Positions 1 to 64,000 of a stretch of DNA of 64,000 nucleotides are shown piece after piece. The DNA is from Patescibacteria group bacterium (GTDB taxonomy: Bacteria; Patescibacteriota; Minisyncoccia; Phycocordibacterales; UBA918), in the NCBI GenBank assembly GCA_040386275.1, contig JAZKFU010000008.1:6853-70852 (forward strand), given 5' to 3'. Position numbers and translations under genes: made by a program. The notes beneath the pieces are model-generated. The model ran no database searches and had not been told where the DNA came from. It was given only the letters and a program-made list of their open reading frames with translations. Within the stretch, counting starts at the first letter, position 1. Every line of letters starts with the position of its first letter.

Positions 1-843
1 CTCGCCATTCAAAAGTGGGGAAGCGAAGTCTTAGAACGCGTCGTCGTGATTACCGACGAAGGTTCTGTTTTTGCCGATACTGCTCAGACTAAAGGTATCG
101 CAGTACTAACCTTGCCGCCGATTATCGGTGGACGATTTTCAATGTTTACTGCCGTGGGTCTATTTCCCTTAGCGGCTTTAGGGGTATCAGTAACCGAGTT
201 ATTGAAGGGGGCCCAAGAAGTACGACGACAGAGTTTAAATCCTGACATTATGGTTAACCCGGCTGCACAGTCGGCGTTGGTAGCCTATCAGTGTTATCAG
301 CATGGGCAAATGGTGCATGATACCTTTGTGTTTAAACCCGAATTGGAGTCACTTGGTAAATGGTACCGCCAATTACTGGGAGAGAGTTTGGGAAAGACAG
401 TGGAAGGTGAAGGTGATACTGCACGGGTTGGGTTTGTTCCTACTGTGTCAGTAGGTTCAACTGATCTACATTCGGTCGCGCAATTATATCTCGGTGGTCC
501 GGCAAGAACGTTGACAACATTTATTCATTCAAATATAACAGCACATCCTCACACTAGTCCCGCCGAACGTGTTTTCCCAGAGCTGGCTCCGATGATAGCA
601 GGCAAAACGACCACCGAGATAATGGAGGCTATATTACAAGGGACTAAAACCGCCTACAATAATCAGTCATTGCCATTTATGGAAATTGTCTTTGATGATT
701 TGACCCCTTTTGAGCTAGGTGCCTTTATGCAATTTAAAATGATGGAAATAATGTACCTAGGGCGATTGTTCGGAGTCGATGCGTTTTCTCAGCCGGCGGT
801 GGAGTTGTATAAGGTAGAAACAAAGAAGTTGCTGGTAAGGTAA
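1..843 (+). CDS. pgi: glucose-6-phosphate isomerase, C-terminal part (5' end lies outside window)
   Basis: Reading frame open to the window edge; PGI signature PIIGGRFSMFTAVG and PGI-like C-terminal region. Confidence 0.8.
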   Translation, partial: LAIQKWGSEVLERVVVITDEGSVFADTAQTKGIAVLTLPPIIGGRFSMFTAVGLFPLAALGVSVTELLKGAQEVRRQSLNPDIMVNPAAQSALVAYQCYQHGQMVHDTFVFKPELESLGKWYRQLLGESLGKTVEGEGDTARVGFVPTVSVGSTDLHSVAQLYLGGPARTLTTFIHSNITAHPHTSPAERVFPELAPMIAGKTTTEIMEAILQGTKTAYNNQSLPFMEIVFDDLTPFELGAFMQFKMMEIMYLGRLFGVDAFSQPAVELYKVETKKLLVR

Positions 844-860
844 TAATAAAGTAATAACAA

Positions 861-887
861 AAAACCCCGGCAAACCGCAGGGGTTTT
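861..887. terminator. bidirectional hairpin AAAACCCC-N11-GGGGTTTT between convergent genes
   Basis: GC stem flanked by A/T runs immediately after pgi stop. Confidence 0.5.
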
Positions 888-894
888 CCGGAGA

Positions 895-1116
895 TTATGT
901 GACATCACCACGCCGTATTTCAAGGTGAAACACTCCGATTAGGAATGGTCCGCAGGCTATCACAAAGACAAAGTCAAGCACAATAGTTGATATATCCATC
1001 GCTTGCCCTCTTTTCTCACTGTAGGTTTTCAGTGAGTGGTACGCGAGCGGGATGGTATAGCATGTGCAGGCAACCCAGATTGCCAAAAGAACACTTAGAA
1101 AAATTGCCCAGTCCAT
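895..1116 (-). CDS. small hypothetical membrane protein (73 aa)
   Basis: ORF with two hydrophobic segments; no recognisable family. Confidence 0.3.
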   Translation of the reverse strand: MDWAIFLSVLLAIWVACTCYTIPLAYHSLKTYSEKRGQAMDISTIVLDFVFVIACGPFLIGVFHLEIRRGDVT

Positions 1117-1298
1117 TTTTTCGTCCCTTTTAACTAGCTGGTTTATTTCATTTAAAATAATAGCACAATTTTTTCAAATAGTCAATGTTTAGTAAATATT
1201 ATCGAAGCACTCATTTAATTTCTCCCCACAATATTAGGCTTTGATTATCAGCGTTTCTCTGGTATGATGCGGGCGCAACTGCAAAAGTTGCAAAAACG

Positions 1299-2084
1299 TT
1301 GATTTTTATGCTCGGAATTGCTACTGCGTACGCTGCTGAAGGCGGCATCCATGTTAAACTTGCTCCCTATATTGTGGGAGAGTTCCTTGGTGTGCCGATT
1401 ACCGCCACCATGCTCACCACCTGGCTTACGATGGCTATCTTGATTGGTTTGGCCTTTATGGTTAAAGCCAAAATTGCGACCGTACCCGGTAAATTGCAGA
1501 GTGTGTTTGAGCTCATGATTGGTGGGGTGTATGACTATATGAGTGATGTGCTTGAAAGTAAAAGCATGGCGCGGAAATATTTTCCGGTCATCATGACGAT
1601 TTTTTTGTTTGTGTTGGCGCTCAATTGGGTGGGGTTGTTACCCGGAGTAACTTCAATTGGACTCTATGAAGTACACGACGGCGCTGAACACTTTACACCC
1701 TTGTTATATCCAGCGGCGACTGACTTAAATATCACCATTGCTTTTGCGATTGTGGCGTTTTTCACCATTGAACTCGCGGGAGTGCTCGCGATTGGGTTGT
1801 TTAAATACACGGGCAAGTTTATTAATTTCAAATCACCGTTGGGGTTTGTGATTGGTATCATTGAATTAATTTCTGAATTGGCACGTCTGATTTCGTTTTC
1901 GTTCCGGTTGTTTGGAAATATCTTCGCCGGGAAAACGCTCTTGGTGGTCGTGATGTTTTTTGTGCCGTACATTGTACCGGTGCCACTGGTGGCGTTTGAA
2001 TTATTTGTGGGATTCATCCAGGCCTTTGTGTTTGCGATTTTGACCTTGTTCTTTATCAAGCTTGCCGTTGAAGCGCCACATTAG
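1299..2084 (+). CDS. atpB: F0F1 ATP synthase subunit a (TTG start)
   Basis: Polytopic membrane protein with subunit-a C-terminal helices (…FRLFGNIFAG…); first gene of the atp operon. Confidence 0.88.
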   Translation: MIFMLGIATAYAAEGGIHVKLAPYIVGEFLGVPITATMLTTWLTMAILIGLAFMVKAKIATVPGKLQSVFELMIGGVYDYMSDVLESKSMARKYFPVIMTIFLFVLALNWVGLLPGVTSIGLYEVHDGAEHFTPLLYPAATDLNITIAFAIVAFFTIELAGVLAIGLFKYTGKFINFKSPLGFVIGIIELISELARLISFSFRLFGNIFAGKTLLVVVMFFVPYIVPVPLVAFELFVGFIQAFVFAILTLFFIKLAVEAPH

Positions 2085-2182
2085 TAGATAGTCACGAGTT
2101 CCGTACATACTTCAATGTATAGGACGTAGCTCGTAGCTGTTTGGTAACACGCTAGAAGATTTATAAAAAAATAATTATATAA

Positions 2183-2446
<264 letters not shown>

Positions 2447-2464
2447 TCATTACAATATCACCCA

Positions 2465-2560
2465 GTCTACTGCGTTGTGCTGCAGTAAAATTATTTTCAC
2501 CGTACAAGGAGTACGGCTCAAACAATTTTCTTTGCACGCCTTGTATCTCGGGCAATCTTG
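2465..2560. repeat. intergenic hairpin repeat family member (CCGTAC-N5-GTACGG core)
   Basis: ctactgcgttg…cagtaaaat…caCCGTACaaggaGTACGGctc…attttctttg…cttgtatctc; the same architecture recurs at least 9 more times in the window. Confidence 0.7.
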
Positions 2561-2614
2561 TAAAGACTAGAGAAGTTAACGCCAGTTACATTAACTAGTA
2601 ATTAAATTAATAGC

Positions 2615-3064
2615 ATGGAAGAAATAATAAAAGCCTTCGGTATTGATGGTCGTCTGATCATCGTTCAAATCATCAACTTCGGGATTTTGATGGTGGCCTT
2701 GGTGTACTTCTTGTACAATCCGATTTTGAATCTCTTAGCCAGTCGCGAAGAGAAAATCGTGCAGGGTATCAAAGATGCTGAAGCCGCAGCAGCTGCTAAA
2801 GCCTCAGCCGATGCAGAGAAAAAAGTAATTTTAACTGACGCTCACAGTGAAGCGGCAGCGGTGAATGCGCGCGCTAAAGTGGCGGCTGACGCGACGGCAA
2901 GTGATATTCTCGCCAAAGCGCAAACTGACGCAGCAGCGGTGATTGCAGAAGCGGCAGTAAAGGCTGAACAATTAAAACTTCAAGCCGAACGTGATAGCGC
3001 TGCCGAGATTGCCAAAACTGCGATTCTTGCAGCCGAAAAAATTCTCACTCAAAAGAGTGCTTAA
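2615..3064 (+). CDS. atpF: ATP synthase subunit b
   Basis: N-terminal TM helix followed by a long Ala/Glu/Lys-rich helix; operon position. Confidence 0.8.
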   Translation: MEEIIKAFGIDGRLIIVQIINFGILMVALVYFLYNPILNLLASREEKIVQGIKDAEAAAAAKASADAEKKVILTDAHSEAAAVNARAKVAADATASDILAKAQTDAAAVIAEAAVKAEQLKLQAERDSAAEIAKTAILAAEKILTQKSA

Positions 3065-3070
3065 TAATTT

Positions 3071-3454
3071 ATGAAAGATACCTACGTTCACGCAGTGTTA
3101 GAACTTATTCAAGCCGGGCAACCGATTGAGACAGTTTTAACAAACCTTAAAAAGGTGCTGGCAACACGAGGTCATCTAAAATTACACGGTTCTATCTTGA
3201 ATGCGGTAATGACACAGTTAGAAGCAGCTCTCGCAAGTGAAGTGCCAACAGTAGTGCTCGCACGCGAAGGCGCAGTGACGGATGCCGCGATTAAAAATGC
3301 CCTAGCACAGCTCGGAGCTTCAGATGCTGACTATCGAGTGTCATATAATCCAAATATTATTGGCGGGCTTATCGCAACGTACAAGAGTAAACAGCTTGAT
3401 CAAAGTTACCAAACAAAGTTACGAGAATTATACCAATCCATTATTACCGCCTAA
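3071..3454 (+). CDS. atpH: ATP synthase subunit delta (short, 127 aa)
   Basis: Operon position between atpF and atpA; C-terminus IIGGLIATYKSKQLDQSYQTKLRELY resembles OSCP/delta. Confidence 0.6.
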   Translation: MKDTYVHAVLELIQAGQPIETVLTNLKKVLATRGHLKLHGSILNAVMTQLEAALASEVPTVVLAREGAVTDAAIKNALAQLGASDADYRVSYNPNIIGGLIATYKSKQLDQSYQTKLRELYQSIITA

Positions 3455-3471
3455 TTATTATCAAAACCACT

Positions 3472-5037
3472 ATGAGCACCACTATTATTGATCGCATTAA
3501 AAAAGAAATTGAAGCCCTAGACGTGGCTGTTGCTCCCAAAGAAATGGGGGTAGTGACTGCAGTCTCTGACGGAATCATTGAAATCACCGGCCTGACGAGT
3601 GCTCGGATGATGGAGATGGTTGTCTTTGGTGTCGGTGAAGGAGCAACGCTTGAAACTGCGCTCAAGCAAACGACTGTGCTGTATGGTTTGGTATTAAATC
3701 TTGAAGAGGATGTGGTGAAGGTGGTGGTCTTGGGTGAAAGTGCGGGCATTCGTGAAGGAATGACCGTGTTTCGTACAAACACCTTGCTTTCAGTACCTGT
3801 AGGTGACGGTATTGTGGGGCGGGTAGTTAATGCGCTTGGTGAAATGATTGATGGTAAAGGTGCTATTACGACAGATAAGAATATGCCGATTGAACGTGTA
3901 GCCTACGGTGTAATGGATCGCTCGTCGGTAAATGAACCGATTCACACGGGAATTAAAGCGATTGACGCGATGATTCCCATCGGACGTGGACAGCGCGAAC
4001 TTATTATTGGTGACCGCGGTACTGGGAAAACAACCATTGCAATTGATACTATCATCAACCAAAAGTACGAACCAAAAGAGAAACGACCAATTTGTATTTA
4101 CGTAGCAATTGGACAGAAGCGTTCTAAAACAGCGAACATCATGGCCCAGCTTGAAAAAGCCGGTGCGATGGAATACACAACGATTATCGCAACGAGTGCG
4201 TCTGAAGCCTCACCGCTACTTTTCCTTGCTCCGTTTACCGGTATGGCGATTGGTGAATACTTTATGGAACAAGGTCGGGATGTCGTTATTATTCTCGACG
4301 ATTTAAGTAAGCACGCGGTCGCGTACCGACAAATGTCACTCTTGCTCCGTCGTCCTCCAGGACGTGAAGCGTATCCAGGAGACATCTTTTACCTACACTC
4401 ACGTTTACTCGAACGATCAGCAAAGTTGTCTGCTGAACTCGGTGGGGGATCTATTACCGCCTTGCCGATTATTGAAACGCAAGAAGGTGACGTATCTGCG
4501 TATATTCCAACCAACGTAATTTCTATTACCGATGGTCAGATTTTCCTCGAGACTGATTTGTTTAACAAAGGAATTCGTCCAGCGCTTAACGTCGGTATCT
4601 CGGTATCTCGGGTAGGTTCTAGTGCACAAACTAAAGCCATGAAAGCCGTAGCCGGAAAGATTCGTCTTGAACTCGCACAATTCCGAGAGCTCGAAGCCTT
4701 TATGCAATTTGCGTCTGACCTGGATGCTGATACTAAAGCGCGGATTGATAGTGGTCGCAAGTATGTCGAGATGTTGAAGCAAACGCAAAACAACCCGATG
4801 CCGTTCTACAAACAAGTAATTTCAATTTATGGAGCTAACACTGGACTCTTCGACGGCGCTGATCCAAAAAACGTACGCGCTATTGAAGATGCGTACCAAG
4901 CCTTTATCGAGCGAGATCGAAAAGCGACGCTTGATGCGGTAGAAAGTACGCGCGCCTTGTCAGACGAACTAAAAGCTGATCTCGACAAATCAATTGTAGA
5001 TTTCAAAGAAGCCAATAGTAACTTGTATATTGCGTAA
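3472..5037 (+). CDS. atpA: ATP synthase F1 alpha subunit
   Basis: Walker A GDRGTGKTTIAIDTIINQK and alpha-subunit signature regions. Confidence 0.95.
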   Translation: MSTTIIDRIKKEIEALDVAVAPKEMGVVTAVSDGIIEITGLTSARMMEMVVFGVGEGATLETALKQTTVLYGLVLNLEEDVVKVVVLGESAGIREGMTVFRTNTLLSVPVGDGIVGRVVNALGEMIDGKGAITTDKNMPIERVAYGVMDRSSVNEPIHTGIKAIDAMIPIGRGQRELIIGDRGTGKTTIAIDTIINQKYEPKEKRPICIYVAIGQKRSKTANIMAQLEKAGAMEYTTIIATSASEASPLLFLAPFTGMAIGEYFMEQGRDVVIILDDLSKHAVAYRQMSLLLRRPPGREAYPGDIFYLHSRLLERSAKLSAELGGGSITALPIIETQEGDVSAYIPTNVISITDGQIFLETDLFNKGIRPALNVGISVSRVGSSAQTKAMKAVAGKIRLELAQFRELEAFMQFASDLDADTKARIDSGRKYVEMLKQTQNNPMPFYKQVISIYGANTGLFDGADPKNVRAIEDAYQAFIERDRKATLDAVESTRALSDELKADLDKSIVDFKEANSNLYIA

Positions 5038-5076
5038 TATTTTCTCTCTTCAATATTCCATCTTCAATATCCTCTC

Positions 5077-5979
5077 ATGGCACTCAAACAAATTAAAAAC
5101 AAAATAATCTCCACCAAGAAAACCGGTAAAGTTACCAAGGCGATGGAGGCGGTGTCGGCGGTTAAAATGCGCAAGAGTCAGATGCGTGCGTTTGAAAGCC
5201 GTCCGTATGTTCGTACGGCCATGCGAATCCTTTCTCGACTCGCTGATTCACACGAAGGACTGGCTCATCCGCTCGCGCAAAAACGTGAACGGGGACGACG
5301 CTTGCTGATTATTGTTACCAGTGACAAAGGGTTAGCCGGGAGTGTAAACAGTGCGGTTTTAAAACGAGTAGATCACACGGTACTAGCTCATCCGGAAACA
5401 GATGTGGTGTGTATTGGTCGCAAGGCAAGTGAGTATGCCCAAAGACAAAACCTCAAAGTGCTCTATGAGCACACGAATGTCTCGGATGATATTTCTCTAG
5501 CCGAAGTGTCTGAGATTTCTACACTAGCCGTGAACCATTTTACGCAAGGTACCTATACCGGTGTTGACGTGGTGTATCAAAACTTCCTTTCTACCTTTGA
5601 ACAAGAGCCCGTGAAGCGTCAAGTATTACCTCTTGATACTGCAGAAATTATGACCATTATGGAAGGTATTAAGCCACGCGCCGGGGCAAAGATTCCCGTA
5701 GAGTCTCAAGCTACCGCACAAGAAACCTATACCGTCGAACCTTCAGCTGAAGCAGTATTAAATATCCTGATTCCTCAATTGGTTCAAGTGGTGGTCTATC
5801 ACGCGTTGTTGGAAAGTAAGGCGAGTGAACATAGTGCTCGAATGGTAGCAATGAAAAACGCCACTGATAAGAGTAAGGAGGTAACAAGGTTCCTCACGCT
5901 TAAATACAACAAAGCCCGTCAAGCAGCAATCACAGCCGAAGTAGCAGAGATAACCGGCGGTATGGAAGCAATGAAATAA
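5077..5979 (+). CDS. atpG: ATP synthase F1 gamma subunit
   Basis: MALKQIKNKIISTKKTGKVTKAMEAVSAVKMRK N-terminus and conserved C-terminal helix (ITAEVAEITGG). Confidence 0.9.
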   Translation: MALKQIKNKIISTKKTGKVTKAMEAVSAVKMRKSQMRAFESRPYVRTAMRILSRLADSHEGLAHPLAQKRERGRRLLIIVTSDKGLAGSVNSAVLKRVDHTVLAHPETDVVCIGRKASEYAQRQNLKVLYEHTNVSDDISLAEVSEISTLAVNHFTQGTYTGVDVVYQNFLSTFEQEPVKRQVLPLDTAEIMTIMEGIKPRAGAKIPVESQATAQETYTVEPSAEAVLNILIPQLVQVVVYHALLESKASEHSARMVAMKNATDKSKEVTRFLTLKYNKARQAAITAEVAEITGGMEAMK

Positions 5980-5994
5980 ATCCTCGATATGACT

Positions 5995-6095
5995 TCATTT
6001 GCTTTGTCAGACTGCAGTAAAATAAAACTCACCGTACAGAAAGTACGGCTCGCATTATTTTCTTTGTCTTTCGCGCAACTAAAGCCATCTCAAGA
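5995..6095. repeat. intergenic hairpin repeat family member
   Basis: ctgcagtaaaat…tcaCCGTACagaaaGTACGGctcgc…attttctttg… downstream of atpG. Confidence 0.7.
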
Positions 6096-6120
6096 ATTTA
6101 TAAGTTAAATTCTTTGGAAC

Positions 6121-6496
6121 GTCAGACAAGACGTTAAAATCAATCTTAATCTATGAAAACTACATTAAAGTTAATATGTCTATTTACTGTACTGTATGCA
6201 ACTTTGCTATTAATTTGGTATGTAGTTTTTGATTTGGTTGGAGTGTCTAGTAATTTTAATACTTTGTATATCTACACAATTCTATATTTACCGCCTACGA
6301 TTTTTATAATTCTATTTATTAGAGCTTTGATAAATAAAAGTAATGTAAAGTCCATAGGTATGTATGTCCTTGTGGGTTTAATCCTAGGTCTGGTAACAGC
6401 CGGTATCTATAATGTTACTCACGGGGGTTTTGGTCCTGAGTCTCTTGATTCAATATCAGACCCATCATAAGTTTGTCAGACAAGACGTTAAAATCA
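6121..6496. mobile_element. putative insertion within the atp operon: small ORF flanked by perfect 22-bp direct repeats (6121-6142 and 6475-6496)
   Basis: gtcagacaagacgttaaaatca occurs identically on both sides of ORF 6153-6470; the segment is markedly AT-rich and splits atpG from atpD by about 600 bp. Confidence 0.4.
6153..6470 (+). CDS. hypothetical small membrane protein (105 aa, 3 predicted TM segments), AT-rich codon usage
   Basis: ORF with three hydrophobic segments, compositionally distinct from neighbouring atp genes. Confidence 0.45.
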   Translation: MKTTLKLICLFTVLYATLLLIWYVVFDLVGVSSNFNTLYIYTILYLPPTIFIILFIRALINKSNVKSIGMYVLVGLILGLVTAGIYNVTHGGFGPESLDSISDPS

Positions 6497-6555
6497 TAAG
6501 TACTTTTAAGTAGTGAGTATCTAAAATTTAGACTTTCACTACTCAGTGGTACTGA

Positions 6556-7953
<1,398 letters not shown>

Positions 7954-7956
7954 TCT

Positions 7957-8202
7957 ATGGCAAAACTGTTACAACTCTCTATATCTAAAGTTGATGCGTC
8001 GGTCTTTGATGGTCCGGTTGTTTCGGTGACGGTACCGGGGACAGAAGGGGAGATGACTATTTTGGCGGACCACACTGCTCTTATATCAGTGTTAAAACCG
8101 GGAGTGATTACCCTAATAGCCGAAGGGGGTGCTACACAGACTTTTGAAACTGCCGGAGGTACTCTGGAAATCAGTAACAATCACGCAACGGTATTAATTT
8201 AA
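7957..8202 (+). CDS. atpC: ATP synthase epsilon subunit, N-terminal beta-sandwich domain only (81 aa)
   Basis: 4 bp after atpD; sequence resembles epsilon N-domain; no C-terminal helical hairpin is encoded. Confidence 0.75.
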   Translation: MAKLLQLSISKVDASVFDGPVVSVTVPGTEGEMTILADHTALISVLKPGVITLIAEGGATQTFETAGGTLEISNNHATVLI

Positions 8203-8266
8203 CAGCACTATTAATTGGAGGGAAACTAAGCCTACCTCAAACACTATACCCAATTAGATTTTAGGT

Positions 8267-8295
8267 AAAACCTTCCATTCGAATGGAATGTTTTT
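8267..8295 (+). terminator. rho-independent terminator after atp operon
   Basis: aaaaCCTTCCATTCgAATGGAAtgttttt perfect hairpin plus T-run. Confidence 0.6.
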
Positions 8296-8347
8296 ACTTT
8301 GAAATTTTTCTATTAAACTCTGCGTAGTAAGAGTATAATTACAATAT

Positions 8348-8977
8348 ATGGATAAAAACCAAGTTACGATGATTGCAGTGGGAGCGGGTATTGTTGGTTT
8401 GCTCGTGGGTATGGCTGTTACTTCACTCGGTGATGCAGGGCGAGGAGGTAATCGCGAAAAGCATGAAGATAAAATGGGCATGATGGAACACCGTGATGAT
8501 GAAATGGGGATGGATCACTCTGGTATGGCGATGGAAAGTAACCGTGTAGAGAGCGAACGGGAATTTATTACCGAAATGATTCCACATCATGAAGAAGCGA
8601 TAAAAAGCGCCCAAGAAGTATTAGTGCGAGGCGGAACCACGCCCGAAATCAGAGCCTTAGCCCAAAATATTATTACCACGCAACAGGTTGAGGTAGATAG
8701 TATGAAAGCTATGTTTAAAGACTGGTATGGTGCTGACTATAAACCAGAAGGTAACTATGAAGCCATGATGCGCGATGTGCGTAGTCTCTCGGGAGTGGAA
8801 CTTGATAAAGCATTTTTGACCGACATGATTATGCATCACGAAATGGCTATTACTATGTCTAATGACGTGACCCCACACCTCGTCCATGAAGAACTAAAGA
8901 CGCTTTCAACGAATATCAAAACGACGCAAACCACTGAGTTAGAAACCATGAAAAAGCTCTTGGAAACCCTTAACTAA
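8348..8977 (+). CDS. DUF305 family metal-binding protein with His/Met-rich N-terminal linker
   Basis: N-terminal TM segment; two copies of the DUF305 MIPHHEEAI / MIMHHEMAI motifs. Confidence 0.7.
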   Translation: MDKNQVTMIAVGAGIVGLLVGMAVTSLGDAGRGGNREKHEDKMGMMEHRDDEMGMDHSGMAMESNRVESEREFITEMIPHHEEAIKSAQEVLVRGGTTPEIRALAQNIITTQQVEVDSMKAMFKDWYGADYKPEGNYEAMMRDVRSLSGVELDKAFLTDMIMHHEMAITMSNDVTPHLVHEELKTLSTNIKTTQTTELETMKKLLETLN

Positions 8978-9030
8978 CTATTTTTAAAAAAATGCTATAC
9001 TCCCCATACCATCTATAGAGGAGATGACAC

Positions 9031-9219
9031 GTGAAATTGTTCCTAAGTACTTTCCTGACGTTGGCAATCCAGACAGCGTCAGCACAGGCTTCATGTCCGG
9101 AAGGGCATATCAGCTGTGAGGAAGCAGCGCGACTCAATGGCGCCGCCAAAATCATGGGTATGATGACCGGGACCTCAATACCCACCATCCTCAACTGCGA
9201 AGAAACCACCACTTCATAA
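9031..9219 (+). CDS. small secreted Cys-containing peptide (62 aa; GTG start, RBS agaggag)
   Basis: Signal-peptide-like N-terminus, four Cys residues, strong terminator directly downstream. Confidence 0.3.
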   Translation: MKLFLSTFLTLAIQTASAQASCPEGHISCEEAARLNGAAKIMGMMTGTSIPTILNCEETTTS

Positions 9220-9223
9220 CGAT

Positions 9224-9262
9224 AAGGGCGACCCCGGCATATGCCAGGTCGCCCTTATTTTA
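9224..9262 (+). terminator. rho-independent terminator
   Basis: aAGGGCGACCccggcatatgccaGGTCGCCCTTatttt. Confidence 0.65.
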
Positions 9263-9343
9263 TGTATTACTCAAAAGCCCAAGTACAACGTCCTGCTCGT
9301 ACTTATTAAATAATTTAAATTAACATTACACCACGAAATTTTG

Positions 9344-9368
9344 AAGGAGGAGGCAAGACCTCCTCCTT
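9344..9368. terminator. hairpin AAGGAGGAGG-caaga-CCTCCTCCTT downstream of mutM (minus strand)
   Basis: Perfect 10-bp stem; its 19-nt core gaggaggcaagacctcctc is identical to the terminator at 28059-28077. Confidence 0.5.
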
Positions 9369-9370
9369 GG

Positions 9371-10237
9371 TTATTTTTGGCAAGTAGGGCAGTAGTGGGT
9401 GCCGCGGCCAGCGCAACGGATTTTTACTATGAGGGTTTTACACCGGGGGCAGGGGGTGCCTTGTTTGCCAAAAACTTGCAGGTACTCGGTAAAGTTACCG
9501 ACGTTTCCATTGCTATCAATAAAGTGTTTGAAGGTCGTGCCACCTACCTTGATAGATTCATTCATGACGTCTCCGGCAGCTTTGGCGAGCAATTTAGCTT
9601 CTTTATTAGTCAGTGTATTGGCGAGGCGAGTAGGGGCTATTTTGGCTCGCCAGAGGGCTTCGTCAACGTAGATGTTGCCGAGTCCGGCTACAAACGATTG
9701 ATTGAGTAAGGCGGCTTTGATAGGAGTTTTTCGGCGTTTAAGCGCAGTAGTGAACCAAGTTGTATCAAACTCACTATGAATTGGCTCTGGCCCATATTTT
9801 TCTTTTATCTTTTCTAGTTCCTCGTTGTTTACAATTTTAAGATAGCCAAATAAGCGCATGTCATTAAAATACATTGTGCCACTCGTGCCAAAATGTATCG
9901 CCAGGCGCGTGTGTTTGTGGGGAAACCCTGACCCATCACCATCAGACATTGAATGTCCACCTCCGATGACTGCACCTTTAGTATCAACAAAGAAAAACTG
10001 TCCGGTCATTTTGAGGTGTCCCAGCATAAATGTATCCGGTTGCTTAGCAAAGCAAAATATGAGCAACTTACCAACTCGGTCAATGTGATCGATGGTCAGG
10101 CCAACTATTTTTTTGGAAAATTGTGTATCACTGGCGGTAGTTTTAGGATGGTACACCGTAACACCAGAAATGGTTTTACCGCGTAGTTTATGGAGTAGTT
10201 GTAACCGTACAGTTTCGACTTCGGGGAGTTCGGGCAT
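9371..10237 (-). CDS. mutM: formamidopyrimidine-DNA glycosylase (Fpg/Nei family)
   Basis: N-terminal MPELPEVE catalytic motif and C-terminal CxxC…CxxC zinc finger (CPRCKTLIVKIRCAGRGTHYCPTCQK). Confidence 0.85.
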   Translation of the reverse strand: MPELPEVETVRLQLLHKLRGKTISGVTVYHPKTTASDTQFSKKIVGLTIDHIDRVGKLLIFCFAKQPDTFMLGHLKMTGQFFFVDTKGAVIGGGHSMSDGDGSGFPHKHTRLAIHFGTSGTMYFNDMRLFGYLKIVNNEELEKIKEKYGPEPIHSEFDTTWFTTALKRRKTPIKAALLNQSFVAGLGNIYVDEALWRAKIAPTRLANTLTNKEAKLLAKAAGDVMNESIKVGGTTFKHFIDSNGNVGNFTEYLQVFGKQGTPCPRCKTLIVKIRCAGRGTHYCPTCQK

Positions 10238-10315
10238 AATTACGCCATTTTACGTTAAATTTGTACAAAGCGCGATAATATTGTTTTTAAATAACGATAA
10301 CTGAGATAGAAAATA

Positions 10316-10594
10316 TTGACTTTTATATATAATTATGGTAATGTATTTCAGAAATCGCAAGCAGGAGAAAAAGAAATGTTTGTACTTGGAAGTTACAAGG
10401 GCAACATTCAGCTCGTAGAGGCTGATTTTCCCGGCGGCAATGTTGAGCCTGGCCAAAGGTTTGACCGTATGCCCACTACAGTTCTTGAAAAATGGCAAGT
10501 AATCAAGGCTTTCGACCATGAGAGCCAGCAGCGTCTCAAAGCATTGCAGGTTCTTATCGGGCACGTCGCCTTGTGCTCGCTGTTTGAAATTTAA
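10316..10594 (+). CDS. hypothetical protein (start may be ATG at 10376)
   Basis: ORF followed by two consecutive terminator hairpins (10600-10690). Confidence 0.35.
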   Translation: MTFIYNYGNVFQKSQAGEKEMFVLGSYKGNIQLVEADFPGGNVEPGQRFDRMPTTVLEKWQVIKAFDHESQQRLKALQVLIGHVALCSLFEI

Positions 10595-10656
10595 ATCAGG
10601 AGCATCGCAGATTGCTGGGGCAGCCTTGAGATTTTCAGGGCTGCTTTTTTTATATC

Positions 10657-10690
10657 AAAAATCCGGTCTTTCGACCGGATTTTTGTTAGC
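10657..10690. terminator. bidirectional terminator aaaaATCCGGTCtttcGACCGGATtttt
   Basis: Perfect hairpin flanked by A and T runs. Confidence 0.6.
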
Positions 10691-10923
10691 CTTCGCAACT
10701 GACACAGACAGATTCACTTGCCATGTGTATCCGCGGTTTAGTTGGAGCACTACTCGCGACTTCTGGTAAGTCAAAATCTACATTGAATGTGTTGTTTGCC
10801 ATATAAGACTATTTTACCATGTAGGAAAAATAGAAGTCTGACTGTAACTGTGTATAGAGACGTGATAGTGTTAGTTTTTGGTCGGTCAAGATACGCAATG
10901 TTTGGTTCGTCAAGATTAATGAG

Positions 10924-11109
10924 TTAATGAATGAGTTTAAAGGTGATATAAATTCCAATGAGTGCACCGATAGCGTTACCGATGAGGGCACTCATCGAAA
11001 ATGCTCCCGCATCCCACAACAGGCTTGGTACATACCCGCCAATTAAACCACCAATAAACATCCCGAAGTAAATCATGCGTTTTGATTCCATATCCTTGCA
11101 TCGTACCAC
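10924..11109 (-). CDS. small hypothetical membrane protein (Gly-rich TM helices)
   Basis: ORF with GxxxG-rich hydrophobic segments; hairpin downstream at 11110-11155. Confidence 0.3.
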   Translation of the reverse strand: MVRCKDMESKRMIYFGMFIGGLIGGYVPSLLWDAGAFSMSALIGNAIGALIGIYITFKLIH

Positions 11110-11192
11110 ACTAAAAAACCTCAGAATAAATCCTGAGGCCTTTTAGTGTGCTACTACGTCATAAGTTCGAGGCGAGACCTCGAACTTATATA

Positions 11193-11612
11193 TTAAGAGC
11201 CGGCAGGGAGGCTTTGGCAGGCGATGCCGTCACCATCTCGATCCAAGCCATGACGGTCACGATTCTCGGCTGAGGTACAGGTATCGTAGACTTCCTGGGC
11301 TTCTGGTTGCGTTGTAAAGTTACTACAATTGTAGACATTTTCTTCACAAGTGGCTCCATATAAGGCTTTGCCATTCTCGTCACGTTTAATCATTGATTCT
11401 GAGAGGGAACCAGTTTCCACCAGTCTGCCCAAATCAACATCAGTGTTACTCGCCTCAAGTCCTAAAGCGACCAGTAATACTACGCCGATACCAATCATGA
11501 ACAACCGAGTCTTTTCAAAGAAAAATCCGATTGCTACCACGAGTAGTAGTAAACCAATAATTATAATGAGTCGAGATTTTTTGTTTTGACGCCAATCTGC
11601 CACATCTTTCAT
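11193..11612 (-). CDS. membrane protein with C-terminal Excalibur calcium-binding domain
   Basis: N-terminal TM segments; C-terminal [10 protein letters not shown] matches the Excalibur DxDxDGxxCE motif; perfect hairpin terminator at 11161-11192. Confidence 0.55.
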
Positions 11613-11685
11613 ATATTCACATTAATAAATAATGATCTAAGTGTATGCCATTTTAATCCAATGTAAATATACAAGGGTATAGTAA

Positions 11686-12039
11686 TTATTCTTGTTGGTG
11701 GAGACGATCAGCCGCTTCAACGGTCGACACGTCTTGACCCATAAGCAGTAATTTTAGAATACCGTAGGCGAGTAAGTAGTAAATGAACATTGCTAATAAA
11801 GTTGTCCATTCAAACGCGGTACCAGCAGGGTAACTTGTTCTAAAGACTGAAACAAAGGGACTCACAAAGATACTGGTAATGGAATAAATAATATCAGTAA
11901 ACGTAGCGAGTGGATTTGCGCCGAGTAATTTTAGTATAAAGCGCAATCCTAATAACACCTCGATAATACCTAAAATGTACCAGACAATTTGTGTGCCGTG
12001 ATAAATGGGTTTTGTACTAGAAGCGTTGTATGTAGACAT
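11686..12039 (-). CDS. hypothetical integral membrane protein (possibly YggT-like)
   Basis: Three hydrophobic helices; weak resemblance to the YggT repeat (IVWYILGIIEVLLGLRFILKLLGAN). Confidence 0.4.
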   Translation of the reverse strand: MSTYNASSTKPIYHGTQIVWYILGIIEVLLGLRFILKLLGANPLATFTDIIYSITSIFVSPFVSVFRTSYPAGTAFEWTTLLAMFIYYLLAYGILKLLLMGQDVSTVEAADRLHQQE

Positions 12040-12155
12040 AGGTCGAAAAATTAAATATATAACATCCTTCTACCTACGCCGTATGAGGATGAAAATCATT
12101 GCAATCATGCCCCAAACAGCGTACAGTTTATATGTTACCATAAATTGTCAACTTT

Positions 12156-12713
12156 TTGTTGCGAAGGTATGTATTACGTATGAACCTATCAAAAGAAACT
12201 ATACAACTGCAGAATGTATTATCGAGCGCGCATACTGAATTTGAACAGGGGTTACTTAAACACGCTCGTTTTAAAGTAAGTGATAGCGGTACCTGTGATG
12301 ATTTGGTACAAGATACTTTTTTGAAGACGTGGGTGTATATGGTGAAGGCGGGGAAAATTAATCTCATGAAGCCATTTTTGTACCATGTATTAAATTGTCT
12401 TATCATTGATGAGTACCGCAAGAAAAAAAGTGTATCCCTCGATGTACTGATTGAAAATGGTTTTGAATTAGAAGAGGATGTACTCGAGCGCGCAATTAAT
12501 CAACTTGATGGTCAGGCGGCGGTATCCTTAATTGAAACGCTTCCGGTGGCGTATCAAAAAATTATTAGTTTGCGATACATTGATGATTTTTCATTGTCAG
12601 AAATTGCTGTTGAAACGGGGCTGACTAAAAATTTAGTAGCCGTAAAATCACACCGTGGTCTGGAAAAATTACGAACACTCTACGAAGAAAGGATGGTGGC
12701 AAAAATAGGGTAG
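12156..12713 (+). CDS. ECF-type RNA polymerase sigma-70 family factor
   Basis: Region 2 (FLKTWVYM…LYHVLNCLIIDEYRKKK) and region 4 HTH (LPVAYQKIISLRYIDDFSLSEIAVETGLTKNLVAVKSHRGLEKLR). Confidence 0.8.
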   Translation: MLRRYVLRMNLSKETIQLQNVLSSAHTEFEQGLLKHARFKVSDSGTCDDLVQDTFLKTWVYMVKAGKINLMKPFLYHVLNCLIIDEYRKKKSVSLDVLIENGFELEEDVLERAINQLDGQAAVSLIETLPVAYQKIISLRYIDDFSLSEIAVETGLTKNLVAVKSHRGLEKLRTLYEERMVAKIG

Positions 12714-12867
12714 TATGAGATGTGTGGTGTAATGTTGTCATTTGTTGATGACAAAGTGTAATAATAGACTGACTGAAGCGTCTTATAAAGGAAGGGAACG
12801 TATACGCTGTATGTGTACGCTAACCAAAGTTCAAAAGTGTTTCTATTAGCGATAATTTTATATTCTT

Positions 12868-13128
12868 ATGTTTACTAATACTCAATCAATGACTGGTATT
12901 GTTACTCTCGCAGTGACTGCCGCAGTTGTGTTTGCCGGCTTTACCGCTATGGCAAATGCCGCTACGTACGCCTACGTAGACGTAAATGGTGATGTTAAGT
13001 CAGTGGTGGCTGTCGATTGGAAAACAGCTATTGCAACTGCACCAAGCATTCACATGCACAGTGGCGTTTTGCTTTTAACTTCCGCAGCTGATTACGAAGT
13101 GGTGGGAGATTCTGTTTCAGGGTACTAA
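12868..13128 (+). CDS. small secreted hypothetical protein
   Basis: Signal peptide with AxA site (AMANAAT); terminator at 13146-13180. Confidence 0.4.
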   Translation: MFTNTQSMTGIVTLAVTAAVVFAGFTAMANAATYAYVDVNGDVKSVVAVDWKTAIATAPSIHMHSGVLLLTSAADYEVVGDSVSGY

Positions 13129-13201
13129 TACTTCTCAGACATGATCTAAAAGCTGAGCGCCTTGCGTTCAGCTTTTAGATTGTTCGCTCAAAATTATCCG
13201 T

Positions 13202-14323
13202 ATGTCACTTTTTACTTTTAACTCAAAATTTATGAATCAGGCTCTTTCTAAAAGCACTGCTTTTACCATTGCGCTGTGTCTCTTCGCTTCATTTGCATCA
13301 TTTGCAGTGCCGGCTGAAGCTGCTACCGCAAAACCTACCTGTACGCTAGCGTTTAGTTATGACGGCAAGACAGGTCAAACCAAATATGATGAAGAAATTT
13401 CTATCCTCAAAAATACTCCCATCACACTTGTCTGGAGTAGTAAAAATGCTACCAAGGCTATCGATGGAGATCGAAACACCGTGGCTACATCTGGAACTGC
13501 TACCGTCACACCAGCCGTTAAATCAGAGTATGCCTATACCTTTAGTCAGGGTAGTAAAAAGGTAACCTGTAGTGTGGAAGTGAGTATTATTTCTGGCACC
13601 ATTACTACCAAAACCGTAGCTAAAAATGGTGAAAAAATTAACCTAACCGGGAAAGTAACCGGTGTTAAAAAAGTAGCGGTAGTAGTGTATGCCGAAGGCA
13701 CCACCACCCCTGCCTATACCACCAAAGCCCTGTCGGTAAAAAACAAAAAATATAGTTTCAAAATGCCGAAGGCCTTGCCTGATGGAAATTACCGAATTGT
13801 GCTACAAACAACTGGTACAGCACCCGTAGTGCTCGCTTCTAGTACCTTGGCTGTTGGGAAAGTACAACCGCTTGCGCAATCACACTTGGTGGTAAAAACT
13901 ATTCCGTTACTCGTTGGTGGTACCGCCAAAGTGGGGAGTAGTGTAGCGGTGTCATACATCCAAGTTATTAACGTTGGTACCAAGCCCGCCAACCTGACTG
14001 GATTTACCTTTGCCCAAAATGGTACCGCTCCGGTGACTGCAATTGCCGGTATGACGATTAAAGATGAATCAGGGTTAATTCAAGGGTCAGTGGGGACTAT
14101 GGTAACCGGTACACCATTTGTGGGAACGAGTGCCGCTATTCCGGTAACTGCTACCTTGGCACCAAAAGAATCACGACTCTTTACGGCTCGGGCAGTGGTG
14201 AGTCCAACTGCCGTAGCAAACGTTGGACAAACTATGTCTTTGTCACTGCAAGCCATAACGGGTGATGCAAAAGTACAAAGTTCACTGCCACTTGCCGGTG
14301 TTACGTGGACGATTGTTCAGTAG
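13202..14323 (+). CDS. secreted Thr/Val-rich hypothetical protein (likely beta-sandwich surface protein)
   Basis: Signal peptide (…SFAVPAEAA), low-complexity T/V/G-rich body, perfect terminator downstream. Confidence 0.55.
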   Translation: MSLFTFNSKFMNQALSKSTAFTIALCLFASFASFAVPAEAATAKPTCTLAFSYDGKTGQTKYDEEISILKNTPITLVWSSKNATKAIDGDRNTVATSGTATVTPAVKSEYAYTFSQGSKKVTCSVEVSIISGTITTKTVAKNGEKINLTGKVTGVKKVAVVVYAEGTTTPAYTTKALSVKNKKYSFKMPKALPDGNYRIVLQTTGTAPVVLASSTLAVGKVQPLAQSHLVVKTIPLLVGGTAKVGSSVAVSYIQVINVGTKPANLTGFTFAQNGTAPVTAIAGMTIKDESGLIQGSVGTMVTGTPFVGTSAAIPVTATLAPKESRLFTARAVVSPTAVANVGQTMSLSLQAITGDAKVQSSLPLAGVTWTIVQ

Positions 14324-14337
14324 TCACTTATATAAAA

Positions 14338-14374
14338 TAAAAAGGGGGCCCGACAATGTCGGGCCCTTTTTTAT
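14338..14374. terminator. bidirectional terminator aaaaaGGGGGCCCGACAatgTCGGGCCCtttttt
   Basis: Perfect GC-rich hairpin between convergent genes. Confidence 0.7.
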
Positions 14375-14844
14375 GGTCGAGTAAATTTGTGAACGGTTTC
14401 TTCCATCACATCTTCAACGTGGACTTCAGCCTCGCTTTCGAAATCAAATACTCCAGCCATGATGCACGCGATCTTCCAGTCTTCCATGACCATTCGGTTG
14501 CTACGGGATTTCTTCCGTATTTTTGAAACAGACTGGTAGACAATTTTTTCTAGTTCCGCCACTTTTGTGGCGATTAAATCATCCAAGATGCGAATGGCGT
14601 GCTCACCCTCATCGGTATCCCATTCGTATTCTTGTGCTAGGCCGTACACCGTATCGCGACTAAGCATCATGAGAATAGATTTCAATGTTTGCTTAGTAAA
14701 TTGGCGATGATACTGATGGTGAAGGTGGTCAGGCTTCGAAATGGCTGAAAAAATCTCAGCACACAAATTAAGTATGATCTTCCCGTGAGAGTCCCGACTA
14801 TAGATTTCAGGAATCCCTATCACTTCCCAGACGCTTTTGTCCAT
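14371..14844 (-). CDS. hypothetical protein (157 aa)
   Basis: ORF only. Confidence 0.45.
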   Translation of the reverse strand: MDKSVWEVIGIPEIYSRDSHGKIILNLCAEIFSAISKPDHLHHQYHRQFTKQTLKSILMMLSRDTVYGLAQEYEWDTDEGEHAIRILDDLIATKVAELEKIVYQSVSKIRKKSRSNRMVMEDWKIACIMAGVFDFESEAEVHVEDVMEETVHKFTRP

Positions 14845-14942
14845 CGACGTGCCCTCGTGTTTTTATGACTGTCCACTACCTAGAGTGCCAAAATTATAGG
14901 TTTTTGGCAAGGTCAAAGGTTTAATTCCATAAACTTGCTATT

Positions 14943-16214
14943 TTGCGTGACGCTGGCATAATTTTGATAATATTATACTCATTAATAGAGATTATAGTGA
15001 TAATTTTAAAACACGGAACAATTGAAGCGGTTGAACTGGATAACGAGGTTTTTAAAACTTTGTTGGGTTTTTATCCTGAGGAAAATTTGGTTGAGTATCG
15101 TCTTTTTAAGGGTCCTATGGAAAAAGGTTCGATGACAATAACCGAGCTAAAGGACGCCAGTGAAAAAATTCACCTTCCATGGCAAATGTTCTTGTTAGAT
15201 ATGGTTAATCTAGAAAGAGAATTAAAAAATATTGAAGATAATCGACTTGATAAGTTCCCTAAAGGTACTTTAGAGATTCATAAGAGAAAAGGCGCTGGTT
15301 GTATTACCTCAAAACGTATTATAGACAGACAAATCAGAATTCAGGCGTTTGTAACTTCTCAGCTTCCAGCCAATTTTATTTGTGATTTTGTTGGTTCTCT
15401 GAAAAATAAAACAGTTGACCATGCAGTCAAGCATATCATTGAATATTTCCAAATCAACCTTAATCATTTTCGTACTTATGATGAAGCAGAGAAGGCGAAG
15501 AATTATTTGATCTCTCGTATACAGTCAAAACAAAACATAAATGTTGCCCAAGGGGTGCGAACAAATGGTATTTTACCTGAAATTAAAAATACTTTAGAGA
15601 TTTATAGAAATACGAGTGGTTTTGTGGTGCAAGACAAGAAACTTCCATTCATCTTTTTGCCAAGTGAAATAAATCCTGACGAAAATCATTATCGACAAAT
15701 TTACACCCTTCTTTATTTATTGGTAGTAGTTGGTATGAATGAGTTTTCTCACGCAATTGAAAATTACTCAATTAAGAAAATTAGAGAGGACAAAAAATTT
15801 AAAAAAATTAACATGATTGTTTCTGAGCTGTTTTTGCCGTCTTTAGTTACTAATACCCTAGATCAAAAAACGATAGATAAAGAAGCGATCAATAAATTGA
15901 AGATGGACTATAAGTTATCGTACTCTGCTGTGCTTTATGTCCTAAGAATGAGAAAAGTTATTGATGCTGATTTGGCTAAGGAGCTCGATTTGCCCAAGAG
16001 GCAACCTAGTAAGGTTAAAGAAGCTGTTGAATCAGCAAAGACATATTTCTCTCATCCTCACATTACTACTTCAGTTAAAAAATTCTGCGGGGACGTAGCA
16101 ACAGTAAGTATAAATACTGCTATTAGAGATGGACTATACCCTAATCGAAGTCAAATGATTGTGTTTGGTCGACCTAGAAAAGATAAATGGATTGAGCTCC
16201 GTTCAAGAATATGA
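14943..16214 (+). CDS. hypothetical protein of the AT-rich island; possible degenerate ImmA/IrrE (M78)-like domain. True start may be the internal Met at about 15115
   Basis: Segment VVVGMNEFSHAIENY…(about 25 aa)…SELFLPSLV resembles the M78 HExxH…E..F..L.P core but reads NEFSH, so it is probably inactive. The 3' end overlaps the next gene (ATGA). Confidence 0.45.
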   Translation: MRDAGIILIILYSLIEIIVIILKHGTIEAVELDNEVFKTLLGFYPEENLVEYRLFKGPMEKGSMTITELKDASEKIHLPWQMFLLDMVNLERELKNIEDNRLDKFPKGTLEIHKRKGAGCITSKRIIDRQIRIQAFVTSQLPANFICDFVGSLKNKTVDHAVKHIIEYFQINLNHFRTYDEAEKAKNYLISRIQSKQNINVAQGVRTNGILPEIKNTLEIYRNTSGFVVQDKKLPFIFLPSEINPDENHYRQIYTLLYLLVVVGMNEFSHAIENYSIKKIREDKKFKKINMIVSELFLPSLVTNTLDQKTIDKEAINKLKMDYKLSYSAVLYVLRMRKVIDADLAKELDLPKRQPSKVKEAVESAKTYFSHPHITTSVKKFCGDVATVSINTAIRDGLYPNRSQMIVFGRPRKDKWIELRSRI

Positions 16215-16675
16215 AAATAATCGATATGAACATTATTAGTAAGTATTGTGCTGGGGAAATTCAGGTTGATTTTACTGATCCGGTGTACGTTACTTCAGAA
16301 CTTAAGGATGAAATTGAAATACACAAAGCGTCTTTTCCAGGTCATCGTACAAAACTTCAAGGGATAAAGTTTGTAGATATTGAAATGTATCAATATCCTG
16401 GCGGAGAACATTTTGATGAAGCAAAATATTTATTCCATTACAAAAAACTTATTAATAAATATACCAAGATCACTTCATTCTACGGCCTAAAAGGTGTGGG
16501 CGATATGTCTATCTTGGCAGCTGTTGCAACACTTTTGGGTCGAAATAATCCATCTTTATTCGATGCACAAGAATCAATTGAAGTTATGACTCATGATATG
16601 GATTTAAAAGTAGCATTAACTGAAGAATTTGGAGATTTAATAGTTGTCATTGATCCGCTCACATTACAACAATAA
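16211..16675 (+). CDS. hypothetical protein, PIN-like nuclease fold suspected
   Basis: N-terminal IIDMNII motif, internal acidic residues, GDMSILAAVATLLG…THDMD pattern similar to PIN D…ilAaA…TrD; translationally coupled to the upstream gene. Confidence 0.4.
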   Translation: MKIIDMNIISKYCAGEIQVDFTDPVYVTSELKDEIEIHKASFPGHRTKLQGIKFVDIEMYQYPGGEHFDEAKYLFHYKKLINKYTKITSFYGLKGVGDMSILAAVATLLGRNNPSLFDAQESIEVMTHDMDLKVALTEEFGDLIVVIDPLTLQQ

Positions 16676-16781
16676 AACCAACAACAGCCCTCGGGTTTTT
16701 ACCCTCAAGCATCACAATAATCTCGTCTAGAAAAATAGGAATAAAATAGACCCGTATAGGTACTTCAGGTATACTCCAAAT

Positions 16782-18044
16782 ATGCCCGAAAAACGTTATG
16801 TGTTTAGAGTTAAGGAAAACAAACTCTATATAGTCTATATTGCTGAAGATGTAACTTGGGTGTTTGGTAATCTGGAACTTTCGGGCTCTGCTAGTCTGCG
16901 AGGAAAAGTTTTTACCGTTACAGGGGGTGAGATACTGAGTGGGGTTGAGCACTTATCACAAGAAGCAGAATTTCCAATAGGAAAAAAGGAAGGTGAGTAT
17001 TATAAAATTAGTCCTCAGATATTAAGTACTCAAAAACCTATTTTTATACATGAAAGTGTAATTGACGATTTTGAGCCCGAAGATTTTTTCGTAAGGCAGC
17101 CTTATTTTGAAAGAACTGCTGGTGACGGTTCTTCAATAGGAGTTCAAAATGAAAAATTTATTCCGATTTTCCCAGTACTAGAAAAAATGTTTGACGAAGT
17201 GTTGCGTATAGGAGGAGAGGAAGAAAATAGCATACCGTTAGAGGTGTTTAAAAAAGCCATTAGTGTTTTACCTGATAGAAAAGAAGTTAAAAGATATCTT
17301 GATGCAAGAATTGCACATATTATTGGTGAGTACATAACACCAAAAAGAGATTTTGACACTCATCACGAAAAGTTAATTGCACACCGTGAAGCACAACTAA
17401 CAAGGAGAAATTTAACTCCAACTCTGTTCCAAGAAACTAAAGAATTAAAAAAGGAAATTTTTCAGATTGCGTATGATGAACTTAAAAGGATGCTTAATGG
17501 CAATCTAGTAACTATACCTGAAAGTGAATGGCAAGATAAAATTTTGGACATCATATTACTTCTGTACCCCAAATACGTTCACAAAGAAAAGTCTGTGGAA
17601 GTCATTAAAGATCAAGGGTATGGTTTGGTCGATATTATGTTATTTGATGCTGCAGGATTTGTTGATTTGATTGAAGTTAAGAAACCTGAGGTAAATGGGG
17701 TGGGCGTGCTTAGAAAAGCTTTGTACCGTAAAAACTACGTACCGAGCAGAGAACTATCTGGTGCAATAATGCAGGTTGAGAAATATTCATTTTGGTTGTC
17801 TAGGTGGGGTAAAAAAGGAGAGGAAAAGATTCAGCAAAAATATGCGAACGAACTACCAGATGGTATGAAAGTTAAAATAGCGAATCCAACGGGAATAATT
17901 ATCTTCGGGCGAGATGAAGATTTCAACGAAGAAGAAAGACAGGATTTTGAGGTGATAAAAAGAAAATACAAGCATGTGGTCGATATATTGACCTATGATG
18001 ACTTACTAAGGAGGATTGCAAACATAATCAACATACTAGAATAA
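16782..18044 (+). CDS. Shedu-like (DUF4263) PD-(D/E)xK nuclease-domain protein
   Basis: C-terminal region GLVDIMLFDAAGFVDLIEVKKPE … ELSGAIMQVEKYSFWL … GIIIFGRDEDF…VVDILTYDDLLRRI matches my recollection of DUF4263 hallmarks (D…iElK, QxxxY, viiGr, iTYDdLl). Confidence 0.55.
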   Translation: MPEKRYVFRVKENKLYIVYIAEDVTWVFGNLELSGSASLRGKVFTVTGGEILSGVEHLSQEAEFPIGKKEGEYYKISPQILSTQKPIFIHESVIDDFEPEDFFVRQPYFERTAGDGSSIGVQNEKFIPIFPVLEKMFDEVLRIGGEEENSIPLEVFKKAISVLPDRKEVKRYLDARIAHIIGEYITPKRDFDTHHEKLIAHREAQLTRRNLTPTLFQETKELKKEIFQIAYDELKRMLNGNLVTIPESEWQDKILDIILLLYPKYVHKEKSVEVIKDQGYGLVDIMLFDAAGFVDLIEVKKPEVNGVGVLRKALYRKNYVPSRELSGAIMQVEKYSFWLSRWGKKGEEKIQQKYANELPDGMKVKIANPTGIIIFGRDEDFNEEERQDFEVIKRKYKHVVDILTYDDLLRRIANIINILE

Positions 18045-18268
18045 TAAGACAACCTAATTGGGGAGGTTGAGTATTTCACAAGACATACTTAGTTTAGCAG
18101 GGTATTTTTTTTACCCCTCTCTAAACGGCGCTTTTTGCAGGAATCGAACCTTTGTCAATAAAAGTATATACTTAAATAAGGGTCACTGAATCATGGACTT
18201 CAGAAAGTATCTACCTATCTATTTCTAAACGCTCTTTTAACAAAATGTAAAGTTCATTCTAATTAAGT

Positions 18269-18736
18269 ATGACCACCTCATCTAAAAAAAGTAGTAACCG
18301 AAGTGCGGGATTTACCCTGATGGAGCTGTTGGTTGTGATTGGTATTATTGCTATTTTAGCCTCCATTGTAGTGGTGGCGATAAATCCCTCGAGGCAATTT
18401 GCGCAATCACGTAATACGCAACGTGAGTCAAACGTGGCGACAATTCTCAATGCTATTGGGCAAAATATTGCAGACAATAAAGGTACATTTATTTGTACTT
18501 CTGACTCGGTGACGAACACTGAAACTAATATTGGAACAGCAGCGGGGAACATAGACCTTAGTTGCTTGGTGCCTACCTATATTCCGAGCGCCTTACCATT
18601 TGACCCTGATGGTGGCACTCCCGCAGATACGCAGTACACGGTACAAACAGACACGCTGGGTCGCTACACCGTGTGTTCACCTAATCACGCGGAGGCACCG
18701 ATAGCCGGCAGTAGTGAGTATTGTCTGACGCGGTAA
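18269..18736 (+). CDS. type IV pilin / pseudopilin with prepilin-type N-terminal methylation motif
   Basis: GFTLMELLVVIGIIAILASIVVVAI class-III signal peptide and cleavage motif. Confidence 0.8.
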   Translation: MTTSSKKSSNRSAGFTLMELLVVIGIIAILASIVVVAINPSRQFAQSRNTQRESNVATILNAIGQNIADNKGTFICTSDSVTNTETNIGTAAGNIDLSCLVPTYIPSALPFDPDGGTPADTQYTVQTDTLGRYTVCSPNHAEAPIAGSSEYCLTR

Positions 18737-18937
18737 ATAAATATCAGCTTAAAAAATCTTCAATCGTTTTTAAATTTTTTGCGTGACTGGTTTATTTTAT
18801 TAATTGAATCTAATAGAGAATCTATTGGTACAGCAGCACCTGTTTCTTTTTTAAAATCAATTATAGTTTCCCAAGTTTTTTTCATGTATCTAAAATTTTA
18901 CATCAAATAAACTATGTCAAAAATTACAATTCTAAGT

Positions 18938-19762
18938 TTACTGACACTGCGCTAAGTCGCCAGTTTCGTAACCGGTGGTGAACGCACCAACGCGTTGTTC
19001 AGAAGAACCGTGGGTCCACGATTCAGGGTGGACTTGGCCTTCGGTTTTGGTTTGGATGCTGTCGTCACCGACGGCGGAAGCTGCGTTTAAGGCTTCGGTA
19101 ATTTCATTTGTTTCAAAAATACCTTGGTCTTTAAGAGAGCTGGCCCAGAGTCCGGCGTAACAGTCGGCTTGGAGTTCGGTACGAACGGAATCTTCATTAC
19201 TGCCTTGGGCGCCATCAAGGGTGCCGGTGAGGTTTTGCACGTGGTGCGCTACTTCGTGTGCGATAACATACGCTTCAGCAACGTCCCCACCTTGGGCTCC
19301 TAGACGCGTGGTGAGCTCTTCAAAAAATGTTTCATCGAGATAGATGGTTGAATCAAGCGGGCAGTAGTGAGGTCCAACCGCGCTACTAGCGCCACTACAA
19401 CCAGAATTAGTGTATCCACGAAAAAGTACCAGGGTAGGGGGAACATACGGCGTGTCACTATTTTTCAGAGTCTCAGTCCAGTAATCATTGGTAGAGCCTA
19501 AGACGGCACTGACGAATTGTTCATAGGAGTCATTACCTTCAAATTCAGTCGAGTCAACCTGTGGAGCAGTTATTTGATTCACATCAACCTGTTGCAACAC
19601 ATCAAGCGGATTACCTCCCATAAGGTAGGTAACACCCATCATCAGTAAAATACCGGTGACACCAAGTCCACCCATGCCAGCGCCTGATAGACCACGTCTA
19701 TCCTGCACGTCGCCTCTACTCGTGAGTTTGTCCCAGTCGGCCATACTCTTATTATACAGCAT
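18938..19762 (-). CDS. YpfJ-family putative zinc metallopeptidase
   Basis: N-terminal TM segment, [30 protein letters not shown] and HEVAHHVQN motifs. Confidence 0.7.
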   Translation of the reverse strand: [274 protein letters not shown]

Positions 19763-19768
19763 TGAGGC

Positions 19769-20674
19769 CTAATCGCGTACCGTGACGGTGGTGCCGAGTT
19801 CTGCCCATTCAAAAATGGTACGGGCATCTGTGGGATTGAGATTTACACAGCCGTGAGAATATTTAGTTCCAAATTTATCGTGCCAGTACGCACCGTGAAT
19901 GACGGCACCACCATCGGTAAAGTATAAATTCCAAGGTACCCCCGGCAAGTCGTAGTAGTCGTCTGAATTAATATTTGGTAATGGTCCTTGCATATAGCGG
20001 CTGGGGGTCTTGCGGTAGACGGTAAAAATTCCGCGCGGAGTGGGTGTGCTATCCAGACCGGTTGAGGTGGTGGCTGACATAAATAACACTTCTCCGTCAT
20101 ATGCATACAGTCGTTGTTCGGAGCGATCAACTAAAATAGATTTAGTGGTAGGTGGGGTAGTAGAAGAAATTTCTTGGGTATCATAAGCGTCTACAATCGT
20201 GACATAGGTGCCAGCAATATACCAATCTCCCTTATGTCGTTCGGGGTAGCGTAACCACTCATCAAAAATTATTTTATGCCACGCAACACCATCGGTCACT
20301 ATAGTTTTATCAATTTTAAGCACCATACCATTACGTAGGGACGCTACTACGGGAAAGTCTGTGCCGGGGCCACTGCGAACACGTAGACATTCACCACCAA
20401 AATGAGCGCCACAGCTATCGGTGACTTCAAGATACTGTGCTTTGTTGTCGAGCGTTGATACGGGTGATACAGGAGCAGCAGGGACAGCTGCTACGACTGC
20501 CGCTTGTGATGACGAAGCGCTAGGGGTGACTAGTTTCGGTCGAATGGCTCTCTTTTCAACGGCTGATTTTTGAATATCGGTAGATATTTGTTTTGATATA
20601 GCAAAAAAGAGGCTTGCACTAACAAAAACAAACACCAGAAAATAAATTTGCATGGTGTTTGGTTTGTACCACAT
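19769..20674 (-). CDS. L,D-transpeptidase (YkuD domain) with N-terminal anchor
   Basis: Catalytic YSHGCVNLNPTDA motif near the C-terminus; signal/TM at the N-terminus. Confidence 0.7.
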   Translation of the reverse strand: MWYKPNTMQIYFLVFVFVSASLFFAISKQISTDIQKSAVEKRAIRPKLVTPSASSSQAAVVAAVPAAPVSPVSTLDNKAQYLEVTDSCGAHFGGECLRVRSGPGTDFPVVASLRNGMVLKIDKTIVTDGVAWHKIIFDEWLRYPERHKGDWYIAGTYVTIVDAYDTQEISSTTPPTTKSILVDRSEQRLYAYDGEVLFMSATTSTGLDSTPTPRGIFTVYRKTPSRYMQGPLPNINSDDYYDLPGVPWNLYFTDGGAVIHGAYWHDKFGTKYSHGCVNLNPTDARTIFEWAELGTTVTVRD

Positions 20675-20749
20675 ATACGATTTAGTATATGCCCAGAAGT
20701 GGAGGGGAGCAAATACCAGTTACGTATAGAGGATAATAAAATTTTTTGA

Positions 20750-21616
20750 CTAGCTACCCTCTGGAATCACTCCCGGATCATACGTTTCGCTGGCGCCTTC
20801 TCCGCGCTCACTCGCAAATAAATATGAGTCTACGGCAATGGCTTGGCGTGCCCGCATTATGAAGTTTATTGCTTCCGCAAATTTTCCATCAGAAATTGAT
20901 TCTCCGGCATCATCAATACGGGTTAACGCGAGACGTTGCGCGCGAGAATTTTGGGCCACCGTTTTGATTTCTTCTCCGACGAGGTTAATTTGCTCACCGA
21001 TAAATGCACTCACAATAGCGGAGTCCGTCGTGCTGGCAAATTTTTCAATTTCAGATTGTAGACTGTCTTGACTGAGGTTTTGAATATCACCACTGTAGTC
21101 TTTGATAGAATCAAATTCTTCCCAGTCATCAGTGAGAGTTTCAAAGGCACGGGTGGTATTCGTGATGCTTGCTAAAGAGTTAATTTTCTCTTGAGCAGAT
21201 AATGAGTTAGTGTTTTGAATAATCCAGACACTATCAGCGGTGTGTTGTTGGGTTAGACTCGCTAATCTATCGAGAGTTTGGGGAGTGGTGGTACTTTGGT
21301 CACTGTAGAGCGTTAAAAGTTCAGCTACTCGCTTCTGTAACAGGGAAGAGGTGTACTCTAACTTGCTATCATCGGATAATTTAGTAGAGCGAATAAACGG
21401 TTCAACTACATTAGTTTTAAAACCGTACAATTTTTGTTCGGGTGTACTCTTTTCAGATAAGACAGCAAGCGTAACACCGCCCAAAATAAGGGCAGTAACA
21501 ACACCTAAAAGACCTAATCCAAGGTATTTTTTGTTACTATTAAATGAATAAGGCTTTAATTTGGTTTGATCATGAACCGTTTGTGGGGGTTCGTTTGAAT
21601 TTGAAAGTGGGGGCAT
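20750..21616 (-). CDS. hypothetical membrane-anchored protein
   Basis: Single N-terminal TM segment, then hydrophilic Ser/Thr/Gln-rich domain. Confidence 0.5.
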   Translation of the reverse strand: MPPLSNSNEPPQTVHDQTKLKPYSFNSNKKYLGLGLLGVVTALILGGVTLAVLSEKSTPEQKLYGFKTNVVEPFIRSTKLSDDSKLEYTSSLLQKRVAELLTLYSDQSTTTPQTLDRLASLTQQHTADSVWIIQNTNSLSAQEKINSLASITNTTRAFETLTDDWEEFDSIKDYSGDIQNLSQDSLQSEIEKFASTTDSAIVSAFIGEQINLVGEEIKTVAQNSRAQRLALTRIDDAGESISDGKFAEAINFIMRARQAIAVDSYLFASERGEGASETYDPGVIPEGS

Positions 21617-21723
21617 AGGTTAATTATATAGCGAACAAAGGGGCATGTATATATTGCCGTTTTGGCACCAGATTTCTTACGAGAATTTTTCTAGAGACAA
21701 TATAACTGGTATACTGTAAACCT

Positions 21724-22254
21724 ATGCATCACATTTGTATTCGTTTGTTCTTTGTTGTTATTATTCTATTCTCATTACAGGTCCATACCGCAGAAACAGC
21801 TTCGGCCGCTACTGCGACCAGTACTCCGACTGTTATGACCACTCATGATGCGGTAGCGGTGGAAAAAAGAGTCCGTGAATATTTTGCGGATATTCCGGTT
21901 ATGATTGAAATTGCGCGCTGTGAATCAAAGTTTCGGCAGTTTACAGATAGCGGTTCGGTATTACGCGGAGGAGGCAATGCTGGCATGGTCGGCATTTTTC
22001 AGTTTTACGAAATAATTCACAAAAAAGCGGCGCTTGCGTTAGGGTTTGATATCGATACAGTTGAAGGTAACTTGGGCTACGCACGACATCTCTACACGCA
22101 GTCGGGTCATACACCCTGGGCATCATGTGTGCCTGACGTGATTCCTGTAGCCACCACTTTGTCTACCGCGAACAAAGAATTACAAATTAAACTGCTAACC
22201 CAAGTACTCGGATTATTACAAGAATTGCTTAAGATGGAGTTAGCTAGACGATAG
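21724..22254 (+). CDS. secreted transglycosylase-like (Rpf-type) domain protein
   Basis: Signal peptide; IARCESKFRQF…GMVGIFQF…GHTPWASC resembles the transglycosylase-like domain CES…G.fQ…W..C pattern. Confidence 0.5.
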   Translation: MHHICIRLFFVVIILFSLQVHTAETASAATATSTPTVMTTHDAVAVEKRVREYFADIPVMIEIARCESKFRQFTDSGSVLRGGGNAGMVGIFQFYEIIHKKAALALGFDIDTVEGNLGYARHLYTQSGHTPWASCVPDVIPVATTLSTANKELQIKLLTQVLGLLQELLKMELARR

Positions 22255-22324
22255 TTAGAAATTTTATTATAGATACGCCGCCGAACACAAAATGTGTTAG
22301 GCGGCGTTGCATGTGTGTGAGGCT

Positions 22325-22870
22325 TTAGGCGTGCATTTTATGGCGCGCGCAAGCCACATTTTGTTCGTACTCTTCACGGGTGAAGGTTCTTGGGGGGTTC
22401 AATCTTTCGAGAAAGAGAATGCCATCGAGGTGATCTTGCTCGTGTTGGCAGACTCGGGCTAGAAAACCTCTAAAGGTTTCCCGTACTCGTTTACCTTGGC
22501 GATTGGTGAAGGCCATGGTGACCGTTGCGTGTCGGGGGACTAACCCGTAAGTGTCCGGAATGCTCAGGCAGGATTCCCAGTCGGTAACCTTCCTCTTTGA
22601 TCGTCTGAGAATAACAGGATTGATCATTGCGGTTGGTTCGCGCGTGGGAGCGTCGGGGTAGAGGGGGCAGGGTTTTGAGGAGATAATGAAGATTCTCCGA
22701 TCCTCATTTACCTGCGGTCCAGCTATCCCAAGGCCATGTGCGTTCTGGTAGGTCTCAATCATATCGTCGATGAGTTTCTGAATAACAGGGTCATCGACCG
22801 CTTCAACTTCGTGGGCTTCCTCGGTGAGGATTGGATGCCCGATTTTTACGATGGGCAGCACGTTGGGCAT
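22325..22870 (-). CDS. def: peptide deformylase (copy 1; start taken at MPNVLPIV with RBS aaggaggg)
   Basis: GIAGPQV, CLSIPD and QHEQDHLDGILF motifs. Confidence 0.85.
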   Translation of the reverse strand: MPNVLPIVKIGHPILTEEAHEVEAVDDPVIQKLIDDMIETYQNAHGLGIAGPQVNEDRRIFIISSKPCPLYPDAPTREPTAMINPVILRRSKRKVTDWESCLSIPDTYGLVPRHATVTMAFTNRQGKRVRETFRGFLARVCQHEQDHLDGILFLERLNPPRTFTREEYEQNVACARHKMHA

Positions 22871-23196
22871 GATGCCCTCCTTTGAATTTGAATGATGGGG
22901 AACTGTTTCTGTAACTATCTTACAATTTGTTACTAACAAATACAAGCAATTGTACACACAAGTAGTTAACTAGGTTAAGATATTCGAAACGCAGCATGTC
23001 AACATACATTTCTACTATAATAATGAAATATAGGTTCAACCTGAATCTTAGAGACTTCGATTACTGTGCTAATCGCTGGGTAGGTTGGCTTTTTGGTCAT
23101 GGCTAACTCCTGTTAAGAACATCTACAATGTATAACGTACAAAATTAAAGTTTATTTCGGAAACTGATTTAATTAATACAAAAACTAACGTAAGAA

Positions 23197-23622
23197 TTAT
23201 TTTTCCGGAGAAAATTCAATTATCCACTCAATGCCGTATTTATCTCGGAACATTCCCGCATAGCTACCCCAAGGACTATCTCCCATTGCACCTTCAACTG
23301 AACCGTCAATTGAAAGTCCAGAAAATATTCTGTCAGCTTCTTCTTTGCTGTCGGTCTGAAGTGAAATTTTACTTCGGTTTTCGTTTTCACTCACCGTGCC
23401 CATAAACTCGGGAACGTCGTTCCCAATCAGTAGCGTATTACCGATAGGGAGGGCAATGTACATAATCTTGTTCTCCTCGCTTTCAGGAATCGTGACTTCG
23501 TCACTTGCTAAATCTTTAAAACGAATAATTTTAGTAAATTCACCACCAAAAACAGATTGGTAAAAGGTAAAGGCTTCAAATGCATTACCGTTAAAATTAA
23601 TCCAAGGGTGTATTGTTGTCAT
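23197..23622 (-). CDS. VOC/glyoxalase (PhnB-like) family protein
   Basis: MTTIHPWINFNGNAFEAFTFYQSVFGG… typical of the PhnB/VOC fold. Confidence 0.6.
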   Translation of the reverse strand: MTTIHPWINFNGNAFEAFTFYQSVFGGEFTKIIRFKDLASDEVTIPESEENKIMYIALPIGNTLLIGNDVPEFMGTVSENENRSKISLQTDSKEEADRIFSGLSIDGSVEGAMGDSPWGSYAGMFRDKYGIEWIIEFSPEK

Positions 23623-23646
23623 GGATTAATTTTACCACACTGTAAT

Positions 23647-24222
23647 TTAGGTTGATATGTAGGAGGCTATTGCAAGTTTAATTTCAGAATACGTCATATC
23701 ATCGGCATAATCAGTGCCATAGTGCACTTTTATAATGGTACCGTCAGAATCAATCAAAAACTGTGCGGGCACAAGCGTCACACTCCCATCAACTTCAGGT
23801 TGCTTGTAGTGGAGCTTGTACGACGAATATATCCATTCAGGAAGTTTTCTAAGAGACGTGAAATACTTAAGAGCACTTTCCTCAACTCCATATAATCCAT
23901 AGATTATTTTGTCGGGATCTGGAACCAGGTTGAATGGAGGTTTTACATCATGTCGGTTAATGACATTTTTCACGATATCTTCCTGTTTTGATTGCACGAA
24001 ACAAACGACTTTAACTCCTTGTGATTCTAATTCAGGCGCCATTTCGGTCAACCTATAGATTGCAAGATTACACCAGGGACACCCTGAGTATCTAAAAAAA
24101 GAAAGTAAGATTTTCTTCCCGTTATCTTTATTGATTTCTACTTTTCCACCGTTAATATCGACCACTGAAAAATATGGAGCTACATCTCCATCTTTAAGTT
24201 TCGGCGCTTCTTGCTTTGCCAT
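23647..24222 (-). CDS. redoxin/peroxiredoxin-like thiol-disulfide oxidoreductase
   Basis: Thioredoxin-fold with SGCPWC active site. Confidence 0.6.
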   Translation of the reverse strand: MAKQEAPKLKDGDVAPYFSVVDINGGKVEINKDNGKKILLSFFRYSGCPWCNLAIYRLTEMAPELESQGVKVVCFVQSKQEDIVKNVINRHDVKPPFNLVPDPDKIIYGLYGVEESALKYFTSLRKLPEWIYSSYKLHYKQPEVDGSVTLVPAQFLIDSDGTIIKVHYGTDYADDMTYSEIKLAIASYIST

Positions 24223-24376
24223 AGGTATTATAATAGCAAATTAAATAGGGGATAGCGGGAGTTATTATTGTATATGCTCTATGGAGGGATGATTTTAGGT
24301 TAATGGTAATGGGGGCGACTGAGCATATAAAAAGAAAGAGGTCAGCAAAACTTGCTGACCTCTTGCGCTTGGCGCC

Positions 24377-24793
24377 TTAATGACCCTGAAACACCAGTTC
24401 CCGGTATTCATAAGCGAGGACATCAACAGGTGGCTCTTCGATCGCCTTGTGTCGAACAAAGAGAACACCATTCCGTAGAAGCATGTTTGGCCCTGCGCTA
24501 CCCAGGTAGCGTCCGAACGAACCCACAACAGCGCCTGACTTAGCAAAGGCCTTACAAAGCTCGACAAGCAACTCTGTCGGCTTGTCGTCTTCGGAAATAT
24601 ACTTTTCAATCTGACCATCTACATCAATGTGGACTGTGCTGTGGTCAGAGCAATTCAGCACCTTGCTTTTATCACCCATCAGGTTAAGAACAAGAAAAGG
24701 TTGCTTGAACGGCAAAGGATTATCTGCATTTGCAGACATATGCGGATTGAACCGCATCATAATTCTTGCCATAAAGTCTGCTGCATCGGTCAA
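24377..24793 (-). CDS. hypothetical protein (138 aa)
   Basis: ORF only; alternative overlapping frame 24295-24618 judged less likely. Confidence 0.4.
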   Translation of the reverse strand: MTDAADFMARIMMRFNPHMSANADNPLPFKQPFLVLNLMGDKSKVLNCSDHSTVHIDVDGQIEKYISEDDKPTELLVELCKAFAKSGAVVGSFGRYLGSAGPNMLLRNGVLFVRHKAIEEPPVDVLAYEYRELVFQGH

Positions 24794-24910
24794 TTTAAAA
24801 TCCTCCTTGGATTGCTGGGAACAGGGTTTGAGTTCAACTAATAAATTAGAACACTAAGTGTGTTATGTCAATGTAAAGCTCGCAGGGCTGGATTCGAAGC
24901 TCACAGCTTC

Positions 24911-25140
24911 AGTACAGGTTGTCGCTCGTTTGTTTCCTTTCAGTCACAAACGTGACAGGCTACCTTTTCGAATCCTGCCGTAATTGACATTTAGTCACTT
25001 ACTCCCGGGGCAGGAATTTCGGTTGTTACACAACCAGTATCCCAATTGGTTCTTTTATTTCCTTTCAGTCATAAAAGTGCTCAATTGGGCTTCGAATCCT
25101 GACGTAAGGCACATTTAGTGCCTTACTCCCGGGGAGCATT
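24911..25140 (+). repeat. two tandem ~123-bp units containing tRNA-Asn 3'-end-like segments split by a stable 9-bp hairpin
   Basis: Units start tttcctttcagtca…; each has …cttcgaatcctg[c/a]cGTAA..CAtttaG..TTACtcccgggg…; a further tRNA-3'-end-like fragment in opposite orientation at 24868-24898. Confidence 0.6.
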
Positions 25141-25149
25141 AAAATCAAA

Positions 25150-25172
25150 AACACACCCGCAGGTGTGTTTAA
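25150..25172. terminator. bidirectional hairpin AAACACACC-cgca-GGTGTGTTT
   Basis: Perfect 9-bp stem between the tRNA 3' end (minus) and the plus-strand repeat array. Confidence 0.6.
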
Positions 25173-25183
25173 GATTTTATATG

Positions 25184-25506
25184 CTCCCCGGGCAGGATTC
25201 GAACCTGCGACCAATCGATTACACGTATTCATGCGTTACTGCATGGGTGGACTATATCATCACCGGTCACATTATTGTGCTGACGGTGCAAGGCGCTTCG
25301 AAAGTTTTCACTTCCTACTCCCGTTAGGGATAGTCTCTGAACCTTCAATTGGATTTCTCCAAAAGCTTGGCTGCTGATTGCCCTGGCTTGCGCCGTGGGG
25401 GTTCCAGCAATTCACCTTGTTTGCAATATCGATTTCTCGATAAGGCTGCTATTTTGAACATTGTTCAATGTTACAGTCGACTGCTCTACCGCTGAGCTAC
25501 CGAGGA
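25184..25506 (-). tRNA. tRNA-Asn(GUU) interrupted by a 251-nt group I intron (exon 1 = 25506-25473, exon 2 = 25221-25184)
   Basis: Minus strand: TCCTCGG-TA-GCTC-AGCGGTA-GAGC-A-GTCGA-CTGT | intron | TAA-TCGAT-TGGTC-GCAGG-TTCGAAT-CCTGC-CCGGGGA-G. All stems pair; the spliced anticodon loop CTGTTAA and discriminator G match bacterial tRNA-Asn. Confidence 0.8.
25222..25472 (-). ncRNA. group I (IC3-like) self-splicing intron in the anticodon loop
   Basis: Contains P (GAATTGCTGGAA), Q (AATCAGCAGCC), R (GGTTCAGAGACTATCC) and S (GATGATATAGTCC) core elements; IGS GCAG pairs with exon CUGU giving U:G at the 5' splice site; intron ends in G. Confidence 0.8.
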
Positions 25507-25665
25507 AGGTAACTTACTTCAACTTTATCCTAATGCTTAGGGTTCATGACTCTGGTTCGCAGTCGACCAAGGTCGACCTTCTTACTTTCAACTGAGTGAA
25601 CAAAGTGGACAAAATTATTTTGTACATTTTTGAACGAGGGAAGAAAGGAAGTTTACTTACAGAAG

Positions 25666-25746
25666 CTGTTCACTCATTGGGTATTTTTACAAAATCCCTC
25701 AATGAGTCTTGCGAACTGACATTGAGTCAGTTCTCACTCTACCGCT
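25666..25746 (+). ncRNA. structured RNA-like motif, copy 1 (two hairpins between conserved CUUACAGAAGCUGUUCA … UCUUGCGAA … UUCUCAC)
   Basis: Conserved single-stranded segments and hairpins whose stems differ from copies 2 and 3 by fully compensatory changes. Confidence 0.4.
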
Positions 25747-25859
25747 TACGCTACCTCAGGAAGGTGGCTACTTTTTCCTTGAAAATGCTTAACAAATTCA
25801 AGTGCCTGTATTGTACAGAAAAATAGAATATATTCAATACGATGGGCGGGGAGGGGAGT

Positions 25860-26396
25860 TTAGTGGTCTTCCCGGTGTTTTTGATTATTGAGTACCACCG
25901 TTTTCATAACGGTAATAAAACCTTTAACATCAAGTGGGCCAACGCCTTTGAGCCACTGTCTACTCGCATTACGTAAGATGGGTTCAATGGTAGTAACTAG
26001 GGTTGTGCCAGCGGGAGTGATGGTTGCTAAGCGTTCGCGTTTGTCAGTAGCCCCACTTTTTATGCTAATAAGCTGGCGTGCATGGAGTCGTTTAACACGG
26101 AGCGTGACAAATGGTGCTTCAACCCCGAGTTCTTCGGAGAGATCAATTAGTTTCATACCTACCGCCTTATCATCATATAAAAGGCCTAAGATAGCCCAGT
26201 CTACACTGGTGAGCTCATACGGAGATAACACAGCGTCAGTATGCGCCTTCAGGACCCGATGGGTACGCGCCACCAATACCCCTATCTGGTAGGTGGTGAG
26301 GAGATGTTTGGAAATTAGGCGTTTAATTAAAGACATACTGTAGCTTAGAACTTTACGGGAATTTAGTAAATACTTGGTATGTAATAAGTTTCCCAC
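25860..26396 (-). CDS. MarR-family transcriptional regulator
   Basis: Winged-helix region LSPYELTSVDWAILGLL…LIDLSEELGVEAPFVTLRVKRLHARQLISIKSGATDKRERLATITPAGT. Confidence 0.7.
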   Translation of the reverse strand: MGNLLHTKYLLNSRKVLSYSMSLIKRLISKHLLTTYQIGVLVARTHRVLKAHTDAVLSPYELTSVDWAILGLLYDDKAVGMKLIDLSEELGVEAPFVTLRVKRLHARQLISIKSGATDKRERLATITPAGTTLVTTIEPILRNASRQWLKGVGPLDVKGFITVMKTVVLNNQKHREDH

Positions 26397-26510
26397 TGAG
26401 TCGGCATAACTTATGTTGCGTAAGTAAGTATCTTTACGTATACTAACATAAATACTTAATTAAGTTAAGTATATTACAAATTTACTACATTAAGAAATCA
26501 AGTCACTCGT
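26397..26510. promoter_or_regulatory. divergent promoter region with AT-rich palindromes (candidate MarR operators)
   Basis: ttacgtaagtaagtatctttacgtatacta and atacttaattaagttaagtat dyad-like repeats between the marR-like gene and the fasciclin gene. Confidence 0.3.
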
Positions 26511-27167
26511 ATGAACAATTATGTAATAGCAGCGATTGTCGGAATTCTCCTGATTGGAGGAATTATTTATGCTTCACAGCAAAATACCGGCGACATGGTA
26601 ACGATGGAAGAAAAAGCTTCAATGGAACAAGCAGCCATGGCAAAAATGGAAGCTGAAGCCCAAGCTAAAGCTGATCGAGACCAAAAAGCGCAAATGGAAG
26701 CTGAAACTGAAGCAGGAGTTATGGTGGGGGGCGCAATGATGTTGCCTTCACTTGATATTGTTGATAATGCAGTTAAAGCAGGTAATGTGACTACCGTTGT
26801 GGCAGCTGTTAAAGCGGCAGGCTTGGTAGACACCTTAAAGGGTCCTGGACCATTTACGGTATTCGCACCAACAAATGATGCGTTTGCAAAATTGCCAGCG
26901 GGAACAGTTGATACTCTGCTTAAAGCAGACATGAAAGCTGATTTAACCAGTATCCTCACGTACCACGTGGTGCCGGGACGCTACACAGCAGCTGATCTTA
27001 AGGACGGGATGACTCTCAAAACAGTTAATGGCGCTACTCTTAAAGTAAGTAATGTAAATGGGGTAGTGAAGATTAACGGGGCAGCCATGGTTGAAACGGC
27101 TGATGTGATTTCAAGTAACGGCGTAACGCACGTTATTGATACGGTGTTAATGCCTCCAAAGGCCTAA
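26511..27167 (+). CDS. fasciclin (FAS1) domain protein with N-terminal anchor
   Basis: [17 protein letters not shown]…TYHVVPGRY…[17 protein letters not shown]1 hallmarks. Confidence 0.8.
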
Positions 27168-27182
27168 CCCTCACAGCGTGAT

Positions 27183-27215
27183 AAAAAATGCGGGCTTAGA
27201 GAGCCCGCATTTTTT
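27183..27215 (+). terminator. rho-independent terminator
   Basis: aaaaaaTGCGGGCTtagagAGCCCGCAttttttg. Confidence 0.7.
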
Positions 27216-27268
27216 GTATCACTCTGTCTATACGGTATAATGAAAGTATTAGCCACTAAGTAATTCGT

Positions 27269-27556
27269 ATGCTTAATCTCTATATTAAAACCCACTGTCC
27301 ATATTCAATTCGGGTTTTGGAGGCCAATGCTGTGATTCAAGCACCACTTACTATACTCGACATGAATGTACAGCCTGAATTAAAAAATGAATTGTTAGAG
27401 AAGGGTGGAAAAATTCAAGCGCCCTATTTAGAAGACACTGACCGCGGTGTATCAATGTACGAATCAATTGATATTATCGAGTACCTCAAGGAACACTACG
27501 GAAACGGAGAAGAGGTTACGGTAAAAAATGTCGGCAATGTCTGCCCGATTGATTAG
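27269..27556 (+). CDS. glutaredoxin-like protein (CPYS active site)
   Basis: Short thioredoxin-fold ORF with HCPYS motif near the N-terminus. Confidence 0.5.
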   Translation: MLNLYIKTHCPYSIRVLEANAVIQAPLTILDMNVQPELKNELLEKGGKIQAPYLEDTDRGVSMYESIDIIEYLKEHYGNGEEVTVKNVGNVCPID

Positions 27557-27653
27557 AAGCGGGGAAAGCGGTCTCTAAGTGGTATACTTAAGGTGTCAGT
27601 AAGTCCGGTGGTGTCAGTAAGATAAACTGTAGTTATCAGTGTAATTCTACATA

Positions 27654-28016
27654 ATGTCATTCCCAAACATTTCTTTTAAGCATTCACAAACGGAAGTAAA
27701 TTATAAACTGCAAAATATAATTACCTCCAAGTTAGCAACACTCGAACGATACATTGGTGGGAAGGGGGATAATCGGTGTGAGGTGGAGTTTTCAAAAGTT
27801 GCTCCCCATCAAAATGGAGACATCTATCGTGTTGAAGTAAATATCTGGAGTGACGGCGTGTTATACCGAGCCGCTGAAACAGCCAGCAGTTTTGAAAACG
27901 CGATCGACGCAGTGCGGAGTGCACTTGATGCTGAACTCAAGCGAGCTCGAACGCGAAAAATGAGTTTATGGCGCAAAGGAGCGAGAAAAATGAAAATGAT
28001 GATGCGCTTTGGTTAG
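27654..28016 (+). CDS. hpf: ribosome hibernation-promoting factor / RaiA family
   Basis: Beta-alpha-beta-beta-beta-alpha pattern with RVEVNIWSDGVLYRAAETASSFENAIDAVRSALDAELKRARTRK. Confidence 0.7.
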   Translation: MSFPNISFKHSQTEVNYKLQNIITSKLATLERYIGGKGDNRCEVEFSKVAPHQNGDIYRVEVNIWSDGVLYRAAETASSFENAIDAVRSALDAELKRARTRKMSLWRKGARKMKMMMRFG

Positions 28017-28050
28017 AAGTAACCACGTAAAAATGATTACACCACAAAAA

Positions 28051-28083
28051 TCACCACGAGGAGGCAAGACCTCCTCGTGGTGA
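28051..28083. terminator. bidirectional terminator TCACCACGAGGAGG-caagac-CTCCTCGTGGTGA
   Basis: 13-bp perfect stem; loop and inner stem identical to the hairpin at 9344-9368. Confidence 0.7.
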
Positions 28084-28106
28084 TTTTTTTGTTGTTAATT
28101 GATGGG

Positions 28107-28982
28107 TTAACGGAAGTATTGGGACCAGTCCATTTCGTTTTTTCCTTCGGGGATGATGCGAGTGATTACTAACGTGCCATCGGCTGCCAGGTTGGCGTGT
28201 TTAATTTTGATACGTTTCCCTTCGTGCATAAAAAATGTTTCAGGCCAACCATCAAACGCGCGAATAGTGCAGAGGTACTCAATGGCGGTAGTGCCTGAGG
28301 GTAGGTTATGTGGGTCAATCGCAAGTTCACTCATGCTTTTATTAATCTTGGTACAAAACGTTGCGTCGGCGTGATTTTGCTCTTGGGCGATAATTGTACC
28401 TTCAATCCAGGCCGGAATGACGGACGCTAGTAATGCACCGCCTTGACGGGCGAGACCTTCATCTAAAATTGAACCAGAAACCGGCCAGTGTTCGGCGGGA
28501 ATATTGGCAGGTAGTTGGGCAATGATGGGGCCGTGATCAAGTTCCGCATCTAGCTTCATAATCGTGACGCCGGTTTCACGGAGGTTATGTAAAATGGCAC
28601 TGCGAATGGGGCTCGCTCCTCTTAGTTTCGGTAGTAACGACGGGTGCACATTTAAAATTCCGTGCTTGGGTAACGCGAGCAACCATTCCGGGATAATTTT
28701 GCCGTAAGCAGCAACTATCATAAGGTCCCAGTCAGTTCCCGTTAATTCAGGTACTGCACGAGCGTCTTTAAGGGACGAGGGCTGGATGACAGGAACTTTG
28801 TTTTCTTCCGCCCAGGTTTTTGCTGGCGGGGGAGTAAGGATTTGTTTCCGACCGACCGGGGCATCAGGGTTCGTGACAATAAGTGCGGGTACATACCCAG
28901 CTTTTTTAAGCTCATCTAAAATTATCACCGCAATATCGGGGGTTCCAAAAAAAGCGAATTTGAGGCGACTTGTGTTTTCCAT
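28107..28982 (-). CDS. fmt: methionyl-tRNA formyltransferase
   Basis: FFGTPDIAV N-terminus, NVHPSLLPKLRGASPI active-site region. Confidence 0.9.
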   Translation of the reverse strand: MENTSRLKFAFFGTPDIAVIILDELKKAGYVPALIVTNPDAPVGRKQILTPPPAKTWAEENKVPVIQPSSLKDARAVPELTGTDWDLMIVAAYGKIIPEWLLALPKHGILNVHPSLLPKLRGASPIRSAILHNLRETGVTIMKLDAELDHGPIIAQLPANIPAEHWPVSGSILDEGLARQGGALLASVIPAWIEGTIIAQEQNHADATFCTKINKSMSELAIDPHNLPSGTTAIEYLCTIRAFDGWPETFFMHEGKRIKIKHANLAADGTLVITRIIPEGKNEMDWSQYFR

Positions 28983-29032
28983 ATATTGTCATACTATACC
29001 CGATAGAAACGTATCAGCAACAGGAGTTTGCA

Positions 29033-29410
29033 ATGTCATCACTGCAATTCATAAAAGCACCTCCACGTCCAAATCATATAGATTCACAATTGTGGGAATC
29101 TGAATGGATTGGTCTCATGGTTGGTCTGGCCTCAGTTTTTCCACGTTACATTGGCTATTTAGGTGAGGGGCACGCACGTATTTTTGATGATGCACTTAAA
29201 GTGTATCGGAATCCTATCCCAGGTGACGCAATGAATTTCATTACGAATCAGTTGATTGACCCAATGTGGGTTTCAAGGGACGCACTCATTCATACCTGTA
29301 AGTTTTCACTACCACCGCGGCCTATAATTCTCGCTTGGTTGGATGAAGAGGGTCAAATAAATCGCGAAATGTTTGCCGTCCCTCATTCGATAGCGACCTA
29401 TCTGCCCTAG
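29033..29410 (+). CDS. hypothetical protein (start chosen at ATG 29033 with RBS caggag)
   Basis: ORF between def and fmt on the opposite strand; no known family. Confidence 0.35.
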   Translation: MSSLQFIKAPPRPNHIDSQLWESEWIGLMVGLASVFPRYIGYLGEGHARIFDDALKVYRNPIPGDAMNFITNQLIDPMWVSRDALIHTCKFSLPPRPIILAWLDEEGQINREMFAVPHSIATYLP

Positions 29411-29494
29411 AAAAACCCGCACGGCAACGTGCGGGTTTTCATCTTATTAATTAACTCTATCATCAGGAAACTTAGGAAACAGTAAAATTAAATT

Positions 29495-30097
29495 TTACGT
29501 TACCAACTTTTCTTTCTCTTCTTTCTTTAATTTCTTTTTAGCTTTTTCGAGTTCGTCCTTGTGCCAGATTTCTTCGGCGCGATCGGTGAATAAAATGCCA
29601 TCAAGGTGGTCATATTCGTGTTGGATGATTTGCGCAAGTAGAGAACCGGCGCCACGTTCGTACACTTTGCCGTGTTCATCTTGAGCACGAATGGTGACGT
29701 TGGTGGACCGGCGGACAATACCGTAGTACTCAGGAATTGAAAGGCAGCCTTCGCCCACTTCATGTGTCTTTTTTGAATACTTCACAATTACGGGATTGAT
29801 GGCAATGAGAGACGGTAAGGCGTCACGATCTTTACTTTGGTCTTCAATCAGGAAAATACGCTTACTGACACCAATTTGCGGAGCAGCAATGGCTACTGCG
29901 GTGTATCCGTCTACTTTGTAAGTATGAAGCGCAGACCGCATATCTTTTAAGATTTTAGCAACCGTGCCATCAGAAAATTCTCCCGAAGTAATTTCTTCGG
30001 CAATGGTATGGAGGGCAGGGTGATTTTCGGGTACGAGCTTGGCCATAATTAATGAGCGTACTATAGCGTATTTACAGAGAAAAATGAAGTAAAACAA
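29495..30097 (-). CDS. def: peptide deformylase (copy 2; true start probably MAKLVPEN at 30046)
   Basis: GIAAPQIGV, GCLSIPE and QHEYDHLDGILF motifs. Confidence 0.85.
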   Translation of the reverse strand: MFYFIFLCKYAIVRSLIMAKLVPENHPALHTIAEEITSGEFSDGTVAKILKDMRSALHTYKVDGYTAVAIAAPQIGVSKRIFLIEDQSKDRDALPSLIAINPVIVKYSKKTHEVGEGCLSIPEYYGIVRRSTNVTIRAQDEHGKVYERGAGSLLAQIIQHEYDHLDGILFTDRAEEIWHKDELEKAKKKLKKEEKEKLVT

Positions 30098-30256
30098 CCA
30101 CTGCCAGGTGGTATGTTTTTACTTCGTTTCCGATTGGTCCTCCTCAAGTAAATCGCTGGAACTTAAACTCTCAGTGAGGGCAAAATCACCCAAGTCAAAA
30201 GGTTCTGCTTAGTTAGTAAAAACCGCGCAACCAAAATTGATGCGCGGCGATACTGA

Positions 30257-30724
30257 TTATTGTTGGGTCAAAATTGAAGCTACTTCTTCGGAGTTCACGG
30301 AGATTTTGTAGTAAAATCCTCCGAAGGTAATTGTTTCGATAACAATTTTTTTGTATTGAGCTTTTGCTTGTTTACACAAGAAAGATTTTTTGGTTTCAAA
30401 GGTGCAAGCACTCTCATAATTTTGTTCGATGGTTTCGAACATCAACCTTCCTCGTTTTTTCATACGCACGAGCACATGATTTGTTTGATCAACATATAGT
30501 TGAAATCCCTCCATTTCATCCGGGGTCAGCGGGAGAAAAGAAGGTCGAGAGCTCAAAATCTCATCGCGTCTCTTTGCTGCCATAAGATTAAGCATCTCAA
30601 GCGTTTGCTTGTCATACGCTTGATCAGCAAATGACTTCTCAATAGTTGGTGGCAGGGTGGTATCTGCCATTATATTACTAGCACACAACGCGATGAGCGT
30701 GAGAGTGAGTAGAACACTACGCAT
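30257..30724 (-). CDS. secreted hypothetical protein
   Basis: Signal peptide MRSVLLTLTLIALCASNIMA. Confidence 0.5.
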   Translation of the reverse strand: MRSVLLTLTLIALCASNIMADTTLPPTIEKSFADQAYDKQTLEMLNLMAAKRRDEILSSRPSFLPLTPDEMEGFQLYVDQTNHVLVRMKKRGRLMFETIEQNYESACTFETKKSFLCKQAKAQYKKIVIETITFGGFYYKISVNSEEVASILTQQ

Positions 30725-30867
30725 GATTAGTCCCCCTGGTGTGAAGATCAGTTTCCCTATTTCGTATAGTAGGCGCAGAACCCCAAACGGTCAATGAACA
30801 AAATGTTTAAAACAAAAAATATCGCGCAGTCCCTTGGGATTGCGCGATACGTCTCATTGCCCCATGA

Positions 30868-31146
30868 CTAAGGTGCTTGTTTGCCGTGAATCAGTTGGAC
30901 CAAAATGTCCGCTTGCAGTTGGTAATGTTCTCTTGCCCGTTTACAATCATCCGGCAGTCTACCAAAAATTCTATTTTTGGCTTTCTCATCTTTGTCCAAG
31001 TTAATGCAGGTTTCCACATACTGAGCATACGCATCATGGAACCGCGTCGCTTGTAGATTGATGACCTTTTCGGCTGTACTCATTCCCTGAGCCGCTACTG
31101 GCGAGCACATCATCAGAGCAAACAATACCTGCAAAGTATTCCGCAT
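30868..31146 (-). CDS. small secreted hypothetical protein (start MRNTLQVL)
   Basis: Signal peptide; helical Cys-containing body. Confidence 0.4.
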   Translation of the reverse strand: MRNTLQVLFALMMCSPVAAQGMSTAEKVINLQATRFHDAYAQYVETCINLDKDEKAKNRIFGRLPDDCKRAREHYQLQADILVQLIHGKQAP

Positions 31147-31289
31147 CTCATTTCCTTCCGAGGTTAAATCTACCAAAAACTATACTATTAATAAAATAAA
31201 TGTCAATAATTTTAGTTATCTCAAAAATATTGAGAAGTATTGGATTAAATTTTAGTTTCGTCAAAAAGTACTTAGATGCAAGGCAGTCA

Positions 31290-31330
31290 AAGAAAATAAT
31301 GCGAGCCGTACTTCTTGTACAGTGAGAATT
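31290..31330 (-). repeat. hairpin repeat family member (reverse orientation)
   Basis: gcgagCCGTACttcttGTACagtgag = reverse complement of the ctcaCCGTAC…GTACGGctc core. Confidence 0.55.
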
Positions 31331-31374
31331 TTTAAATAACCTAATTTGTTTCAAAAAGCGTTCAGATACTAGGT

Positions 31375-31454
31375 GTGAGAAAGTCTGGGAGACTTTCGTA
31401 AGACTCATTGTGGTATTTTGAAAAAATACCCAATGAGTGGATAGTTTCTGTAAG
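31375..31454 (-). ncRNA. structured RNA-like motif, copy 2
   Basis: Reverse complement gives CUUACAGAAACUAUCCA-[CUCAUUGGGUAUUUUUUCAAAAUACCACAAUGAG]-UCUUACGAA-AGUCUCCCAGACU-UUCUCAC. Confidence 0.4.
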
Positions 31455-31464
31455 AAAGAAGTAA

Positions 31465-31505
31465 AATGATGCGAGACGTACTTTTTGTACGTTGAACAGC
31501 ATTTT
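31465..31505 (-). repeat. hairpin repeat family member (reverse orientation)
   Basis: gcgagACGTACtttttGTACGTtgaac. Confidence 0.55.
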
Positions 31506-31546
31506 GCGCACCACAACAACGTAGATGAATGTTTTTTGAAACAAAT

Positions 31547-33445
31547 TTATACGATGCGGTCGGGGTTGATGGTGATGGCTACATACGGCGGCACATGTCG
31601 CAACGTGTCTATCAAATCTTTAGTATCTACACTCGGGTCAAGCCGAAGCAAACAATGCCGTAATTGCTCTTTGGCTTTGGAGTGCGGGTTGGTGTAAAAC
31701 GAGCCGGTAAGATTGTGCATGGCGAGCATCTTTTTAATTACTGCTTCGGTCTCAGTGATAACCGTAGCGTTTCCTTGCCAGGAAAAGAAAATAAACTTGG
31801 CAAACGGTGGATACTTGAGCATTTGTCTGAGGGCAATCTCATCATCATGAAAACGGTCTACTGCAGCGCGAGAGGCGTATATAAGTAAGTCATCGGTCTC
31901 GCTACGCGTTTGAATCATTACTTCGCGACTACTGTGTTCGCGAAGTTCTAAAATCATACGAAATACTGTCTCGTCGGCTCGCCAGGAGGGAATTGCGCGC
32001 ACCGCGTCGAGGGATACAATAGCCGACATACTAATGTTGGTTGGGATATAGGGCATGACCATCTGCGTGCCCAGTAAAATTGCCCCTTTTTGTTTTTCAA
32101 AATCTTTTGTCAGTTGGGTTGCGCGTTTGTGAGTGGTCGCTGTCGTGTGGTCAAAAATAGTGAGGGGAGTTTTGGGAAATACTTTGCGGCACTCATCTTC
32201 AACTTGTTGGATACCAATCCCACGTTCACGCAATCGCCAAGAACCACATTGAGCACACACATCAGCAGCCCGAACTCGTTTGCCTGAGGTGCTTGAGACA
32301 AACCATCGTTCTTCAACGTGTTCTTTGTTTAGGGTACGCAAAAGTGAGTAGGGTGTACCTGAATCAGGACAGCGAAAAATATACCCACAGTCAACACACG
32401 CAACAACTGGTGCGAGGCCGCGCCTCGCAGCAAATAAAAATACATTGTGCCTGCCTTCGAGAGTAGTTTCTATGCGCTTAATCAGTTCCGGCGAAAATAA
32501 TTGAAACGGAATATCGTTTTTAGGTTTATCGGTTTGATTGATGATGGTTAATTTCGCGGGGAGCTCGAGACGAATGGGATGTTCACCAAAAGTCTGGTAG
32601 ATATCATTTCTTCGTTTGTATTCATCTTCAGTAGCGATAAGTGTGTCACCTAAAATAATGCTGCGTTTAGTGATAGCAGCTAAAGTTTTAAGGACGGCAC
32701 GGTGGTCAAGGTGCGGTCGCGTTCGCATTACGTAATGTGGACTGGCGGCATTTTCCATAATGATGGTTGTGCTGTCGGCTCGTTCCAAATAGGCAAAGCT
32801 CGGAGTGGCGATAGTGAGGGTGGCGTGGGTGAGGTCACCAAAGGCCGTGTACGCTCGTTCACGTTCTTTTTTGGTTTGGTGGCTTGAGAAACAAATGACG
32901 CGTTCGCTAATGCCTCGTTCGAGCGCCCGTTTCATTGTATCGACGGCAGTACTTGTTGGTACAACAAGCAGGACTGATCCGCGGTGGGCAAATGCGCTAC
33001 GAATTATAGTTTGGTACTGAATGATACGGTCACCTTCACTAGCACAGAGAATTTGGGGCGTGCTATCTTCGTTGTTTATTTCATTAAGGGGAGTGCTGGG
33101 GTATGGGGCGACTCCTGTGCGGATATCAGGTGGTAAAAGACTAAATAAAATCGCTCCTCGTTTGGAAGGATTTTCAGTATACAGTTTGTCGACGGTAGCG
33201 AGTAAGCTTGGCGCAATTTTTTGGACGTCTTTTTGTTCCGGAAGTTTCCGCAGAGAAAAGGTAGCCGCTTTAAGCGCCGTTTTAGTGGTGGAAACAGCTT
33301 TGCCGTCGACGACAATGCCGCGAATAGTCTTGCCACGTACCGGAATGGCTATAATTGAACCCACATCATAGTTGGTGCTGGAAAAATACGATAAGGACTC
33401 AATTTGGATACCGCGAACGAGAGGAATTACTTCAATAACAAACAT
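31547..33445 (-). CDS. priA: primosomal protein N' (PriA helicase)
   Basis: Helicase core (LLVVPTSTAVD…), Cys-rich zinc-binding insert (CVDCGYIFRCP…CAQCGSWRL), C-terminal domain. Confidence 0.85.
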   Translation of the reverse strand: MFVIEVIPLVRGIQIESLSYFSSTNYDVGSIIAIPVRGKTIRGIVVDGKAVSTTKTALKAATFSLRKLPEQKDVQKIAPSLLATVDKLYTENPSKRGAILFSLLPPDIRTGVAPYPSTPLNEINNEDSTPQILCASEGDRIIQYQTIIRSAFAHRGSVLLVVPTSTAVDTMKRALERGISERVICFSSHQTKKERERAYTAFGDLTHATLTIATPSFAYLERADSTTIIMENAASPHYVMRTRPHLDHRAVLKTLAAITKRSIILGDTLIATEDEYKRRNDIYQTFGEHPIRLELPAKLTIINQTDKPKNDIPFQLFSPELIKRIETTLEGRHNVFLFAARRGLAPVVACVDCGYIFRCPDSGTPYSLLRTLNKEHVEERWFVSSTSGKRVRAADVCAQCGSWRLRERGIGIQQVEDECRKVFPKTPLTIFDHTTATTHKRATQLTKDFEKQKGAILLGTQMVMPYIPTNISMSAIVSLDAVRAIPSWRADETVFRMILELREHSSREVMIQTRSETDDLLIYASRAAVDRFHDDEIALRQMLKYPPFAKFIFFSWQGNATVITETEAVIKKMLAMHNLTGSFYTNPHSKAKEQLRHCLLRLDPSVDTKDLIDTLRHVPPYVAITINPDRIV

Positions 33446-33557
33446 TATGATCAGTATAGCATTTTTGCCATTTAATTTTTTTGGTATTATTGGTAGATAT
33501 TCAAAGTGAAATATTGACGTACTTGGGTGTAATATTTTATAATAAAACAGTGATCAG

Positions 33558-33992
33558 TTGAGCATATCCAGGGAAAAGGAGTACATAATGCCCTTAGCGT
33601 CACGTCTTGTCAGCAATCGCAATCAAGTTGCAGTTGGAGAAATCCTGATTGCTGTTGAAGCCAATAACTACCAATTATCTGTTACTACCCTATTGGTTTC
33701 AAAAATTCCGTCCATATACGATTTTAACGGCCCATACTTTTTTTGTAGCTTAAATAAACATTATAAGTTTATTGACTACAATCTTCCTCCGAATAACTAT
33801 AATCAGAATTCCTTGTGGCGTTTTTCATTACCTATATGGCGAAACTTACAAGATTTACAGATGCGAGGAGAGTCGGGGTACCAACTATACCTCCGCGCGC
33901 TCACTGATTGTCGGCAGGGACGCATACCAATAATGTCTGAAGAAACTGAACAAAACCCCACTGATAAGATGCTGTCCGGGGTAGATGCTTAA
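33558..33992 (+). CDS. hypothetical protein (weak)
   Basis: AT-rich ORF between two minus-strand genes; could be non-coding. Confidence 0.2.
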   Translation: MSISREKEYIMPLASRLVSNRNQVAVGEILIAVEANNYQLSVTTLLVSKIPSIYDFNGPYFFCSLNKHYKFIDYNLPPNNYNQNSLWRFSLPIWRNLQDLQMRGESGYQLYLRALTDCRQGRIPIMSEETEQNPTDKMLSGVDA

Positions 33993-33999
33993 ATAAAAA

Positions 34000-34031
34000 A
34001 CGGACATCGTCACTGATGTCCGTTATTTTAT
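34000..34031. terminator. bidirectional terminator aaaaAACGGACATCgtcactGATGTCCGTTatttt
   Basis: Perfect hairpin directly 3' of murA. Confidence 0.65.
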
Positions 34032-35540
34032 TTAAAATTCGTCTAGATATTTTATATCCGCTCCTAAGGAAGCGAGGCGGGCTACTAGATTTTCATAACC
34101 CCGATTGATACTGTAGATGTTACGCAAGACCGAGCGACCAGAACCACCAAGCATCGCGATGAGAAGAATTGTTGCAGGACGCAGAGCGGGCGGACAGATA
34201 AGCTCGGCTGATTTAAGTGGGGTCGGGCCCGTAATGTAAATACGGTGCGGGTCCGCCAAGACCGTGTCCGCTCCAAGTTTCTCGAGTTCAGTAAAATAGA
34301 TGGCTCGCTTTTCATACATCCAATCGTGAATCAGGGTTTGGCCCGAGGCTTGAGTAGCAATCACCGCAAAGAAGGGGAGGTTGTCTGCGTTGAGTCCCGG
34401 GTACGGGCGAGAGTGAACTTTTTCTGGTGAAGCTACTAATTTGCTTGGTTTGATTTTTAGGTCCACCAACTTGGTGTATCCATTTACTGCCAAGTACGGT
34501 TTGGAGGTTGAGTATTGCAAGCCCATTTTTTCCAGCACCAACAGTTCTAGTTCTAAAAACTCAATCGGTGCGCGAGTTATGGTGACTGCTGAGTTAGTTA
34601 CAATCGCTGCTGCGATAAAGAACATACTATCGGTTGGATCTTCTGCTAAGGTGTATTCAATATCTGTATGGATGTCGGCCACCCCGGTGACAGTTAAGGT
34701 GGTAGTCCCAATACCTTCAATCTGTACGCCAAATAGTTTAAGAAAGACACAAATTTCTTGCACCATGTAGTTAGCACTCGCATATTTAATCACCGTTGTG
34801 CCTTCATGTAAGGCTGCGGCAAATAAAACATTTTCCGTAACCGTGTCACCTGATTCATAAAGAATAATTTCAGTCGGTTTTTTTACGTCAGTTGTGACTT
34901 TAAATTCTTTTTCGGTTGTCTCGATGTGCACGCCATAATGTTCAAGCGCGTAAAAATGAGGACGAACGGTCCGACTACCCAATTTACATCCACCAGACTG
35001 TGGGAGACTAAATGAAGACATCTTGTGAATCAGTGCGCCGATGAACATGACGATGCTGCGGGTTTTTCGCGCGGCTTCAACATCAATTTTTTTGAGGTCA
35101 AACTTTTTTGGGGGTGTAATGGTGATGGTGCTACCGGTCCAGACTATGTGCATCCCGATACTTTGCAGTACCTCGATGATTCGGTGTACTTCTTCTATGC
35201 GGGGCATACGATGGAGGGTAGTCACGCCACGGTTTAATAACGAAGCACACAATAGGCCGACAGCGCCGTTTTTACTGGTATTGGTTTCAATGGTACCGGA
35301 GAGTTTTTTGCGTCCGTTAATTTCAACGTTCACCGTGCCAGGTGAAAGGGTAATTAGATTTTTACCTAACGCTACACCAATTTTTTTTAACATCTCAGCA
35401 CTGATATTTTGTGTGCCTGATTCTAAACGAGCGACGGCACTTTGGGTGGTTTTTAATTTTTTAGCCAGTTGGGTTTGCGTAAGGCCGACGGATTCTCTTA
35501 AATCTGCAATTCGATTTCCAATATTTTCCATAGTTCTCAA
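34032..35540 (-). CDS. murA: UDP-N-acetylglucosamine 1-carboxyvinyltransferase fused to an N-terminal XRE-type HTH domain
   Basis: Residues 1-62 (…IADLRESVGLTQTQLAKKLKTTQSAVARLESGTQNISAEMLKKIGVALG) are a Cro/C1 HTH. The remainder is MurA (INGRKKLSGTIETNTSKNGAVGLLCASLL…LPQSGGCKLGSRTVRPHFYALEHYGV with the catalytic Cys). Single uninterrupted 502-aa ORF. Confidence 0.85.
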   Translation of the reverse strand: MRTMENIGNRIADLRESVGLTQTQLAKKLKTTQSAVARLESGTQNISAEMLKKIGVALGKNLITLSPGTVNVEINGRKKLSGTIETNTSKNGAVGLLCASLLNRGVTTLHRMPRIEEVHRIIEVLQSIGMHIVWTGSTITITPPKKFDLKKIDVEAARKTRSIVMFIGALIHKMSSFSLPQSGGCKLGSRTVRPHFYALEHYGVHIETTEKEFKVTTDVKKPTEIILYESGDTVTENVLFAAALHEGTTVIKYASANYMVQEICVFLKLFGVQIEGIGTTTLTVTGVADIHTDIEYTLAEDPTDSMFFIAAAIVTNSAVTITRAPIEFLELELLVLEKMGLQYSTSKPYLAVNGYTKLVDLKIKPSKLVASPEKVHSRPYPGLNADNLPFFAVIATQASGQTLIHDWMYEKRAIYFTELEKLGADTVLADPHRIYITGPTPLKSAELICPPALRPATILLIAMLGGSGRSVLRNIYSINRGYENLVARLASLGADIKYLDEF

Positions 35541-35618
35541 AATATAGCATATCTGCTATATAGCATCAAAATATAACATGGTGGAAAAGTAGCGGGGATG
35601 ATACACTAGGTACCTTAT

Positions 35619-36632
35619 ATGTTCGAGAGATTTACTCCAAAAATTGGTATCGATTTGGGAACTACCAATGTTTTAGTGTTTGTACCTGGTCAGGGGATTG
35701 TATTAAATGAACCATCGGTCGTGGCCGTAGGAGAAAATAATCAAGTTCTGGCGGTAGGAGTTGAAGCTAAGCGTATGATTGGGAGAACACCTGAGAGTAT
35801 TAAGGCCTACAGGCCAATGAAAGACGGTGTCATCGCTGACTATCGCGTGACGGAGGCGATGTTACGGTACTTTTTGCAAAAGGCCCTCAGTAAATACAAT
35901 ATCTTTAAACCAGATGTGATGGTATCGGTTCCCGCGGGAGTAACATCAACAGAAAGACGAGCGGTAGTTGAGGCCACGATTAAAGCTGGTGCTCGTAATG
36001 CGTACGTGGTGAAAGAACCTATCCTCGCAGCGATTGGTGCGGGTGTACCGATTTATGAGCCCCAAGGGCACATGATTGTTGATATTGGTGGTGGAACGAT
36101 TGACGTGGCGGTGATTTCGCTTGGAGGGATTGTAGCTGCTAACTCGGTGAAGTGTGCGGGGAATCGGATTGATGCAGCGATTATTAACTTTGTGAAAAAA
36201 ACGCGGAACCTATCAATTGGTGAAAAAACTGCTGAAGAAGTAAAAATTAAGGTTGGTTCGGCGTTACCCTTGGAAGAAGAGCTCGTGATGGAACTAAAAG
36301 GACGAGATGTGTTTACGGGACTTCCGCGAACTACCGAAATTAAAACCAATGAAGTTGTGCGGGCAATCGCCGTTGAATTACGCGAAATGATTAAAGCGAT
36401 TAAAGATGTGTTTCAAGATACGCCACCCGAGTTAGCTTCAGATATTATTGATGGCGGAATTATTATGACTGGTGGGACTTCTCAATTACGAAATTTTCCA
36501 GAATTAGTAAAACGCAGGACAGGAGTGAAAGCGCAGTTGGCGGATCAGGCGTTGTTTTGTGTGGTGAAAGGGACTGGCGTGGCTCTGGAGCATTTAACTA
36601 CCTACAAGCGAGCTATTTTGACTAAAAGGTAG
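35619..36632 (+). CDS. mreB: rod shape-determining protein MreB (paralog 1)
   Basis: IGIDLGTTNVLVF, actin-fold phosphate and adenosine motifs (DIGGGTIDVAVIS). Confidence 0.9.
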   Translation: MFERFTPKIGIDLGTTNVLVFVPGQGIVLNEPSVVAVGENNQVLAVGVEAKRMIGRTPESIKAYRPMKDGVIADYRVTEAMLRYFLQKALSKYNIFKPDVMVSVPAGVTSTERRAVVEATIKAGARNAYVVKEPILAAIGAGVPIYEPQGHMIVDIGGGTIDVAVISLGGIVAANSVKCAGNRIDAAIINFVKKTRNLSIGEKTAEEVKIKVGSALPLEEELVMELKGRDVFTGLPRTTEIKTNEVVRAIAVELREMIKAIKDVFQDTPPELASDIIDGGIIMTGGTSQLRNFPELVKRRTGVKAQLADQALFCVVKGTGVALEHLTTYKRAILTKR

Positions 36633-36639
36633 AGTCGGT

Positions 36640-37010
36640 CGTGCATTTCACTGCATCTACGTCGTCAGCCTACGCAACACTGCGCTCACCGTATAAAAAT
36701 ACGGCTCTCTTGCGTTACTTGTCTTCCTAGTATCTACAGCAAACTGCCCAACCGTTTCATTACTTTACATTCGACTCGCACCATTTCGTTTGAGCGCCTA
36801 GCCCCTACTGCAAAATAACCTCTTCTCTATAGGTTGATGAATATTTAAAGTACGGCTCACGCGTTCGTTCGGTCGCGCCTAGCATCTACCATAAATTAAG
36901 CAGTCCTCGGATTTTTAAATCACATATTAGCTTTAAGTGTAGAGATAAGTAAGGCTCCCTTGCGTTACTTGTCTTTCTCGTATCTACAGCAATGGGTGTG
37001 CAGAGACTGC
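36640..37010. repeat. cluster of three to four copies of the intergenic hairpin repeat family
   Basis: …ctgcatctacg…ctcaCCGTATaaaaATACGGctc…gtatctacagcaa… ; …aaaGTACGGctcacg… ; …cttgcgttacttgtctttctcgtatctacagcaa. Confidence 0.6.
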
Positions 37011-37061
37011 CGGTTATTATAGAAGTGGTGCGGTACACTATGGGTATACTTTGTACCTACA

Positions 37062-39830
37062 ATGTTCGAGCGTTCATCAAAACAATTTGCGTCGCCAGAG
37101 GAGGAAGTGCAATATTTGCGCGAGCGGATTGCGGTGCGCGAACGAGAAATATTAGGACGGACAACGGAAGTTGATCACGCTGATTACGAAACCATTGCCA
37201 AACAAGAGTTACACGACTATGGCATGTTTACACCCAAGGTTATTCTAAATCCCGACCACGCGTTAACTGATCATGAAGTGGCGTCTCATAAAGAAGCACT
37301 CATCACCAGTCGGGACCCGGCTGAACAAATCGTGCAAGTTGCCTTTGAAAAGGGAATTCGCAATGCGCTAACGCTTTTGGAAAAAGTATCCAACCCCTTT
37401 GTGATTGATGAAGTGCATCGGCAATTAATTGAACACATAAAACAAGGGCAAACGGTCCAAGATATGAAAGAAGGGGTACCACCCTGGGGCATATTACACA
37501 TGACGCTGTTTGAAGTGACCTTGCCCGAACTTAAGGGAGTGAATGATAAAGAGTATCAACTAGCTGATTTGGTGGGGATGATGGAGCAGTTGTTTGCGGG
37601 TATGCGCAGTATTGCACATACCGATACCCGTAATACTTTTGTGTTTGAAATTGCGGTGGCTGACAATAGTGATGACATTATTTTTTATACCGCGGTACCA
37701 ACGCAGTTCGTTACCTTGTTTGAAAAACAAACTTTGTCCCTATTCCCGCATGCCGTAATTATCGAACAGCTCCATGACTACAATATTTTTGTACCTAATG
37801 GTACGAGTATTATTGCTGATGTCACCTTAGAGAAACATCCCATTTATCCATTACGCAGTTACGATCAATTTAGTGCTGATCCACTCAATGTAATTTTAAA
37901 TGCTTTTTCAAAAATCGAACGCGAAGGAGGAGGTGCGGCGATGCAATTTATTGTCCGGTATCCAAAAAACGATTACCGTAAAACGTATTCCGAAATATTA
38001 AAGAAAGTGCAAAAAGGCACCAAGCCAAAAGAAGCCATTGCGCGCAGTACGATTGGTGGCGAAATCGGAGCGTCGGTTTCTGAGTTGTTTTTCTCTAAAC
38101 CAAAAAAAGAAGGGGAGTATGAACCACCAAAGGAAGTAGATACTGAAGCGGTAGAATTATTCTCTAAAAAAATTACGAGTCAGATAGTCGAAACTAATAT
38201 TCGGATTGCGGTTTCAGCTACCGTGCCTCACCGAGCTGGTCAAATCATGTCTGAGCTTGCCGCCACCCTGCATCAATTTGCGACGGTTGATAGTAACCAG
38301 TTTGTCATTACTGAACGAAAGGGAACTGCTCTTAAGGTAGCCGAGAAAGCATTTTCATTCCGAGAATTTAATCCTAAAGTCACCATTCCGTTGTCCTTGA
38401 CTGAATTATCTACCATCATGCACTTTACGGGTAATGGTATCTCAACGTCGCCACAATTTAAACAATCAGGCGCCCTGACCGCAGCTGCACCAACTGAAAC
38501 TCCGACCGAGGGGACTCTGCTTGGGATAAACAAACACCGCAACTTGGAGAAGAAAATATTTATGACCGAGAAGGACCGCATGCGCCATTTCTACGTCATT
38601 GGGCAAACCGGTACCGGTAAGTCAGTGTTTTTGAAAAACCTCATTACACAGGATATTTTGCGCGGGGACGGAGTCTGTATGATTGATCCGCACGGGACTG
38701 ATATCGTTGATATATTAGGAGCAATTCCACCGGAACGAGAAAAGGATGTGATTTATTTTGATCCCTCTAATTTGGATATGCCAATTGGGCTTAACATGTT
38801 GGAGTACGACCAAAACAAGCCCGAGCAAAAGACGTTTGTGGTTAATGAGTTGTTTTCAATTTTCCAAAAGTTATACGGTGGCAACCCAGAATCAATGGGT
38901 CCAATGTTTGAACAGTATTTCCGAAATGCGACGTTACTCGTGATGGAAGATCCCGATTCAGGAAATACCTTAATGGATATTTCGCGCGTAATGGCAGACG
39001 CCAAGTACCGTCGAATGAAATTAGAGAAAGCCAAAAATCCAGTGGTGGTGCAATTTTGGCGTGAGATTGCAACCAAAGCCGGTGGGGAGGCATCGCTCGA
39101 AAACATTGTGCCGTACATCGTATCTAAATTTGATGTGTTTACCGCCAACGATTACATGCGTCCAATTATTGGCCAGCAAAAATCAGCGTTTAATTTCCGT
39201 GAAATCATGGATGAGAAAAAAATTCTTCTCGTGAATCTTTCTAAAGGACGATTGGGTGAGATTAACGCTAACTTAATTGGGATGATAATTGTCGGCAAGC
39301 TGTTGATGGCGGCGTTGTCTCGCGTAGATAATGAAGCGATGGATTTCCCACCGTTTTATTTACACATTGATGAGTTCCAAAACGTATCAACACCGTCAAT
39401 TGCCTCAATTTTGTCTGAAGCGCGCAAGTACAAATTAAGTCTCACCATGGCCCATCAGTTTATTGCTCAGCTTGATACTGATATTAAAGATGCGGTGTTT
39501 GGTAACGTAGGCTCTATAGCGTCATTCCGAATTGGTTCAGATGACGCGCAGTTTTTAGAGAGTCAATTTGCTCCCGTATTCCAAGCATCAGATTTAATGC
39601 AGGTACCTAATTACAACGCGATGATTAAAATGCTCGCTAATGGTACGCCAACTAAACCGTTTAGTTTAGCCACGATGCCACCGTTTACCGCCAATAGTAG
39701 TAAGGTGGCCGAACTTAAATCTCGTTCAGCACAACGGTATGGACGCCCGAGAGCCGAAGTAGAAGCTGAAATTGACGCTCGCTATGTGAAAGAGCCACTG
39801 TTGCCACCACCACTTAGTGGTATGATGTAG
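37062..39830 (+). CDS. VirB4/TraC/TraG-superfamily (type IV secretion-like) P-loop ATPase, 922 aa
   Basis: Walker A GQTGTGKS, Walker B LHIDEFQNV, C-terminal ARKYKLSLTMAHQFIAQLD (RKY…Q motif of T4SS ATPases); about 500-aa N-terminal domain without homology I can name. Confidence 0.55.
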   Translation: MFERSSKQFASPEEEVQYLRERIAVREREILGRTTEVDHADYETIAKQELHDYGMFTPKVILNPDHALTDHEVASHKEALITSRDPAEQIVQVAFEKGIRNALTLLEKVSNPFVIDEVHRQLIEHIKQGQTVQDMKEGVPPWGILHMTLFEVTLPELKGVNDKEYQLADLVGMMEQLFAGMRSIAHTDTRNTFVFEIAVADNSDDIIFYTAVPTQFVTLFEKQTLSLFPHAVIIEQLHDYNIFVPNGTSIIADVTLEKHPIYPLRSYDQFSADPLNVILNAFSKIEREGGGAAMQFIVRYPKNDYRKTYSEILKKVQKGTKPKEAIARSTIGGEIGASVSELFFSKPKKEGEYEPPKEVDTEAVELFSKKITSQIVETNIRIAVSATVPHRAGQIMSELAATLHQFATVDSNQFVITERKGTALKVAEKAFSFREFNPKVTIPLSLTELSTIMHFTGNGISTSPQFKQSGALTAAAPTETPTEGTLLGINKHRNLEKKIFMTEKDRMRHFYVIGQTGTGKSVFLKNLITQDILRGDGVCMIDPHGTDIVDILGAIPPEREKDVIYFDPSNLDMPIGLNMLEYDQNKPEQKTFVVNELFSIFQKLYGGNPESMGPMFEQYFRNATLLVMEDPDSGNTLMDISRVMADAKYRRMKLEKAKNPVVVQFWREIATKAGGEASLENIVPYIVSKFDVFTANDYMRPIIGQQKSAFNFREIMDEKKILLVNLSKGRLGEINANLIGMIIVGKLLMAALSRVDNEAMDFPPFYLHIDEFQNVSTPSIASILSEARKYKLSLTMAHQFIAQLDTDIKDAVFGNVGSIASFRIGSDDAQFLESQFAPVFQASDLMQVPNYNAMIKMLANGTPTKPFSLATMPPFTANSSKVAELKSRSAQRYGRPRAEVEAEIDARYVKEPLLPPPLSGMM

Positions 39831-39836
39831 GTATTT

Positions 39837-42314
39837 ATGGAGCGACAGCCGACTGTAATTCGTCCCAACATTGTGTCTTCTGAGGCTTTTTTGCAGCCTC
39901 CGGTGAATAATGAGCGAATTGAACCCCAAGCAATTGATCCAGCCTACCCACGGTACGAAAAAACTACTACAGAAATACTGCCCACCATCCCAACTAAAAT
40001 TGTTCCCATTATTCCAGAAAATATTGTAGTGATGGATGCGTCATTACAAGCGCTCAAAAAATTTATTGATAATCCGGTTACGGCCGAAGAAATTCCCAAC
40101 AAAGAAGCATTTATGCGGAATGTTTTTCCATGGATTGTTAACGCGCTTTCAAACGCCGAATATGATGCTGCCGGAATTGATGCATTTTTAAAGCAATCAA
40201 TTGATACGATTGATTTTCACGCCCCAACCGAAAAATATTTACATGATATCAACCGAGTGTTACAAAATATCTGGAAGCAGGTAGTGGTAGAAAAAGGAGC
40301 TACACCGCATGAGGTACGACCGGTAGTGCCTGTTAGTGAACCTTTACTGCTTACGAAAAAGGAACAAGTACAAGATATACTTGTTTCAAGTGGCCCAATG
40401 GTAGAAAAGGTTGATGCAAGCAAAGTGTCCAGCGCGACTACAAAAGCGTTTGAGAATACATTAGAATCTTTGGATAGCGAGCCGTTTAATCGAGAAGCGT
40501 ATTTGCAGTTTGTGTATGAAGTACATACGTCACTTCGTGATCGGTATGATGCGGTAACAAAAAGTGCTCAACAAAATCTCAAACGGTATAGCGAATTTTA
40601 CACACCTTCACCAACCGAAAAAGAAGCGTTACAGTTTTTGTCTACCCTTAAATCACAGTATGTACGTTTGCAGTCAAAAAACTCGCTTTTGGGAGTTACG
40701 CGCGCTGAAGTAATGAATAGCTTAAATAAAACTGATGGGTTTACCAAAGAAGACGAGGTGAAAACATTTATCCATGATTACCTCGCGGGGACAGAAAATT
40801 TGTTTACCAGTATTGAACGGCTCGAAGCAATGATTGAGTCGGCTAAAGGAGAAGAAAAGCCAGCCTTGGGCGAGGCGTACCGCACCCAGTTTGAAAGTTT
40901 GCGTGTTGCCGGTGAAAAAATTCTCACCACGTTACCTACCAGTCATCCACTGTATAACGATTTTAAAGTAGTAGTTGAAAAAGGGATAGGGGATTTAATT
41001 ACGGCCGCGGCCGTAGAAAATAACGGAGACAAAGCAGTCCTCGAGCGTTCATCATATTTTATAATTTTGCGTGACCGGGTAAAAGCATCTATCGCGTATA
41101 TTCAAGCGGAGCAAGAATTTGAAAACTTTAAACAACGACAACTTCGGTTAGTGCAAACATTAGAGTCGTCCCTAACGGCTGGCACCGAAATGTTACCGCA
41201 AGAAAAGGTAGTGCTTAAAAAAACAATTCTTGAAAATATTGAAAAGATTAATCATGCGCTTACTAAAGCGGGTGCCTTGCCCGCGGGCGCCAGTTTGTTG
41301 TCATTATCGCAATCAACTCTAGAGAGCGCCACAAAAGACTTTGCGACTGAACGTGAACAAGTGAAGTTGCTGTTGGGTGAAACAAAAGAAATCCTGAAAG
41401 AATTACAAAACGATACATCGTTATTGATGACTACCGAGTCACCAGATACAGAGAAAGTGAGTGAGTCAGTGCCAGAGCCAACTCCAGTAGTAGACGCCAT
41501 ACTAGTGCCGTTACATGAACGTTCGCAAAGGTACGCATCGGAAATTTCTGAATCGGCAGTTAGTCGTGACCGTTTACGTCAAATCCGCTCACTTTTTAAA
41601 CCAGCGCGTATCGGGATGTTGGCTCTTGTAGCCGCTGCGTTTGGTTCAGATCAATATAAACCAACTAACACTAATGGGGGAGCATTATCACTTTCTACGT
41701 TAATGGGTGTATCAACTTCCGCTATCACCCCGGAATTATCGCTTGATAGAATGGCGATTGAAGAATTTTTAAAGCATGCAACGCAATCTAAAGAAGAGGT
41801 ACAAGGAAACGTTGACAGTCTGCCGTTGGTAGAAATTCCTAAGCTGACATCGATACCTGAAGTGACTGAAGAAGTGCCGGGGGTAGTGTTGCCTTCTACG
41901 GTGTATTCTGTGCCTGAAGCAAATATTCCACGGGAATTAAAAATATTTGGTGCAGCTGACACGATACCGTTTGACCCGAAAATGAGTTTTAATTCGCCAA
42001 CCCAATCAGAACAAGGAGCGATGTATACCGAAAAAGACTTTCATACCCTACAGTACGGCGATATATTTTGGGATATTAGTGAAGGCGAGACGCTTGCCGG
42101 GACGTTGCCGGTAATGAAGCAAATCAATCCTTATTTTAAGCAGCATCTGATTGATCGTCTGCGAGATCGAATCAACAAGAGTCCTGAATTACGTAAAAAA
42201 ATTGGTGGCTTTGGCGATACCGCTAATGAATTAGTTACCGGAGCACGTATGAATCTCAAAGTCCTTAATGAAGAGTTTACGATAGAAGCAGTTAACGCGG
42301 GTTATTTACAATAA
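39837..42314 (+). CDS. large hypothetical protein (825 aa), mostly alpha-helical with one probable TM segment
   Basis: Starts 7 bp after the ATPase gene; coiled-coil-like; hydrophobic stretch ARIGMLALVAAAFG. Confidence 0.55.
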   Translation: MERQPTVIRPNIVSSEAFLQPPVNNERIEPQAIDPAYPRYEKTTTEILPTIPTKIVPIIPENIVVMDASLQALKKFIDNPVTAEEIPNKEAFMRNVFPWIVNALSNAEYDAAGIDAFLKQSIDTIDFHAPTEKYLHDINRVLQNIWKQVVVEKGATPHEVRPVVPVSEPLLLTKKEQVQDILVSSGPMVEKVDASKVSSATTKAFENTLESLDSEPFNREAYLQFVYEVHTSLRDRYDAVTKSAQQNLKRYSEFYTPSPTEKEALQFLSTLKSQYVRLQSKNSLLGVTRAEVMNSLNKTDGFTKEDEVKTFIHDYLAGTENLFTSIERLEAMIESAKGEEKPALGEAYRTQFESLRVAGEKILTTLPTSHPLYNDFKVVVEKGIGDLITAAAVENNGDKAVLERSSYFIILRDRVKASIAYIQAEQEFENFKQRQLRLVQTLESSLTAGTEMLPQEKVVLKKTILENIEKINHALTKAGALPAGASLLSLSQSTLESATKDFATEREQVKLLLGETKEILKELQNDTSLLMTTESPDTEKVSESVPEPTPVVDAILVPLHERSQRYASEISESAVSRDRLRQIRSLFKPARIGMLALVAAAFGSDQYKPTNTNGGALSLSTLMGVSTSAITPELSLDRMAIEEFLKHATQSKEEVQGNVDSLPLVEIPKLTSIPEVTEEVPGVVLPSTVYSVPEANIPRELKIFGAADTIPFDPKMSFNSPTQSEQGAMYTEKDFHTLQYGDIFWDISEGETLAGTLPVMKQINPYFKQHLIDRLRDRINKSPELRKKIGGFGDTANELVTGARMNLKVLNEEFTIEAVNAGYLQ

Positions 42315-42323
42315 TTATTTGGT

Positions 42324-42614
42324 ATGCACATTACACCCACTATGATGCAAGAGATATCGCAGGTACTGCAAATTGATACGCTATCAGAAGCAGAGCAAAA
42401 TGCTCTTAATGAACGAGTAGGAAATGAAGTGTTGGAAAATACCTTGCTTTTGTATTTGAACGGGTTAAATGAGTGGGAACAATCTTCGTTTCAACAATGG
42501 ATAACTGCTCATGCTGGTGATGCTGATATGATGGCCGATTTATTATTGCTGTATCCTGATTTTGGAAAAATACTCTCCCAACAAATAATATTACTTGCCC
42601 AAAAATCTCAGTAA
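42324..42614 (+). CDS. small hypothetical protein (96 aa)
   Basis: Tightly linked ORF in the same cluster. Confidence 0.4.
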   Translation: MHITPTMMQEISQVLQIDTLSEAEQNALNERVGNEVLENTLLLYLNGLNEWEQSSFQQWITAHAGDADMMADLLLLYPDFGKILSQQIILLAQKSQ

Positions 42615-42662
42615 TATATTTTTACGTTTCAGTAATACACAGGTGATGGTGAGTGGTCAGTA

Positions 42663-44441
42663 ATGACTGACAGATATCAATGGTATGATAGGGTATCTAT
42701 GACAGCAGACGTACGTTCTTTGCAGGCGACAGTGCCTGAAACATTTGATTTTGATTCTCAGTCGGGAATACTTTTTATTCTGCGTGCCATTCGTGTTGCT
42801 CCGATTGAACAAGCGGTTAAAAACTCGCTTAAAGACCAAGTTTTTTTGTATAACACCGGTGCCAAAGACCCAACAATTAAACAAAAATTAGAACAAAGTC
42901 TTCATGATGCAGCGGTGACTCCAGAAGTAGTTGCGCATGATATCGCGCGGACGGCTGAAGCTACAAAAGCGACGGTAGAGACCGCACCAGTTTCTGGGTT
43001 TGGGTTGGGTAGATTAGCACCAGTTTTTGCGACCAGTGCCGTTACGAGCGAACCAGTGTCCGCACCTGTGGCAAATGTCACTGACGCCCCAATTAAAAAA
43101 ATTGCACCGAGCATCCCGATGCCTTCTCGACCAGTAGTAGCGGTACCGGTTGCACCAACTATTGTTAAAGTTTCAGTACCAACCGCACCAAGTGCTGATC
43201 AAGCTCTTGTTGATGTGGTGGTTCCCGAAAAAAATCCTGAACCAATTGTACCGGTGGCACCAGTAGTTCCGATTGCAGTGGTGGCTCCAGCTCCCGTTGC
43301 TCCGCCAGTTATAGCTCCAGAACCGGTAGCTCCGCAAGCACCCACTATGTCACATGATGCAGCCTCCCGCATGGAGCGAATTCGGGTAATAAAATCTACC
43401 GTTAATGACCGCATTGGTAATCCCGTTAATTTGGTGGATGTCGACAATGGGTTAGGACGTGAATATATGAGTGCCTTGCTTGAAGCCATGAAGTTACTCA
43501 GCAGTGCTTCTGAAGCCGAATCTATGCAGGCTATGAATCGGTTGGAGTCTGTCTACACGCAAGTGCTCACGTTACTTGATACCTTAGAAGCAAAATCGCA
43601 ACCGGCCCCCGTTGCTGCACCAGCCCCCGCACCAACTCCTGTGATTACGCCAATTACTCCGGTACCTCCTATCAGTGCTCCGGTTGTTCCAGCTCCTATG
43701 GTGGATGCGTCTGCGGTTGAACGAATTGCTCCGGTAGTCCCTCTGGCAGCAGCACCGGTAGCGCAAACCCCGGCACCTGACTTTTTAATGCGCAGTAAAG
43801 TAGTTGATAAGATTGTTCCGGAAGGTCCGGTGAGTGGTTGGAGTCAGAGTGAACAGGTTGAGAGTGTATCACCAGTAGCTTCGATGGAGACACTTGATTC
43901 GGTTGCTAATCGGGTCGCACCTCAAGATGCGGTAGTGGTTAATCGTTTATCAACCCCTCCAGCCGAACCCCTACGACAAATTAAAGCTACTAGTGTGCCG
44001 TCATACCAACCTGAATCGGTACAGTCAGTTACTGATCAAGCGGCGCCATTACGTAATTTAAGCGAACTTAAAACTGCTGATGAAGTGAGTGCTATTGAGG
44101 CGATGCAAAACAATCCTTTGTATACCAAAGATGTAGATGCAGGCCTGGAGCAGTTACTAGGAGAATGGTCAATCTTTAAAAAGAGTGGACTGTTTGGTAC
44201 GGGACCTAAAGGACGGGAACACCCGTTGTACCAAAAAATTTCCACCATGCACCTTCCGCTAATTTTGGCAGGACGATTTGAAGGATCAACCCAAGAAATA
44301 AAGCAAAGTATTACCGACTATATGAACGGTTGGCGCTATGAACAGGGAATTGTCTATGATCAGGGAGAGACACTTGATCAGTATTTGCGCCGTGTCATCC
44401 GCCATATCATTGATTTGCAGAAATCTAAACGTCGTCCATAA
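42663..44441 (+). CDS. Pro/Ala/Val-rich hypothetical protein (592 aa)
   Basis: Two long PAPVxP low-complexity linkers separating globular segments. Confidence 0.5.
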   Translation: MTDRYQWYDRVSMTADVRSLQATVPETFDFDSQSGILFILRAIRVAPIEQAVKNSLKDQVFLYNTGAKDPTIKQKLEQSLHDAAVTPEVVAHDIARTAEATKATVETAPVSGFGLGRLAPVFATSAVTSEPVSAPVANVTDAPIKKIAPSIPMPSRPVVAVPVAPTIVKVSVPTAPSADQALVDVVVPEKNPEPIVPVAPVVPIAVVAPAPVAPPVIAPEPVAPQAPTMSHDAASRMERIRVIKSTVNDRIGNPVNLVDVDNGLGREYMSALLEAMKLLSSASEAESMQAMNRLESVYTQVLTLLDTLEAKSQPAPVAAPAPAPTPVITPITPVPPISAPVVPAPMVDASAVERIAPVVPLAAAPVAQTPAPDFLMRSKVVDKIVPEGPVSGWSQSEQVESVSPVASMETLDSVANRVAPQDAVVVNRLSTPPAEPLRQIKATSVPSYQPESVQSVTDQAAPLRNLSELKTADEVSAIEAMQNNPLYTKDVDAGLEQLLGEWSIFKKSGLFGTGPKGREHPLYQKISTMHLPLILAGRFEGSTQEIKQSITDYMNGWRYEQGIVYDQGETLDQYLRRVIRHIIDLQKSKRRP

Positions 44442-44450
44442 TAGAGAGTA

Positions 44451-45077
44451 ATGATTCGTCATCACGCACTGTTACTCCAGGGGAAGTCTTTTACTGACAG
44501 TGAATATTTCACCCGTGATTTTGATTCTACTTCAGAATATGAAGTCTTTCACTTTGAAACCCTCTCAATCGGGGAAGTGCGAAAAATAATTCAAGCTGCC
44601 TACGTAAAGCCATTTCATGGTGAAGTCAAAACCATGGTTTTAGAAGCGCAGTCAATTGCCATTGAAGCCCAGCACGCGCTCTTAAAGGTTCTCGAGGAAC
44701 CACCGCTGACCACCCAGTTTATTTTAGTACTTAATTCAACCGAGGGGTTGTTGCCGACATTACTGTCCCGGGTGATGCAACCGGCGGACACAAGTCGGTT
44801 ACCGAGAACAACCAATTCATTTTTTACCATATTTCAAACCAGTTCGTACGCAGCGCGGCTCGATGTTATTAGTCGAATTACTAAAGACAAAGATGTTAGT
44901 CAAATAGATTTACTCCGCGATGGGATATTGTGGTATTTAGAACAACAACCTCCAACTCCGAGTTCTGCAGTGATGCTCGACTGTGTCACTAAATTAAACC
45001 TCCGTGGGTCATCAAAAAAAATGCTGTTGGAAGAGATAGCGTTGACGTTGCCTATCACTAATCCTGAAACTAAATAA
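44451..45077 (+). CDS. holB: DNA polymerase III delta-prime-like subunit (minimal, no Walker A)
   Basis: HALLLQG, ALLKVLEEPP and LLPTLLSRV correspond to HolB HALLIQA / ALLKTLEEPP / LLATLRSRC. Confidence 0.55.
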   Translation: MIRHHALLLQGKSFTDSEYFTRDFDSTSEYEVFHFETLSIGEVRKIIQAAYVKPFHGEVKTMVLEAQSIAIEAQHALLKVLEEPPLTTQFILVLNSTEGLLPTLLSRVMQPADTSRLPRTTNSFFTIFQTSSYAARLDVISRITKDKDVSQIDLLRDGILWYLEQQPPTPSSAVMLDCVTKLNLRGSSKKMLLEEIALTLPITNPETK

Positions 45078-45081
45078 TAAA

Positions 45082-45284
45082 GAAGCTATGAAAACGGCAC
45101 ATTGCGTTGTCACTGCTGCGGTACATTTCCTTCCGCCGTGAGAAAGTCTGGGAGACTTTCGCAAGAGGTTGCCAGCTCTTTTGTAAAAGAGCGATAACCT
45201 GAACAGCTTCTGTAAGAAGCAAGAAGTACGTCTACAGAAAATGTCCTTGCGTTCCTAGCACTGCACTCGTTTTCATAGCTTCTT
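45082..45284. mobile_element. MITE-like element with perfect 16-bp terminal inverted repeats
   Basis: agaagctatgaaaacg (45082-45097) and cgttttcatagcttct (45269-45284) are exact reverse complements; interior carries structured-motif copy 3 and a hairpin-repeat fragment. Confidence 0.45.
45138..45216 (-). ncRNA. structured RNA-like motif, copy 3
   Basis: Reverse complement gives CUUACAGAAGCUGUUCA-[GGUUAUCGCUCUUUUACAAAAGAGCUGGCAACC]-UCUUGCGAA-AGUCUCCCAGACU-UUCUCAC. Confidence 0.4.
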
Positions 45285-45330
45285 ATGATATACTCATAAA
45301 AACAACAATATAAATTAATTTGACCACGGT

Positions 45331-45873
45331 ATGGATTCTGAATACGAAAAAAAATTAAAAGAGGTCATTGAATTTTTACAAAAGGAATTCGTGACAATTC
45401 GAACAGGGCAGGCAACTCCGGCTTTGCTTGATAGTATCAAGGTAGAATCCTACGGTACGTATATGCCAATTGTGCAGGTGGGATCAATTGGGGTAGAAGA
45501 TGCCCGCACGTTGCGTATTTCTACCTGGGACGCGTCTTTGATTCCCGCTATTGAACGGGCGATTCGTGATTCAGATTTAGGGGTATCGGTATCTTCGGAT
45601 TCAGCGGGGTTGCGAGTTATCTTTCCTGATCTCACTGCTGAACGACGTCAACAAATTGTAAAAATTGCAAAAAGTAAATTAGAAGATGCACGCGTAGCGG
45701 TTAGAGCGGTACGGGATGATGCCATGAAGGCTATTGATAGTGCGCTAAAAGCTGGTGACATTAGTGAAGATGATAAACACACGCAACGCGAAAAGGTTCA
45801 AAAAGCGGTAGATGTAACCAATCGCACCCTGGAAGCGGTCTTTGAAAAGAAAGAAGTTGAAATTTCTAAATAA
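45331..45873 (+). CDS. frr: ribosome recycling factor
   Basis: Full-length RRF similarity (…VESYGTYMPIVQVGSIGVEDARTLRISTWD…). Confidence 0.9.
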   Translation: MDSEYEKKLKEVIEFLQKEFVTIRTGQATPALLDSIKVESYGTYMPIVQVGSIGVEDARTLRISTWDASLIPAIERAIRDSDLGVSVSSDSAGLRVIFPDLTAERRQQIVKIAKSKLEDARVAVRAVRDDAMKAIDSALKAGDISEDDKHTQREKVQKAVDVTNRTLEAVFEKKEVEISK

Positions 45874-45878
45874 TATCT

Positions 45879-46976
45879 ATGTCAACCATCCTCATTTTTT
45901 TGGCTGTATTGTTCGTACTCATTTTAGTCCATGAATGGGGGCATTTTATTGTTGCCAAGTTAACCAAAATGCGCGTTGACGAATTTGCGATTGGCTTTCC
46001 ACCGCGATTATTCTCGTGGAAACGAGGGGAAACTGAATACAGTTTAAATGCATTGCCATTAGGTGGTTATGTTCGTATTTACGGGGAAGACCCAACAGCT
46101 GTCGCAGGAACTGATCCTGATAGTGCCCGCGCGTTTGGATCACGACCAAAATGGGCTCAGGCATTAGTGTTAATTGCCGGGGTAACCATGAACTGGATTT
46201 TTGCCTGGCTATTGCTCGTAATTATTATGTTGGTCGGTGTGCCTACTCAAATTGAGGAACAAAACGCCACACCACAATCCGTGGTCTATATTGATAGTGT
46301 ATTACCGGGAGCCCCCGCTGATACCGTATTACCGCCTCAATCAAAAATCGTAAGCGTCGTACAAGGTGACAATGAGCTCTCGCCCATACTCCCGTCAACC
46401 TTTAGTGACTTTGTAGCCGAAAATGCGGGTAACGCAATTGATGTGACCTACGAAACCAGTGCCGGTGTAGTAGAAACAGCAACACTTATTCCGCAAACTG
46501 GCGTTATTGAAAGTTCGCCTGATCGAGCGGCGTTGGGAGTTGGATTGACGCTTGTTGATACCGTTAAGAAATCATTTGGCGATGCAATTATTGAAGCGAG
46601 TGTACAAACTTACACTCTGACGAAAGCGATAACCGTAGGGTTATTTAGTTTAATTGGTTCAGTATTTCAAGGAGACGCTGACTTTTCACAAGTGTCGGGA
46701 CCAGTGGGAATTGTAAAGTACGTAGGGGAAGCTGCTTCGGTAGGGCTCACCTCATTGTTATTTTTCACCGCGATAATTTCTATTAACTTAGCGGTAATAA
46801 ACTTATTACCAATCCCTGCGCTTGACGGCGGACGGTTAGTGTTTGTAGCTATAGAAGCTATCACTCGTCGACCAATTCCACCGGTTTGGGCTTCGAGAGT
46901 TAACTTGGTTGGGTTTGCGGCTTTGATGCTGCTGATGCTAGCAGCAACCATCAGCGACATTAACAAGTTGTTTTAA
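45879..46976 (+). CDS. rseP: RIP metalloprotease RseP (site-2 protease)
   Basis: HEWGHFIVAKL HExxH motif, PDZ-like middle region, NLLPIPALDGGRLVF motif. Confidence 0.85.
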   Translation: MSTILIFLAVLFVLILVHEWGHFIVAKLTKMRVDEFAIGFPPRLFSWKRGETEYSLNALPLGGYVRIYGEDPTAVAGTDPDSARAFGSRPKWAQALVLIAGVTMNWIFAWLLLVIIMLVGVPTQIEEQNATPQSVVYIDSVLPGAPADTVLPPQSKIVSVVQGDNELSPILPSTFSDFVAENAGNAIDVTYETSAGVVETATLIPQTGVIESSPDRAALGVGLTLVDTVKKSFGDAIIEASVQTYTLTKAITVGLFSLIGSVFQGDADFSQVSGPVGIVKYVGEAASVGLTSLLFFTAIISINLAVINLLPIPALDGGRLVFVAIEAITRRPIPPVWASRVNLVGFAALMLLMLAATISDINKLF

Positions 46977-46989
46977 CGGCTTTCGTAAG

Positions 46990-47095
46990 CGGCGCACTTC
47001 TGCGTTGAATTTCATAAAATAAACTTCAACGTACAAAAAGTACGCCTCAGCTTATTTTCTTCATTCGCCTTGAATTGCATCCACTTACAAAACCC
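46990..47095. repeat. intergenic hairpin repeat family member (variant AACGTAC…GTACGCC)
   Basis: ttctgcgttgaatttcataaaat…tcaACGTACaaaaaGTACGCctc…attttcttca…ccttgaattgcatc. Confidence 0.6.
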
Positions 47096-47144
47096 TCACA
47101 AGTCTAAACTTGGAGAATTTATTTTTTAATGGTATTTTTAAAAT

Positions 47145-48401
47145 ATGCGACAGACACATTTGTTTACGAAGACTCGGAAGGAGGCACCAGCGGATGAAGT
47201 GGCCAAGAATGCTCAGTTATTGATTCGTGCTGGATACGTTTATAAGAATATGGCGGGAGCGTATACGTTTTTGCCGTTAGGGCTTCGGGTGATTAGTAAA
47301 ATTAACCAGATTATCCGTGAAGAAATGGATGCTATCGGTGGGCAAGAGCTCACTATGCCAGCCCTGCAGGACACTGAATTGTGGGAGAAATCGGGACGCT
47401 GGAGTGATGATGTGGTGGATGTGTGGTTTAAGTCTGAACTTAAAGCCGGTGGCGTGATTGGTTTTGGGTGGACTCACGAAGAAGTGATAACAAACTTAAT
47501 GCGACAGTTTATTTCATCGTATAAAGATTTGCCAAAATTCCCCTACCAAATTCAAAAAAAGTTTCGTAACGAAATGCGCGCTAAGAGTGGCATTATGCGT
47601 ACGCGCGAGTTTGATATGAAAGATCTCTATTCTTTTTGTGCTACGCAAGAACAGCACGATGCGTTTTATGCAGCTTGTGCCGGAGCGTACAAAAAAGTAT
47701 TTATACGCTTAGGAATAGGCGAGCAAACGTTTCAGACGTTTGCCTCGGGCGGAGCGTTTTGTAAGTTTAGTCATGAATTCCAAACAATAGCTGAAGCTGG
47801 CGAAGATATTGTGTATGTAAACGAAGGTAAGGGAATTGCCGTGAATGAAGAAGTGCTTGAAGAAGCAGATTTAAGTGAACTCGGTGTTACGAGAGAAGAG
47901 CTTGTGAAAAAGAGTAGTATTGAAGTCGGTAATATTTTCTCACTCGGAACTAAATTCTCAGAAGCACTCGACCTCACCTTTACCGATGAAAACGGAGAAC
48001 AAAAACCAGTCATTATGGGTAGTTACGGTATTGGACCGGCGCGGTCTATGGGTACTATCGTTGATTTACTCTCAGACGAGAAAGGAATTGTCTGGCCCGA
48101 ATCAGTGGCACCGTTTCTAGTGCACTTGGTAGCACTTAATACTGATGATGCTGAAATTCGAGATTACGCTGAGGGGGTATACGCGTCGTTTAAAGATCGT
48201 GGTGTTGAAGTATTGTTTGATGATCGAGACGCGCGAGCCGGGGAGAAATTTGCCGACAGTGATTTATTAGGGATGCCGTACCGCGTGGTAGTAAGTAAAA
48301 AACTCAAAGAATCAGGACAATTTGAAGTAGTGACGCGTAAAACCGGTGAAGTGCGGTTACTGACAGAGGAGGAATTATTTGCGGATTTAGTGGGTGAATA
48401 G
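47145..48401 (+). CDS. proS: prolyl-tRNA synthetase, short bacterial form lacking the INS editing domain
   Basis: MRQTHLFTKTRKEAPADEVAKNAQLLIRAGYV N-terminus, class II motifs, anticodon-binding domain; only 418 aa. Confidence 0.85.
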   Translation: MRQTHLFTKTRKEAPADEVAKNAQLLIRAGYVYKNMAGAYTFLPLGLRVISKINQIIREEMDAIGGQELTMPALQDTELWEKSGRWSDDVVDVWFKSELKAGGVIGFGWTHEEVITNLMRQFISSYKDLPKFPYQIQKKFRNEMRAKSGIMRTREFDMKDLYSFCATQEQHDAFYAACAGAYKKVFIRLGIGEQTFQTFASGGAFCKFSHEFQTIAEAGEDIVYVNEGKGIAVNEEVLEEADLSELGVTREELVKKSSIEVGNIFSLGTKFSEALDLTFTDENGEQKPVIMGSYGIGPARSMGTIVDLLSDEKGIVWPESVAPFLVHLVALNTDDAEIRDYAEGVYASFKDRGVEVLFDDRDARAGEKFADSDLLGMPYRVVVSKKLKESGQFEVVTRKTGEVRLLTEEELFADLVGE

Positions 48402-48467
48402 GCAACTACACATCAATTAGTGTAATCTTTTGGTAATACTGCCCATTCGTAGTAAGATAAGTCATCT

Positions 48468-49544
48468 ATGAGTTTTATTGGTCGCAGCTTTGGAAAACTA
48501 CTTAATTCGTTGTCGACGGACATTGGAATTGATTTGGGAACAGCCAATACATTAATGTATGTCAAAGGAAAAGGCATCATTTTAAATGAACCAACCATTG
48601 TTGCGATAAATAAAAAAACCGGTCAGTTGGTAGCAGTGGGAAATGAAGCGCGTGCGATGCAGGGTCGTACGCCGACACATATTGAAGTAGTGCGCCCTTT
48701 AGTTGATGGGGTGATTTCTGACTTTGAAGTGACCGAAGAAATGTTAGGGTATTTGATTGCCAAGGTACGGAGTGAAATGCGAACATTAATTGCCCCGCGC
48801 GTACTCGTGGGGGTGCCGTCAGGTATTACCAACGTAGAGATGCGCGCCGCGCGAGATGCCGCTCGTAACGCTGGCGCCCGTGAAGTATTTTTAATTGAAG
48901 AACCGATGGCGGCCGCTATTGGTGCAAAATTACCGGTGGGTAAAGCGGTAGGGAGCATGATTATTGATATTGGTGGCGGGACTACTGACATTGCCGTCAT
49001 TTCACTTAATGGAATAGTGGTTGCAAAAAATCTACGGGTAGCCGGTGATCATTTGAGTACTGCCATTTCCACCTACATTCGTGATCAGTTTAAGGTGTAT
49101 GTTGGAGAAAAAACTGCTGAAGATGTTAAAATTGCGTTAGCGGCCGTTGAACATAAAGATGGTGCCAAAGAACATGTTATTCGCGGTCGCGATGTGATGA
49201 CGGGTCTTCCCCGTGAAGTAGTTATTACCGACAGTGATGTGCGAGATGCAATTGCGCCACAAGTTGATAGTATAGTAGAAGCAGTACGTACGGTACTGGA
49301 GAAAACCCCACCGGAAGTATTAGCTGATATCATGCAACGAGGCATCCATCTTTCAGGCGGTGGAGCCCTAATTCCTGGACTCCAACAACTATTACAAGAA
49401 GTGCTTGAAGTGCCAGTGATTGTAGTGCCTGATCCACTTCGGGCTGTGGTACGCGGGACGGGAATCGTAATCGAGAACTTAGAATTCTATGCAGAAATCC
49501 TCATTGATAAAGAAGGCGAACTCTCGCCGCACCTCACCGACTAG
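48468..49544 (+). CDS. mreB: rod shape-determining protein MreB (paralog 2, heads the mreBCD-mrdA cluster)
   Basis: IGIDLGTANTLMYV, DIGGGTTDIAVIS. Confidence 0.9.
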   Translation: MSFIGRSFGKLLNSLSTDIGIDLGTANTLMYVKGKGIILNEPTIVAINKKTGQLVAVGNEARAMQGRTPTHIEVVRPLVDGVISDFEVTEEMLGYLIAKVRSEMRTLIAPRVLVGVPSGITNVEMRAARDAARNAGAREVFLIEEPMAAAIGAKLPVGKAVGSMIIDIGGGTTDIAVISLNGIVVAKNLRVAGDHLSTAISTYIRDQFKVYVGEKTAEDVKIALAAVEHKDGAKEHVIRGRDVMTGLPREVVITDSDVRDAIAPQVDSIVEAVRTVLEKTPPEVLADIMQRGIHLSGGGALIPGLQQLLQEVLEVPVIVVPDPLRAVVRGTGIVIENLEFYAEILIDKEGELSPHLTD

Positions 49545-50466
49545 AAAAACGTTTCTGGTGGTTTTATTAATGTTAGGTATCGGAGGGGTTTTATTTGTAG
49601 CGCCATTTTTTATACGAACTGCAGTCACCATTGCATGGTATCCATTTGATATGGTGCGCGTGTGGGTAGCCGAATCAGGGAGTTCACTCCCGATGTATAT
49701 CAGAGAGCGAGGTGTACTCGTGCGGGAGTTAGAGGATTTAAAAATTAAAATTGCGACCGAGCAGGGGACTGATAGTACGATTAAAAAATTGCAGATTGAA
49801 AATACTGAGTTACGTAATCTCGCTGGCGCGCTCCCAGAAGCACGAGTGCTCGCGCGCGTGATTGGTCGACCAAACTCATTACCGTACGATATGTTGATGC
49901 TCGATCGGGGCAGTAATCATGGTGTGTTACAACATGCACCAGTGTTTTTAGGGGCTGACCAAGTTATCGGGTTTGTGTCTAAGGTGACCGAAAAAACCTC
50001 GCTCGTCACATTGGTCACGACGGCCGGCTTTACGTCCTCGGCGTACGTAATTGGACCTAACATATATACCTATGCTGAAGGTATGGGTGGTGGGATATTA
50101 CGTGTACGGGTACCACAAGGGATTATGCTTCGAACGGGCGATTTAGTGTTGCTACCGGCAATTGATTCTGGTTTGTATGGCACTATTAGTTACATCGAAA
50201 CATCAGCCACCCAACCTGAACAATATGGCTTTGTGACCACTTCGATTCCAATTCAAAGTCTGTATTACGTATCGGTAGGGAGAGAGGCAGTTGTCCCGCA
50301 TACCTACGAAGAAGCTGAAACGTTAATTGATGAAACGAAAGCCACGTTATTTAAAGTAGAGCTACCCGAAGGTGTGCTTGTCACGCCTGAAACCAGTACG
50401 ACGACAGTTGTGGGAAGTACTACTATTTCTAACACAGCCACTACGGCAGCGACCACCACACCATAA
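49489..50466 (+). CDS. mreC: rod shape-determining protein MreC (start uncertain; annotated ORF overlaps mreB 3' end)
   Basis: N-terminal TM segment, coiled coil, beta-rich C-terminal domain; position between mreB and mreD. Confidence 0.65.
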   Translation: MQKSSLIKKANSRRTSPTRKTFLVVLLMLGIGGVLFVAPFFIRTAVTIAWYPFDMVRVWVAESGSSLPMYIRERGVLVRELEDLKIKIATEQGTDSTIKKLQIENTELRNLAGALPEARVLARVIGRPNSLPYDMLMLDRGSNHGVLQHAPVFLGADQVIGFVSKVTEKTSLVTLVTTAGFTSSAYVIGPNIYTYAEGMGGGILRVRVPQGIMLRTGDLVLLPAIDSGLYGTISYIETSATQPEQYGFVTTSIPIQSLYYVSVGREAVVPHTYEEAETLIDETKATLFKVELPEGVLVTPETSTTTVVGSTTISNTATTAATTTP

Positions 50467-50471
50467 TAATT

Positions 50472-50741
50472 ATGATTTCTAGCCCACTTTTTATTCGGTT
50501 ACTCACTTTTTTCGGGGTTACTCTCGGGTGGTATTTTGGTATTTTATTGCTGGCGTTTCCGCTCACGCTCTGGTACCTGCTTAATTTTAAAGCCTATGAA
50601 TTGATTGCCTTGGGCATGCTCATTGATATGTATTTTATGCCCATACGGTTAGTCCCAGTGTATACAATCTGTTTTGCTGGTGCGTTTATCATTATTGAAA
50701 TTATAAAACCGCGATTTAAAAGTGGTGTTACTACAATATGA
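50472..50741 (+). CDS. mreD: MreD-like small polytopic membrane protein
   Basis: 89-aa three-helix membrane protein between mreC and mrdA; 3' end overlaps the mrdA start. Confidence 0.45.
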   Translation: MISSPLFIRLLTFFGVTLGWYFGILLLAFPLTLWYLLNFKAYELIALGMLIDMYFMPIRLVPVYTICFAGAFIIIEIIKPRFKSGVTTI

Positions 50742-52453
50742 AATTTCGCTCCAAAAAAAAGCGAATAGTGGAACTCGACGAGATTTTACTTGATGTATCT
50801 AATCTCCCTTCTTTTAACACCGGCCGGATGGAAGGTCGTCGCGAGTTGCCCATAAAACCGGTCAACGTCTATTTAATTGGTGTGTGTTTTATAATTGTGG
50901 CCATCGCTTTTTTTGGAAAAATATTTCACCTGCAAGTCACCGAAGGGGCACGTTTCCGAACTATCAGTGACAATAATAGTGTGAATACCAGCGTCATCAT
51001 TGCCGAACGGGGAGTTGTGTTTGATCGAAAAGGTGAGCCGTTAATTTGGAATGAACATGATTTTACCGATCAGTATGATTTTCCGGTACGTGCGTATACG
51101 GACCGGCTCGGGATGGGGCAATTGATAGGGTACGTGAGTTACCCGCAACGAGATAAAAAAGGTGTGTACTACCGAACCGAATACCTCGGCAGAACGGGGG
51201 TAGAGAGTGCGTTTGAAGATGACCTACATGGCACTAATGGTGAAAAAATTATCGAGCAAGATGCGCTCGGGGAAATTATCGGTGAACATGCCTTATCTGC
51301 CCCGGTTGAGGGTAAAGCCATCACACTTTCAGTAGATGCTGGTTTATCGGAAGCTATGTACCAAATCATCGCCACCAGTAGTGCGCAAGCTGGGTTTCGG
51401 AGTGGAGCGGGGGCAATTATGGATATTCATACCGGAGAGATTTTAGCCATGACGAGCTATCCTTCGTACGATCCTGAAGTTATGGCTGATGGAGACAACA
51501 CGACCTTGATTAGTGAATACAACAAAGATGATCGGTTGCCGTTTTTAAATAAAGTAGTGAGTGGTGTCTATACACCTGGCTCGATTGTAAAGCCATTTGT
51601 GGCCTACGCGGCATTGTCAGAAAAAATTATCGATCCCAATAAAACTATCGTCAGTAACGGGTACTTAGTTGTGCCTAATCCGTATAATCCTAGTAACCCG
51701 TCACGATTTAATGACTGGCGAGCGCATGGGGCGATGACAATGCGTGAAGCAATTGCATTCTCCTCTAACGTCTATTTTTATATCATTGGTGGTGGCTTTG
51801 GTGATCAGGCGGGACTCGGGATTACAAAAATGAGTCAGTACTACAAATTATTTGGGATGGGTAGTACAACGGGCATTACCATCGCGTCCGAACAGGAAGG
51901 AGTTGTACCAACCCCGGCCTGGAAAAAAGAAACATTTGATGATGATTGGCGACTAGGAGACACGTACTTTACCGCTATTGGTCAGTATGGTTTCCAGGCT
52001 ACACCCCTACAAATGTTACGTGCCTACGGTGCGCTAGCTTCTGGCGGAACCCTCGTTACGCCACACGTAATAAAAGGTGAGGTGAGTAGTACTACCGACA
52101 TAGGACTAAATCGCGAGTATTTAAAGGTGGTGCACGAAGGAATGCGCAAGACAGTGATTATCGCGGGCGGTACCGCGCGGGGATTAGAGCGAAAAGATGT
52201 AGCCATTGCGGCCAAGTCAGGTACAGCAGAAATTGGAGCCGGTAATGCGTTTGTGAATTCTTGGGCGGCTGGTTTTTGGCCGTACGAAGACCCGAAGTTT
52301 GCGTTTATATTGCTGATGGATAAGGCACCTCGTAGTAATGCGCTGGGGGCTACACGAATCATGGGTGGGGTATTTGATTGGATGGCACTCAATCGTCCAG
52401 AGTACATTAATCCAGATAAAGCCATTGAAATACCTGATAATACATCAGAGTAG
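50738..52453 (+). CDS. mrdA: penicillin-binding protein 2 (elongasome transpeptidase)
   Basis: SxxK (GSIVKP), SxN (FSSNVYF), KSGT (AAKSGTAE) motifs; N-terminal anchor. Confidence 0.85.
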   Translation: MKFRSKKKRIVELDEILLDVSNLPSFNTGRMEGRRELPIKPVNVYLIGVCFIIVAIAFFGKIFHLQVTEGARFRTISDNNSVNTSVIIAERGVVFDRKGEPLIWNEHDFTDQYDFPVRAYTDRLGMGQLIGYVSYPQRDKKGVYYRTEYLGRTGVESAFEDDLHGTNGEKIIEQDALGEIIGEHALSAPVEGKAITLSVDAGLSEAMYQIIATSSAQAGFRSGAGAIMDIHTGEILAMTSYPSYDPEVMADGDNTTLISEYNKDDRLPFLNKVVSGVYTPGSIVKPFVAYAALSEKIIDPNKTIVSNGYLVVPNPYNPSNPSRFNDWRAHGAMTMREAIAFSSNVYFYIIGGGFGDQAGLGITKMSQYYKLFGMGSTTGITIASEQEGVVPTPAWKKETFDDDWRLGDTYFTAIGQYGFQATPLQMLRAYGALASGGTLVTPHVIKGEVSSTTDIGLNREYLKVVHEGMRKTVIIAGGTARGLERKDVAIAAKSGTAEIGAGNAFVNSWAAGFWPYEDPKFAFILLMDKAPRSNALGATRIMGGVFDWMALNRPEYINPDKAIEIPDNTSE

Positions 52454-52511
52454 TCCACAAGTTGACCTGATAGAGTAAGTGCGTATAATTGTGGTACATT
52501 AATTTTGCATT

Positions 52512-52982
52512 ATGAACGATCAACAATCCTATTTGACTGCTGAGAAGTTTGACGAATTGAAGAAAGAATTAGATCATTTAAAAACAGTTCGTCGTAAAGA
52601 AGTAGCTGAATCTTTGGAGTACGCTCGAAGTCTCGGTGACCTTTCTGAAAACGCTGAATATCAAGAAGCTCGTGATATGCAGGCTGCCATTGAGGAACGT
52701 ATTGCTCACCTCGAAAAGGTAATCAAAGAAGCAAAAATCGTTGCCCATGACAAAAAAGGTGATGTGATTGTGCTCGGTTCAACCGTAACTATTCAAAAAG
52801 ACAAAGATAAAGATAGTCACAGTTACACCATCGTCGGAGCTGAAGAAGCCAACATCCACGAAAAGAAACTCTCATACCTTTCACCACTAGGAGAATCACT
52901 GATGGGAAAGTTTAAGGGAGATGAGTTTAGTTTTGAGACGCCGGGAGGGAAGCAAAAATACAAGGTATTGAAAGTCGAATAA
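52512..52982 (+). CDS. greA: transcription elongation factor GreA
   Basis: Full-length GreA similarity including the acidic coiled-coil tip (DLSENAEYQEARD). Confidence 0.9.
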   Translation: MNDQQSYLTAEKFDELKKELDHLKTVRRKEVAESLEYARSLGDLSENAEYQEARDMQAAIEERIAHLEKVIKEAKIVAHDKKGDVIVLGSTVTIQKDKDKDSHSYTIVGAEEANIHEKKLSYLSPLGESLMGKFKGDEFSFETPGGKQKYKVLKVE

Positions 52983-53004
52983 AGGGGGTGAAAGTCCAAA
53001 AATA

Positions 53005-53090
53005 ATTTTATACTGCGTTGCCTGCATTATTTTAGTCCTCACCGTACAAAAAGTACGGCTCGAACAAAAATAACTAGTCGCCTTGTCTAA
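53005..53090. repeat. intergenic hairpin repeat family member
   Basis: tactgcgttgcctgcattatttt…tcaCCGTACaaaaaGTACGGctcgaac…. Confidence 0.65.
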
Positions 53091-53131
53091 AAAGATTTTT
53101 GAACTTCCATCGATGAATTACATTTTATTTC

Positions 53132-53162
53132 AAAAAACCAATCGCTTTGCGATTGGTTTTTT
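53132..53162. terminator. bidirectional terminator aaaaaACCAATCGCtttgGCGATTGGTttttt
   Basis: Perfect hairpin with flanking A/T runs. Confidence 0.65.
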
Positions 53163-53227
53163 GTTGTGGATGTTTATAAATGTGGTAGTGTTTATGCGGA
53201 ATCGACATTCTCATGCAGGAGCTTTAG

Positions 53228-53503
53228 ATGGAACAGATGGACAGAATTGCGCATTTGACGTATTCGATACAACATAATCCAAATTGTCCGAGTAAATATT
53301 TGATTCGGTTAATTGGGGATGAAGCGGGAATAATTGATAATCTCCCTCATAGTTCGTATATAGTAAAAAGAACTAATGACAGATTATTTTACGGCAAGAC
53401 TTTAGAAGAGGCGATTGATAAAGTGCTGGCTGATGAACGAGTGGCTCGCACTCGCCGAATGCAAAAGATGCACTATAAACCCTCATTAGTCTTGCAGGAA
53501 TAA
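53228..53503 (+). CDS. hypothetical protein (weak)
   Basis: AT-rich 91-aa ORF without family assignment. Confidence 0.2.
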   Translation: MEQMDRIAHLTYSIQHNPNCPSKYLIRLIGDEAGIIDNLPHSSYIVKRTNDRLFYGKTLEEAIDKVLADERVARTRRMQKMHYKPSLVLQE

Positions 53504-53712
53504 TATTTTAAAATCGACCTTTCCGTACCACGGGGAGGTCTTATTTTAAATACCACTTAATTTTAAATAGACTTACGATAATAGATGCAGTTCTAGACGA
53601 CGTGTTAAAAATGCTGCGAGGCGTATCGAGTATACGATGAGTGGCATTTTTGACTCGTCACCAACGAAATGCGCTATTTGCGTAAGTTGCTGTTACCCGC
53701 TAATATACACAA

Positions 53713-55212
53713 ATGTCTACACATGATGACCTAATGAACGAACGTCGGAAAAAGCGGGATGTGCTTGTGGCGGCGGGGATGAACCCTTACACAGCCAAGG
53801 CCAATGCTACTCACACAAATGGGGTTGTTTTAGAGAAGTTTAGCGAACTAGTCGCTTCGGGAGAATCAGTTACTATTGCCGGGCGGGTGATGGCTTTGCG
53901 CTTGCATGGAGCGCTTGCGTTTGCTGATATCTTTGATGGCTCGGCTCGCGTACAGGCGATGTTTACCAAAGAGAACATCGGTGAAGAACTATTTGCCCTC
54001 TTTGTAGATACTATTGATGGGGGAGATTTTATTGAAATAACGGGGAATGCGTTTATTACTAAACGCGAAACCCAGGCGCTACAAGTGGCGTCATGGCGTA
54101 TTTTAACGAAGTCTCTTGCTCCATTACCGGCTGAACACTTTGGTATTAAGGACGAAGATATGCGGTACCGCAAGCGGTATCTCGATTTGTTGCTTGATGA
54201 TGAAGCCCGAGCCTTGTTTATTCAAAAAGCAAAATTCTGGGAAGTGACACGTCGGTTTATGGTGGATCATGGGTTTCTAGAAGTGGAAACACCCACGCTT
54301 GAAGTAACGACCGGCGGAGCTGAAGCACGTCCGTTTAAAACCTACCATAATGATTTTGATATGCAGGTGTATATGCGTATCTGTATTGGTGAACTCTGGC
54401 AGAAGCGCTTGATGGCTGCTGGCTATGCTAAAACGTTTGAAATTGGACGAGCGTATCGCAATGAGGGTACCAGTCCTGAACACCTCCAAGAATTTACCAA
54501 CTGTGAATTCTACTGGGCCTATGCTGATTACCGGGACGGCATGACGTTTGTGCGTGATCTCTACCGCACCATTGCTACCGAAGTATTTGGTACGACAAAA
54601 TTCACTATGCGGAATCACACCTTTGATTTGGCAGACGAATGGGTTGAAATTGATTATGTCGAAACCATTAAAGATAAAACGGGTATCGACATTTTAACGG
54701 CCACAACCGAGGCTATGGAAGAAAAGCTCGCAGAACTGGGAGTGAAGTACGATGGGAACAATCGCGAGCGCCTAACCGATACTCTTTGGAAGTACTGTCG
54801 CAAACAAATTGCCGGACCAGCCTTTCTCATTAATCACCCAACACTCGTGGCACCGCTTGCGAAAACACGACCGGGCACTGATACGGTTGAAATGTTCCAA
54901 CCAATTATCGCGGGAAGTGAAGTAGGGCGGGGGTACAGCGAGTTAAATGACCCGGATGACCAGCGCGCTCGGTTTGAAGCGCAAAAGAAATTGCTCGATG
55001 CAGGTGATGATGAGGCGATGATGTCTGACTGGGAATTTGTGGAGATGCTCGAACATGGTATGCCACCAACCTGCGGGTTTGGTTTTGGCGAGCGCTTGTT
55101 TGCGTTCCTCGCGGGTAAGCCACTACGTGAAGTGCAATTATTCCCGTTGATGAAACCAAAAGTTGAAGTAGAGGAACAATCGCTTCCAGACTGCGTAGCG
55201 TGTGAAGGGTAA
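53713..55212 (+). CDS. lysS: lysyl-tRNA synthetase, class II
   Basis: OB-fold N-domain plus class II motifs (FLEVETPTL…, FEIGRAYRNEG, GFGFGERL). Confidence 0.9.
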   Translation: MSTHDDLMNERRKKRDVLVAAGMNPYTAKANATHTNGVVLEKFSELVASGESVTIAGRVMALRLHGALAFADIFDGSARVQAMFTKENIGEELFALFVDTIDGGDFIEITGNAFITKRETQALQVASWRILTKSLAPLPAEHFGIKDEDMRYRKRYLDLLLDDEARALFIQKAKFWEVTRRFMVDHGFLEVETPTLEVTTGGAEARPFKTYHNDFDMQVYMRICIGELWQKRLMAAGYAKTFEIGRAYRNEGTSPEHLQEFTNCEFYWAYADYRDGMTFVRDLYRTIATEVFGTTKFTMRNHTFDLADEWVEIDYVETIKDKTGIDILTATTEAMEEKLAELGVKYDGNNRERLTDTLWKYCRKQIAGPAFLINHPTLVAPLAKTRPGTDTVEMFQPIIAGSEVGRGYSELNDPDDQRARFEAQKKLLDAGDDEAMMSDWEFVEMLEHGMPPTCGFGFGERLFAFLAGKPLREVQLFPLMKPKVEVEEQSLPDCVACEG

Positions 55213-55354
55213 ATAATATAGAAAATTGAAGAGGGAATATTGATAATATACAAAACAGTGAGAACTTTGTTCTCGCTGTTTTGTGTTATGAGGCAAAGCC
55301 TCTGTACAAAAAACACCTTTGTGTTGTTTTTTTGTTTTTTATTGGTTATCCACC

Positions 55355-55430
55355 GGGAAAGTGTGGGGAAATACTGCAGGGTGGGTCAAAGTGGTGTATA
55401 GTGTAAGTGTGGTGGGAGATAGTGGTATAC
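55355..55430 (+). promoter_or_regulatory. array of GTGG(G/T) direct repeats upstream of mraZ (candidate MraZ operator)
   Basis: gtgtgggg…gggtgggt…agtggtgt…gtgtggtggg…agtggta spaced roughly one helical turn apart. Confidence 0.35.
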
Positions 55431-55534
55431 GCGACCGCAAGGAACCGTATACAGGAGGGAGGTACTCTCTAAACCTACTGGAATCACTCCACTGATTGCG
55501 GTTGGTTTAGAGGGTACCTTCAAACTTTTAAGAT

Positions 55535-55969
55535 ATGCTAATTGGCGAATACAAGCACACGTTGGACCCCAAGAAAAGGCTGTCACTTCCGTCTAAATGG
55601 CGGGGTGAACTTGGGGCATCGCTTGTCGTCACACGCGGTCTTGATAATTGTCTCTTTGTATATCCGCTTCTTGAGTGGCAGAAAATCACCGACAAAATTG
55701 GTGAACTGCCACTGGGGACCGCGGACACCAGAAGTTTCAATCGATTCTTCTTATCAGGAGCAGTAGAGGTGGAGGTAGATTCAGTTGGACGTATTCTCGT
55801 GCCAGATTTTTTAAAGGAGTTTGCTCACTTAGACTCAAAGGTAGTCTTAGCGGGTATCCATAACCGAATAGAAATTTGGGATGAGAACAAGTGGACAGAG
55901 TACAAAGCACAAATCGAACTACAAGCAGATTCCCTCGCGGAAAAGCTCGGAGCGATTGGTGTCCTCTAA
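55535..55969 (+). CDS. mraZ: division/cell wall cluster transcriptional regulator MraZ
   Basis: MLIGEYKHTLDPKKRLSLPSKWR…, two SpoVT/AbrB-like halves. Confidence 0.9.
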   Translation: MLIGEYKHTLDPKKRLSLPSKWRGELGASLVVTRGLDNCLFVYPLLEWQKITDKIGELPLGTADTRSFNRFFLSGAVEVEVDSVGRILVPDFLKEFAHLDSKVVLAGIHNRIEIWDENKWTEYKAQIELQADSLAEKLGAIGVL

Positions 55970-55993
55970 GTCACCCAACCACTCTCTATATAT

Positions 55994-56881
55994 ATGAAGC
56001 ACATTACTGTTTTGCTCGAAGAAGCGATAGACGCCTTAGCGCTTAGTAAAAACGCAACCGTGGTCGACGCTACCTTGGGTGCTGGAGGACATGCCAGGCA
56101 CATACTCAAGCAATTGGGTGCCAAGGGAACCTTTATCGGGTTTGATGCCGACAGTACTGCTTTATCGGAATTACATGATTTAAAGAAATCAAAATCCACC
56201 GTGCATTTAGTGCATAGTAATTTTGCACACATTCAATCAGAACTTCTGAAATTAAATATAGAACACGTTGATGCGATTCTCGCCGACCTTGGTTGGCGTA
56301 CGGATCAATTCACGGATGGGGGAAAGGGGTTCTCGTTCACTTCAGACGATAGCTTGTACATGACGTATGGAGCGCCAGACACGTATTCATTTACGGCCGG
56401 AGACATCGTCAACGACTGGAAAGAGGAAGATATTGCGAACGTATTGTATGGGTACGGGGAAGAGCGATATTCAAGACCGATTGCCAAAGCAATCGTTGCC
56501 TATCGCAAGAACAAAAAAATTATGACCGCCGCAGAACTGGCAGAAATAATTTTTACTTCTGTCCCTGTGTCATATCGCCATGGTCGCATTCATCCAGCAA
56601 CAAAATCCTTTCAGGGTTTACGCATTGCAGTGAATGACGAGTTTACGGTCCTGGAGCAATTCATCGCGGGAGCCTGGCAATGCTTAGCTCCCCAAGGACG
56701 TTTGGCTATCATTTCCTTCCATAGTCTTGAAGATAGAATTGTAAAACATACATTCAAAAATTACGTACAAGCTGCCGCCGGTGTCCTCATAACCAAAAAA
56801 CCGATAGTAGCAAGCAGAGAAGAGTTGGTAGCAAACCCCCGATCCCGCAGTGCCAAATTACGAATTATTCAAAAAATTTAA
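55994..56881 (+). CDS. rsmH: 16S rRNA (cytosine1402-N4)-methyltransferase
   Basis: HITVLLEEAIDAL…DATLGAGGHARHIL SAM-binding motif. Confidence 0.9.
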   Translation: MKHITVLLEEAIDALALSKNATVVDATLGAGGHARHILKQLGAKGTFIGFDADSTALSELHDLKKSKSTVHLVHSNFAHIQSELLKLNIEHVDAILADLGWRTDQFTDGGKGFSFTSDDSLYMTYGAPDTYSFTAGDIVNDWKEEDIANVLYGYGEERYSRPIAKAIVAYRKNKKIMTAAELAEIIFTSVPVSYRHGRIHPATKSFQGLRIAVNDEFTVLEQFIAGAWQCLAPQGRLAIISFHSLEDRIVKHTFKNYVQAAAGVLITKKPIVASREELVANPRSRSAKLRIIQKI

Positions 56882-56892
56882 TTATTACTACA

Positions 56893-57207
56893 ATGCTCGC
56901 GAATGTAATTTCCAAACCCACCCATGCATTCTACTTTAATGCTGGCGTTGCCACCCTTTTTACATTGGTCTTTTTGTACATGTATTTCCTCTCAATGTCG
57001 GTAGTACACGTAGTACTGCGCAAGGAAATTATGAATGATGTTGCCAAAGTTGAGTCTCAAATTGCTCAACTAGAATCTTCTTATATTACTGCGCAACACA
57101 AAGTGAGTAATAAAATTGCCGCCCTAGAAAACTTCACCGCTAACGAAACCAAAATCTTTGTCAGTCGTGAGGAATCAACGTTGGTACTCTCTGAATCGGC
57201 CCGGTAG
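56893..57207 (+). CDS. ftsL: FtsL-like cell division protein
   Basis: Single TM segment then coiled coil; canonical position between rsmH and ftsI. Confidence 0.5.
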   Translation: MLANVISKPTHAFYFNAGVATLFTLVFLYMYFLSMSVVHVVLRKEIMNDVAKVESQIAQLESSYITAQHKVSNKIAALENFTANETKIFVSREESTLVLSESAR

Positions 57208-58932
57208 TTGTTCTCTATGCGTAAAAGTACCACAGCGCGAATACGAATTATCTCCGCGGTGATTTTTTTTATAGGCTTTTTATTGATTGTTCGTTTGTAT
57301 CATATACAAATAAATCAAGCTGAAGCCTATCGCGAAAAAGCCCAACGCCAATACGTACACACCGCTAAAGACGTCTATAACCGAGGCAGTATATATTTCA
57401 CCACCAAAGATGGAGAAAAAGTTTCAGCTGCCTCAGTCACCTCAGGGTATCTCGTGGCGGTGAATCCAACCATCATTACTGATCCCGAAGCAGTCTACGA
57501 AAAGATAAAGATGCACGTAGCAATATCAAAAGATGACTTTATTGCTAAAGCCACGTTACCGAACCGTACCTATGTAGAAATTGATCCAAAGGTAAATGAA
57601 GCGACTTACGAATTATTATCTAAAGAATCAGTCGAAGGAGTGATGTTGTACCGAAATCAGTGGCGATACTATCCGGGCGATACGATGTCTGCTCGGTCAA
57701 TTGGGTTTGTGGGATTTGGTAGTGATGACGGACAGTTACGCGGGAAGTATGGTCTTGAACGTTACTATGACGAAACCCTCTACCGGGACAATACCAAACT
57801 TTCAGTGAACTTTTTTGCAGAGATCTTTTCTAATCTCGGTAGTTTAGTGTTTGAAAACTCTGAACAAAAAAGTGGGAGTGTAGTAACGACAATTGAACCA
57901 ACCGTAGCACGTATGCTTGACCGGGTGTTACAAGAAACCCAAGACGAGTATAAAAGTAAACTCACGGGTGGAATCATCATGGATCCTAAAACGGGAGCAA
58001 TTTATGCGTTAAACGTGGCGCCAACCTTTGATTTAAACACTCGTGGCACAAGTTCAATCGATCAATTCCAAAATCCGTTAGTGGAAAACGTGTACGAGAT
58101 GGGTTCGATTATTAAAGCCCTTACCATGGCAGCTGGACTTGATAGTAAAGTAGTAACACCTCAATCGACGTACTACGACGCCGGATTCCTTGATCTTAAT
58201 GGATACACTATTAAAAACTTTGACGGTAAAGGTCGTGGTACCGTTCCGATGCAAACGGTCTTGGATCAATCACTCAATACCGGAGTATCACACATTGTAA
58301 AATTAATGGGGCGAGAAAAATTCCGCAGCTATTTTGAAGGTCTGAAATTAGGAAGTGAAACAGGAATTGATTTACCGAGTGAAGCCCAGGGACTGATGAA
58401 GAACCTGCAGTCTCCGCGTGATGTAGAGTACGCAACCGCCTCATTCGGGCAGGGAATTGCGATGACTCCGATAGCAACCGCGAGAGCCTTAGCGACGTTA
58501 GGTAATGGTGGTCATCTAGTAACTCCTCATATTGTTAAAGCTATTGAATACGATGATGGTACTAAAAAAGAAGTGGTCTACCCAAATGGTGCTCAAGTCT
58601 TTACGCCCGAAACAAGCGAAACCGTATCACGCATGCTCACGAGCGTCGTCGACACTGCTTTGCGTGGGGGAGATGTAGCACTTCCACACCATACTATTGC
58701 CGCCAAAACCGGTACAGCGCAGATGTCTAATCCAAATGGGGGTGGGTATTATGAAGACAAATACCTCCACTCATTCTTCGGGTATTTCCCCGCCTATGAT
58801 CCGAAGTTTATTGTGTTCTTGTATACGGTAGATCCACGAGGCGTGCAGTATGCGTCTGAGACGTTGACGACGCCGTTTATGGATATAACCAAGTTTTTAA
58901 TAAATTACTACAGCATCCCCCCAGACCGATAA
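57208..58932 (+). CDS. ftsI: penicillin-binding protein (FtsI/PBP3-like divisome transpeptidase)
   Basis: SxxK (GSIIKA), SxN (SLNTG), KTGT (AAKTGTAQ). Confidence 0.85.
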   Translation: MFSMRKSTTARIRIISAVIFFIGFLLIVRLYHIQINQAEAYREKAQRQYVHTAKDVYNRGSIYFTTKDGEKVSAASVTSGYLVAVNPTIITDPEAVYEKIKMHVAISKDDFIAKATLPNRTYVEIDPKVNEATYELLSKESVEGVMLYRNQWRYYPGDTMSARSIGFVGFGSDDGQLRGKYGLERYYDETLYRDNTKLSVNFFAEIFSNLGSLVFENSEQKSGSVVTTIEPTVARMLDRVLQETQDEYKSKLTGGIIMDPKTGAIYALNVAPTFDLNTRGTSSIDQFQNPLVENVYEMGSIIKALTMAAGLDSKVVTPQSTYYDAGFLDLNGYTIKNFDGKGRGTVPMQTVLDQSLNTGVSHIVKLMGREKFRSYFEGLKLGSETGIDLPSEAQGLMKNLQSPRDVEYATASFGQGIAMTPIATARALATLGNGGHLVTPHIVKAIEYDDGTKKEVVYPNGAQVFTPETSETVSRMLTSVVDTALRGGDVALPHHTIAAKTGTAQMSNPNGGGYYEDKYLHSFFGYFPAYDPKFIVFLYTVDPRGVQYASETLTTPFMDITKFLINYYSIPPDR

Positions 58933-58939
58933 TTTATTC

Positions 58940-59045
58940 CAGAATCCCTGCATCTACTGCGTTGCTGCTCAGTAAAATGAAGTTCAACGTACTAATGTAC
59001 GCCTCACTTTATTTTCTTCGCGCGTCTTGTATCTACAGCAATTCT
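58940..59045. repeat. intergenic hairpin repeat family member
   Basis: cctgcatctactgcgttgctgctcagtaaaat…tcaACGTACtaatGTACGCctc…attttcttcg…cttgtatctacagcaa. Confidence 0.65.
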
Positions 59046-59074
59046 GAAACAAATTAAAATTTGCGCCAAACTAC

Positions 59075-59175
59075 GCCCATCTGCTGCGTTGTTGCTGTTC
59101 GCTTTTTCACTCACCGTACATTTAGGTACGACTCGCAAAAAAGCGAACAGCACGCCTTGCATCTGGACGCATTTT
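59075..59175. repeat. intergenic hairpin repeat family member
   Basis: cccatctgctgcgttgttgctg…tcaCCGTACatttagGTACGActcgc…cgccttgcatctggacgc. Confidence 0.6.
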
Positions 59176-59224
59176 GACACAAATTTGGTCAAACCGGCTA
59201 CTTAAAAAATATTTTACTTTAATA

Positions 59225-59290
59225 AAAACAAAAACCGCCACCTCGTTGAAACGAAGCTTTGGCTTTCGTTTCGTGGGTAGCGGCTATATT
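59225..59290. terminator. long compound hairpin (CCGCCACC…AAACGAAGCtttgGCTTTCGTTT…GGTAGCGG)
   Basis: Nested inverted repeats downstream of the minus-strand ORF 59312-59533. Confidence 0.5.
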
Positions 59291-59311
59291 CTAGGTGGCT
59301 CCTGAAAGATT

Positions 59312-59533
59312 TCAGATTACGCGTTCAGCGAGCCATGCTTGTTCGGTAGGGAACATGCTGGAAATTTTGAAGCTGAGATCCCAGTCAAGCTGGGTACGGT
59401 CAGCTGCGGTCAGTACCACCTGGATGTCAGGATCCTTTTCCGCCAGACACTGAGGACAAGGTGTCATCGGGATGCCGTGCTTACCGCACGATCCGACTTG
59501 TTCGTCCCATTCAGGATGATAGAGATTTGGCAT
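59312..59533 (-). CDS. small Cys-rich (CxxC-type) hypothetical protein, compositionally GC-rich
   Basis: MPNLYHPEWDEQVGSCGKHGIPMTPCPQCLAEK…; visibly higher GC than flanking DNA. Confidence 0.4.
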   Translation of the reverse strand: MPNLYHPEWDEQVGSCGKHGIPMTPCPQCLAEKDPDIQVVLTAADRTQLDWDLSFKISSMFPTEQAWLAERVI

Positions 59534-59680
59534 AGTATTCTCCAAAAGTTCAATTCGAATAATATAATACACTTATTATGTATTTTTGTCAAGTAAATTC
59601 AGTATATTTGATAATTAGAGGATTTAATAATAAGACAATGCTAATATAATCAAATATATTTATAGTTTTACGAATTTACA

Positions 59681-60970
59681 ATGAAAAACGCGTTAAAAAA
59701 AGTGGTGGTGGCTGTTTTAACTTTTGAGGCTAAGGTGTTGTTACGGCGGACAAAGCCGACTATTATTGCGGTGACGGGAAGTGTGGGAAAAACTTCAACC
59801 AAAGATGCAATTTTTTCAGTGCTTAAAAATCATCGAAAGACACGGAAGAGTCAAAAAAGTTTTAACTCTGAGATTGGAGTGCCGTTATCTATCCTAGGAC
59901 TACCAAATGCGTGGGATAACCCGTTCTCGTGGCTCAAAAACTTTTTTGATGGATTTATTATTGCCTTCTTTAGTCGCAACTATCCAGAAGTGTTAGTGCT
60001 TGAATGTGGAGTAGATAGACCGGGTGATATGGCCGCGCTAACTAAATGGTTATCGCCGGATATTGTGGTCATGACACGATTGCCAGATGTGCCGGTGCAC
60101 GTTGAGTTTTTTGGCACACCTGAAGCCGTAGTAGCTGAAAAGATGGAGTTGCTCAAAGCACTTAAACCTGAGGGAGTGTTTGTCTACAACCATGACGATA
60201 TTAAGCTACAAAATGCCGTCAAAGAAGTACGGCAGTCCGCAGTTGGGTTTAGTCGATATTTACCAACTCACTTCACTGCTTCATCAGATGCTATTGTCTA
60301 CCACAACGACGAACCAGTTGGCTCAACCTTTACCCTGACTCATTTAGATGAATCGGTACCAGTTAAAGTGATGGGTTCAATAGGTATGCAAAACGCGTAT
60401 ACCTTTGCCGCCGCGGCAGCTGTAGCTGCACAGTTTGATATTAGTTTGCCTGAAGTCGCTCAATCGGTCCTAGAGCACCAAAGCCCACAGGGACGGATGC
60501 GCATGATTTCGGGAATCAAAGGTACCTTGATTATTGATGATACGTACAACTCTTCACCGGTAGCGGTAGAAGCAGCGCTCACCTCGCTCTCAGAAATCCG
60601 CGGGGCCAAGCGTAAAATTGCAGTGATTGGTGATATGTTGGAACTGGGACAATTCTCAAGTCGAGCACATGAAAAAGTAGGGGAGCAAGTACCAAAGTGT
60701 GCGGATGTTCTCTTTACTTTGGGCGTTCGGGCGCGAAAAATTGCGGAAACAGCAATTGAATTTGGGATGCACGAAAAAAATGTATTTCAACATGAAGACA
60801 CTGCGCGAGCTGGACGGGAATTACAAGCGTTTATCAATCCCGGAGACGTCATCTTGATTAAAGCCTCTCAAGGCATTAGAGCCGAGAAAATTGTGGAAGA
60901 GATAATGGCCCATCCCGAGACCGCTTCTCAACTTTTGGTGAGACAAGACTCATCGTGGAAATCACGATAA
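59681..60970 (+). CDS. murF: UDP-N-acetylmuramoyl-tripeptide--D-alanyl-D-alanine ligase
   Basis: Mur ligase P-loop IIAVTGSVGKTSTK, NSEIGVPLSILGL, C-terminal domain TLIIDDTYNSSP…RKIAVIGDMLELG. Confidence 0.8.
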   Translation: MKNALKKVVVAVLTFEAKVLLRRTKPTIIAVTGSVGKTSTKDAIFSVLKNHRKTRKSQKSFNSEIGVPLSILGLPNAWDNPFSWLKNFFDGFIIAFFSRNYPEVLVLECGVDRPGDMAALTKWLSPDIVVMTRLPDVPVHVEFFGTPEAVVAEKMELLKALKPEGVFVYNHDDIKLQNAVKEVRQSAVGFSRYLPTHFTASSDAIVYHNDEPVGSTFTLTHLDESVPVKVMGSIGMQNAYTFAAAAAVAAQFDISLPEVAQSVLEHQSPQGRMRMISGIKGTLIIDDTYNSSPVAVEAALTSLSEIRGAKRKIAVIGDMLELGQFSSRAHEKVGEQVPKCADVLFTLGVRARKIAETAIEFGMHEKNVFQHEDTARAGRELQAFINPGDVILIKASQGIRAEKIVEEIMAHPETASQLLVRQDSSWKSR

Positions 60971-61044
60971 TAGTCTTTAATATAAGGTTATTTTGACGGA
61001 CCTCTTGGTTGTATTTACTTCAAAATATGATATAATGTGTTTAT

Positions 61045-61959
61045 ATGAATAAATATATATTTACGTTAGCGTGTATTCCACTGGTACTTGGTATGGTAAT
61101 CATTCCAAATGCTGCCCTAGCCGATAATAGTAAAAGTTACGGTAATGGTAAGGCACATCAAAACCAGATGAATCCGTATCACCAATCAAATCTGGTTAAA
61201 CAAAACAAGAATAAATACAATTATTACTATGCTTCGCAGGATCAACAAGTAGCTCAGCTGTATGCACTACTTGCTCAATTGCAAGCCCAATTAGCAGCCT
61301 TACAAGGTAATATTCCAAATTATCAAGGCGGAAATAGTAGTACTCGTGACATTAGTCGTGTAATTACAGGGGGAGTAGAAGCTGATGAAGATGATAATTC
61401 TGTATGGTTTGACGGTGAAGTAGTGTTCGCTCGCGATGCTGAAGCTCGGGTGTGGTTTGAATATGGAACTAACACCAATATGCCATACAGTACCGCTTCA
61501 ATTAGTATTGATGGCGATGCTCGAGAAACCCAAGAGTTTGAACTCGAAGCGACTAATCTCGACGATGATGGAACGTATTACTACCGCTTGGTAGCCGAAG
61601 ATGAGGACGGTGATTATGCTGAAGGAGTTATTAAATCATTCCGTTTTGACAGTCGAAACGATGATGACGACGATGATGATGACAACAACGATTGGTCACT
61701 TGAAATCGATGATGACATGTATGAAACCGGTGACAATGTACGCGTTGATTACGAAGTAGAGGATGAAGACAATGACAACTGGATTGGACTATACGAAACA
61801 GGAGATAATGATGACGACTACATTTCTCGAGTCTACGTTGATGATGAAGAAGGATACGTAAACTTCCGTGTGAATAACGAAGGAGAATACGAATTCCGAC
61901 TCTTTGACGAAGATGATGACGAACAAGCTACTAGTGATGAATTTGAAGTAGAGGATTAA
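61045..61959 (+). CDS. secreted highly acidic repeat protein (D/E-rich)
   Basis: Signal peptide, Gln/Ala coiled segment, then repeated acidic blocks (DDDDDDDDNND, YEVEDEDNDNW…). Confidence 0.55.
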   Translation: MNKYIFTLACIPLVLGMVIIPNAALADNSKSYGNGKAHQNQMNPYHQSNLVKQNKNKYNYYYASQDQQVAQLYALLAQLQAQLAALQGNIPNYQGGNSSTRDISRVITGGVEADEDDNSVWFDGEVVFARDAEARVWFEYGTNTNMPYSTASISIDGDARETQEFELEATNLDDDGTYYYRLVAEDEDGDYAEGVIKSFRFDSRNDDDDDDDDNNDWSLEIDDDMYETGDNVRVDYEVEDEDNDNWIGLYETGDNDDDYISRVYVDDEEGYVNFRVNNEGEYEFRLFDEDDDEQATSDEFEVED

Positions 61960-61971
61960 TCACTTCACACA

Positions 61972-62006
61972 AAAAAAGCGCGACTCTATGGGCCGCGTTT
62001 TTTTGT
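61972..62006. terminator. bidirectional terminator aaaaaaAGCGCGACtctatgGGCCGCGTttttttg
   Basis: GC hairpin with flanking A/T runs. Confidence 0.65.
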
Positions 62007-62034
62007 GGTTGCTTTATTAGTAATAATGAATAGT

Positions 62035-63054
62035 TTATTGAGGATGGGCAAAGTGCACTACCATATAGATATTGGTATCATCAAACGTTACGCCAATACC
62101 TTGATGCGTGAACGCTGTAGAGAGTAGATTTTTGCGGTGGCCGGCACTCTTTTGCCATTGCGTCATAAAATAGTTAGCAATGTACTCAACGCTTGGTTGT
62201 TCCTCGTAGGTCATCATGGCGAGGTTTTCACCCCAGGCGTCTGCTTCGTAGCCTTTGTTTAGAAAGCGACAACTAATATCACAGCCTTTCTTGTCGGTAT
62301 GAGAAAGAAATGAATGGGTAAATAAATACGCGCTGTATTGCGTCGCATTGCGGGCTAGCGCGGTATCTATAGAGAGCGGGGAACGTTTATTACGTTTTCG
62401 AAATTCATTGGTTTGCTTTTCTATCTCTGCAATCAGAGCTTGTTTAAAATCTGCGGTGGGGGCAGGAACACTTGTTGTTCGAGCTGGTTTGTTAGTGTTG
62501 GGCTTAACGGTAGTCTTGGTGGTAAGCGGTGCTTTTGTGGCGTTTGGAACAGTAGTTGCAGTAGTGGTAGCGATAAGAACAACCGGTGTGCTTATTGGTG
62601 TAATAATAATGGTAGCTTCGCTTTCTGAAGTATTTACGAGCGTAAACGTATAGTCTGACGTTTGAAATTTGGTCGTGCGAACTGAACCCAGTACCACGGT
62701 ATCGCTCGTGGTGCCTGTTTTAGTTTGAATTAAAAATTCCGGCGCCAGTTCACCGGCCCAGATACATTGTACTTCCGGTTTGCAACGGGAATCGCTAATA
62801 GCTCGGAGGGTAATCATGCTCCCGTCGGGATATATGTTAGTCGCACCAATTTTGTAGGTTATGGGAACGGTAAACGGTTGATTGTTCGGCGTGGGAGGTA
62901 CGGGGGTAGTTTGTTCAACAATGGGTGGTGTTACCGTTGCTACAAGATACGGAGTAGGGGGTGTGGTAGTCGTTGGTTTAATTTCACTTAAAAAGGCTAC
63001 TGACGTAATCAGTGCAAGGAAACAACATCCCATAACAATGGCCACTGTTTTCAT
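62035..63054 (-). CDS. secreted CAP/SCP/PR1-like domain protein with Thr/Pro-rich linker (start taken at MKTVAIVMG)
   Basis: C-terminal region …NATQYSAYLFTHSFLSHTD…GENLAMM…HRKNLLSTAFTHQGIGV… typical of the CAP domain. Confidence 0.6.
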   Translation of the reverse strand: MKTVAIVMGCCFLALITSVAFLSEIKPTTTTPPTPYLVATVTPPIVEQTTPVPPTPNNQPFTVPITYKIGATNIYPDGSMITLRAISDSRCKPEVQCIWAGELAPEFLIQTKTGTTSDTVVLGSVRTTKFQTSDYTFTLVNTSESEATIIITPISTPVVLIATTTATTVPNATKAPLTTKTTVKPNTNKPARTTSVPAPTADFKQALIAEIEKQTNEFRKRNKRSPLSIDTALARNATQYSAYLFTHSFLSHTDKKGCDISCRFLNKGYEADAWGENLAMMTYEEQPSVEYIANYFMTQWQKSAGHRKNLLSTAFTHQGIGVTFDDTNIYMVVHFAHPQ

Positions 63055-63100
63055 TCCAATTAGTATATCATTTCCACCCACTGAACCGTTTACCACATAC

Positions 63101-63126
63101 TAAAAGCCCGCGTACGCGGGCTTTTA
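63101..63126. terminator. terminator AAAAGCCCGCGtaCGCGGGCTTTT
   Basis: Perfect palindromic hairpin between two minus-strand genes. Confidence 0.65.
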
Positions 63127-63144
63127 GGGGTATTTATGGGCTGA

Positions 63145-63642
63145 TTAGATTGCTTTGATGTAGAATCCTTCGCTTCCATAGAGGGTATACGTCCCGTCGG
63201 CCATTACTTGCGCGTACACTTCCACTTGTTTACCAATGTGTTGTTCCAAATCGCCAAAACCTTCGACTCCCATTACTTTACCAACAATATCAGTACTAAA
63301 ACCAATAAGTGCGGTTACTTTTTTACCATCAACCACTACAAAACATTCACCGTCAGCAAAACATCCGGTATCTACTTTTGTGAGCGTTCCGGTAAAGGTG
63401 TCGGCTTTTAGTTTGCCGTCTGGTGACGTTGTTGTGACAGTAGTGGTACTGTTCGTGGTTACTGATAATCCCGAATTTTCATCCATGGTTGATTCTGATC
63501 CTGATTGTGGAATGGTGGTAGCAGTGTCAGTACTTGAACTCATGGTGTTAAGCGTTTCGGCAGTATCTTTGGTACCACCCAGCACTAATATTAATCCCAG
63601 CACAACAATAATAATGGCTCCTAAAATTAAAATATTTTTCAT
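63145..63642 (-). CDS. secreted/membrane-anchored Thr/Ser-rich hypothetical protein (start MKNILILG)
   Basis: N-terminal TM/signal segment, low-complexity S/T linker, Cys-containing C-terminal domain. Confidence 0.5.
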   Translation of the reverse strand: MKNILILGAIIIVVLGLILVLGGTKDTAETLNTMSSSTDTATTIPQSGSESTMDENSGLSVTTNSTTTVTTTSPDGKLKADTFTGTLTKVDTGCFADGECFVVVDGKKVTALIGFSTDIVGKVMGVEGFGDLEQHIGKQVEVYAQVMADGTYTLYGSEGFYIKAI

Positions 63643-63800
63643 ATCTCTTATTATCGCACACGCCAACAAGCGAGCCTAGAAAGTGCTTCAGGAGGACGTT
63701 TTAACGGTACGTTTAGCTGTATCGCAAAAGTAAATTAGGTAGCTGTCAAAGTATCTATTCGTGGCTTGCTCCAAGTACACGGTACGTTTACAATAGATGC

Positions 63801-64000
63801 ATGATATATACAACCACCCCGACACTACAGGGAAAAACCATCACCGCGTATAAAGGCATTGTAACCGGAGAAACTATTTTTGGTGCCAATGTCGTAAAAG
63901 ATATTATGGCAAGTATTCGAGATTTGGTGGGTGGGCGATCAACGACCTACGAAAAAACTATTATTGACGCACGCGAAGCTTCGTTCAAAGAAATTCAAGA
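63801..64000 (+). CDS. YbjQ/UPF0145-family protein, N-terminal part (3' end outside window)
   Basis: [47 protein letters not shown] matches the UPF0145 pattern; frame open to the window end. Confidence 0.5.

What the first reader, a model, noticed from the sequence alone, without database searches (positions are those of the whole stretch)
2465..59175. Dispersed family of ~90-bp intergenic hairpin repeats (CCGTAC-N5-GTACGG core), at least 10 copies in 64 kb
Copies lie downstream of atpE (2465-2560), atpG (5995-6095), mreB (36640-37010, 3-4 copies), rseP (46990-47095), greA (53005-53090) and ftsI (58940-59175, 2 copies). Reverse-oriented copies lie at 31290-31330 and 31465-31505, with a fragment at 45091-45130.

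The consensus architecture is: cATCTaCTGCGTTG…cagtaaaat … tcaCCGTACannnaGTACGGctc … attttcttyg … cgcCTTGTATCTACAGCAA.

They resemble REP/BIME or MITE-like elements and sit at operon ends, where they may act as terminators or mRNA stabilisers. They account for most intergenic DNA in this otherwise compact genome and are a likely substrate for rearrangements.
Basis: seen in the sequence. Interest (0 to 1): 0.6.

Follow-up and report, generated by a model that had tools for sequence, protein, structure and literature searches.

The report
Stop-codon-anchored hairpin repeat across phyla
The repeats are real: a previously undescribed family of 125-160-base hairpin elements that sit with their base at the stop codon of ordinary genes, occur in at least two unrelated bacterial phyla, and fold much better on the strand opposite the gene, so they are more than ordinary species-specific junk repeats or plain terminators.

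Summary
The window holds 10 covariance-model copies, one interrupted copy and some debris.

The element is larger than described. A 90-nt conserved core is flanked by an A-tract, a T-tract and site-specific outer arms. Together they form a 125-160-nt hairpin whose base lies at the upstream gene's stop codon.

It is not window- or species-restricted. It occurs at orthologous sites in about 30 Patescibacteria genomes, for example after greA in 25 of 64. It also occurs in near-identical, recently amplified copies in high-GC Rokubacteria-type contigs and in a third lineage. Base pairing is kept by compensatory changes: 90% of cells are paired, against 63-65% in shuffles.

Two findings were unexpected. 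The strand antisense to the adjacent gene folds far better, in 56 of 57 and 88 of 88 copies. Canonical terminators usually still follow the element.

My best reading is a REP/MITE-like palindromic repeat built as an asymmetric, bidirectional terminator-type hairpin, tolerated or used only with its weak-folding strand in the mRNA. The function is unsettled. Rfam has no match, and no transposase was found nearby.

The parts
2464..2554 (+). Family-1 core copy after atpE, inside the atp operon before atpF. The full hairpin with outer arms is about 2432-2580 and encloses the atpE stop codon at 2444-2446.
   Evidence: R1 94 bits, R2 80 bits. Neighbouring genes by Pfam. Outer helix.
5996..6086 (+). 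Family-1 core copy 16 nt after the atpG stop. Full hairpin about 5965-6112.
   Evidence: R1 90.8 bits. Context.
31268..31348 (-). Partial family-1 copy lacking the 5' part, downstream of the minus-strand gene 31547-33445.
   Evidence: R1 36.3 bits, R2 31 bits. Sequence.
31343..31547 (-). Family-1 copy (model hit 31437-31527) 19 nt after the stop of the minus-strand gene. Its 3' part is interrupted by a family-2 element at 31375-31460 in the opposite orientation. The outer arms are 31343-31369 and 31521-31547.
   Evidence: R1 50.3 bits. Inverted repeat I14. Family-2 model R3 96.6 bits.
36654..36741 (+). Intact family-1 copy 21 nt after the mreB stop.
   Evidence: R1 73.9 bits. The related genome L001 has a single copy here, with a compensated apical stem GTGC/GCAC.
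36749..36995 (+). Degenerate family-1 debris. Recognisable 3' halves lie at about 36868-36905 and 36947-36992.
   Evidence: Direct repeat D7. Weak hit of 10 bits. Sequence.
45080..45284 (+). Family-1 copy between holB-like and frr (model hit 45099-45269). Its apical loop is interrupted by a family-2 element at 45138-45222 in the same orientation. The outer arms are 45080-45097 and 45268-45284.
   Evidence: R2 27.4 bits with filters off. The orthologous copy in L002 is uninterrupted. R3 91.2 bits.
46994..47083 (+). Family-1 copy 17 nt after the rseP (M50 peptidase) stop. Full hairpin about 46978-47094.
   Evidence: R1 81.8 bits. Orthologous copies in L003, L005, L008, L030, L031, L033 and L039. 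Folding of both strands.
53007..53096 (+). Family-1 copy 24 nt after the greA stop. Full hairpin about 52990-53113. A canonical bidirectional terminator follows at 53126-53165.
   Evidence: R1 69.9 bits. The greA site is occupied in 25 of 64 genomes. Terminator follows.
53582..53672 (-). It is opposite in orientation to both flanking genes and lies after the terminator at 53516-53540 and 41 nt before lysS. Full hairpin about 53563-53690.
   Evidence: R1 40.1 bits, R2 44.3 bits. Orthologous copy at L005 12457(-). Sequence.
58951..59040 (+). Family-1 copy 18 nt after the ftsI stop, first of a tandem pair. Full hairpin about 58920-59065.
   Evidence: R1 91.9 bits. Folding: sense -30.9 against antisense -51.4 kcal/mol.
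59078..59170 (+). Second copy of the tandem pair, between the convergent genes ftsI and 59312-59572(-). Full hairpin about 59057-59186.
   Evidence: R1 78 bits. Fully compensated long stem GCTGTTCGCTTTTT/AAAAAGCGAACAGC.

Best explanation
**What it is.** Family-1 is a widespread REP/MITE-like palindromic repeat whose unit has the architecture of a bidirectional intrinsic terminator with an unusually long, conserved hairpin. The layout is: variable outer arm, A4-5 tract, short GC clamp, 90-nt core, clamp, T4-5 tract, complementary outer arm. The core has four helices separated by conserved internal loops: CTNCTTTGTTG / CGCCTYGNATCT, and TCA / CTC around a CGTAC-N5-GTACG apex.

**Where it sits.** The base of the hairpin lies at the stop codon of a gene.

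**Asymmetry.** The hairpin is strongly asymmetric. On the mRNA of the adjacent gene it is a mismatch-ridden, C-rich, moderately stable stem-loop followed by a short U-tract. On the opposite strand the same mismatches become G.U and G.A pairs, and the hairpin is 8-14 kcal/mol more stable.

**Inferred mechanism.**
- The element spreads or has spread as a repeat. Amplification is shown; the mechanism is unknown.
- It is retained only where the weak-folding strand is the transcribed one.
- In that orientation it acts as a leaky attenuator and 3'-end or segment stabiliser that lets operon transcription and the terminating ribosome pass.
- In the other direction it is a strong barrier to incoming antisense or read-through transcription.

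**Shown versus inferred.** Shown here: anatomy, conservation, covariation, stop-codon anchoring, orientation bias, strand asymmetry, distribution across phyla and recent amplification. Inferred: the termination/stabiliser activity, its polarity and the mode of spread.
For: **Family and structure.**
- CM hits at 31-94 bits, well separated from background.
- 45-59 copies in 68 related Patescibacteria loci.
- 93 copies in 81 metagenome/viral loci.
- 89.9% of cells paired against 63-65% in shuffles; 270 and 493 compensatory cells against 76 and 147; slid controls 23-55%.

**Outer arms.**
- Cognate flank duplexes -16.2 against -7.2 kcal/mol for non-cognate.
- In the short-gap class the 5' arm is the last codons plus the stop codon, and the 3' arm tracks each genome's codons. 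Example: L064 CTCAAAGTCGAATAAG / CCTATTCGACTTTGAG.

**Position and orientation.**
- The model's 5' end lies 3-26 nt from a same-strand stop codon in about 49 of 55 Patescibacteria copies and in 57 of 76 assessable metagenome copies.
- Between co-directional genes the orientation is 24 to 4 in metagenomes and about 45 to 6 in the Patescibacteria data by my own tally of the rows.
- 18 copies fill the gap between convergent genes, with both stops 5-35 nt away.

**Terminator-like flanks.** An A-tract at -9..-5 and a T-tract at 0..+4 are position-specific in all three data sets. The Rokubacteria unit is TAG-CAGGCTGCTG-AAAAA-GGCC-core-GGACC-TTTTT-GAGCAGCCTGC.

**Orthologous replacement.** In the 39 genomes lacking the element after greA, I read a canonical terminator at that position in most of the sequences printed.

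**Asymmetry.**
- The antisense strand is more stable in 56/57, 37/37 and 51/51 copies.
- Ordinary intergenic and coding DNA lean the other way.
- The asymmetry persists with DNA energy parameters.

**Amplification.** Near-identical copies at different loci and tandem arrays. Copy-number differences between 92-96%-identical genomes.
Against: - At most greA sites a canonical terminator still follows the element, and copies lie inside the atp operon. In the sense direction it cannot be an efficient terminator, and its benefit there is untested.
- The T-tract is short, and only about 60-65% of copies have at least 4 T in 6.
- Conserved internal-loop sequences shared across phyla are not needed for termination or exonuclease blocking. 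They suggest a specific protein partner that I did not identify.
- A need to block antisense transcription at dozens of sites is speculative. At greA sites a bidirectional terminator already shields the element from the far side.
- Copies in the opposite orientation are conserved in stretches that are probably untranscribed, between a terminator and the next promoter. This fits a DNA-level role as well or better.
- No expression data were available.
Confidence: 0.4

Rival explanations
1. **Folded single-stranded-DNA element (REP/RAYT-like or attC-like).** The functional form is the hairpin of the strand opposite the mRNA (the template strand). A structure-specific DNA enzyme or binding protein recognises it through the conserved loops. 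Candidates are an HUH/Y1 transposase, a tyrosine recombinase, a topoisomerase or a nucleoid protein. The gene-linked orientation arises only because the strong hairpin is not tolerated in transcripts.
For: - Strand asymmetry in 144 of 145 copies, opposite to the background and also seen with DNA parameters.
- No room for, and no signal of, a promoter for an antisense RNA: -10-like matches 3/57 against 5/57 in the control, and only 16-40 nt between terminator and element at many greA sites.
- Reverse-oriented copies are conserved between a terminator and the next promoter.
- Recent amplification with a master sequence, as in REP/REPIN populations.
- A second repeat (family-2) inserts recurrently at two fixed places in the element, as hairpin-targeting elements do.
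Against: - No Y1_Tnp/RAYT, transposase or integrase among about 60 window ORFs and 10 ORFs next to near-identical copies.
- The strongly folding strand is the transcription template and, by GC skew, mostly the leading-strand template. That is the strand least often single-stranded.
- Anchoring at the stop codon and co-evolution of the outer arm with the last codons have no obvious DNA-level rationale.
- attC core sites (RYYYAAC/GTTRRRY) and the REP GTAG are absent.
Confidence: 0.27
2. **Dedicated cis-acting motif of the sense mRNA.** The 3'-UTR or intercistronic element has pyrimidine-rich conserved loops (UCA/CUC, CUUUGUUG, CGCCUYG) that bind a conserved RNA-binding factor. Possibilities are Rho (YC-rich sites), Nus factors (the 5' motif resembles boxA, CUCUUUA/CUUUG) or an RNase. 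The terminating ribosome melts its base, coupling translation termination to transcription or decay.
For: - The element is certainly transcribed in this orientation: it lies between the stop codon and the terminator, or inside operons.
- The base of the hairpin is at the stop codon.
- The sense strand is C-rich and G-poor (GC skew -0.157 against +0.079 in other intergenic DNA). This could reflect selection for pyrimidine-rich single-stranded patches rather than folding of the other strand.
- The loop sequences are conserved across phyla.
Against: - Wobble statistics point to the other strand: 53 A.C against 22 non-conserved G.U in the model helices, and an 8-14 kcal/mol difference.
- Conserved reverse-oriented copies and copies between divergent genes would be non-functional under this model.
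- The boxA/Rho resemblance rests on my memory of those consensus sequences and was not tested.
- Part of the boxA-like motif is base-paired.
Confidence: 0.15
3. **Family of cis-antisense small RNA genes.** The strongly folding strand is transcribed from its own promoter and overlaps the 3' end of the adjacent gene.
For: - By the usual strand-calling logic for structured RNAs, the antisense strand looks like the RNA strand. It has G.U pairs, tandem G.A, purine-rich loops and z about -7 against -4.
Against: - No promoter-like signal upstream on that strand.
- Bidirectional terminators lie only 16-40 nt upstream on that strand at many sites.
- Many copies lie inside operons.
- Housekeeping targets with no common theme.
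Confidence: 0.06
4. **Ordinary intrinsic terminators.** They merely resemble one another by convergence or common descent within one genome.
For: - Position at gene ends.
- A- and T-tracts.
- Canonical terminators occupy the same site in genomes that lack the element.
Against: - A 90-nt core with the same loop sequences in genomes from 28% to 74% GC.
- Copies inside operons, and copies followed by real terminators.
- The hairpin is far longer than terminator stems and weakest in the sense direction.
Confidence: 0.05

Closest known systems
REP/BIME and REPIN elements with RAYT transposases (Enterobacteria, Pseudomonas)
   Same: - High-copy extragenic palindromes at gene 3' ends and inside operons, transcribed with the upstream gene.
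- Known (from my background knowledge) to stabilise upstream mRNA, attenuate transcription and, when within about 15 nt of a stop codon, interfere with the terminating ribosome.
- Populations with a 'master sequence', as seen here in Rokubacteria-type contigs.
   Different: - REPs are 20-40 nt with a conserved GTAG and occur as inverted pairs. Here the unit is one 125-160-nt hairpin with non-complementary conserved loops and no conserved GTAG: the candidate triplet covaries as TAC/TGC/TTC.
- No RAYT was found nearby.
- REP families are species- or genus-specific, whereas this core is shared across phyla.
- Orthologous copies persist across genomes whose PBP2 is only 64-87% identical.
ERIC/IRU and Correia (NEMIS) elements, RUP and other bacterial MITEs
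   Same: - Imperfect palindromes of about 100-150 bp in transcribed intergenic DNA.
- They can fold in mRNA, affect stability or termination, occur in tandem or nested, and vary in copy number between relatives.
   Different: - MITEs have terminal inverted repeats of fixed sequence and target-site duplications. Here only the inner flank (A-tract/clamp) is fixed, the outer arms are site-specific, and no duplication was seen.
- No related autonomous IS was found.
- The fixed position at the stop codon and the strong strand asymmetry are, to my knowledge, not described for these families.
Integron attC sites
   Same: - Imperfect palindromes of 57-141 bp placed directly after, and often overlapping, the stop codon of an ORF.
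- Same orientation relative to the ORF.
- Structure conserved more than sequence.
- The functional fold is that of the strand opposite the mRNA.
- A variable apical part, and being targets of specialised insertions (background knowledge).
   Different: - No complementary RYYYAAC/GTTRRRY core sites.
- No integrase.
- The flanked genes are housekeeping genes in conserved synteny (atp operon, greA, ftsI, rseP), not cassettes.
Bidirectional intrinsic (Rho-independent) terminators
   Same: - A-tract, hairpin, T-tract layout.
- Location at gene ends and between convergent genes.
- They occupy the same orthologous site in genomes lacking the element.
   Different: - The hairpin is 5-10 times longer, with conserved internal loops.
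- Short U-tract.
- Present inside operons and upstream of genuine terminators.
- Weak in the sense direction.

Membership tests
REP/BIME (RAYT-associated) | Short (20-40 nt) imperfect palindrome preceded by a conserved GTAG-type tetranucleotide | tested here: not met
   The unit is 125-160 nt. The only GTAG-like triplet, on the reverse strand of CATCTAC, is part of helix P1 and covaries as TAC/TGC/TTC with GTA/GCA/GAA.
REP/BIME (RAYT-associated) | A cognate RAYT (Y1 HUH transposase) gene, typically flanked by REPs | tested here: inconclusive
   No Y1_Tnp or other transposase among about 60 window ORFs and 10 ORFs beside near-identical copies. Whole genomes could not be scanned.
REP/BIME (RAYT-associated) | High-copy, extragenic, often at 3' ends and within operons | tested here: met
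   About 11 copies in 64 kb, all intergenic. 152 further copies in fetched loci.
MITE | Terminal inverted repeats of family-wide sequence plus target-site duplication | tested here: not met
   The outer arms are complementary within a copy but differ between copies. Only the A-tract/clamp is shared. No flanking direct duplication was seen in the aligned flanks.
MITE | Evidence of transposition: near-identical copies at unrelated loci, presence/absence between relatives | tested here: met
   - L149 2926 against 10356, L089 1235 against 5023, and many Rokubacteria-type loci share a master sequence.
- The window has a tandem pair after ftsI where L031, L053 and L068 have one copy.
- mreB site: several copies in the window against one in L001.
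Intrinsic terminator | Stable stem-loop immediately followed by a U-tract, at the end of a transcription unit | tested here: inconclusive
   - A position-specific T-tract follows the core and an A-tract precedes it, but only 60-65% of copies have at least 4 T in 6.
- Copies lie inside the atp operon, and canonical terminators follow at greA sites.
- Termination activity is not testable with these tools.
Integron attC | Complementary R''/R' core sites (RYYYAAC ... GTTRRRY), an adjacent intI, and cassette genes | tested here: not met
   The conserved ends are CATCTNCTTTGTTG and CGCCTYGNATCT, which are not complementary 7-mers. No integrase by Pfam. The flanking genes are housekeeping genes in conserved synteny.
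Any Rfam 15 RNA family | Match to a curated covariance model | tested here: not met
   No hit on any copy at E <= 5 in the window or at E <= 1 in six high-GC loci.

The most novel reading that the evidence does not exclude
The element is a new class of genome 'punctuation' shared by distant phyla. It is a stop-codon-anchored, strand-asymmetric hairpin whose conserved purine-rich loops, on the strand opposite the mRNA, are read by a conserved protein. It would act either as a direction-dependent (polar) transcription insulator or as a folded-DNA site for an unknown enzyme. It would not be a decaying selfish repeat or a terminator variant.
Probability: 0.25. Interest if true: 0.85.

Novelty: new variant of a known kind. 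Interest (0 to 1): 0.68.

Why it matters
- **Candidate structured-element family across phyla.** Patescibacteria (CPR) and Rokubacteria are uncultured or barely cultured, and almost nothing is known about their gene-expression signals. One 90-nt core with identical loop motifs in genomes from 28% to 74% GC, kept by compensatory evolution at orthologous gene ends, is a strong candidate. It has no Rfam family, and I found no description in the literature available here.
- **Directly testable predictions.** The fixed relation to the stop codon and the consistent strand asymmetry predict polar termination, ribosome-dependent unfolding, or an ssDNA-binding partner.
- **Annotation value.** The element marks gene 3' ends and can be found with the model built here. 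It can explain assembly breaks and indel hotspots in CPR genomes reconstructed from metagenomes.
- **Selfish element or host element.** The mix of ancient positional conservation in one phylum and recent amplification in another bears on how selfish repeats become host elements.

Tried and rejected
**Explanations and matches ruled out**
1. Rfam at gathering and E-value thresholds, on the window and on high-GC loci: nothing matched the elements.
2. Antisense sRNA with its own promoter. The sigma-70 scan and a position-specific -10 test showed no enrichment.
3. First U-tract test: no enrichment. I had looked beyond the outer arms. The later position-specific analysis found the A- and T-tracts inside them, so the early rejection of a terminator-like design was wrong and is corrected.
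4. Insertion into pre-existing terminator loops as the origin of the outer arms. Rejected because the A/T tracts lie inside the outer arms, not outside, and the arms are AT-rich or coding.
5. Composition or mutation bias as the cause of the strand asymmetry. Rejected because other intergenic and coding DNA lean the other way, and the window's GC skew is positive on the gene strand.
6. Transposase, RAYT or integrase in the window or next to near-identical copies: none.
7. The hit at 10638-10706 is two ordinary terminators.

**Tests that could not decide, or searches that found nothing**
8. Same-site against same-genome identity across all genomes was uninformative (0.545 against 0.561), because divergence is saturated beyond close relatives.
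9. Separating replication from transcription as the determinant of orientation. All fetched loci have the gene cluster on the G-rich strand, so this could not be decided. Only the 31.3-kb site argues for gene linkage.
10. Literature searches for a prior description found none.

**Errors of mine**
11. One homologue search was wasted on an out-of-frame query.

Full report

Yes. The cited stretches contain clearly related sequences. The core CCGTAC-N5-GTACGG, with 1 mismatch allowed, occurs 4 times against 0 expected. Gap-free repeat finding links the copies on both strands.

A MAFFT alignment of eight copies gives an RNAalifold consensus of 22 pairs, 17 of them with compensatory changes. A covariance model built from it (R1), run over the whole window with filters off, gives 10 hits at 36-94 bits and then nothing above 16 bits. 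A second model (R2) gives the same list plus the interrupted copy at 45099-45269.

- The hit at 10638-10706 is two ordinary terminators.
- The 36.7-37.0-kb stretch holds one intact copy plus degenerate 3' halves.
- Family-1 DNA, outer arms included, is about 1.6 of 9.2 kb of intergenic DNA, or 17%. It is not 'most'.

**2. Whose genome, and how far does the family reach?**

Relatives of the window's PBP2 gene (50738-52453) were found in 68 genome contigs, all Patescibacteria MAGs labelled Kaiserbacteria, Paceibacteria, Parcubacteria and similar. R1 and R2 find 45-59 copies in about 30 of these genomes.

Many copies are at orthologous positions.

- **After greA:** the element is present in 25 of 64 genomes. 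In the other 39 the position mostly holds a canonical A-tract/GC-stem/T-tract terminator, by my reading of the printed sequences.
- **Other recurrent sites:** after rseP, after ftsI, after PBP2, and a reverse-oriented copy between proS and the second mreB.

R2 found 93 copies in the 81 loci fetched. About half lie on contigs of 64-74% GC and carry the same loop motifs. One such contig encodes a SucC 84-87% identical to proteins named Methylomirabilota or Candidatus Rokubacteria. The other high-GC contigs carry near-identical element copies.

Low-GC contigs L089 and L149, also with near-identical copies, encode two-component systems, PHO4, an indolepyruvate oxidoreductase-type enzyme and RecN. 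That gene content is not typical of CPR bacteria, and their taxon is unknown. One hit lies on an IMG/VR contig.

Rfam 15 has no matching family. Five literature searches found no description.

**3. Anatomy**

The 90-nt core is one irregular hairpin:

- P1, 3 bp (TNC/GNA, the middle pair covarying).
- A conserved internal loop, TTTGT / CCTY.
- P2, 3 bp, with a nearly invariant T.G.
- P3, a variable 9-12-bp stem in which every pair shows double changes.
- A conserved TCA / CTC internal loop.
- P4, the apical CGTAC/GTACG stem with a 4-6-nt loop.

Paired cells are 89.9%, against 63-65% in shuffles and 23-55% in slid controls. This holds both in the Patescibacteria set and in the independent metagenome set.

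Beyond the core, flanks pair with each other. Cognate flanks give -16.2 kcal/mol and non-cognate -7.2, p = 5e-26. Position-specific profiles show an A-tract at -9..-5 and a T-tract at 0..+4 in all three data sets.

In Rokubacteria-type copies the full unit reads TAG-CAGGCTGCTG-AAAAA-GGCC-core-GGACC-TTTTT-GAGCAGCCTGC. The outer arms differ between copies but stay complementary. This is the layout of a bidirectional intrinsic terminator with a very long conserved hairpin.

**4. Relation to genes**

The core starts 3-26 nt after the stop codon of a same-strand gene in about 49 of 55 Patescibacteria copies. The distance to the next gene is variable, 16-417 nt.

There are two classes.

- **15-26-nt gap:** the outer arm starts 0-4 nt after the stop.
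- **3-7-nt gap:** the outer arm is the last codons plus the stop itself. The downstream arm matches each genome's own codons. Examples are GTCGAATAAG/CCTATTCGAC in L064, GTGGAGTAA/TTACTCCAC in L038 and GTTGCGTAAAG/CTTTACACAAC in L027.

The base of the hairpin is therefore at the stop codon and co-evolves with it.

In the metagenome set the 5' end faces a stop codon in 57 copies and a start codon in 19. Between co-directional genes the orientation is 24 to 4. Eighteen copies fill the gap between convergent genes, with both stops 5-35 nt away.

At greA sites a canonical terminator usually follows 20-70 nt downstream. Two window copies lie inside the atp operon. In the sense direction the element is therefore not the operative terminator.

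The reverse-oriented copies are themselves positionally conserved. They lie after a terminator and before the next gene's promoter.

**5. The unexpected strand asymmetry**

The strand opposite the adjacent gene folds much better.

| Set | Sense strand (kcal/mol) | Opposite strand (kcal/mol) | Opposite strand better |
|---|---|---|---|
| Patescibacteria, core only | -22.6 | -29.4 | 51/57 |
| Patescibacteria, with 25-nt flanks | -38.3 | -52.6 | 56/57 |
| Metagenome, low GC, with 25-nt flanks | -41.5 | -55.8 | 37/37 core, 32/32 flanks |
| Metagenome, high GC, with 25-nt flanks | -78.0 | -90.2 | 51/51 core, 45/45 flanks |

- **Example:** window 58926-59065 folds at -30.9 (z -4.3) on the sense strand and at -51.4 (z -7.8, 45% of the ensemble) on the other.
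- **Mismatch types:** in the model helices, sense-strand A.C mismatches (G.U on the other strand) outnumber non-conserved G.U by 53 to 22. Most other mismatches are pyrimidine-pyrimidine. The TCA/CTC loop reads GAG/UGA on the other strand, that is tandem G.A plus G.U.
- **Controls:** ordinary intergenic DNA and coding DNA from the same loci fold better on the sense strand (-3.9 and -3.5 kcal/mol). The element's sense strand has GC skew -0.157 against +0.079 for other intergenic DNA. The window's skew is positive throughout. Composition or mutation bias therefore predicts the opposite of what is seen.
- **DNA parameters:** the asymmetry persists (55/57).
- **Caveat:** part of the asymmetry is a family trait of the core and is inherited rather than independently evolved. 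The site-specific outer arms roughly double it.

A dedicated antisense RNA is unlikely. There is no promoter signal. At many greA sites a bidirectional terminator lies only 16-40 nt upstream on that strand.

**6. Dynamics**

- The window and L001 are 92-96% identical in DNA. After mreB, L001 has a single copy with a compensated apex (GTGC/GCAC) where the window has several.
- The window and L002 are about 95% identical. L002 has the holB-frr copy intact, while the window's copy carries a family-2 insertion in its apical loop. At the rseP site the window's copy is intact, while in L002 family-2 has replaced all but the 3' end.
- Tandem pairs or triplets occur: window 58951/59078, L080 with three copies, and L124 with three copies, two of them adjacent.
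- Near-identical copies at unrelated loci show recent amplification in Rokubacteria-type contigs and in the L089/L149 lineage.
- In the window the copies are only about 55-65% identical to one another and look old.

**7. What it most likely is**

The shown facts fit a repeat of the REP/MITE kind. It amplifies, occurs in tandem and nested forms, and turns over. Its unit is built like an asymmetric bidirectional terminator. It is retained with its weak-folding strand in the mRNA.

- **Sense direction.** I infer a leaky attenuator and a 3'-end or segmental stabiliser. Its base is opened by the terminating ribosome. It is compatible with operon read-through and with a real terminator downstream.
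- **Other direction.** It is a very stable hairpin followed by a U-tract, and so a strong barrier.

I give this reading 0.40.

The main rival (0.27) is that the relevant molecule is the folded template-strand DNA, recognised by an unidentified enzyme as with REP/RAYT or attC/IntI. This accounts best for the asymmetry and for conserved copies in untranscribed spacers. It lacks an enzyme and a reason for the stop-codon anchoring.

A sense-RNA protein-binding motif (0.15), antisense sRNA genes (0.06) and plain terminators (0.05) follow.

**8. Comparison with known families**

The element works most like REP/BIME, ERIC or Correia-type transcribed palindromes, and has a terminator-like layout. In its strand and position logic it is most reminiscent of integron attC sites.

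It fails the defining tests of each:

- No short GTAG palindrome and no RAYT found nearby.
- No fixed terminal repeats or target duplication.
- No attC core sites or integrase.
- Not an efficient sense terminator.

I therefore file it as a new variant of the palindromic intergenic repeat kind, not as a member of any named family.

**9. Limits**

- There are no expression data.
- Whole genomes could not be censused.
- Replication and transcription directions are confounded in all fetched loci.
- The taxon is established for only one high-GC contig.
- ORF calls in metagenome contigs are heuristic.

Noticed in passing
window 25650-25737(-), 31375-31460(+), 45138-45222(+); also L002 4047-4134(-), L003 7497, L004 2191 and 2444, L005 7516(-), L031 12320, L047 6090(-), L053 15084, L055 12320: A second, unrelated structured repeat (family-2, about 86 nt). 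It has three hairpins joined by conserved linkers: GTGAGAA-hp1-TTCGCAAGA-hp2-TGAACAG-CTTCTGTAAGAAG. Hairpin 2 exists in two fully compensated variants.

It inserts recurrently at two fixed places in family-1: the apical loop in the same orientation, and just 5' of CTTG-N-ATCT in the opposite orientation. It also occurs alone and in tandem.

There is no Rfam hit and no strand asymmetry. In L055 its first hairpin encloses the greA stop codon.
   Followed up: partly
window 25178-25506(-), intron 25224-25474: A tRNA gene interrupted in the anticodon loop by a 251-nt group I intron (Rfam RF00028, 79.9 bits). ARAGORN misses it without the intron option. The spliced product reads as tRNA-Thr(UGU) or tRNA-Asn(GUU), depending on which of two equally legal splice junctions is used.
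   Followed up: partly
window 24926-25134: Two repeats of about 124 nt directly downstream of the intron-containing tRNA. On the + strand they contain T-arm/acceptor-like sequence (TTCGAATCCTGCC...CCCGGGG) with an inserted hairpin, so they look like tRNA 3'-half remnants. One scores weakly with the family-2 model (23 bits).
   Followed up: no
window 25740-25775(-): Immediately upstream of the family-2 copy at 25737 there is a D-arm-like stretch (GGTAGCGTAAGCGGTAGAG). It resembles the 5' part of the neighbouring tRNA (GGTAGCTCAGCGGTAGAGC). This suggests a tRNA 5' fragment fused to the repeat.
   Followed up: no
window 9325-9378 and 28036-28089: Two canonical bidirectional terminators at distant loci share the stem GGAGG-CAAGA-CCTCC and also a flanking ATTACACCAC motif (76% over 54 nt). 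This may be a small terminator-associated repeat family.
   Followed up: no
window 16782-18044: A protein with a Shedu SduA C-terminal nuclease domain (anti-phage defence), next to several ORFs with no Pfam match (13202-16675).
   Followed up: no
window 37062-44441: A 922-aa VirD4/TraG-like coupling ATPase, followed by 825-, 96- and 592-aa proteins with no Pfam match. This may be a type IV secretion or DNA-transfer-like module directly downstream of the mreB repeat cluster.
   Followed up: no
L002 12801-16534, against window 55286: The closely related genome (about 95% identity) carries a 3.7-kb insertion after lysS that the window lacks. Short stretches of the lysS 3' end are repeated at 13545 and 14729.
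   Followed up: no
window 34032-35540(-); 22325-22957(-) and 29495-30097(-); 35619-36632 and 48468-49544: - An HTH_3 domain fused to EPSP synthase.
- Two peptide deformylase genes.
- Two MreB paralogues in one 64-kb stretch of a small genome.
   Followed up: no
L070 21-110 (IMGVR_UViG_2888060440_000003): One family-1 copy (70.6 bits) lies at the edge of the fetched stretch of a 24-kb contig classed as viral in IMG/VR, with 36% GC. This may be a prophage or a misclassified CPR fragment.
   Followed up: no
Rokubacteria-type loci, e.g. L125 7487-7530, L127, L130, L085, L075: Downstream of many high-GC copies there is a solitary reverse-complement copy of the element's 5' flank (GGGTTTTTCAGCAGCCTGCTAG). 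It contains the stop codon of the convergent gene. The stop-proximal arm motif TAGCAGGCTGCTGAAAAA therefore also occurs on its own at gene ends.
   Followed up: no

Follow-up and report, generated by a model that had tools for sequence, protein, structure and literature searches.

Few gene arrays in bacteria are as conserved as F1Fo operons. The operon examined here, from a Patescibacteria MAG, raises the question of why a small membrane-protein gene lies between atpG and atpD, and what role falls to the two perfect copies of a 22-nt sequence that bracket it. The initial annotation of the same 64-kb stretch of DNA (64,000 nucleotides, hereafter the window) had favored a small mobile cassette, with target-site or terminator duplication, over a lineage-specific accessory subunit.

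Architecture of the atpG–atpD gap

Gene calls and Pfam assignments in the window gave the operon order atpB-E-F-H-A-G-[ORF]-D-C. Upstream, the insert is bordered by atpG (5077–5979, + strand; F1 gamma subunit; Pfam ATP-synt, E = 9.7e-83), whose protein is identical to an NCBI record annotated as the F1 gamma subunit of a Patescibacteria MAG, and downstream by atpD (6586–7953, + strand; F1 beta subunit; Pfam ATP-synt_ab, E = 3.2e-70). As annotated initially, the two genes are 606 bp apart, with an ORF for a 105-aa protein with three transmembrane helices between them; gene calls and Pfam placed no recombinase or transposase inside or beside this gap. Shine-Dalgarno sequences are apparently missing upstream of the atp genes in this organism. 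We also considered a mosaic operon produced by atpG exchange, given that the atpG product shows 67% amino-acid identity versus 96–97% for atpA and atpD, and dropped it: nucleotide identity is uniform (68–84%) all along the operon, and the contrast at the protein level arises because protein constraints differ.

The gap opens with D1, a repeated intergenic 3′-end element (6004–6075, + strand, outer coordinates approximate) that corresponds to the hairpin-repeat copy reported earlier. It comprises a terminator-like hairpin (6031–6049), which the terminator scan called solely on the complementary strand, followed by ATTTTCTTT. Copies of the D1 family occur in the window at 2480, 6012, 47009, 53022 and 58955, every one starting ~20–30 nt past the stop codon of a + strand gene. 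In the relatives L102 and L104, too, a homologous copy lies behind atpG, and in the sister MAG L001 one follows atpD, where the window has none.

At its other end, the gap holds a long imperfect hairpin ahead of atpD (6499–6556, + strand; inverted repeat I1, 6499–6553), which occurs once in the window. It terminates in the palindrome CTCAGTGGTACTGAG (6542–6556), from which an AT-rich leader runs to the atpD start at 6586. This leader hairpin, located between the second 22-mer and atpD, had not been mentioned in the initial annotation. Across 21 loci its consensus helix comprises 20 pairs, of which 14 show compensatory changes, and G·U pairs are numerous; the hairpin is present in genomes with filled as well as empty sites. 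The stretch GGUGGUACCG within it resembles a T-box sequence, a likeness that we treat as coincidental because the Rfam T-box model did not match and atpD is no amino-acid gene.

ORF105 is a real gene of an orphan family

ORF105 (6153–6470, + strand) encodes 105 residues with three predicted hydrophobic helices, modeled by AlphaFold2 at residues 2–29, 33–61 and 65–90 with low confidence (pLDDT 66). It is indeed far more AT-rich than its neighbors, with a GC content of 0.31 and a GC3 of 0.25 compared to 0.44–0.49 and 0.37–0.53 for the atp genes. A search of 5.8 billion clusters and 1.84 billion representatives (~15 billion proteins) returned two homologues only — a 99% sister copy and one distant protein at 35–38% identity — confining the family to this MAG, its 99% sister and one 572-bp contig. 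The alignment with the distant homologue is full-length, and motifs and hydrophobic helices are conserved in it. No Pfam or NCBIfam (E ≤ 0.01), PADLOC or PHROG family was assigned. Stop-free runs of equal length (at least 106 codons) arose in 15 of 2,000 shuffles of the gap. ORF105 is a real gene, and it most likely encodes a dispensable accessory membrane protein that makes use of operon transcription, not a subunit of the ATP synthase.

The atpG–atpD junction is a hypervariable slot

Among 30 relatives, the distance between atpG and atpD exceeded 250 bp in 16 and was just 4–140 bp in 14 relatives other than L102 and L104, while comparable gaps at any other atp junction were found in 0–5 relatives. 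The occupants belong to at least 16 unrelated ORF families, mostly with 2–4 transmembrane helices, and also include NUDIX, nucleotidyltransferase and 23S-IVS proteins. The nucleotidyltransferase insert is adjoined by a putative HEPN-like ORF. With inserts of so many families in about half of the relatives, we consider the junction a hypervariable gene slot, in which ORF105 is one variable cargo. Even relatives whose beta subunits are 91–97% identical carry unrelated proteins or nothing there. None of the papers found in our literature search described, for CPR bacteria, an insert at the atpG–atpD junction.

Empty sites exist in L102 and L104, where atpG is followed by D1, ~40 nt, one 22-mer, the leader hairpin and atpD, with no ORF; the window equals this arrangement plus 354 bp, consisting of ORF105 and a second 22-mer. 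In L112, three ORFs (ORFa, ORFb and ORFc) lie between atpG and the hairpin that precedes atpD; a 22-mer with 1 mismatch separates the first two, and another 22-mer the last two. L134, home of the sole distant ORF105 homologue, has one variant of the 22-mer 8 nt ahead of that ORF and a second variant after it, 10 nt before the next ATG. L003 and L007/L106 have the leader hairpin, not the 22-mer, duplicated around ORFs. L007 and L008 form a filled/empty pair whose junction lies within CTCGGTGATACCG, and in L111 a foreign atpG 3′ fragment abuts the 22-mer at its 3′ edge, an apparent recombination junction. The junctions of filled/empty and replacement alleles fall at the motif or at the leader hairpin.

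The 22-mer belongs to a motif class found beyond the operon

The 22-mer, GTCAGACAAGACGTTAAAATCA, occurs on the + strand at exactly 6121–6142 and 6475–6496, so that the bracketing repeats were annotated correctly, and no further copy with ≤3 mismatches exists in the 64-kb window. None of 100 shuffles yielded such a repeat, ruling out chance as the origin of the pair. With its closing pair included, copy 1 (6120–6142) can form a hairpin of C6120–G6133 and GUC–GAC around the loop AGACAA, followed by UUAAAAUCA, and ends 10 nt before the ORF105 start codon. Copy 2 (6474–6496), closed by U6474·G6487, begins 4 nt past the ORF105 stop codon and ends 2 nt ahead of the atpD leader hairpin.

Identity to the 22-mer is complete (22/22) in the window and seven other genomes (L002, L010, L102, L104, L105, L112 and L119), whose atp coding DNA is only 68–84% identical. 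The motif is present once in relatives that lack an ORF and once per extra ORF in relatives that have more. In ten loci (L002, L007, L010, L097, L102, L104, L105, L106, L113 and L119) it is followed by no more than ~12 nt, the hairpin and atpD, while in L112 and L134 it is again placed 8–10 nt before an ATG, and at every atp locus its orientation is that of the operon. Seven relatives (L003, L004, L005, L009, L012, L019 and L020) have slot ORFs without any 22-mer, which is therefore not required for an ORF to occupy the slot.

Beyond the window, the 22-mer recurs in relatives, and its motif class in phages and at rRNA and tRNA loci, where its orientation, wherever scored, is that of the adjacent tRNA or rRNA genes. 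Among viral contigs, the real 22-mer matched 12 contigs in 4 contexts, compared to 0 for 4 composition-matched control 22-mers, and the wider motif class appeared in well over a hundred phage contigs, often within tRNA arrays. The 22-mer precedes a small ORF in T4-like pelagimyophage contigs; the motif lies 1–2 nt past a tRNA 3′ end in the L084 group, L188 and L220; and in L085 it directly precedes a boxA-like sequence in the 16S–23S spacer, with L197 as a further candidate. One group of 16 contigs has its matches within coding sequence, and the cross-phylum matches may be functionally heterogeneous.

The consensus of these instances is a 4-bp hairpin, N-GUC/GAC-N′, with the loop AGNNAA, followed by UUAAAAUC(A). 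Three of the four pairs were set by the search pattern, and covariation is therefore possible in one pair only, the closing pair. In 28 instances this pair was C–G (11), U·G (7), U–A (6), A–U (2) or other (2, the mismatched L095 and L105), a pairing score reached by none of 500 shuffles; a relaxed search added G–C and additional A–U closing pairs. The U·G pairs point to a sequence that is read single-stranded, as RNA.

Several identities were tried and discarded. Complementarity to 16S/23S rRNA, as in a translational enhancer or TURBS-like element, gave a best duplex of −14.8 kcal/mol, equal to the shuffle median, with rRNAs taken from the unrelated locus L085 only, and no rRNA fragment matched with ≤6 errors. 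Rfam 15 produced 0 matches at the gathering score in the window and 13 loci scanned, with small self-cleaving ribozymes and the ATPC motif among the models; nothing relevant emerged on 5950–6620 at E ≤ 10 or on one phage instance at E ≤ 1, and the HDV, pistol, hatchet and twister models had no match. A pistol-like fold (hairpin plus UUAAAU) lacks, by eye, the pseudoknot partners that it needs. An HDV/theta-like fold lacks a P1 partner: a manual check, distinct from a descriptor search, located no downstream complement of GUCAGAC in the window, and the partial complement in some phage instances spans 5 nt only. The sequence itself appeared in no paper that our literature search found.

These data bear directly on the idea of a target-site or terminator duplication. 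Genomes without the ORF, L102 and L104, do carry one copy, but the sequence is invariant between lineages, separates the tandem ORFs of L112, flanks the L134 homologue and recurs in unrelated taxa. Judged from this distribution, the 22-mer is a strongly selected cis-element, and at most also a substrate for recombination. The initial proposal of a cassette insertion survives in that the ORF is an accessory, lineage-specific insert for which empty sites exist, but not in its view of the repeats as a target-site or terminator duplication.

A candidate RNA-level signal at cistron starts

We favor, at a probability of roughly 0.55, an explanation in which the F1Fo operon of this Kaiserbacteria/Paceibacteria-like lineage contains a slot whose motif would serve both as an RNA-level cistron-start signal and as homology for the swapping of ORFs, with ORF105 as one alternative occupant. 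The motif stands directly ahead of each downstream unit, be it a slot ORF, whose start lies 8–10 nt further on, or the atpD leader hairpin, which follows almost at once, and this position, together with the covariation, suggests that it acts on RNA, from the sense strand, as a form of punctuation. It could be an endonucleolytic processing site, a module that defines or stabilizes 5′ ends, or a point of re-start after the terminator-like D1; such a role would let atpD–atpC and any inserted ORF be expressed despite the upstream elements. Since unit boundaries repeatedly carry these 22 nt, as well as the leader hairpin, both could also provide the homology through which ORFs are added, deleted or swapped. 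In the window, a unit of motif plus ORF105 would have been added to an ancestor resembling L102 and L104, giving rise to the apparent direct repeats. We infer recombination at the motif from the positions of the junctions in the window, L111 and L112, as opposed to events directly observed.

An alternative that we regard as unlikely treats the 22-mer as a site for site-specific recombination, resembling att or attC, or else as the conserved terminus of a mobile cassette that is non-autonomous, such that ORF105 plus 22-mer integrated at a resident 22-mer via a recombinase encoded elsewhere and the repeats represent attL/attR-like cores. This would account for an ORF bracketed by perfect repeats, for the single-copy empty sites of L102 and L104 and for the tandem arrays of L112. 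The conserved block has sharp boundaries and unrelated flanks, the L111 junction coincides with its 3′ edge, ORF105 is atypical in composition, and the motif is found in phage contigs and beside tRNA genes, which are classical integration targets. However, the gap and its borders are free of recombinase and transposase genes, and inspection revealed neither a dif/attC-like dyad of binding arms nor an upstream inverse-core partner. Other cassettes are bounded by the leader hairpin and not by the 22-mer, and each of the 17 non-atp loci checked holds a single copy (≤5 mismatches), with no flanking pair. The ORF105 family has moreover retained its flanking motifs down to 38% protein identity, which points to a long-term function and not to a recent insertion scar, and the U·G closing pairs again suggest RNA reading.

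It is likewise improbable that the 22-mer is an internal DNA promoter, with TAAAAT as its −10 element and upstream contacts in place of a −35 box, that restarts transcription after D1. The repeat would then amount to two promoters, one for a near-leaderless ORF105 mRNA and one for a hairpin-led atpD mRNA. TAAAAT does occupy motif positions 15–20 and start codons follow 10–12 nt further on; the motif is downstream of the terminator-like D1 in the window, L102 and L104; and the apparent lack of Shine-Dalgarno sequences upstream of the atp genes is consistent with this scheme, as is an analogy with the promoter and stem-loop cassettes of T4-like phages (PMC2839356). A near-copy with a 1-nt insertion lies within the atpG coding sequence of L006 and L032, both of which lack the gap motif; it could drive atpD, and its location is easier to reconcile with a promoter acting in DNA than with a cleavage site. 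Yet the promoter scan and inspection showed that a sigma-70-type −35 box at 16–18 nt spacing is absent in every context, on which ground we rejected a sigma-70 promoter, and instances 1–2 nt past a tRNA sit in co-transcribed tRNA/rRNA units, where processing would be expected and a promoter would not. A promoter would also leave the covarying, U·G-tolerant closing pair unexplained, would be used by no other gene in the 64-kb window, and would have to reconcile 22/22 identity with a usual level of promoter conservation that is well below it.

That ORF105 is a lineage-specific F1Fo accessory subunit or assembly factor, with the repeats incidental, is very improbable. It would be a small three-helix membrane protein encoded in the sense direction inside the operon, with a homologue whose hydrophobic helices are conserved, and in this it resembles AtpI, AtpZ and the AtpQ/AtpR proteins of N-type ATPases, small multi-helix membrane proteins within atp operons. 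Those, however, belong to conserved families whose place in the operon is fixed (ahead of atpB, or between atpC and atpB), whereas ORF105 matches none of them or any other Pfam or NCBIfam family, including ATP-synthase accessory ones, has neither a conserved presence nor a conserved position, and was recovered from three sources among billions of proteins. The initial annotation had already judged a subunit the less likely option, and we consider it effectively excluded because close relatives, with 91–97% identical beta subunits, carry unrelated ORFs or nothing at the same place. Least tenable of all is a chance open frame in an AT-rich spacer whose repeat is a local spacer duplication, which would suit the very low GC and GC3, the lack of an annotated family and the low structure confidence but not the rarity of so long a frame in shuffles, the full-length homologue, or a 22-mer that is conserved in many genomes and is therefore no private duplication.

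Implications for operon organization

The RNA-level signal that we favor may extend well beyond this locus. Tentatively, the 22-mer could be the founding example of an undescribed and widespread RNA punctuation motif, N-GUC-AGNNAA-GAC-N′ plus UUAAAAUC, that marks and processes the boundaries of polycistronic units, among them phage tRNA arrays, rRNA spacers ahead of boxA and core-operon cistrons in Patescibacteria. It might be recognized by a conserved endoribonuclease or, as a minimal element, process itself, and in the atp operon it would double as a recombination handle within an array of small membrane-protein cassettes that resembles an integron but lacks a recombinase.

In an array as conserved as the F1Fo operon, it is unusual to find a slot whose small membrane-protein genes are replaced more quickly than the genes on either side diverge. 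Its presence suggests that these ultra-small symbiotic bacteria employ a core operon with strong, constitutive transcription as a platform from which fast-changing envelope proteins are expressed; such proteins become candidates for interaction with a host, phages or neighbors. The boundary element is the more general lead: 22 nt have stayed letter-perfect though the protein-coding DNA is saturated with changes, and their spread points to a conserved factor or RNA mechanism absent from the Rfam families and the papers found. If the element is a processing or start signal, it would offer a handle on how cistrons are delimited without Shine-Dalgarno sequences, as well as a simple marker for further cassette slots.

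Comparison with known systems

Resemblances to dif/Xer sites, attC, Tn7 TnsB sites, IS200/IS605 ends and CRISPR repeats were each considered, and the defining architectures did not fit. CRISPR repeats (Cas6-type hairpin plus 8-nt handle) and solitary phage repeat units share with the motif a short hairpin with an 8–9-nt A-rich tail, a sharp 3′ boundary and an occurrence in both phages and bacteria, but here the unit measures 22–23 nt, the 'spacers' are ORFs of 330–400 bp, and there are no cas genes or arrays. Nor does the insert resemble a transposon, as its 332-bp interior consists of ORF105 only, with no terminal inverted repeats and no transposase family.

Integron cassettes and dif modules are alike in having promoterless, same-orientation small ORFs, mostly of unknown function, behind an upstream promoter, with a recurrent short site and both empty and filled alleles. 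Unlike in those systems, no integrase or Xer gene is nearby: atp genes lie on both sides in place of intI and attI, and no integrase was called in the L001 flanks. The 22-mer has neither the bipartite R″-L″/L′-R′ palindrome of attC nor the 11-6-11 architecture of dif; no inverse core is found upstream of either copy to complete RYYYAAC ... GTTRRRY, and GTTAAAA misfits GTTRRRY. The 22-mer also precedes the ORFs, whereas the folded attC follows them.

REP/BIME or RNase-processing hairpins, which adjust expression differentially within operons, and the tRNA-punctuation concept of transcript processing likewise place a structured element between the cistrons of one transcript; the motif differs from REP sequences in its sequence specificity, its very small size and its low copy number. 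Theta (HDV-like) ribozymes reside at phage tRNA 3′ ends, where they cleave (PMC10879173), and some motif instances similarly abut tRNA 3′ ends in phage tRNA arrays. The HDV-like P1/P2/P3 nesting was not found, however, nor was the nested double pseudoknot that such ribozymes form when their first 7 nt (P1) pair with a strand beyond P3, with a catalytic C in J4/2.

The closest analogue, judged by this likeness, appears to be the PeSL (promoter-early stem-loop) regulatory cassettes in the hyperplastic regions of T4-like phages, where recombination between repeated motifs explains the insertion, deletion and replacement of small genes (PMC2839356, Arbiol et al. 2010; PMC4122927, Comeau et al. 2014). 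PeSLs contain canonical sigma-70 −35/−10 boxes and strong terminator stems and are present in many copies per genome, whereas the window offers TAAAAT without a −35 box, a 4-bp stem and two copies in 64 kb, within a bacterial core bioenergetic operon and not a phage, and the motif is far more invariant and cross-phylum. Both systems nevertheless place a short conserved motif with a stem-loop, including G-T pairs in PeSLs too, between a stop codon and the next start, and in both these intergenic motifs flank variable ORFans within hypervariable regions that lie between conserved core genes.

Anatomy of the atp operon

Gene calls and domain searches placed a complete F1Fo operon within the window: atpB (1299-2084), atpE (2186-2446), atpF (2615-3064), atpH for the delta subunit (3071-3454), atpA (3472-5037), atpG (5077-5979), atpD (6586-7953) and atpC for the epsilon subunit (7957-8202). 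The gamma subunit is identical to a deposited protein named 'MAG: Patescibacteria group bacterium'. Re-checking of coordinates, repeats and composition established that all features described in the initial annotation are present: 606 bp separate atpG from atpD; this gap holds a hairpin-repeat copy, belonging to a repeated intergenic element that we call D1, at about 6004-6075; and a 105-aa membrane ORF (ORF105, 6153-6470) lies between two exact copies of the 22-mer GTCAGACAAGACGTTAAAATCA (6121-6142 and 6475-6496) and is more AT-rich than the atp genes (GC 0.31 and GC3 0.25 versus 0.44-0.49 and 0.37-0.53). No further 22-mer copy was found in the 64-kb window at up to 3 mismatches, and the repeat was absent from 100 of 100 shuffles. 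By inspection, no Shine-Dalgarno-like sequence was visible 5′ of atpD, atpF or ORF105.

Two subunits are short: epsilon (81 aa), which comprises the N-terminal beta-sandwich only, and delta (127 aa), which the OSCP profile matches over the C-terminal two-thirds only, a match that presumably fits the reduced ATP synthases of Patescibacteria. Elsewhere in the window, Rfam identified a group I intron at 25229-25467 on the minus strand (79.9 bits, E 1e-18). The adjoining minus-strand sequence resembles a tRNA's 3′ portion (GGTCGCAGGTTCGAATCCTGCCC...); tRNA-like 3′ halves lie around 24926-25180, and T-arm-like repeats are duplicated at 24967-25010 and 25091-25134. ARAGORN called no tRNA in the entire 64-kb window; the intron and tRNA-like sequence are probably an intron-interrupted tRNA gene.

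A variable gene slot between atpG and atpD

Scanning a genome collection with the gamma subunit yielded about 30 Kaiserbacteria/Paceibacteria-type relatives, and a metagenome scan about a dozen additional atp loci; comparison across them revealed the atpG-atpD gap to be a variable slot. Its length ranges from 4 to 1844 bp among relatives and is above 250 bp in 16 of the 30, a length reached at any other atp junction in at most 5. The inserts are unrelated to one another across loci. The window's insert is a 105-aa transmembrane ORF, and L002 (gamma subunit 91% identical) has a transmembrane ORF of 139 aa; L003 carries two (105 and 115 aa), and others encode transmembrane proteins of 107 (L005), 75 (L007), 64 (L019), 97 (L020), 184 (L105), 139 (L113) and 101 aa (L111). 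A common transmembrane family occupies the slot in L010 and L119, and a soluble family of 108-111 aa in L004, L009 and L097. Further inserts encode a nucleoside-deoxyribosyltransferase-like protein (L012), a NUDIX protein (L025), a 23S-rRNA-IVS protein (L030) and, in L029, a nucleotidyltransferase with an adjoining putative HEPN-like ORF and others. Most inserts start at TAAtATG at the atpG stop codon, an arrangement that means translational coupling.

Nucleotide identity among these genomes is just 68-84%, even in atpA and atpD, and the compared genomes are therefore old lineages; the same figure overturned a first impression of a recombinant atpG. Inserts at other atp junctions are occasional and much rarer: a 233-aa secreted or membrane-anchored orphan lies between atpA and atpG in L002 (1628-2329), atpA-atpG inserts also occur in L009, L012 and L020, and atpD-atpC inserts in L032 (1089 bp), L009 and L013.

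ORF105 itself is a real gene, but an orphan. An open frame of its length arose in 0.75% of gap shuffles. A word-indexed search of 5.8 billion proteins returned as sole match a 99% copy in the sister MAG, whose atpG-atpD gap is virtually identical to the window's, and one further homologue, P0006 (110 aa), came from exhaustively scanning 1.84 billion representatives with HMMER; it is 35-38% identical over its full length and keeps the hydrophobic helices and the motifs IYTxxYLP and GxGP. Searches of Pfam, NCBIfam, PADLOC and PHROG assigned ORF105 to no family, and its AlphaFold2 model has three helices at modest confidence. The idea of an accessory subunit, initially considered the less likely one, is rejected, as ORF105 fails on sequence and on conservation, including in comparison with the accessory proteins AtpI, AtpZ and AtpQ/R; it is best seen as dispensable cargo exploiting the operon's transcription.

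Empty sites, arrays and recombination junctions

The empty site that the initial annotation had proposed to look for was found in L102 and L104, where the order is atpG, D1, about 40 nt, one 22-mer, a long leader hairpin and atpD; relative to this exact counterpart without an insert, the window has an additional 354 bp, comprising ORF105 and one extra 22-mer. One ORF, then one 22-mer, then the hairpin is the order in L002, L010, L097, L105, L106, L113 and L119. L112 holds three ORFs, with a 22-mer between first and second and between second and third, 8-10 nt before the next ATG, a spacing that matches copy 1 in the window. The distant homologue of ORF105, on a 572-bp contig, is likewise placed between two diverged copies, of which GTCAGTAAAGACGTTAAAATCA precedes its ATG by 8 nt and GTCAGATAAGACGTTAAAATCT precedes the following ATG by 10 nt, and the motif-ORF-motif arrangement has therefore been kept down to 38% protein identity. 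The 22-mer is thus a conserved boundary element, present once per downstream unit; an insertion scar is ruled out by the single copy in empty sites, the tandem arrays and the diverged copies around the homologue.

The leader hairpin can also be the boundary. In L003 it is the duplicated element, two near-identical hairpins surrounding the second ORF, and comparison of L007 and L106 (filled) with L008 (empty) places the junction within CTCGGTGATACCG, again with the hairpin as boundary. In L111 (about 230-290, minus strand) the 22-mer runs at its 3′ edge directly into the final 30 nt of a foreign atpG allele (..TGGMEALKK*), after which come TAAtATG and a D1-like start. This junction reads as a fossil of recombination between operon variants, and the join to foreign atpG marks the boundaries as apparent sites of recombination joins; as judged from the sequences, such junctions occur at both boundary elements, 22-mer and leader hairpin. 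Of the mobile cassette originally proposed, the accessory, swappable cargo and the empty sites stand, but its repeats are an ultra-conserved, probably functional motif.

Structure of the boundary elements

The base preceding the 22-mer pairs with its position 13. Across 28 distinct instances this closing pair is C-G (11), U.G (7), U-A (6), A-U (2) or unpaired (2), a covariation score reached by 0 of 500 shuffles; the other three pairs were imposed by the search pattern, and the closing pair alone could covary. The pairing data thus define the element as N-GUC/GAC-N′ with loop AGACAA, followed by UUAAAAUCA, and at the homologue's locus, found independently via its protein, motif changes are confined to the loop and the last base.

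The leader hairpin (6499-6553, within a conserved leader at 6499-6556) is long and imperfect and ends in the palindrome CTCAGTGGTACTGAG just 5′ of atpD. At the corresponding place in some 20 related loci, its 20-25-bp stem is free to vary in sequence between conserved flanks (GTAGTACTTAG ... CTCRGTGGTACYGAG-TTTCAAACA). A consensus of 21 loci has 20 pairs, 14 with compensatory changes, and many G.U pairs; covariation supports it well as a sense-strand structure, in filled and empty slots alike. It matches no Rfam family; in appearance it is a candidate RNase III-type substrate or regulatory 5′-UTR element.

D1 spans about 80-110 nt with the layout CTACTGCGTTG .. CTGCAGTAAAAT .. CACCGTAC-loop-GTACGG .. 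ATTTTCTT .. CGCCTTGTATCT. Besides the copy in the gap, a repeat search located copies at 2468-2540, 46998-47070, 53012-53080 and 58955-59045; 3′ parts related to D1 occur at 36697-36742 and 36947-36992. All copies sit 20-30 nt 3′ of the stop codon of a plus-strand gene and have a terminator-like hairpin. D1 is polymorphic between near-identical genomes: the sister MAG (L001, about 6800-6950) has a copy after atpD that the window lacks. It could represent a terminator/attenuator family or be MITE-like.

The motif outside the atp operon

A metagenome scan with the 22-mer, leaving two positions free, matched unrelated contexts besides atp loci. In a gut-bacterial rRNA operon (L085 group; L085 3374) the motif starts 1-2 nt after tRNA-Ala within the 16S-23S spacer, and a boxA-like sequence comes next, ahead of the 23S rRNA. 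It also lies 5′ of a tRNA array (L083 6170, minus strand), in phage tRNA arrays (L093, L095), ahead of a Shine-Dalgarno sequence and small ORF in T4-like pelagimyophages, and in yet other contexts. Among viral contigs the original pattern matched 12 contigs in 4 contexts, and four control sequences (composition-matched, reversed or partly scrambled) matched none. Relaxing the loop (GTCAGNNAAGACNTTAAAATC) returned more than 120 viral contigs, with loops that fit AGNNAA and a closing pair that again covaries, now including G-C. Phage contigs widely carry the class N-GTC-AGNNAA-GAC-N′-TTAAAATC, with many instances in tRNA arrays, some 2 nt after a tRNA (L188 6761 and L220 1701, both minus strand) and others between two tRNAs, about 180 nt behind one and 75-160 nt ahead of the next. 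The motif is also present in L146-type contigs, at L197 4600 and at over 100 additional viral loci; some instances precede boxA-like sequences, and one 16-contig group with the motif inside coding sequence is probably unrelated.

In one phage tRNA-array group (L139 1500-1658, L188 6600-6761 and L093 100-269, all minus strand; L156, L142, L220), a conserved structured RNA of roughly 130 nt (.. GGATTAGAGTTAAACTACCAC .. ATATGTGGCTTTGTGACAAACG .. GAGGCAAAGTAAACTC) begins with the motif at its 5′ end; this RNA has its own covarying helix (ACCGTT/AACGGT versus GACGTT/AACGTC), and its lone Rfam signal is a weak abiF match (24 bits versus a gathering score of 37). No Rfam family matches the motif in the atp, phage or rRNA/tRNA loci tested, and the 22-mer appears in no paper of the literature searched. 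That this boundary motif represents a new RNA element of wide distribution is a realistic possibility.

In L006 (5627-5650) and L032 (5628-5649), the atpG coding sequence contains a near-copy of the 22-mer that differs by an inserted base (GTCAGAgCAAGACGTTAAAATCA), located in a variable loop region of the gamma subunit; these lineages have a short atpG-atpD gap with neither motif nor leader hairpin. It could be the motif's origin, an internal signal or a gene-conversion product.

A proposed RNA signal and its alternatives

We propose that the 22-mer functions in the sense-strand RNA, marking cistron starts or punctuating the transcript, whether as a processing or 5′-end module or for restart after D1. 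A promoter keeps some weight, given the correctly placed TAAAAT within the motif, its position after the terminator-like D1 and the near-copy within the coding sequence of L006; an RNA role is favoured over it because the covarying closing pair tolerates U.G, the motif occurs 1-2 nt after tRNAs inside co-transcribed units, no -35 box was found and the window's other genes lack the motif. An att site also keeps some weight from the perfect bracketing of ORF105, the association with phages and tRNAs and the sharp motif edges, but neither a recombinase nor att architecture is present. Alongside a role of the 22-mer in RNA, its repetition and that of the leader hairpin would allow homologous or illegitimate recombination to add, remove and swap ORFs.

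Comparison with known systems

Theta/HDV-like ribozymes share the motif's tRNA-adjacent position (PMC10879173), but the fold that they require was not found in it. Integron cassettes and dif modules have array logic in common with the slot, which lacks the site and the recombinase that define them. Among described systems, the PeSL cassettes of T4-like phages come closest: their motifs, a promoter plus a stem-loop, lie on either side of ORFans in hyperplastic regions and bring about modular shuffling (PMC2839356, PMC4122927). The atpG-atpD slot follows the same logic, although its motif lacks the defining sigma-70 promoter and its host is a bacterial core operon.

Follow-up and report, generated by a model that had tools for sequence, protein, structure and literature searches.

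A low-GC islet in a Patescibacteria genome probably holds two independent cassettes, a Shedu nuclease and a pseudo-ImmA/PIN gene pair

A short AT-rich segment in the genome of a Patescibacteria group bacterium carries a gene for a Shedu nuclease immediately downstream of a coupled pair of genes, and raises the question of whether the three function as one system. The segment lies within a stretch of 64,000 nucleotides (the window) that was analysed as a whole. The ORF list has three intact genes in it, all reading in the same direction, at the coordinates given in a preliminary description of the locus. There it was proposed that Shedu is partnered with a two-gene module in an undescribed three-gene arrangement. 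We think it probable that the segment was acquired horizontally and is a composite islet of defence genes, in which Shedu and a divergent ImmA-like/PIN module of toxin-antitoxin (TA) type are independent cassettes.

The composition of the segment is exceptional. Between 14905 and 18160 the GC content is 0.348, the lowest of any stretch in the window; segments of the same size elsewhere have a mean of 0.437 (sd 0.011, minimum 0.402), placing the island at z = -8. The GC3 of its three genes is 0.24-0.29, compared with 0.36-0.48 in the adjoining genes. The AT-rich island that had been described from 14.9 to 18.16 kb is therefore real.

Gene 3 (16782-18044, plus strand) encodes a protein of 420 amino acids that is, as judged from its sequence, a canonical single-gene type I Shedu, SduA of the E. 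coli kind. It is ordinary and already annotated, its NCBI name being 'Shedu immune nuclease family protein'. The earlier assignment to DUF4263/Shedu is confirmed by matches to the Pfam SduA_C profile (E 2e-33; 116.3 bits against a cut-off of 27) and to the PADLOC SduA model PDLC00388 (E 2.4e-106). The domain accession that had been suggested, PF13588, is wrong; the Pfam search gives PF14082. The protein has the type I architecture of a long N-terminal region followed by a C-terminal nuclease domain, here a PD-(D/E)xK domain at residues 246-409, and it is in the same length class as the E. coli protein (EcSduA). Using phmmer it matches E. coli Shedu (PDB 8ps4) over residues 123-419 with E 7.4e-58. 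Residues E247, Q251, D284, E298, K300 and Q331 align to E226, Q230, D269, E283, K285 and Q314 of EcSduA, so that all six active-site residues are present (residue list from bioRxiv 10.1101/2023.08.10.552762; the PDB chain numbering is offset by +3). The protein differs from EcSduA in that its first ~120 residues are left unaligned by phmmer, which allows for differences of detail in the end-sensing clamp, and in that it comes from a Patescibacteria MAG. By homology it would act in the manner shown for EcSduA, i.e. as a tetramer with an N-terminal clamp that recognizes free dsDNA ends.

Full-length homologues of gene 3 occur as single genes across many phyla. Shedu genes have been documented in defence islands, often within restriction-modification (R-M) loci (Gu et al., bioRxiv 10.1101/2023.08.10.552793), and a close relative of gene 3 lies directly after hsdS in locus L014.

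Could the upstream pair nonetheless regulate or license this nuclease, making the three genes a new multi-gene Shedu variant? They share a strand and a low GC content and are closely spaced; the gap between gene 2 and Shedu is 106 bp, in which a scan for terminator-like structures found no convincing terminator. Because of this arrangement co-transcription and some functional cross-talk may occur. Moreover, partners of Shedu have a precedent in the two-gene KELShedu, where a gene upstream of the DUF4263 nuclease encodes its partner (PMC12577705). There, however, KELA is a dsDNA-binding protein in complex with the nuclease (PMC12577705), whereas the upstream genes of the window form an autonomous cassette, which has its own promoter-like region and occurs at other loci without Shedu. 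We compared the contexts of three close Shedu homologues and of 28 other loci carrying the pair. Shedu lies next to the pair in the window only (1 of 29 pair loci, and thus none of the other 28), and genes 1 and 2 are missing from all three of the closest Shedu contexts (L012, L013 and L014; 80% and 57% identity). Homology to relatives detected by blastn falls into two separate blocks, A (14933-16680) and B (16761-18106), and the junction of ~80 bp between them (16681-16760) shows no homology to the sequences beside either cassette in relatives. Finally, the Shedu protein is full length and of the EcSduA type, which in E. coli acts unaided (Loeff et al., bioRxiv 10.1101/2023.08.10.552762). The three-gene arrangement is thus unsupported, and we regard a single system as very unlikely.

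The edges of the segment suggest how two independent cassettes might have come together. A 17-bp inverted repeat had been thought to bound the island. It exists, with 14/17 matches, and the sequence of its left arm (14912-14928, plus strand) is confirmed; the right arm is at 18140-18156, one base from where it had been placed. When the two intergenic regions were shuffled 200 times, 11 shuffles gave a match of at least 14/17, which makes the repeat only marginally unusual. The repeat is absent from all 68 related loci, and is not an element terminus. The left arm lies just outside homology block A and is probably a chance match that belongs to neither cassette. The right arm, which had been called T-arm-like, coincides with a decayed tRNA-Arg 3′ remnant (18127-18156, minus strand) comprising the acceptor 3′ strand and the T-arm, so that description was right in substance. 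The remnant marks the right end of the island. L012 and L014 are collinear with the window here, and each has an intact tRNA-Arg(TCT) whose 3′ end falls at this position (in L014 the gene spans 4447-4520, minus strand); 21 of 31 bases are identical to that end by manual count.

Between Shedu and the remnant lies a hairpin, CAACCTAATTGGGGAGGTTG (18050-18069, plus strand), found by the terminator-like scan and in alignments. Its position is conserved: a terminator stands there after Shedu in L012 and L014, and after gene 2 in L010. Indeed all three loci share this terminator, the spacer and the tRNA-Arg, which come after Shedu in L012 and L014 and after the pair in L010, where a 20-bp repeat of the 3′ end of the tRNA is present as well. 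We suggest that two independent cassettes inserted next to each other at a hotspot that once adjoined a tRNA-Arg gene. Their adjacency would then be an instance of defence-island clustering, with each working independently.

Note that the locus lacks the hallmarks of a tRNA-targeting integrative island, i.e. an integrase, with an intact tRNA at one end and its 3′ part repeated directly at the other. The ORF list contains no integrase near the island, ARAGORN and Rfam find no intact tRNA in the window, and there are no flanking direct repeats, none of at least 14/17 joining the two intergenic regions. These absences would be consistent with native core DNA that is AT-rich under a compositional constraint of its own. 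Yet the GC content at z = -8, the occurrence of the same cassettes in unrelated contexts in other genomes, the sharp ends of the homology blocks at the cassette edges and the tRNA-Arg remnant at the right edge all argue for acquisition, and we find a native origin scarcely credible.

We turn to the pair itself. Gene 1 had been assigned to 14943-16214 on the plus strand. An ORF of that extent is present, but it is the maximal one; the GTG at 14997, which is the NCBI call and agrees with the family alignment, is the likelier start, giving a protein of 405 amino acids (14997-16214). It has the M78 fold of ImmA/IrrE proteins. Its best structural matches are PrpR/RamB-type regulators and CapP/IrrE (PDB 6cyj, 7t5t and 8sln), with a sequence identity of 10-13%. 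The M78-like core (15549-15941, plus strand; about residues 185-315) has a SELxLP motif, and a helix RQIYTLxYLLVV replaces HEXXH. This helix (residues 233-244) is the more likely counterpart of the HEXXH helix, a mapping at the level of residues that draws on conservation, secondary structure and profile alignment. The segment NEFSH, earlier read as a degenerate HEXXH, is probably not the equivalent, as those alignment columns are unconserved.

In Pfam searches the gene 1 protein of the window has no match to PF06114, while 17 of 55 relatives match Peptidase_M78 weakly (best 20.5 bits, cut-off 22); profile positions 21-122 align to residues 205-313 of family member P0088. The sequence H[ED]xxH occurs in 1 of 117 family members, there outside the M78-like region, and no alignment column has histidine in more than 51% of the family sequences. 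Nor is an XRE-type HTH detectable by sequence in the family. Fold and missing zinc motif together bear out the proposal that gene 1 encodes a non-catalytic M78-like protein; with its zinc site lost it should be unable to act as a protease. In this it differs from CapP and IrrE, in which an active zinc protease cleaves an HTH repressor, and compared with these and PrpR/RamB it carries extra N- and C-terminal helical domains. PrpR uses an M78-type fold for ligand sensing rather than proteolysis. By analogy this would be a precedent for a non-catalytic role of gene 1, which is predicted to be the partner, antitoxin or sensor of the PIN protein.

Gene 2 (16211-16675, plus strand) encodes a protein of 154 amino acids with the fold of a PIN nuclease and an intact acidic tetrad, D5, E34, D98 and D129. 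Among 72 family representatives D5 and E34 are invariant and D98 and D129 are conserved in at least 90%; the window protein has all four. Fold and acidic residues thus uphold the PIN-like features noted previously. The window protein has no Pfam match at E<=10, including the PIN profiles PF01850 and PF13638 and DUF4411 (PF14367). PIN_4 is matched by 4 of the 72 relatives (best E 0.0023) and DUF4411 by none. Gene 2 is predicted to encode an RNase effector or toxin.

The two genes are tightly coupled. They overlap by ATGA at 16211-16214, as the preliminary description had it, and this 4-nt stop/start overlap is kept in 27 of the 29 distinct loci (including the window) where the pair is present. 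The genes are always found together, with the ImmA-like gene first, and are thus adjacent, coupled and consistently paired in the manner of type II TA genes. At the 5′ end, homology with the stand-alone cassettes L001 and L010 detected by blastn starts at 14933-14934. The region from there to 14996 (plus strand) contains a promoter-like site, TTGCTA, 16 nt, TG-CATAAT at 14935-14962; its hexamers are invariant in a three-way alignment and were also found by a consensus scan. This conserved site is a putative promoter.

The pair lies between hsdS and hsdR of type I R-M operons in 12 loci, including that of the closest relative of the window pair (L011, 87% amino acid identity); one further locus has it after hsdR and another beside a type ISP R-M. 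Large serine recombinases are its neighbours in five loci, and other loci have it beside an SLFN-like helicase or a STAND ATPase, or among housekeeping genes. In 25 of 26 loci the pair is AT-richer than the DNA around it. The family, with ~120 ImmA-fold and ~80 PIN-fold cluster representatives, mostly 'hypothetical' or unnamed in their sources, hardly extends beyond Patescibacteria, and no homologues were found among 72,556 plasmids or 50,697 phages. The pair is therefore a tightly coupled, mobile and patchy cassette. Neither gene was matched by any PADLOC, Pfam, NCBIfam or PHROG model (no PADLOC-DB v2.0.0 family at E<=1), so that a role in defence is argued from context and fold.

The nearest known systems are modules of HTH-COG2856 and PIN proteins, which have been predicted to be three-component TA systems (Makarova 2009, PMC2701414; Matelska 2017, PMC5499597). 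In these a ~400-residue ImmA-fold protein (ImmA/IrrE, DUF955) is encoded upstream of a ~150-residue PIN-like one (DUF4411, COG2405, PIN_14/20/26) in one operon, as in our pair, and they are likewise mobile, patchy and linked to defence islands. By contrast, the gene 1 family has no HEXXH, conserved histidine or sequence-detectable XRE-type HTH, gene 2 matches neither PF14367 nor PF01850, and the distribution is essentially limited to Patescibacteria. ImmA-domain antitoxins also occur in the RosmerTA defence systems, with a link to PIN toxins (PMC10440598). RosmerTA (RmrT/RmrA) and the NetFlax 'ImmA antitoxin' node share with the pair a defence-associated ImmA-domain antitoxin or sensor with swappable toxins, PIN-like ones included. 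However, RmrA keeps a presumed-active protease domain where the gene 1 site is dead, and the pair differs in its lack of a PADLOC match and in always having the ImmA-like gene first.

Taken with these precedents, cassette A (genes 1 and 2) would be a translationally coupled TA-like or abortive-infection module, a divergent and Patescibacteria-restricted version of the known modules of an ImmA/COG2856 protein with a PIN nuclease. We infer that the PIN protein is toxic, acting on RNA as a VapC-like effector with its complete acidic active site, and that gene 1, having kept the ImmA/IrrE fold without the zinc site, most likely binds and silences it and acts as the sensor of infection. A phage cue, or loss of the gene 1 protein, would then free the nuclease and give the pair anti-phage activity.

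The frequent association with R-M operons could be read as a functional bond. The pair might guard the type I enzyme like PrrC/EcoprrI (PMC1484252) or Ronin (bioRxiv 10.1101/2023.04.06.535777), remaining silent under the Hsd complex and firing its PIN RNase once a phage anti-restriction protein puts the R-M enzyme out of action. We consider this rather unlikely, and give the same low weight to the corollary that the window copy is an orphan, left without an R-M partner it once had. The pair is inside a type I R-M operon or directly follows one in 13 of the 28 loci that are informative, and nearly always the place is the hsdS-hsdR slot. Against this, hsd genes are lacking from the neighbourhood of the pair in about half of the loci, the window among them, which has not a single hsd match; stand-alone copies are intact, with their own conserved promoter-like region. 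The hsdS-hsdR gap is, moreover, a known slot for embedded defence and TA cassettes (PMC12255303; bioRxiv 10.1101/2024.01.29.577857). It holds PrrC, DarTG2 (PMC12255303) and 'guilt-by-embedding' candidates (bioRxiv 10.1101/2024.01.29.577857) as it does the pair, whose proteins are unrelated to PrrC and DarTG and which in the window, like Shedu, lies outside any R-M operon. As a general insertion hotspot for unrelated cassettes, the gap does not imply functional dependence of what is embedded in it.

A selfish function is improbable to a similar degree. Here the pair would be an addiction (post-segregational killing) module that stabilizes mobile islands and R-M operons, with no anti-phage role. 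The two-gene, translationally coupled architecture, the patchy and mobile distribution with serine recombinases and the consistently deviant GC content would all fit such a module. Yet the pair prefers defence genes to plasmid or ICE maintenance genes as neighbours, the plasmid and phage collections contain no homologues, and a multidomain partner of 400 residues is far larger than a simple labile antitoxin. Addiction and defence roles are not mutually exclusive.

A bolder version of the TA-like reading is that the pair belongs to an undescribed, Patescibacteria-specific family of infection-triggered RNase defence modules, in which a dead protease fold serves as decoy or sensor and the PIN ribonuclease is then released. 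The dead fold might recognize phage anti-restriction proteins, for instance, or proteins whose normal targets are ImmA-type proteases. This would explain the strong preference for the hsdS-hsdR slot; in the window the pair would serve as a back-up to Shedu rather than to an R-M enzyme. We hold this to be quite doubtful.

The locus illustrates how two cassettes, usually carried in R-M operons, can come together at a decayed tRNA site. The useful by-product of the analysis is a two-gene family beside an ordinary Shedu that is invisible to Pfam, PADLOC, NCBIfam and PHROGs. The pair would be a natural example of a pseudo-enzyme acting as antitoxin or sensor, in the ImmA-PIN class that has been predicted since 2009 and hardly tested. 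In CPR bacteria, whose genomes are tiny, the immune repertoires are poorly charted, and a conserved module of dead protease and PIN nuclease would add a candidate defence or TA family to them.

The AT-rich islet at 14905-18160 of the window, itself a portion of a 282-kb contig from a Patescibacteria (CPR) MAG, has a GC content of 0.348. The mean for 543 windows of the same size elsewhere in the 64 kb is 0.437 (sd 0.011, minimum 0.402), giving z ~ -8, so the dip is strong and the sharp drop in composition read from the sequence in the preliminary description is borne out. The GC3 of the three genes is 0.24-0.29, compared with 0.36-0.48 for the flanking genes. The three co-directional open reading frames lie at the positions first reported, and NCBI records for the same contig hold exactly these proteins. 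For gene 1 a GTG start at 14997 (giving 405 aa) is more likely than that of the maximal open reading frame, because it is the start on record and matches a family of ~400 aa; a promoter-like sequence (TTGCTA-16-TG-CATAAT) is predicted upstream of it at 14935-14962. Gene 1 ends at 16214, overlapping gene 2 (16211-16675) by ATGA. Outside the islet, a perfect G+C-rich hairpin (GGGCCCGACA / TGTCGGGCCC, 14340-14372) separates the convergent genes 13202-14323(+) and 14371-14844(-) and looks like a bidirectional terminator. Rfam gives weak, sub-threshold sRNA matches there, most likely caused by the hairpin alone.

Gene 3 (16782-18044) was correctly recognized as Shedu. It matches Pfam SduA_C (PF14082; 2e-33, 116 bits), the PADLOC SduA profile (2.4e-106, aa 125-419) and PHROG (4.8e-68), and its product is labelled 'Shedu immune nuclease family protein' by NCBI. 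It can be aligned over aa 123-419 with the solved E. coli SduA (8ps4; 7.4e-58), in which six residues line the active site, E226, Q230, D269, E283, K285 and Q314 (bioRxiv 10.1101/2023.08.10.552762). Their equivalents in gene 3 are E247, Q251, D284, E298, K300 and Q331; the catalytic aspartate is thus D284 within VDIML, and not the D of DLIEVKK. Proteobacteria, Planctomycetes, Nitrospirae and others have full-length homologues of 35-38% identity. Judged by its sequence, gene 3 is an ordinary Shedu of a kind already known.

Neither Pfam nor PADLOC, NCBIfam or PHROGs has a profile that matches gene 2. When 1.84 billion representatives were searched exhaustively with a profile, no more than 81 relatives emerged, all of about 145-150 aa, and in 72 of these D5 and E34 are invariant while D98 and D129 are conserved at ≥90%. 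These four residues make up the PIN acidic tetrad, in keeping with the PIN-like features first noticed. Four of the 72 relatives weakly match Pfam PIN_4, and none matches DUF4411. Gene 2 is a PIN-fold nuclease with an intact active site that lies outside the coverage of the profile libraries.

Gene 1 likewise has no direct profile match in Pfam, PADLOC, NCBIfam or PHROGs; an IS4-transposase match in the direct searches with genes 1 and 2 (E 0.0027) was dismissed as noise, its 16.9 bits falling far short of the cut-off, 115. The family comprises 117 homologues of ~400 aa that come almost entirely from Patescibacteria; four of these are labelled 'ImmA (M78)' by JGI. Peptidase_M78 is matched weakly by 17 of 55 family members, with no other family recurrent, and in one member (P0088) profile positions 21-122 align with aa 205-313. 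The structural model of gene 1 is confident (pLDDT 89.7, pTM 0.89). Searching PDB sequences with the gene 1 profile and two of its most M78-like members gave nothing relevant, and so the position of the HEXXH motif was mapped indirectly. The equivalent helix appears to read RQIYTLxYLLVV, and the SELxLP downstream of it seems to resemble the M78 motif E..LLMP. There is no conserved histidine anywhere in the family, and H[ED]xxH is present in just one of the 117 members, where it is outside the M78-like domain; gene 1 therefore has an ImmA-like fold that lacks the defining catalytic feature, with a dead protease site. The earlier call of a non-catalytic M78-like protein thus stands. Its placing of the motif at NEFSH, as HEXXH with the first histidine replaced, probably does not, since the columns are variable in the family (D/E/N, E/Q/K, Y/H/F). 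No XRE-type HTH is detectable in gene 1 by sequence, and matches to three-helix bundles are weak ones only. We note a strongly conserved basic motif, KRKGxGxxTSKRIIDRxIR (15276-15344, aa ~94-116), in which R107 and R111 are invariant and which the model places partly in a loop of low confidence. This motif may be a segment that binds nucleic acid or plugs the PIN active site.

It had been proposed that the three genes together form a new arrangement of Shedu with a coupled two-gene module. This is not supported. Gene 1 homologues were examined at 29 distinct loci, annotated using family HMMs together with Hsd and Shedu seeds, and Shedu lies beside the pair of genes 1 and 2 only in the window. 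Conversely, the related Shedu loci L012 and L014 (80% identity) and L013 (57%) lack the pair. The DNA itself is in two blocks. The first, 14933-16680, takes in the promoter-like region and shares 80-82% identity with the cassettes L001 and L010, in which the pair stands alone; the second, 16761-18106, shares 78% identity with L012 and L014, and the junction consists of about 80 unrelated bases. The three genes do not form one system in these comparisons, and the locus is best understood as a composite islet of defence genes. To see whether the island is present or absent in relatives, metagenome contigs were searched with the flanking Zn-peptidase; of the 29 loci obtained, only one was at all near (L040, 75% identity), and none kept synteny past the query gene.

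Shedu has contexts of its own. In L014 (3-4360) the array is hsdM / Abi_C / hsdS / SduA, with Shedu beginning 2 bp past hsdS in the place expected for the restriction subunit; there is no hsdR downstream, and a tRNA-Arg(TCT) follows. It has been reported that 602 of 5,499 Shedu genes lie inside R-M loci (bioRxiv 10.1101/2023.08.10.552793). L013 has another Shedu-near-PIN juxtaposition, a VapBC-like pair of a small ORF and a PIN gene (3535-4179; PF01850, weak) ~0.8 kb from the Shedu, the PIN family being different from that of gene 2.

The right edge of the islet carries the trace of a tRNA gene. The hairpin and spacer 3′ of Shedu are collinear with those of L012 and L014, where an intact tRNA-Arg(TCT) gene on the minus strand (L014 4447-4520) has the invariant AGGAATCGAACC as its T-arm. 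In the window 18127-18156 is a decayed remnant that matches the 3′ end of the L014 tRNA at 21 of 31 bases, with a broken T-stem. Searches with ARAGORN and Rfam revealed no tRNA or other ncRNA at this edge, and ARAGORN finds no tRNA gene across the whole 64 kb despite the relic. The T-arm-like character of the right arm of a 17-bp inverted repeat, noted earlier, is well founded: from this collinearity and match the arm is a real tRNA relic, marking a tRNA-Arg-adjacent hotspot. The repeat itself exists (14 of 17 matches), with its right arm at 18140-18156, one base from the original coordinates. As an element terminus it was rejected, because none of 68 related loci has it, its significance is marginal (5.5% of shuffles reach 14/17) and the right arm is a tRNA remnant. 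The arms are inverted and not direct, the left has no tRNA counterpart and the right has a better chance match within gene 1; we treat their pairing as coincidence. In L010 the terminator hairpin and spacer seen 3′ of Shedu lie 3′ of gene 2, followed by a 20-bp copy of the tRNA 3′ end, with an intact tRNA-Arg(CCT) 200 bp on (7953-8025, minus strand). The resulting direct repeat (7749-7768 and 7949-7968, 19/20), just downstream of the stand-alone pair, looks like an att-type integration scar at this tRNA gene.

Genes 1 and 2 are strictly paired and coupled, occurring together in every locus where the contig allows, with the 4-nt overlap in 27 of 29. The pair is mobile and has a defence-island context, and in 25 of 26 loci its AT content exceeds that of the DNA around it. 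In 12 loci it lies between hsdS and hsdR of type I R-M operons, a gap that is a known embedding hotspot (PMC12255303; bioRxiv 10.1101/2024.01.29.577857); these include the closest relative of the window pair (L011, 87% aa identity), where the downstream ORF is HsdR. Elsewhere it is 3′ of hsdR (L032), adjoins a type ISP enzyme (L026), large serine recombinases (five loci: L024, L025, L033, L035, L037) or a STAND/AAA ATPase (L027), or follows an SLFN-like helicase (L036); the remaining copies lie amid housekeeping genes. No hsd genes were found in the 64-kb window, and no gene 1 homologues in plasmid and phage collections. L005 (3159-4860 and 7743-8615) is a crowded embedded-cassette locus: its type I R-M operon also encodes a DUF2321 protein and an upstream Bro-N protein, and has three unannotated ORFs, all in addition to the pair. 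In L039 (8001-9198) two overlapping ORFs (8001-8570 and 8503-9198) together make up the gene 1 homologue, ahead of an intact PIN gene; this is probably a pseudogene produced by a frameshift, or else a fault of the assembly. A few contigs that bear the pair (L025, L031, L038, L027) were assigned in binning to Flavobacteriaceae, Methylophilus, Rhizomicrobium or candidate division FCPU426 instead of Patescibacteria, reflecting either mis-binning or transfer outside CPR; in L031 the GC content is 0.346 for the pair and 0.526 for the flanks.

For the embedded copies of the pair, a role as an R-M guard of the PrrC or Ronin kind is appealing, but the many that stand alone do not call for it. We favour a toxin-antitoxin-like or abortive-infection module, and infer its toxicity, neutralization, target and trigger as follows. 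The PIN protein would be an RNase effector. The pseudo-ImmA protein, made in coupled stoichiometry, would bind and silence it and serve as a sensor, and the nuclease would be released by a phage cue or by depletion of the gene 1 protein. Shedu would work as described for EcSduA, by homology sensing free dsDNA ends and nicking near the 5′ end.

Modules of HTH-COG2856 with PIN have been predicted to be three-component TA systems (PMC2701414, PMC5499597), and have relatives among the ImmA-antitoxin and RosmerTA systems (PMC10440598). The pair belongs to this class, but differs in its dead active site, undetectable HTH, PIN family outside Pfam and restriction to CPR. Thus while the Shedu of this islet is already known, the pair is a fresh variation on the known ImmA-like plus PIN type of module.
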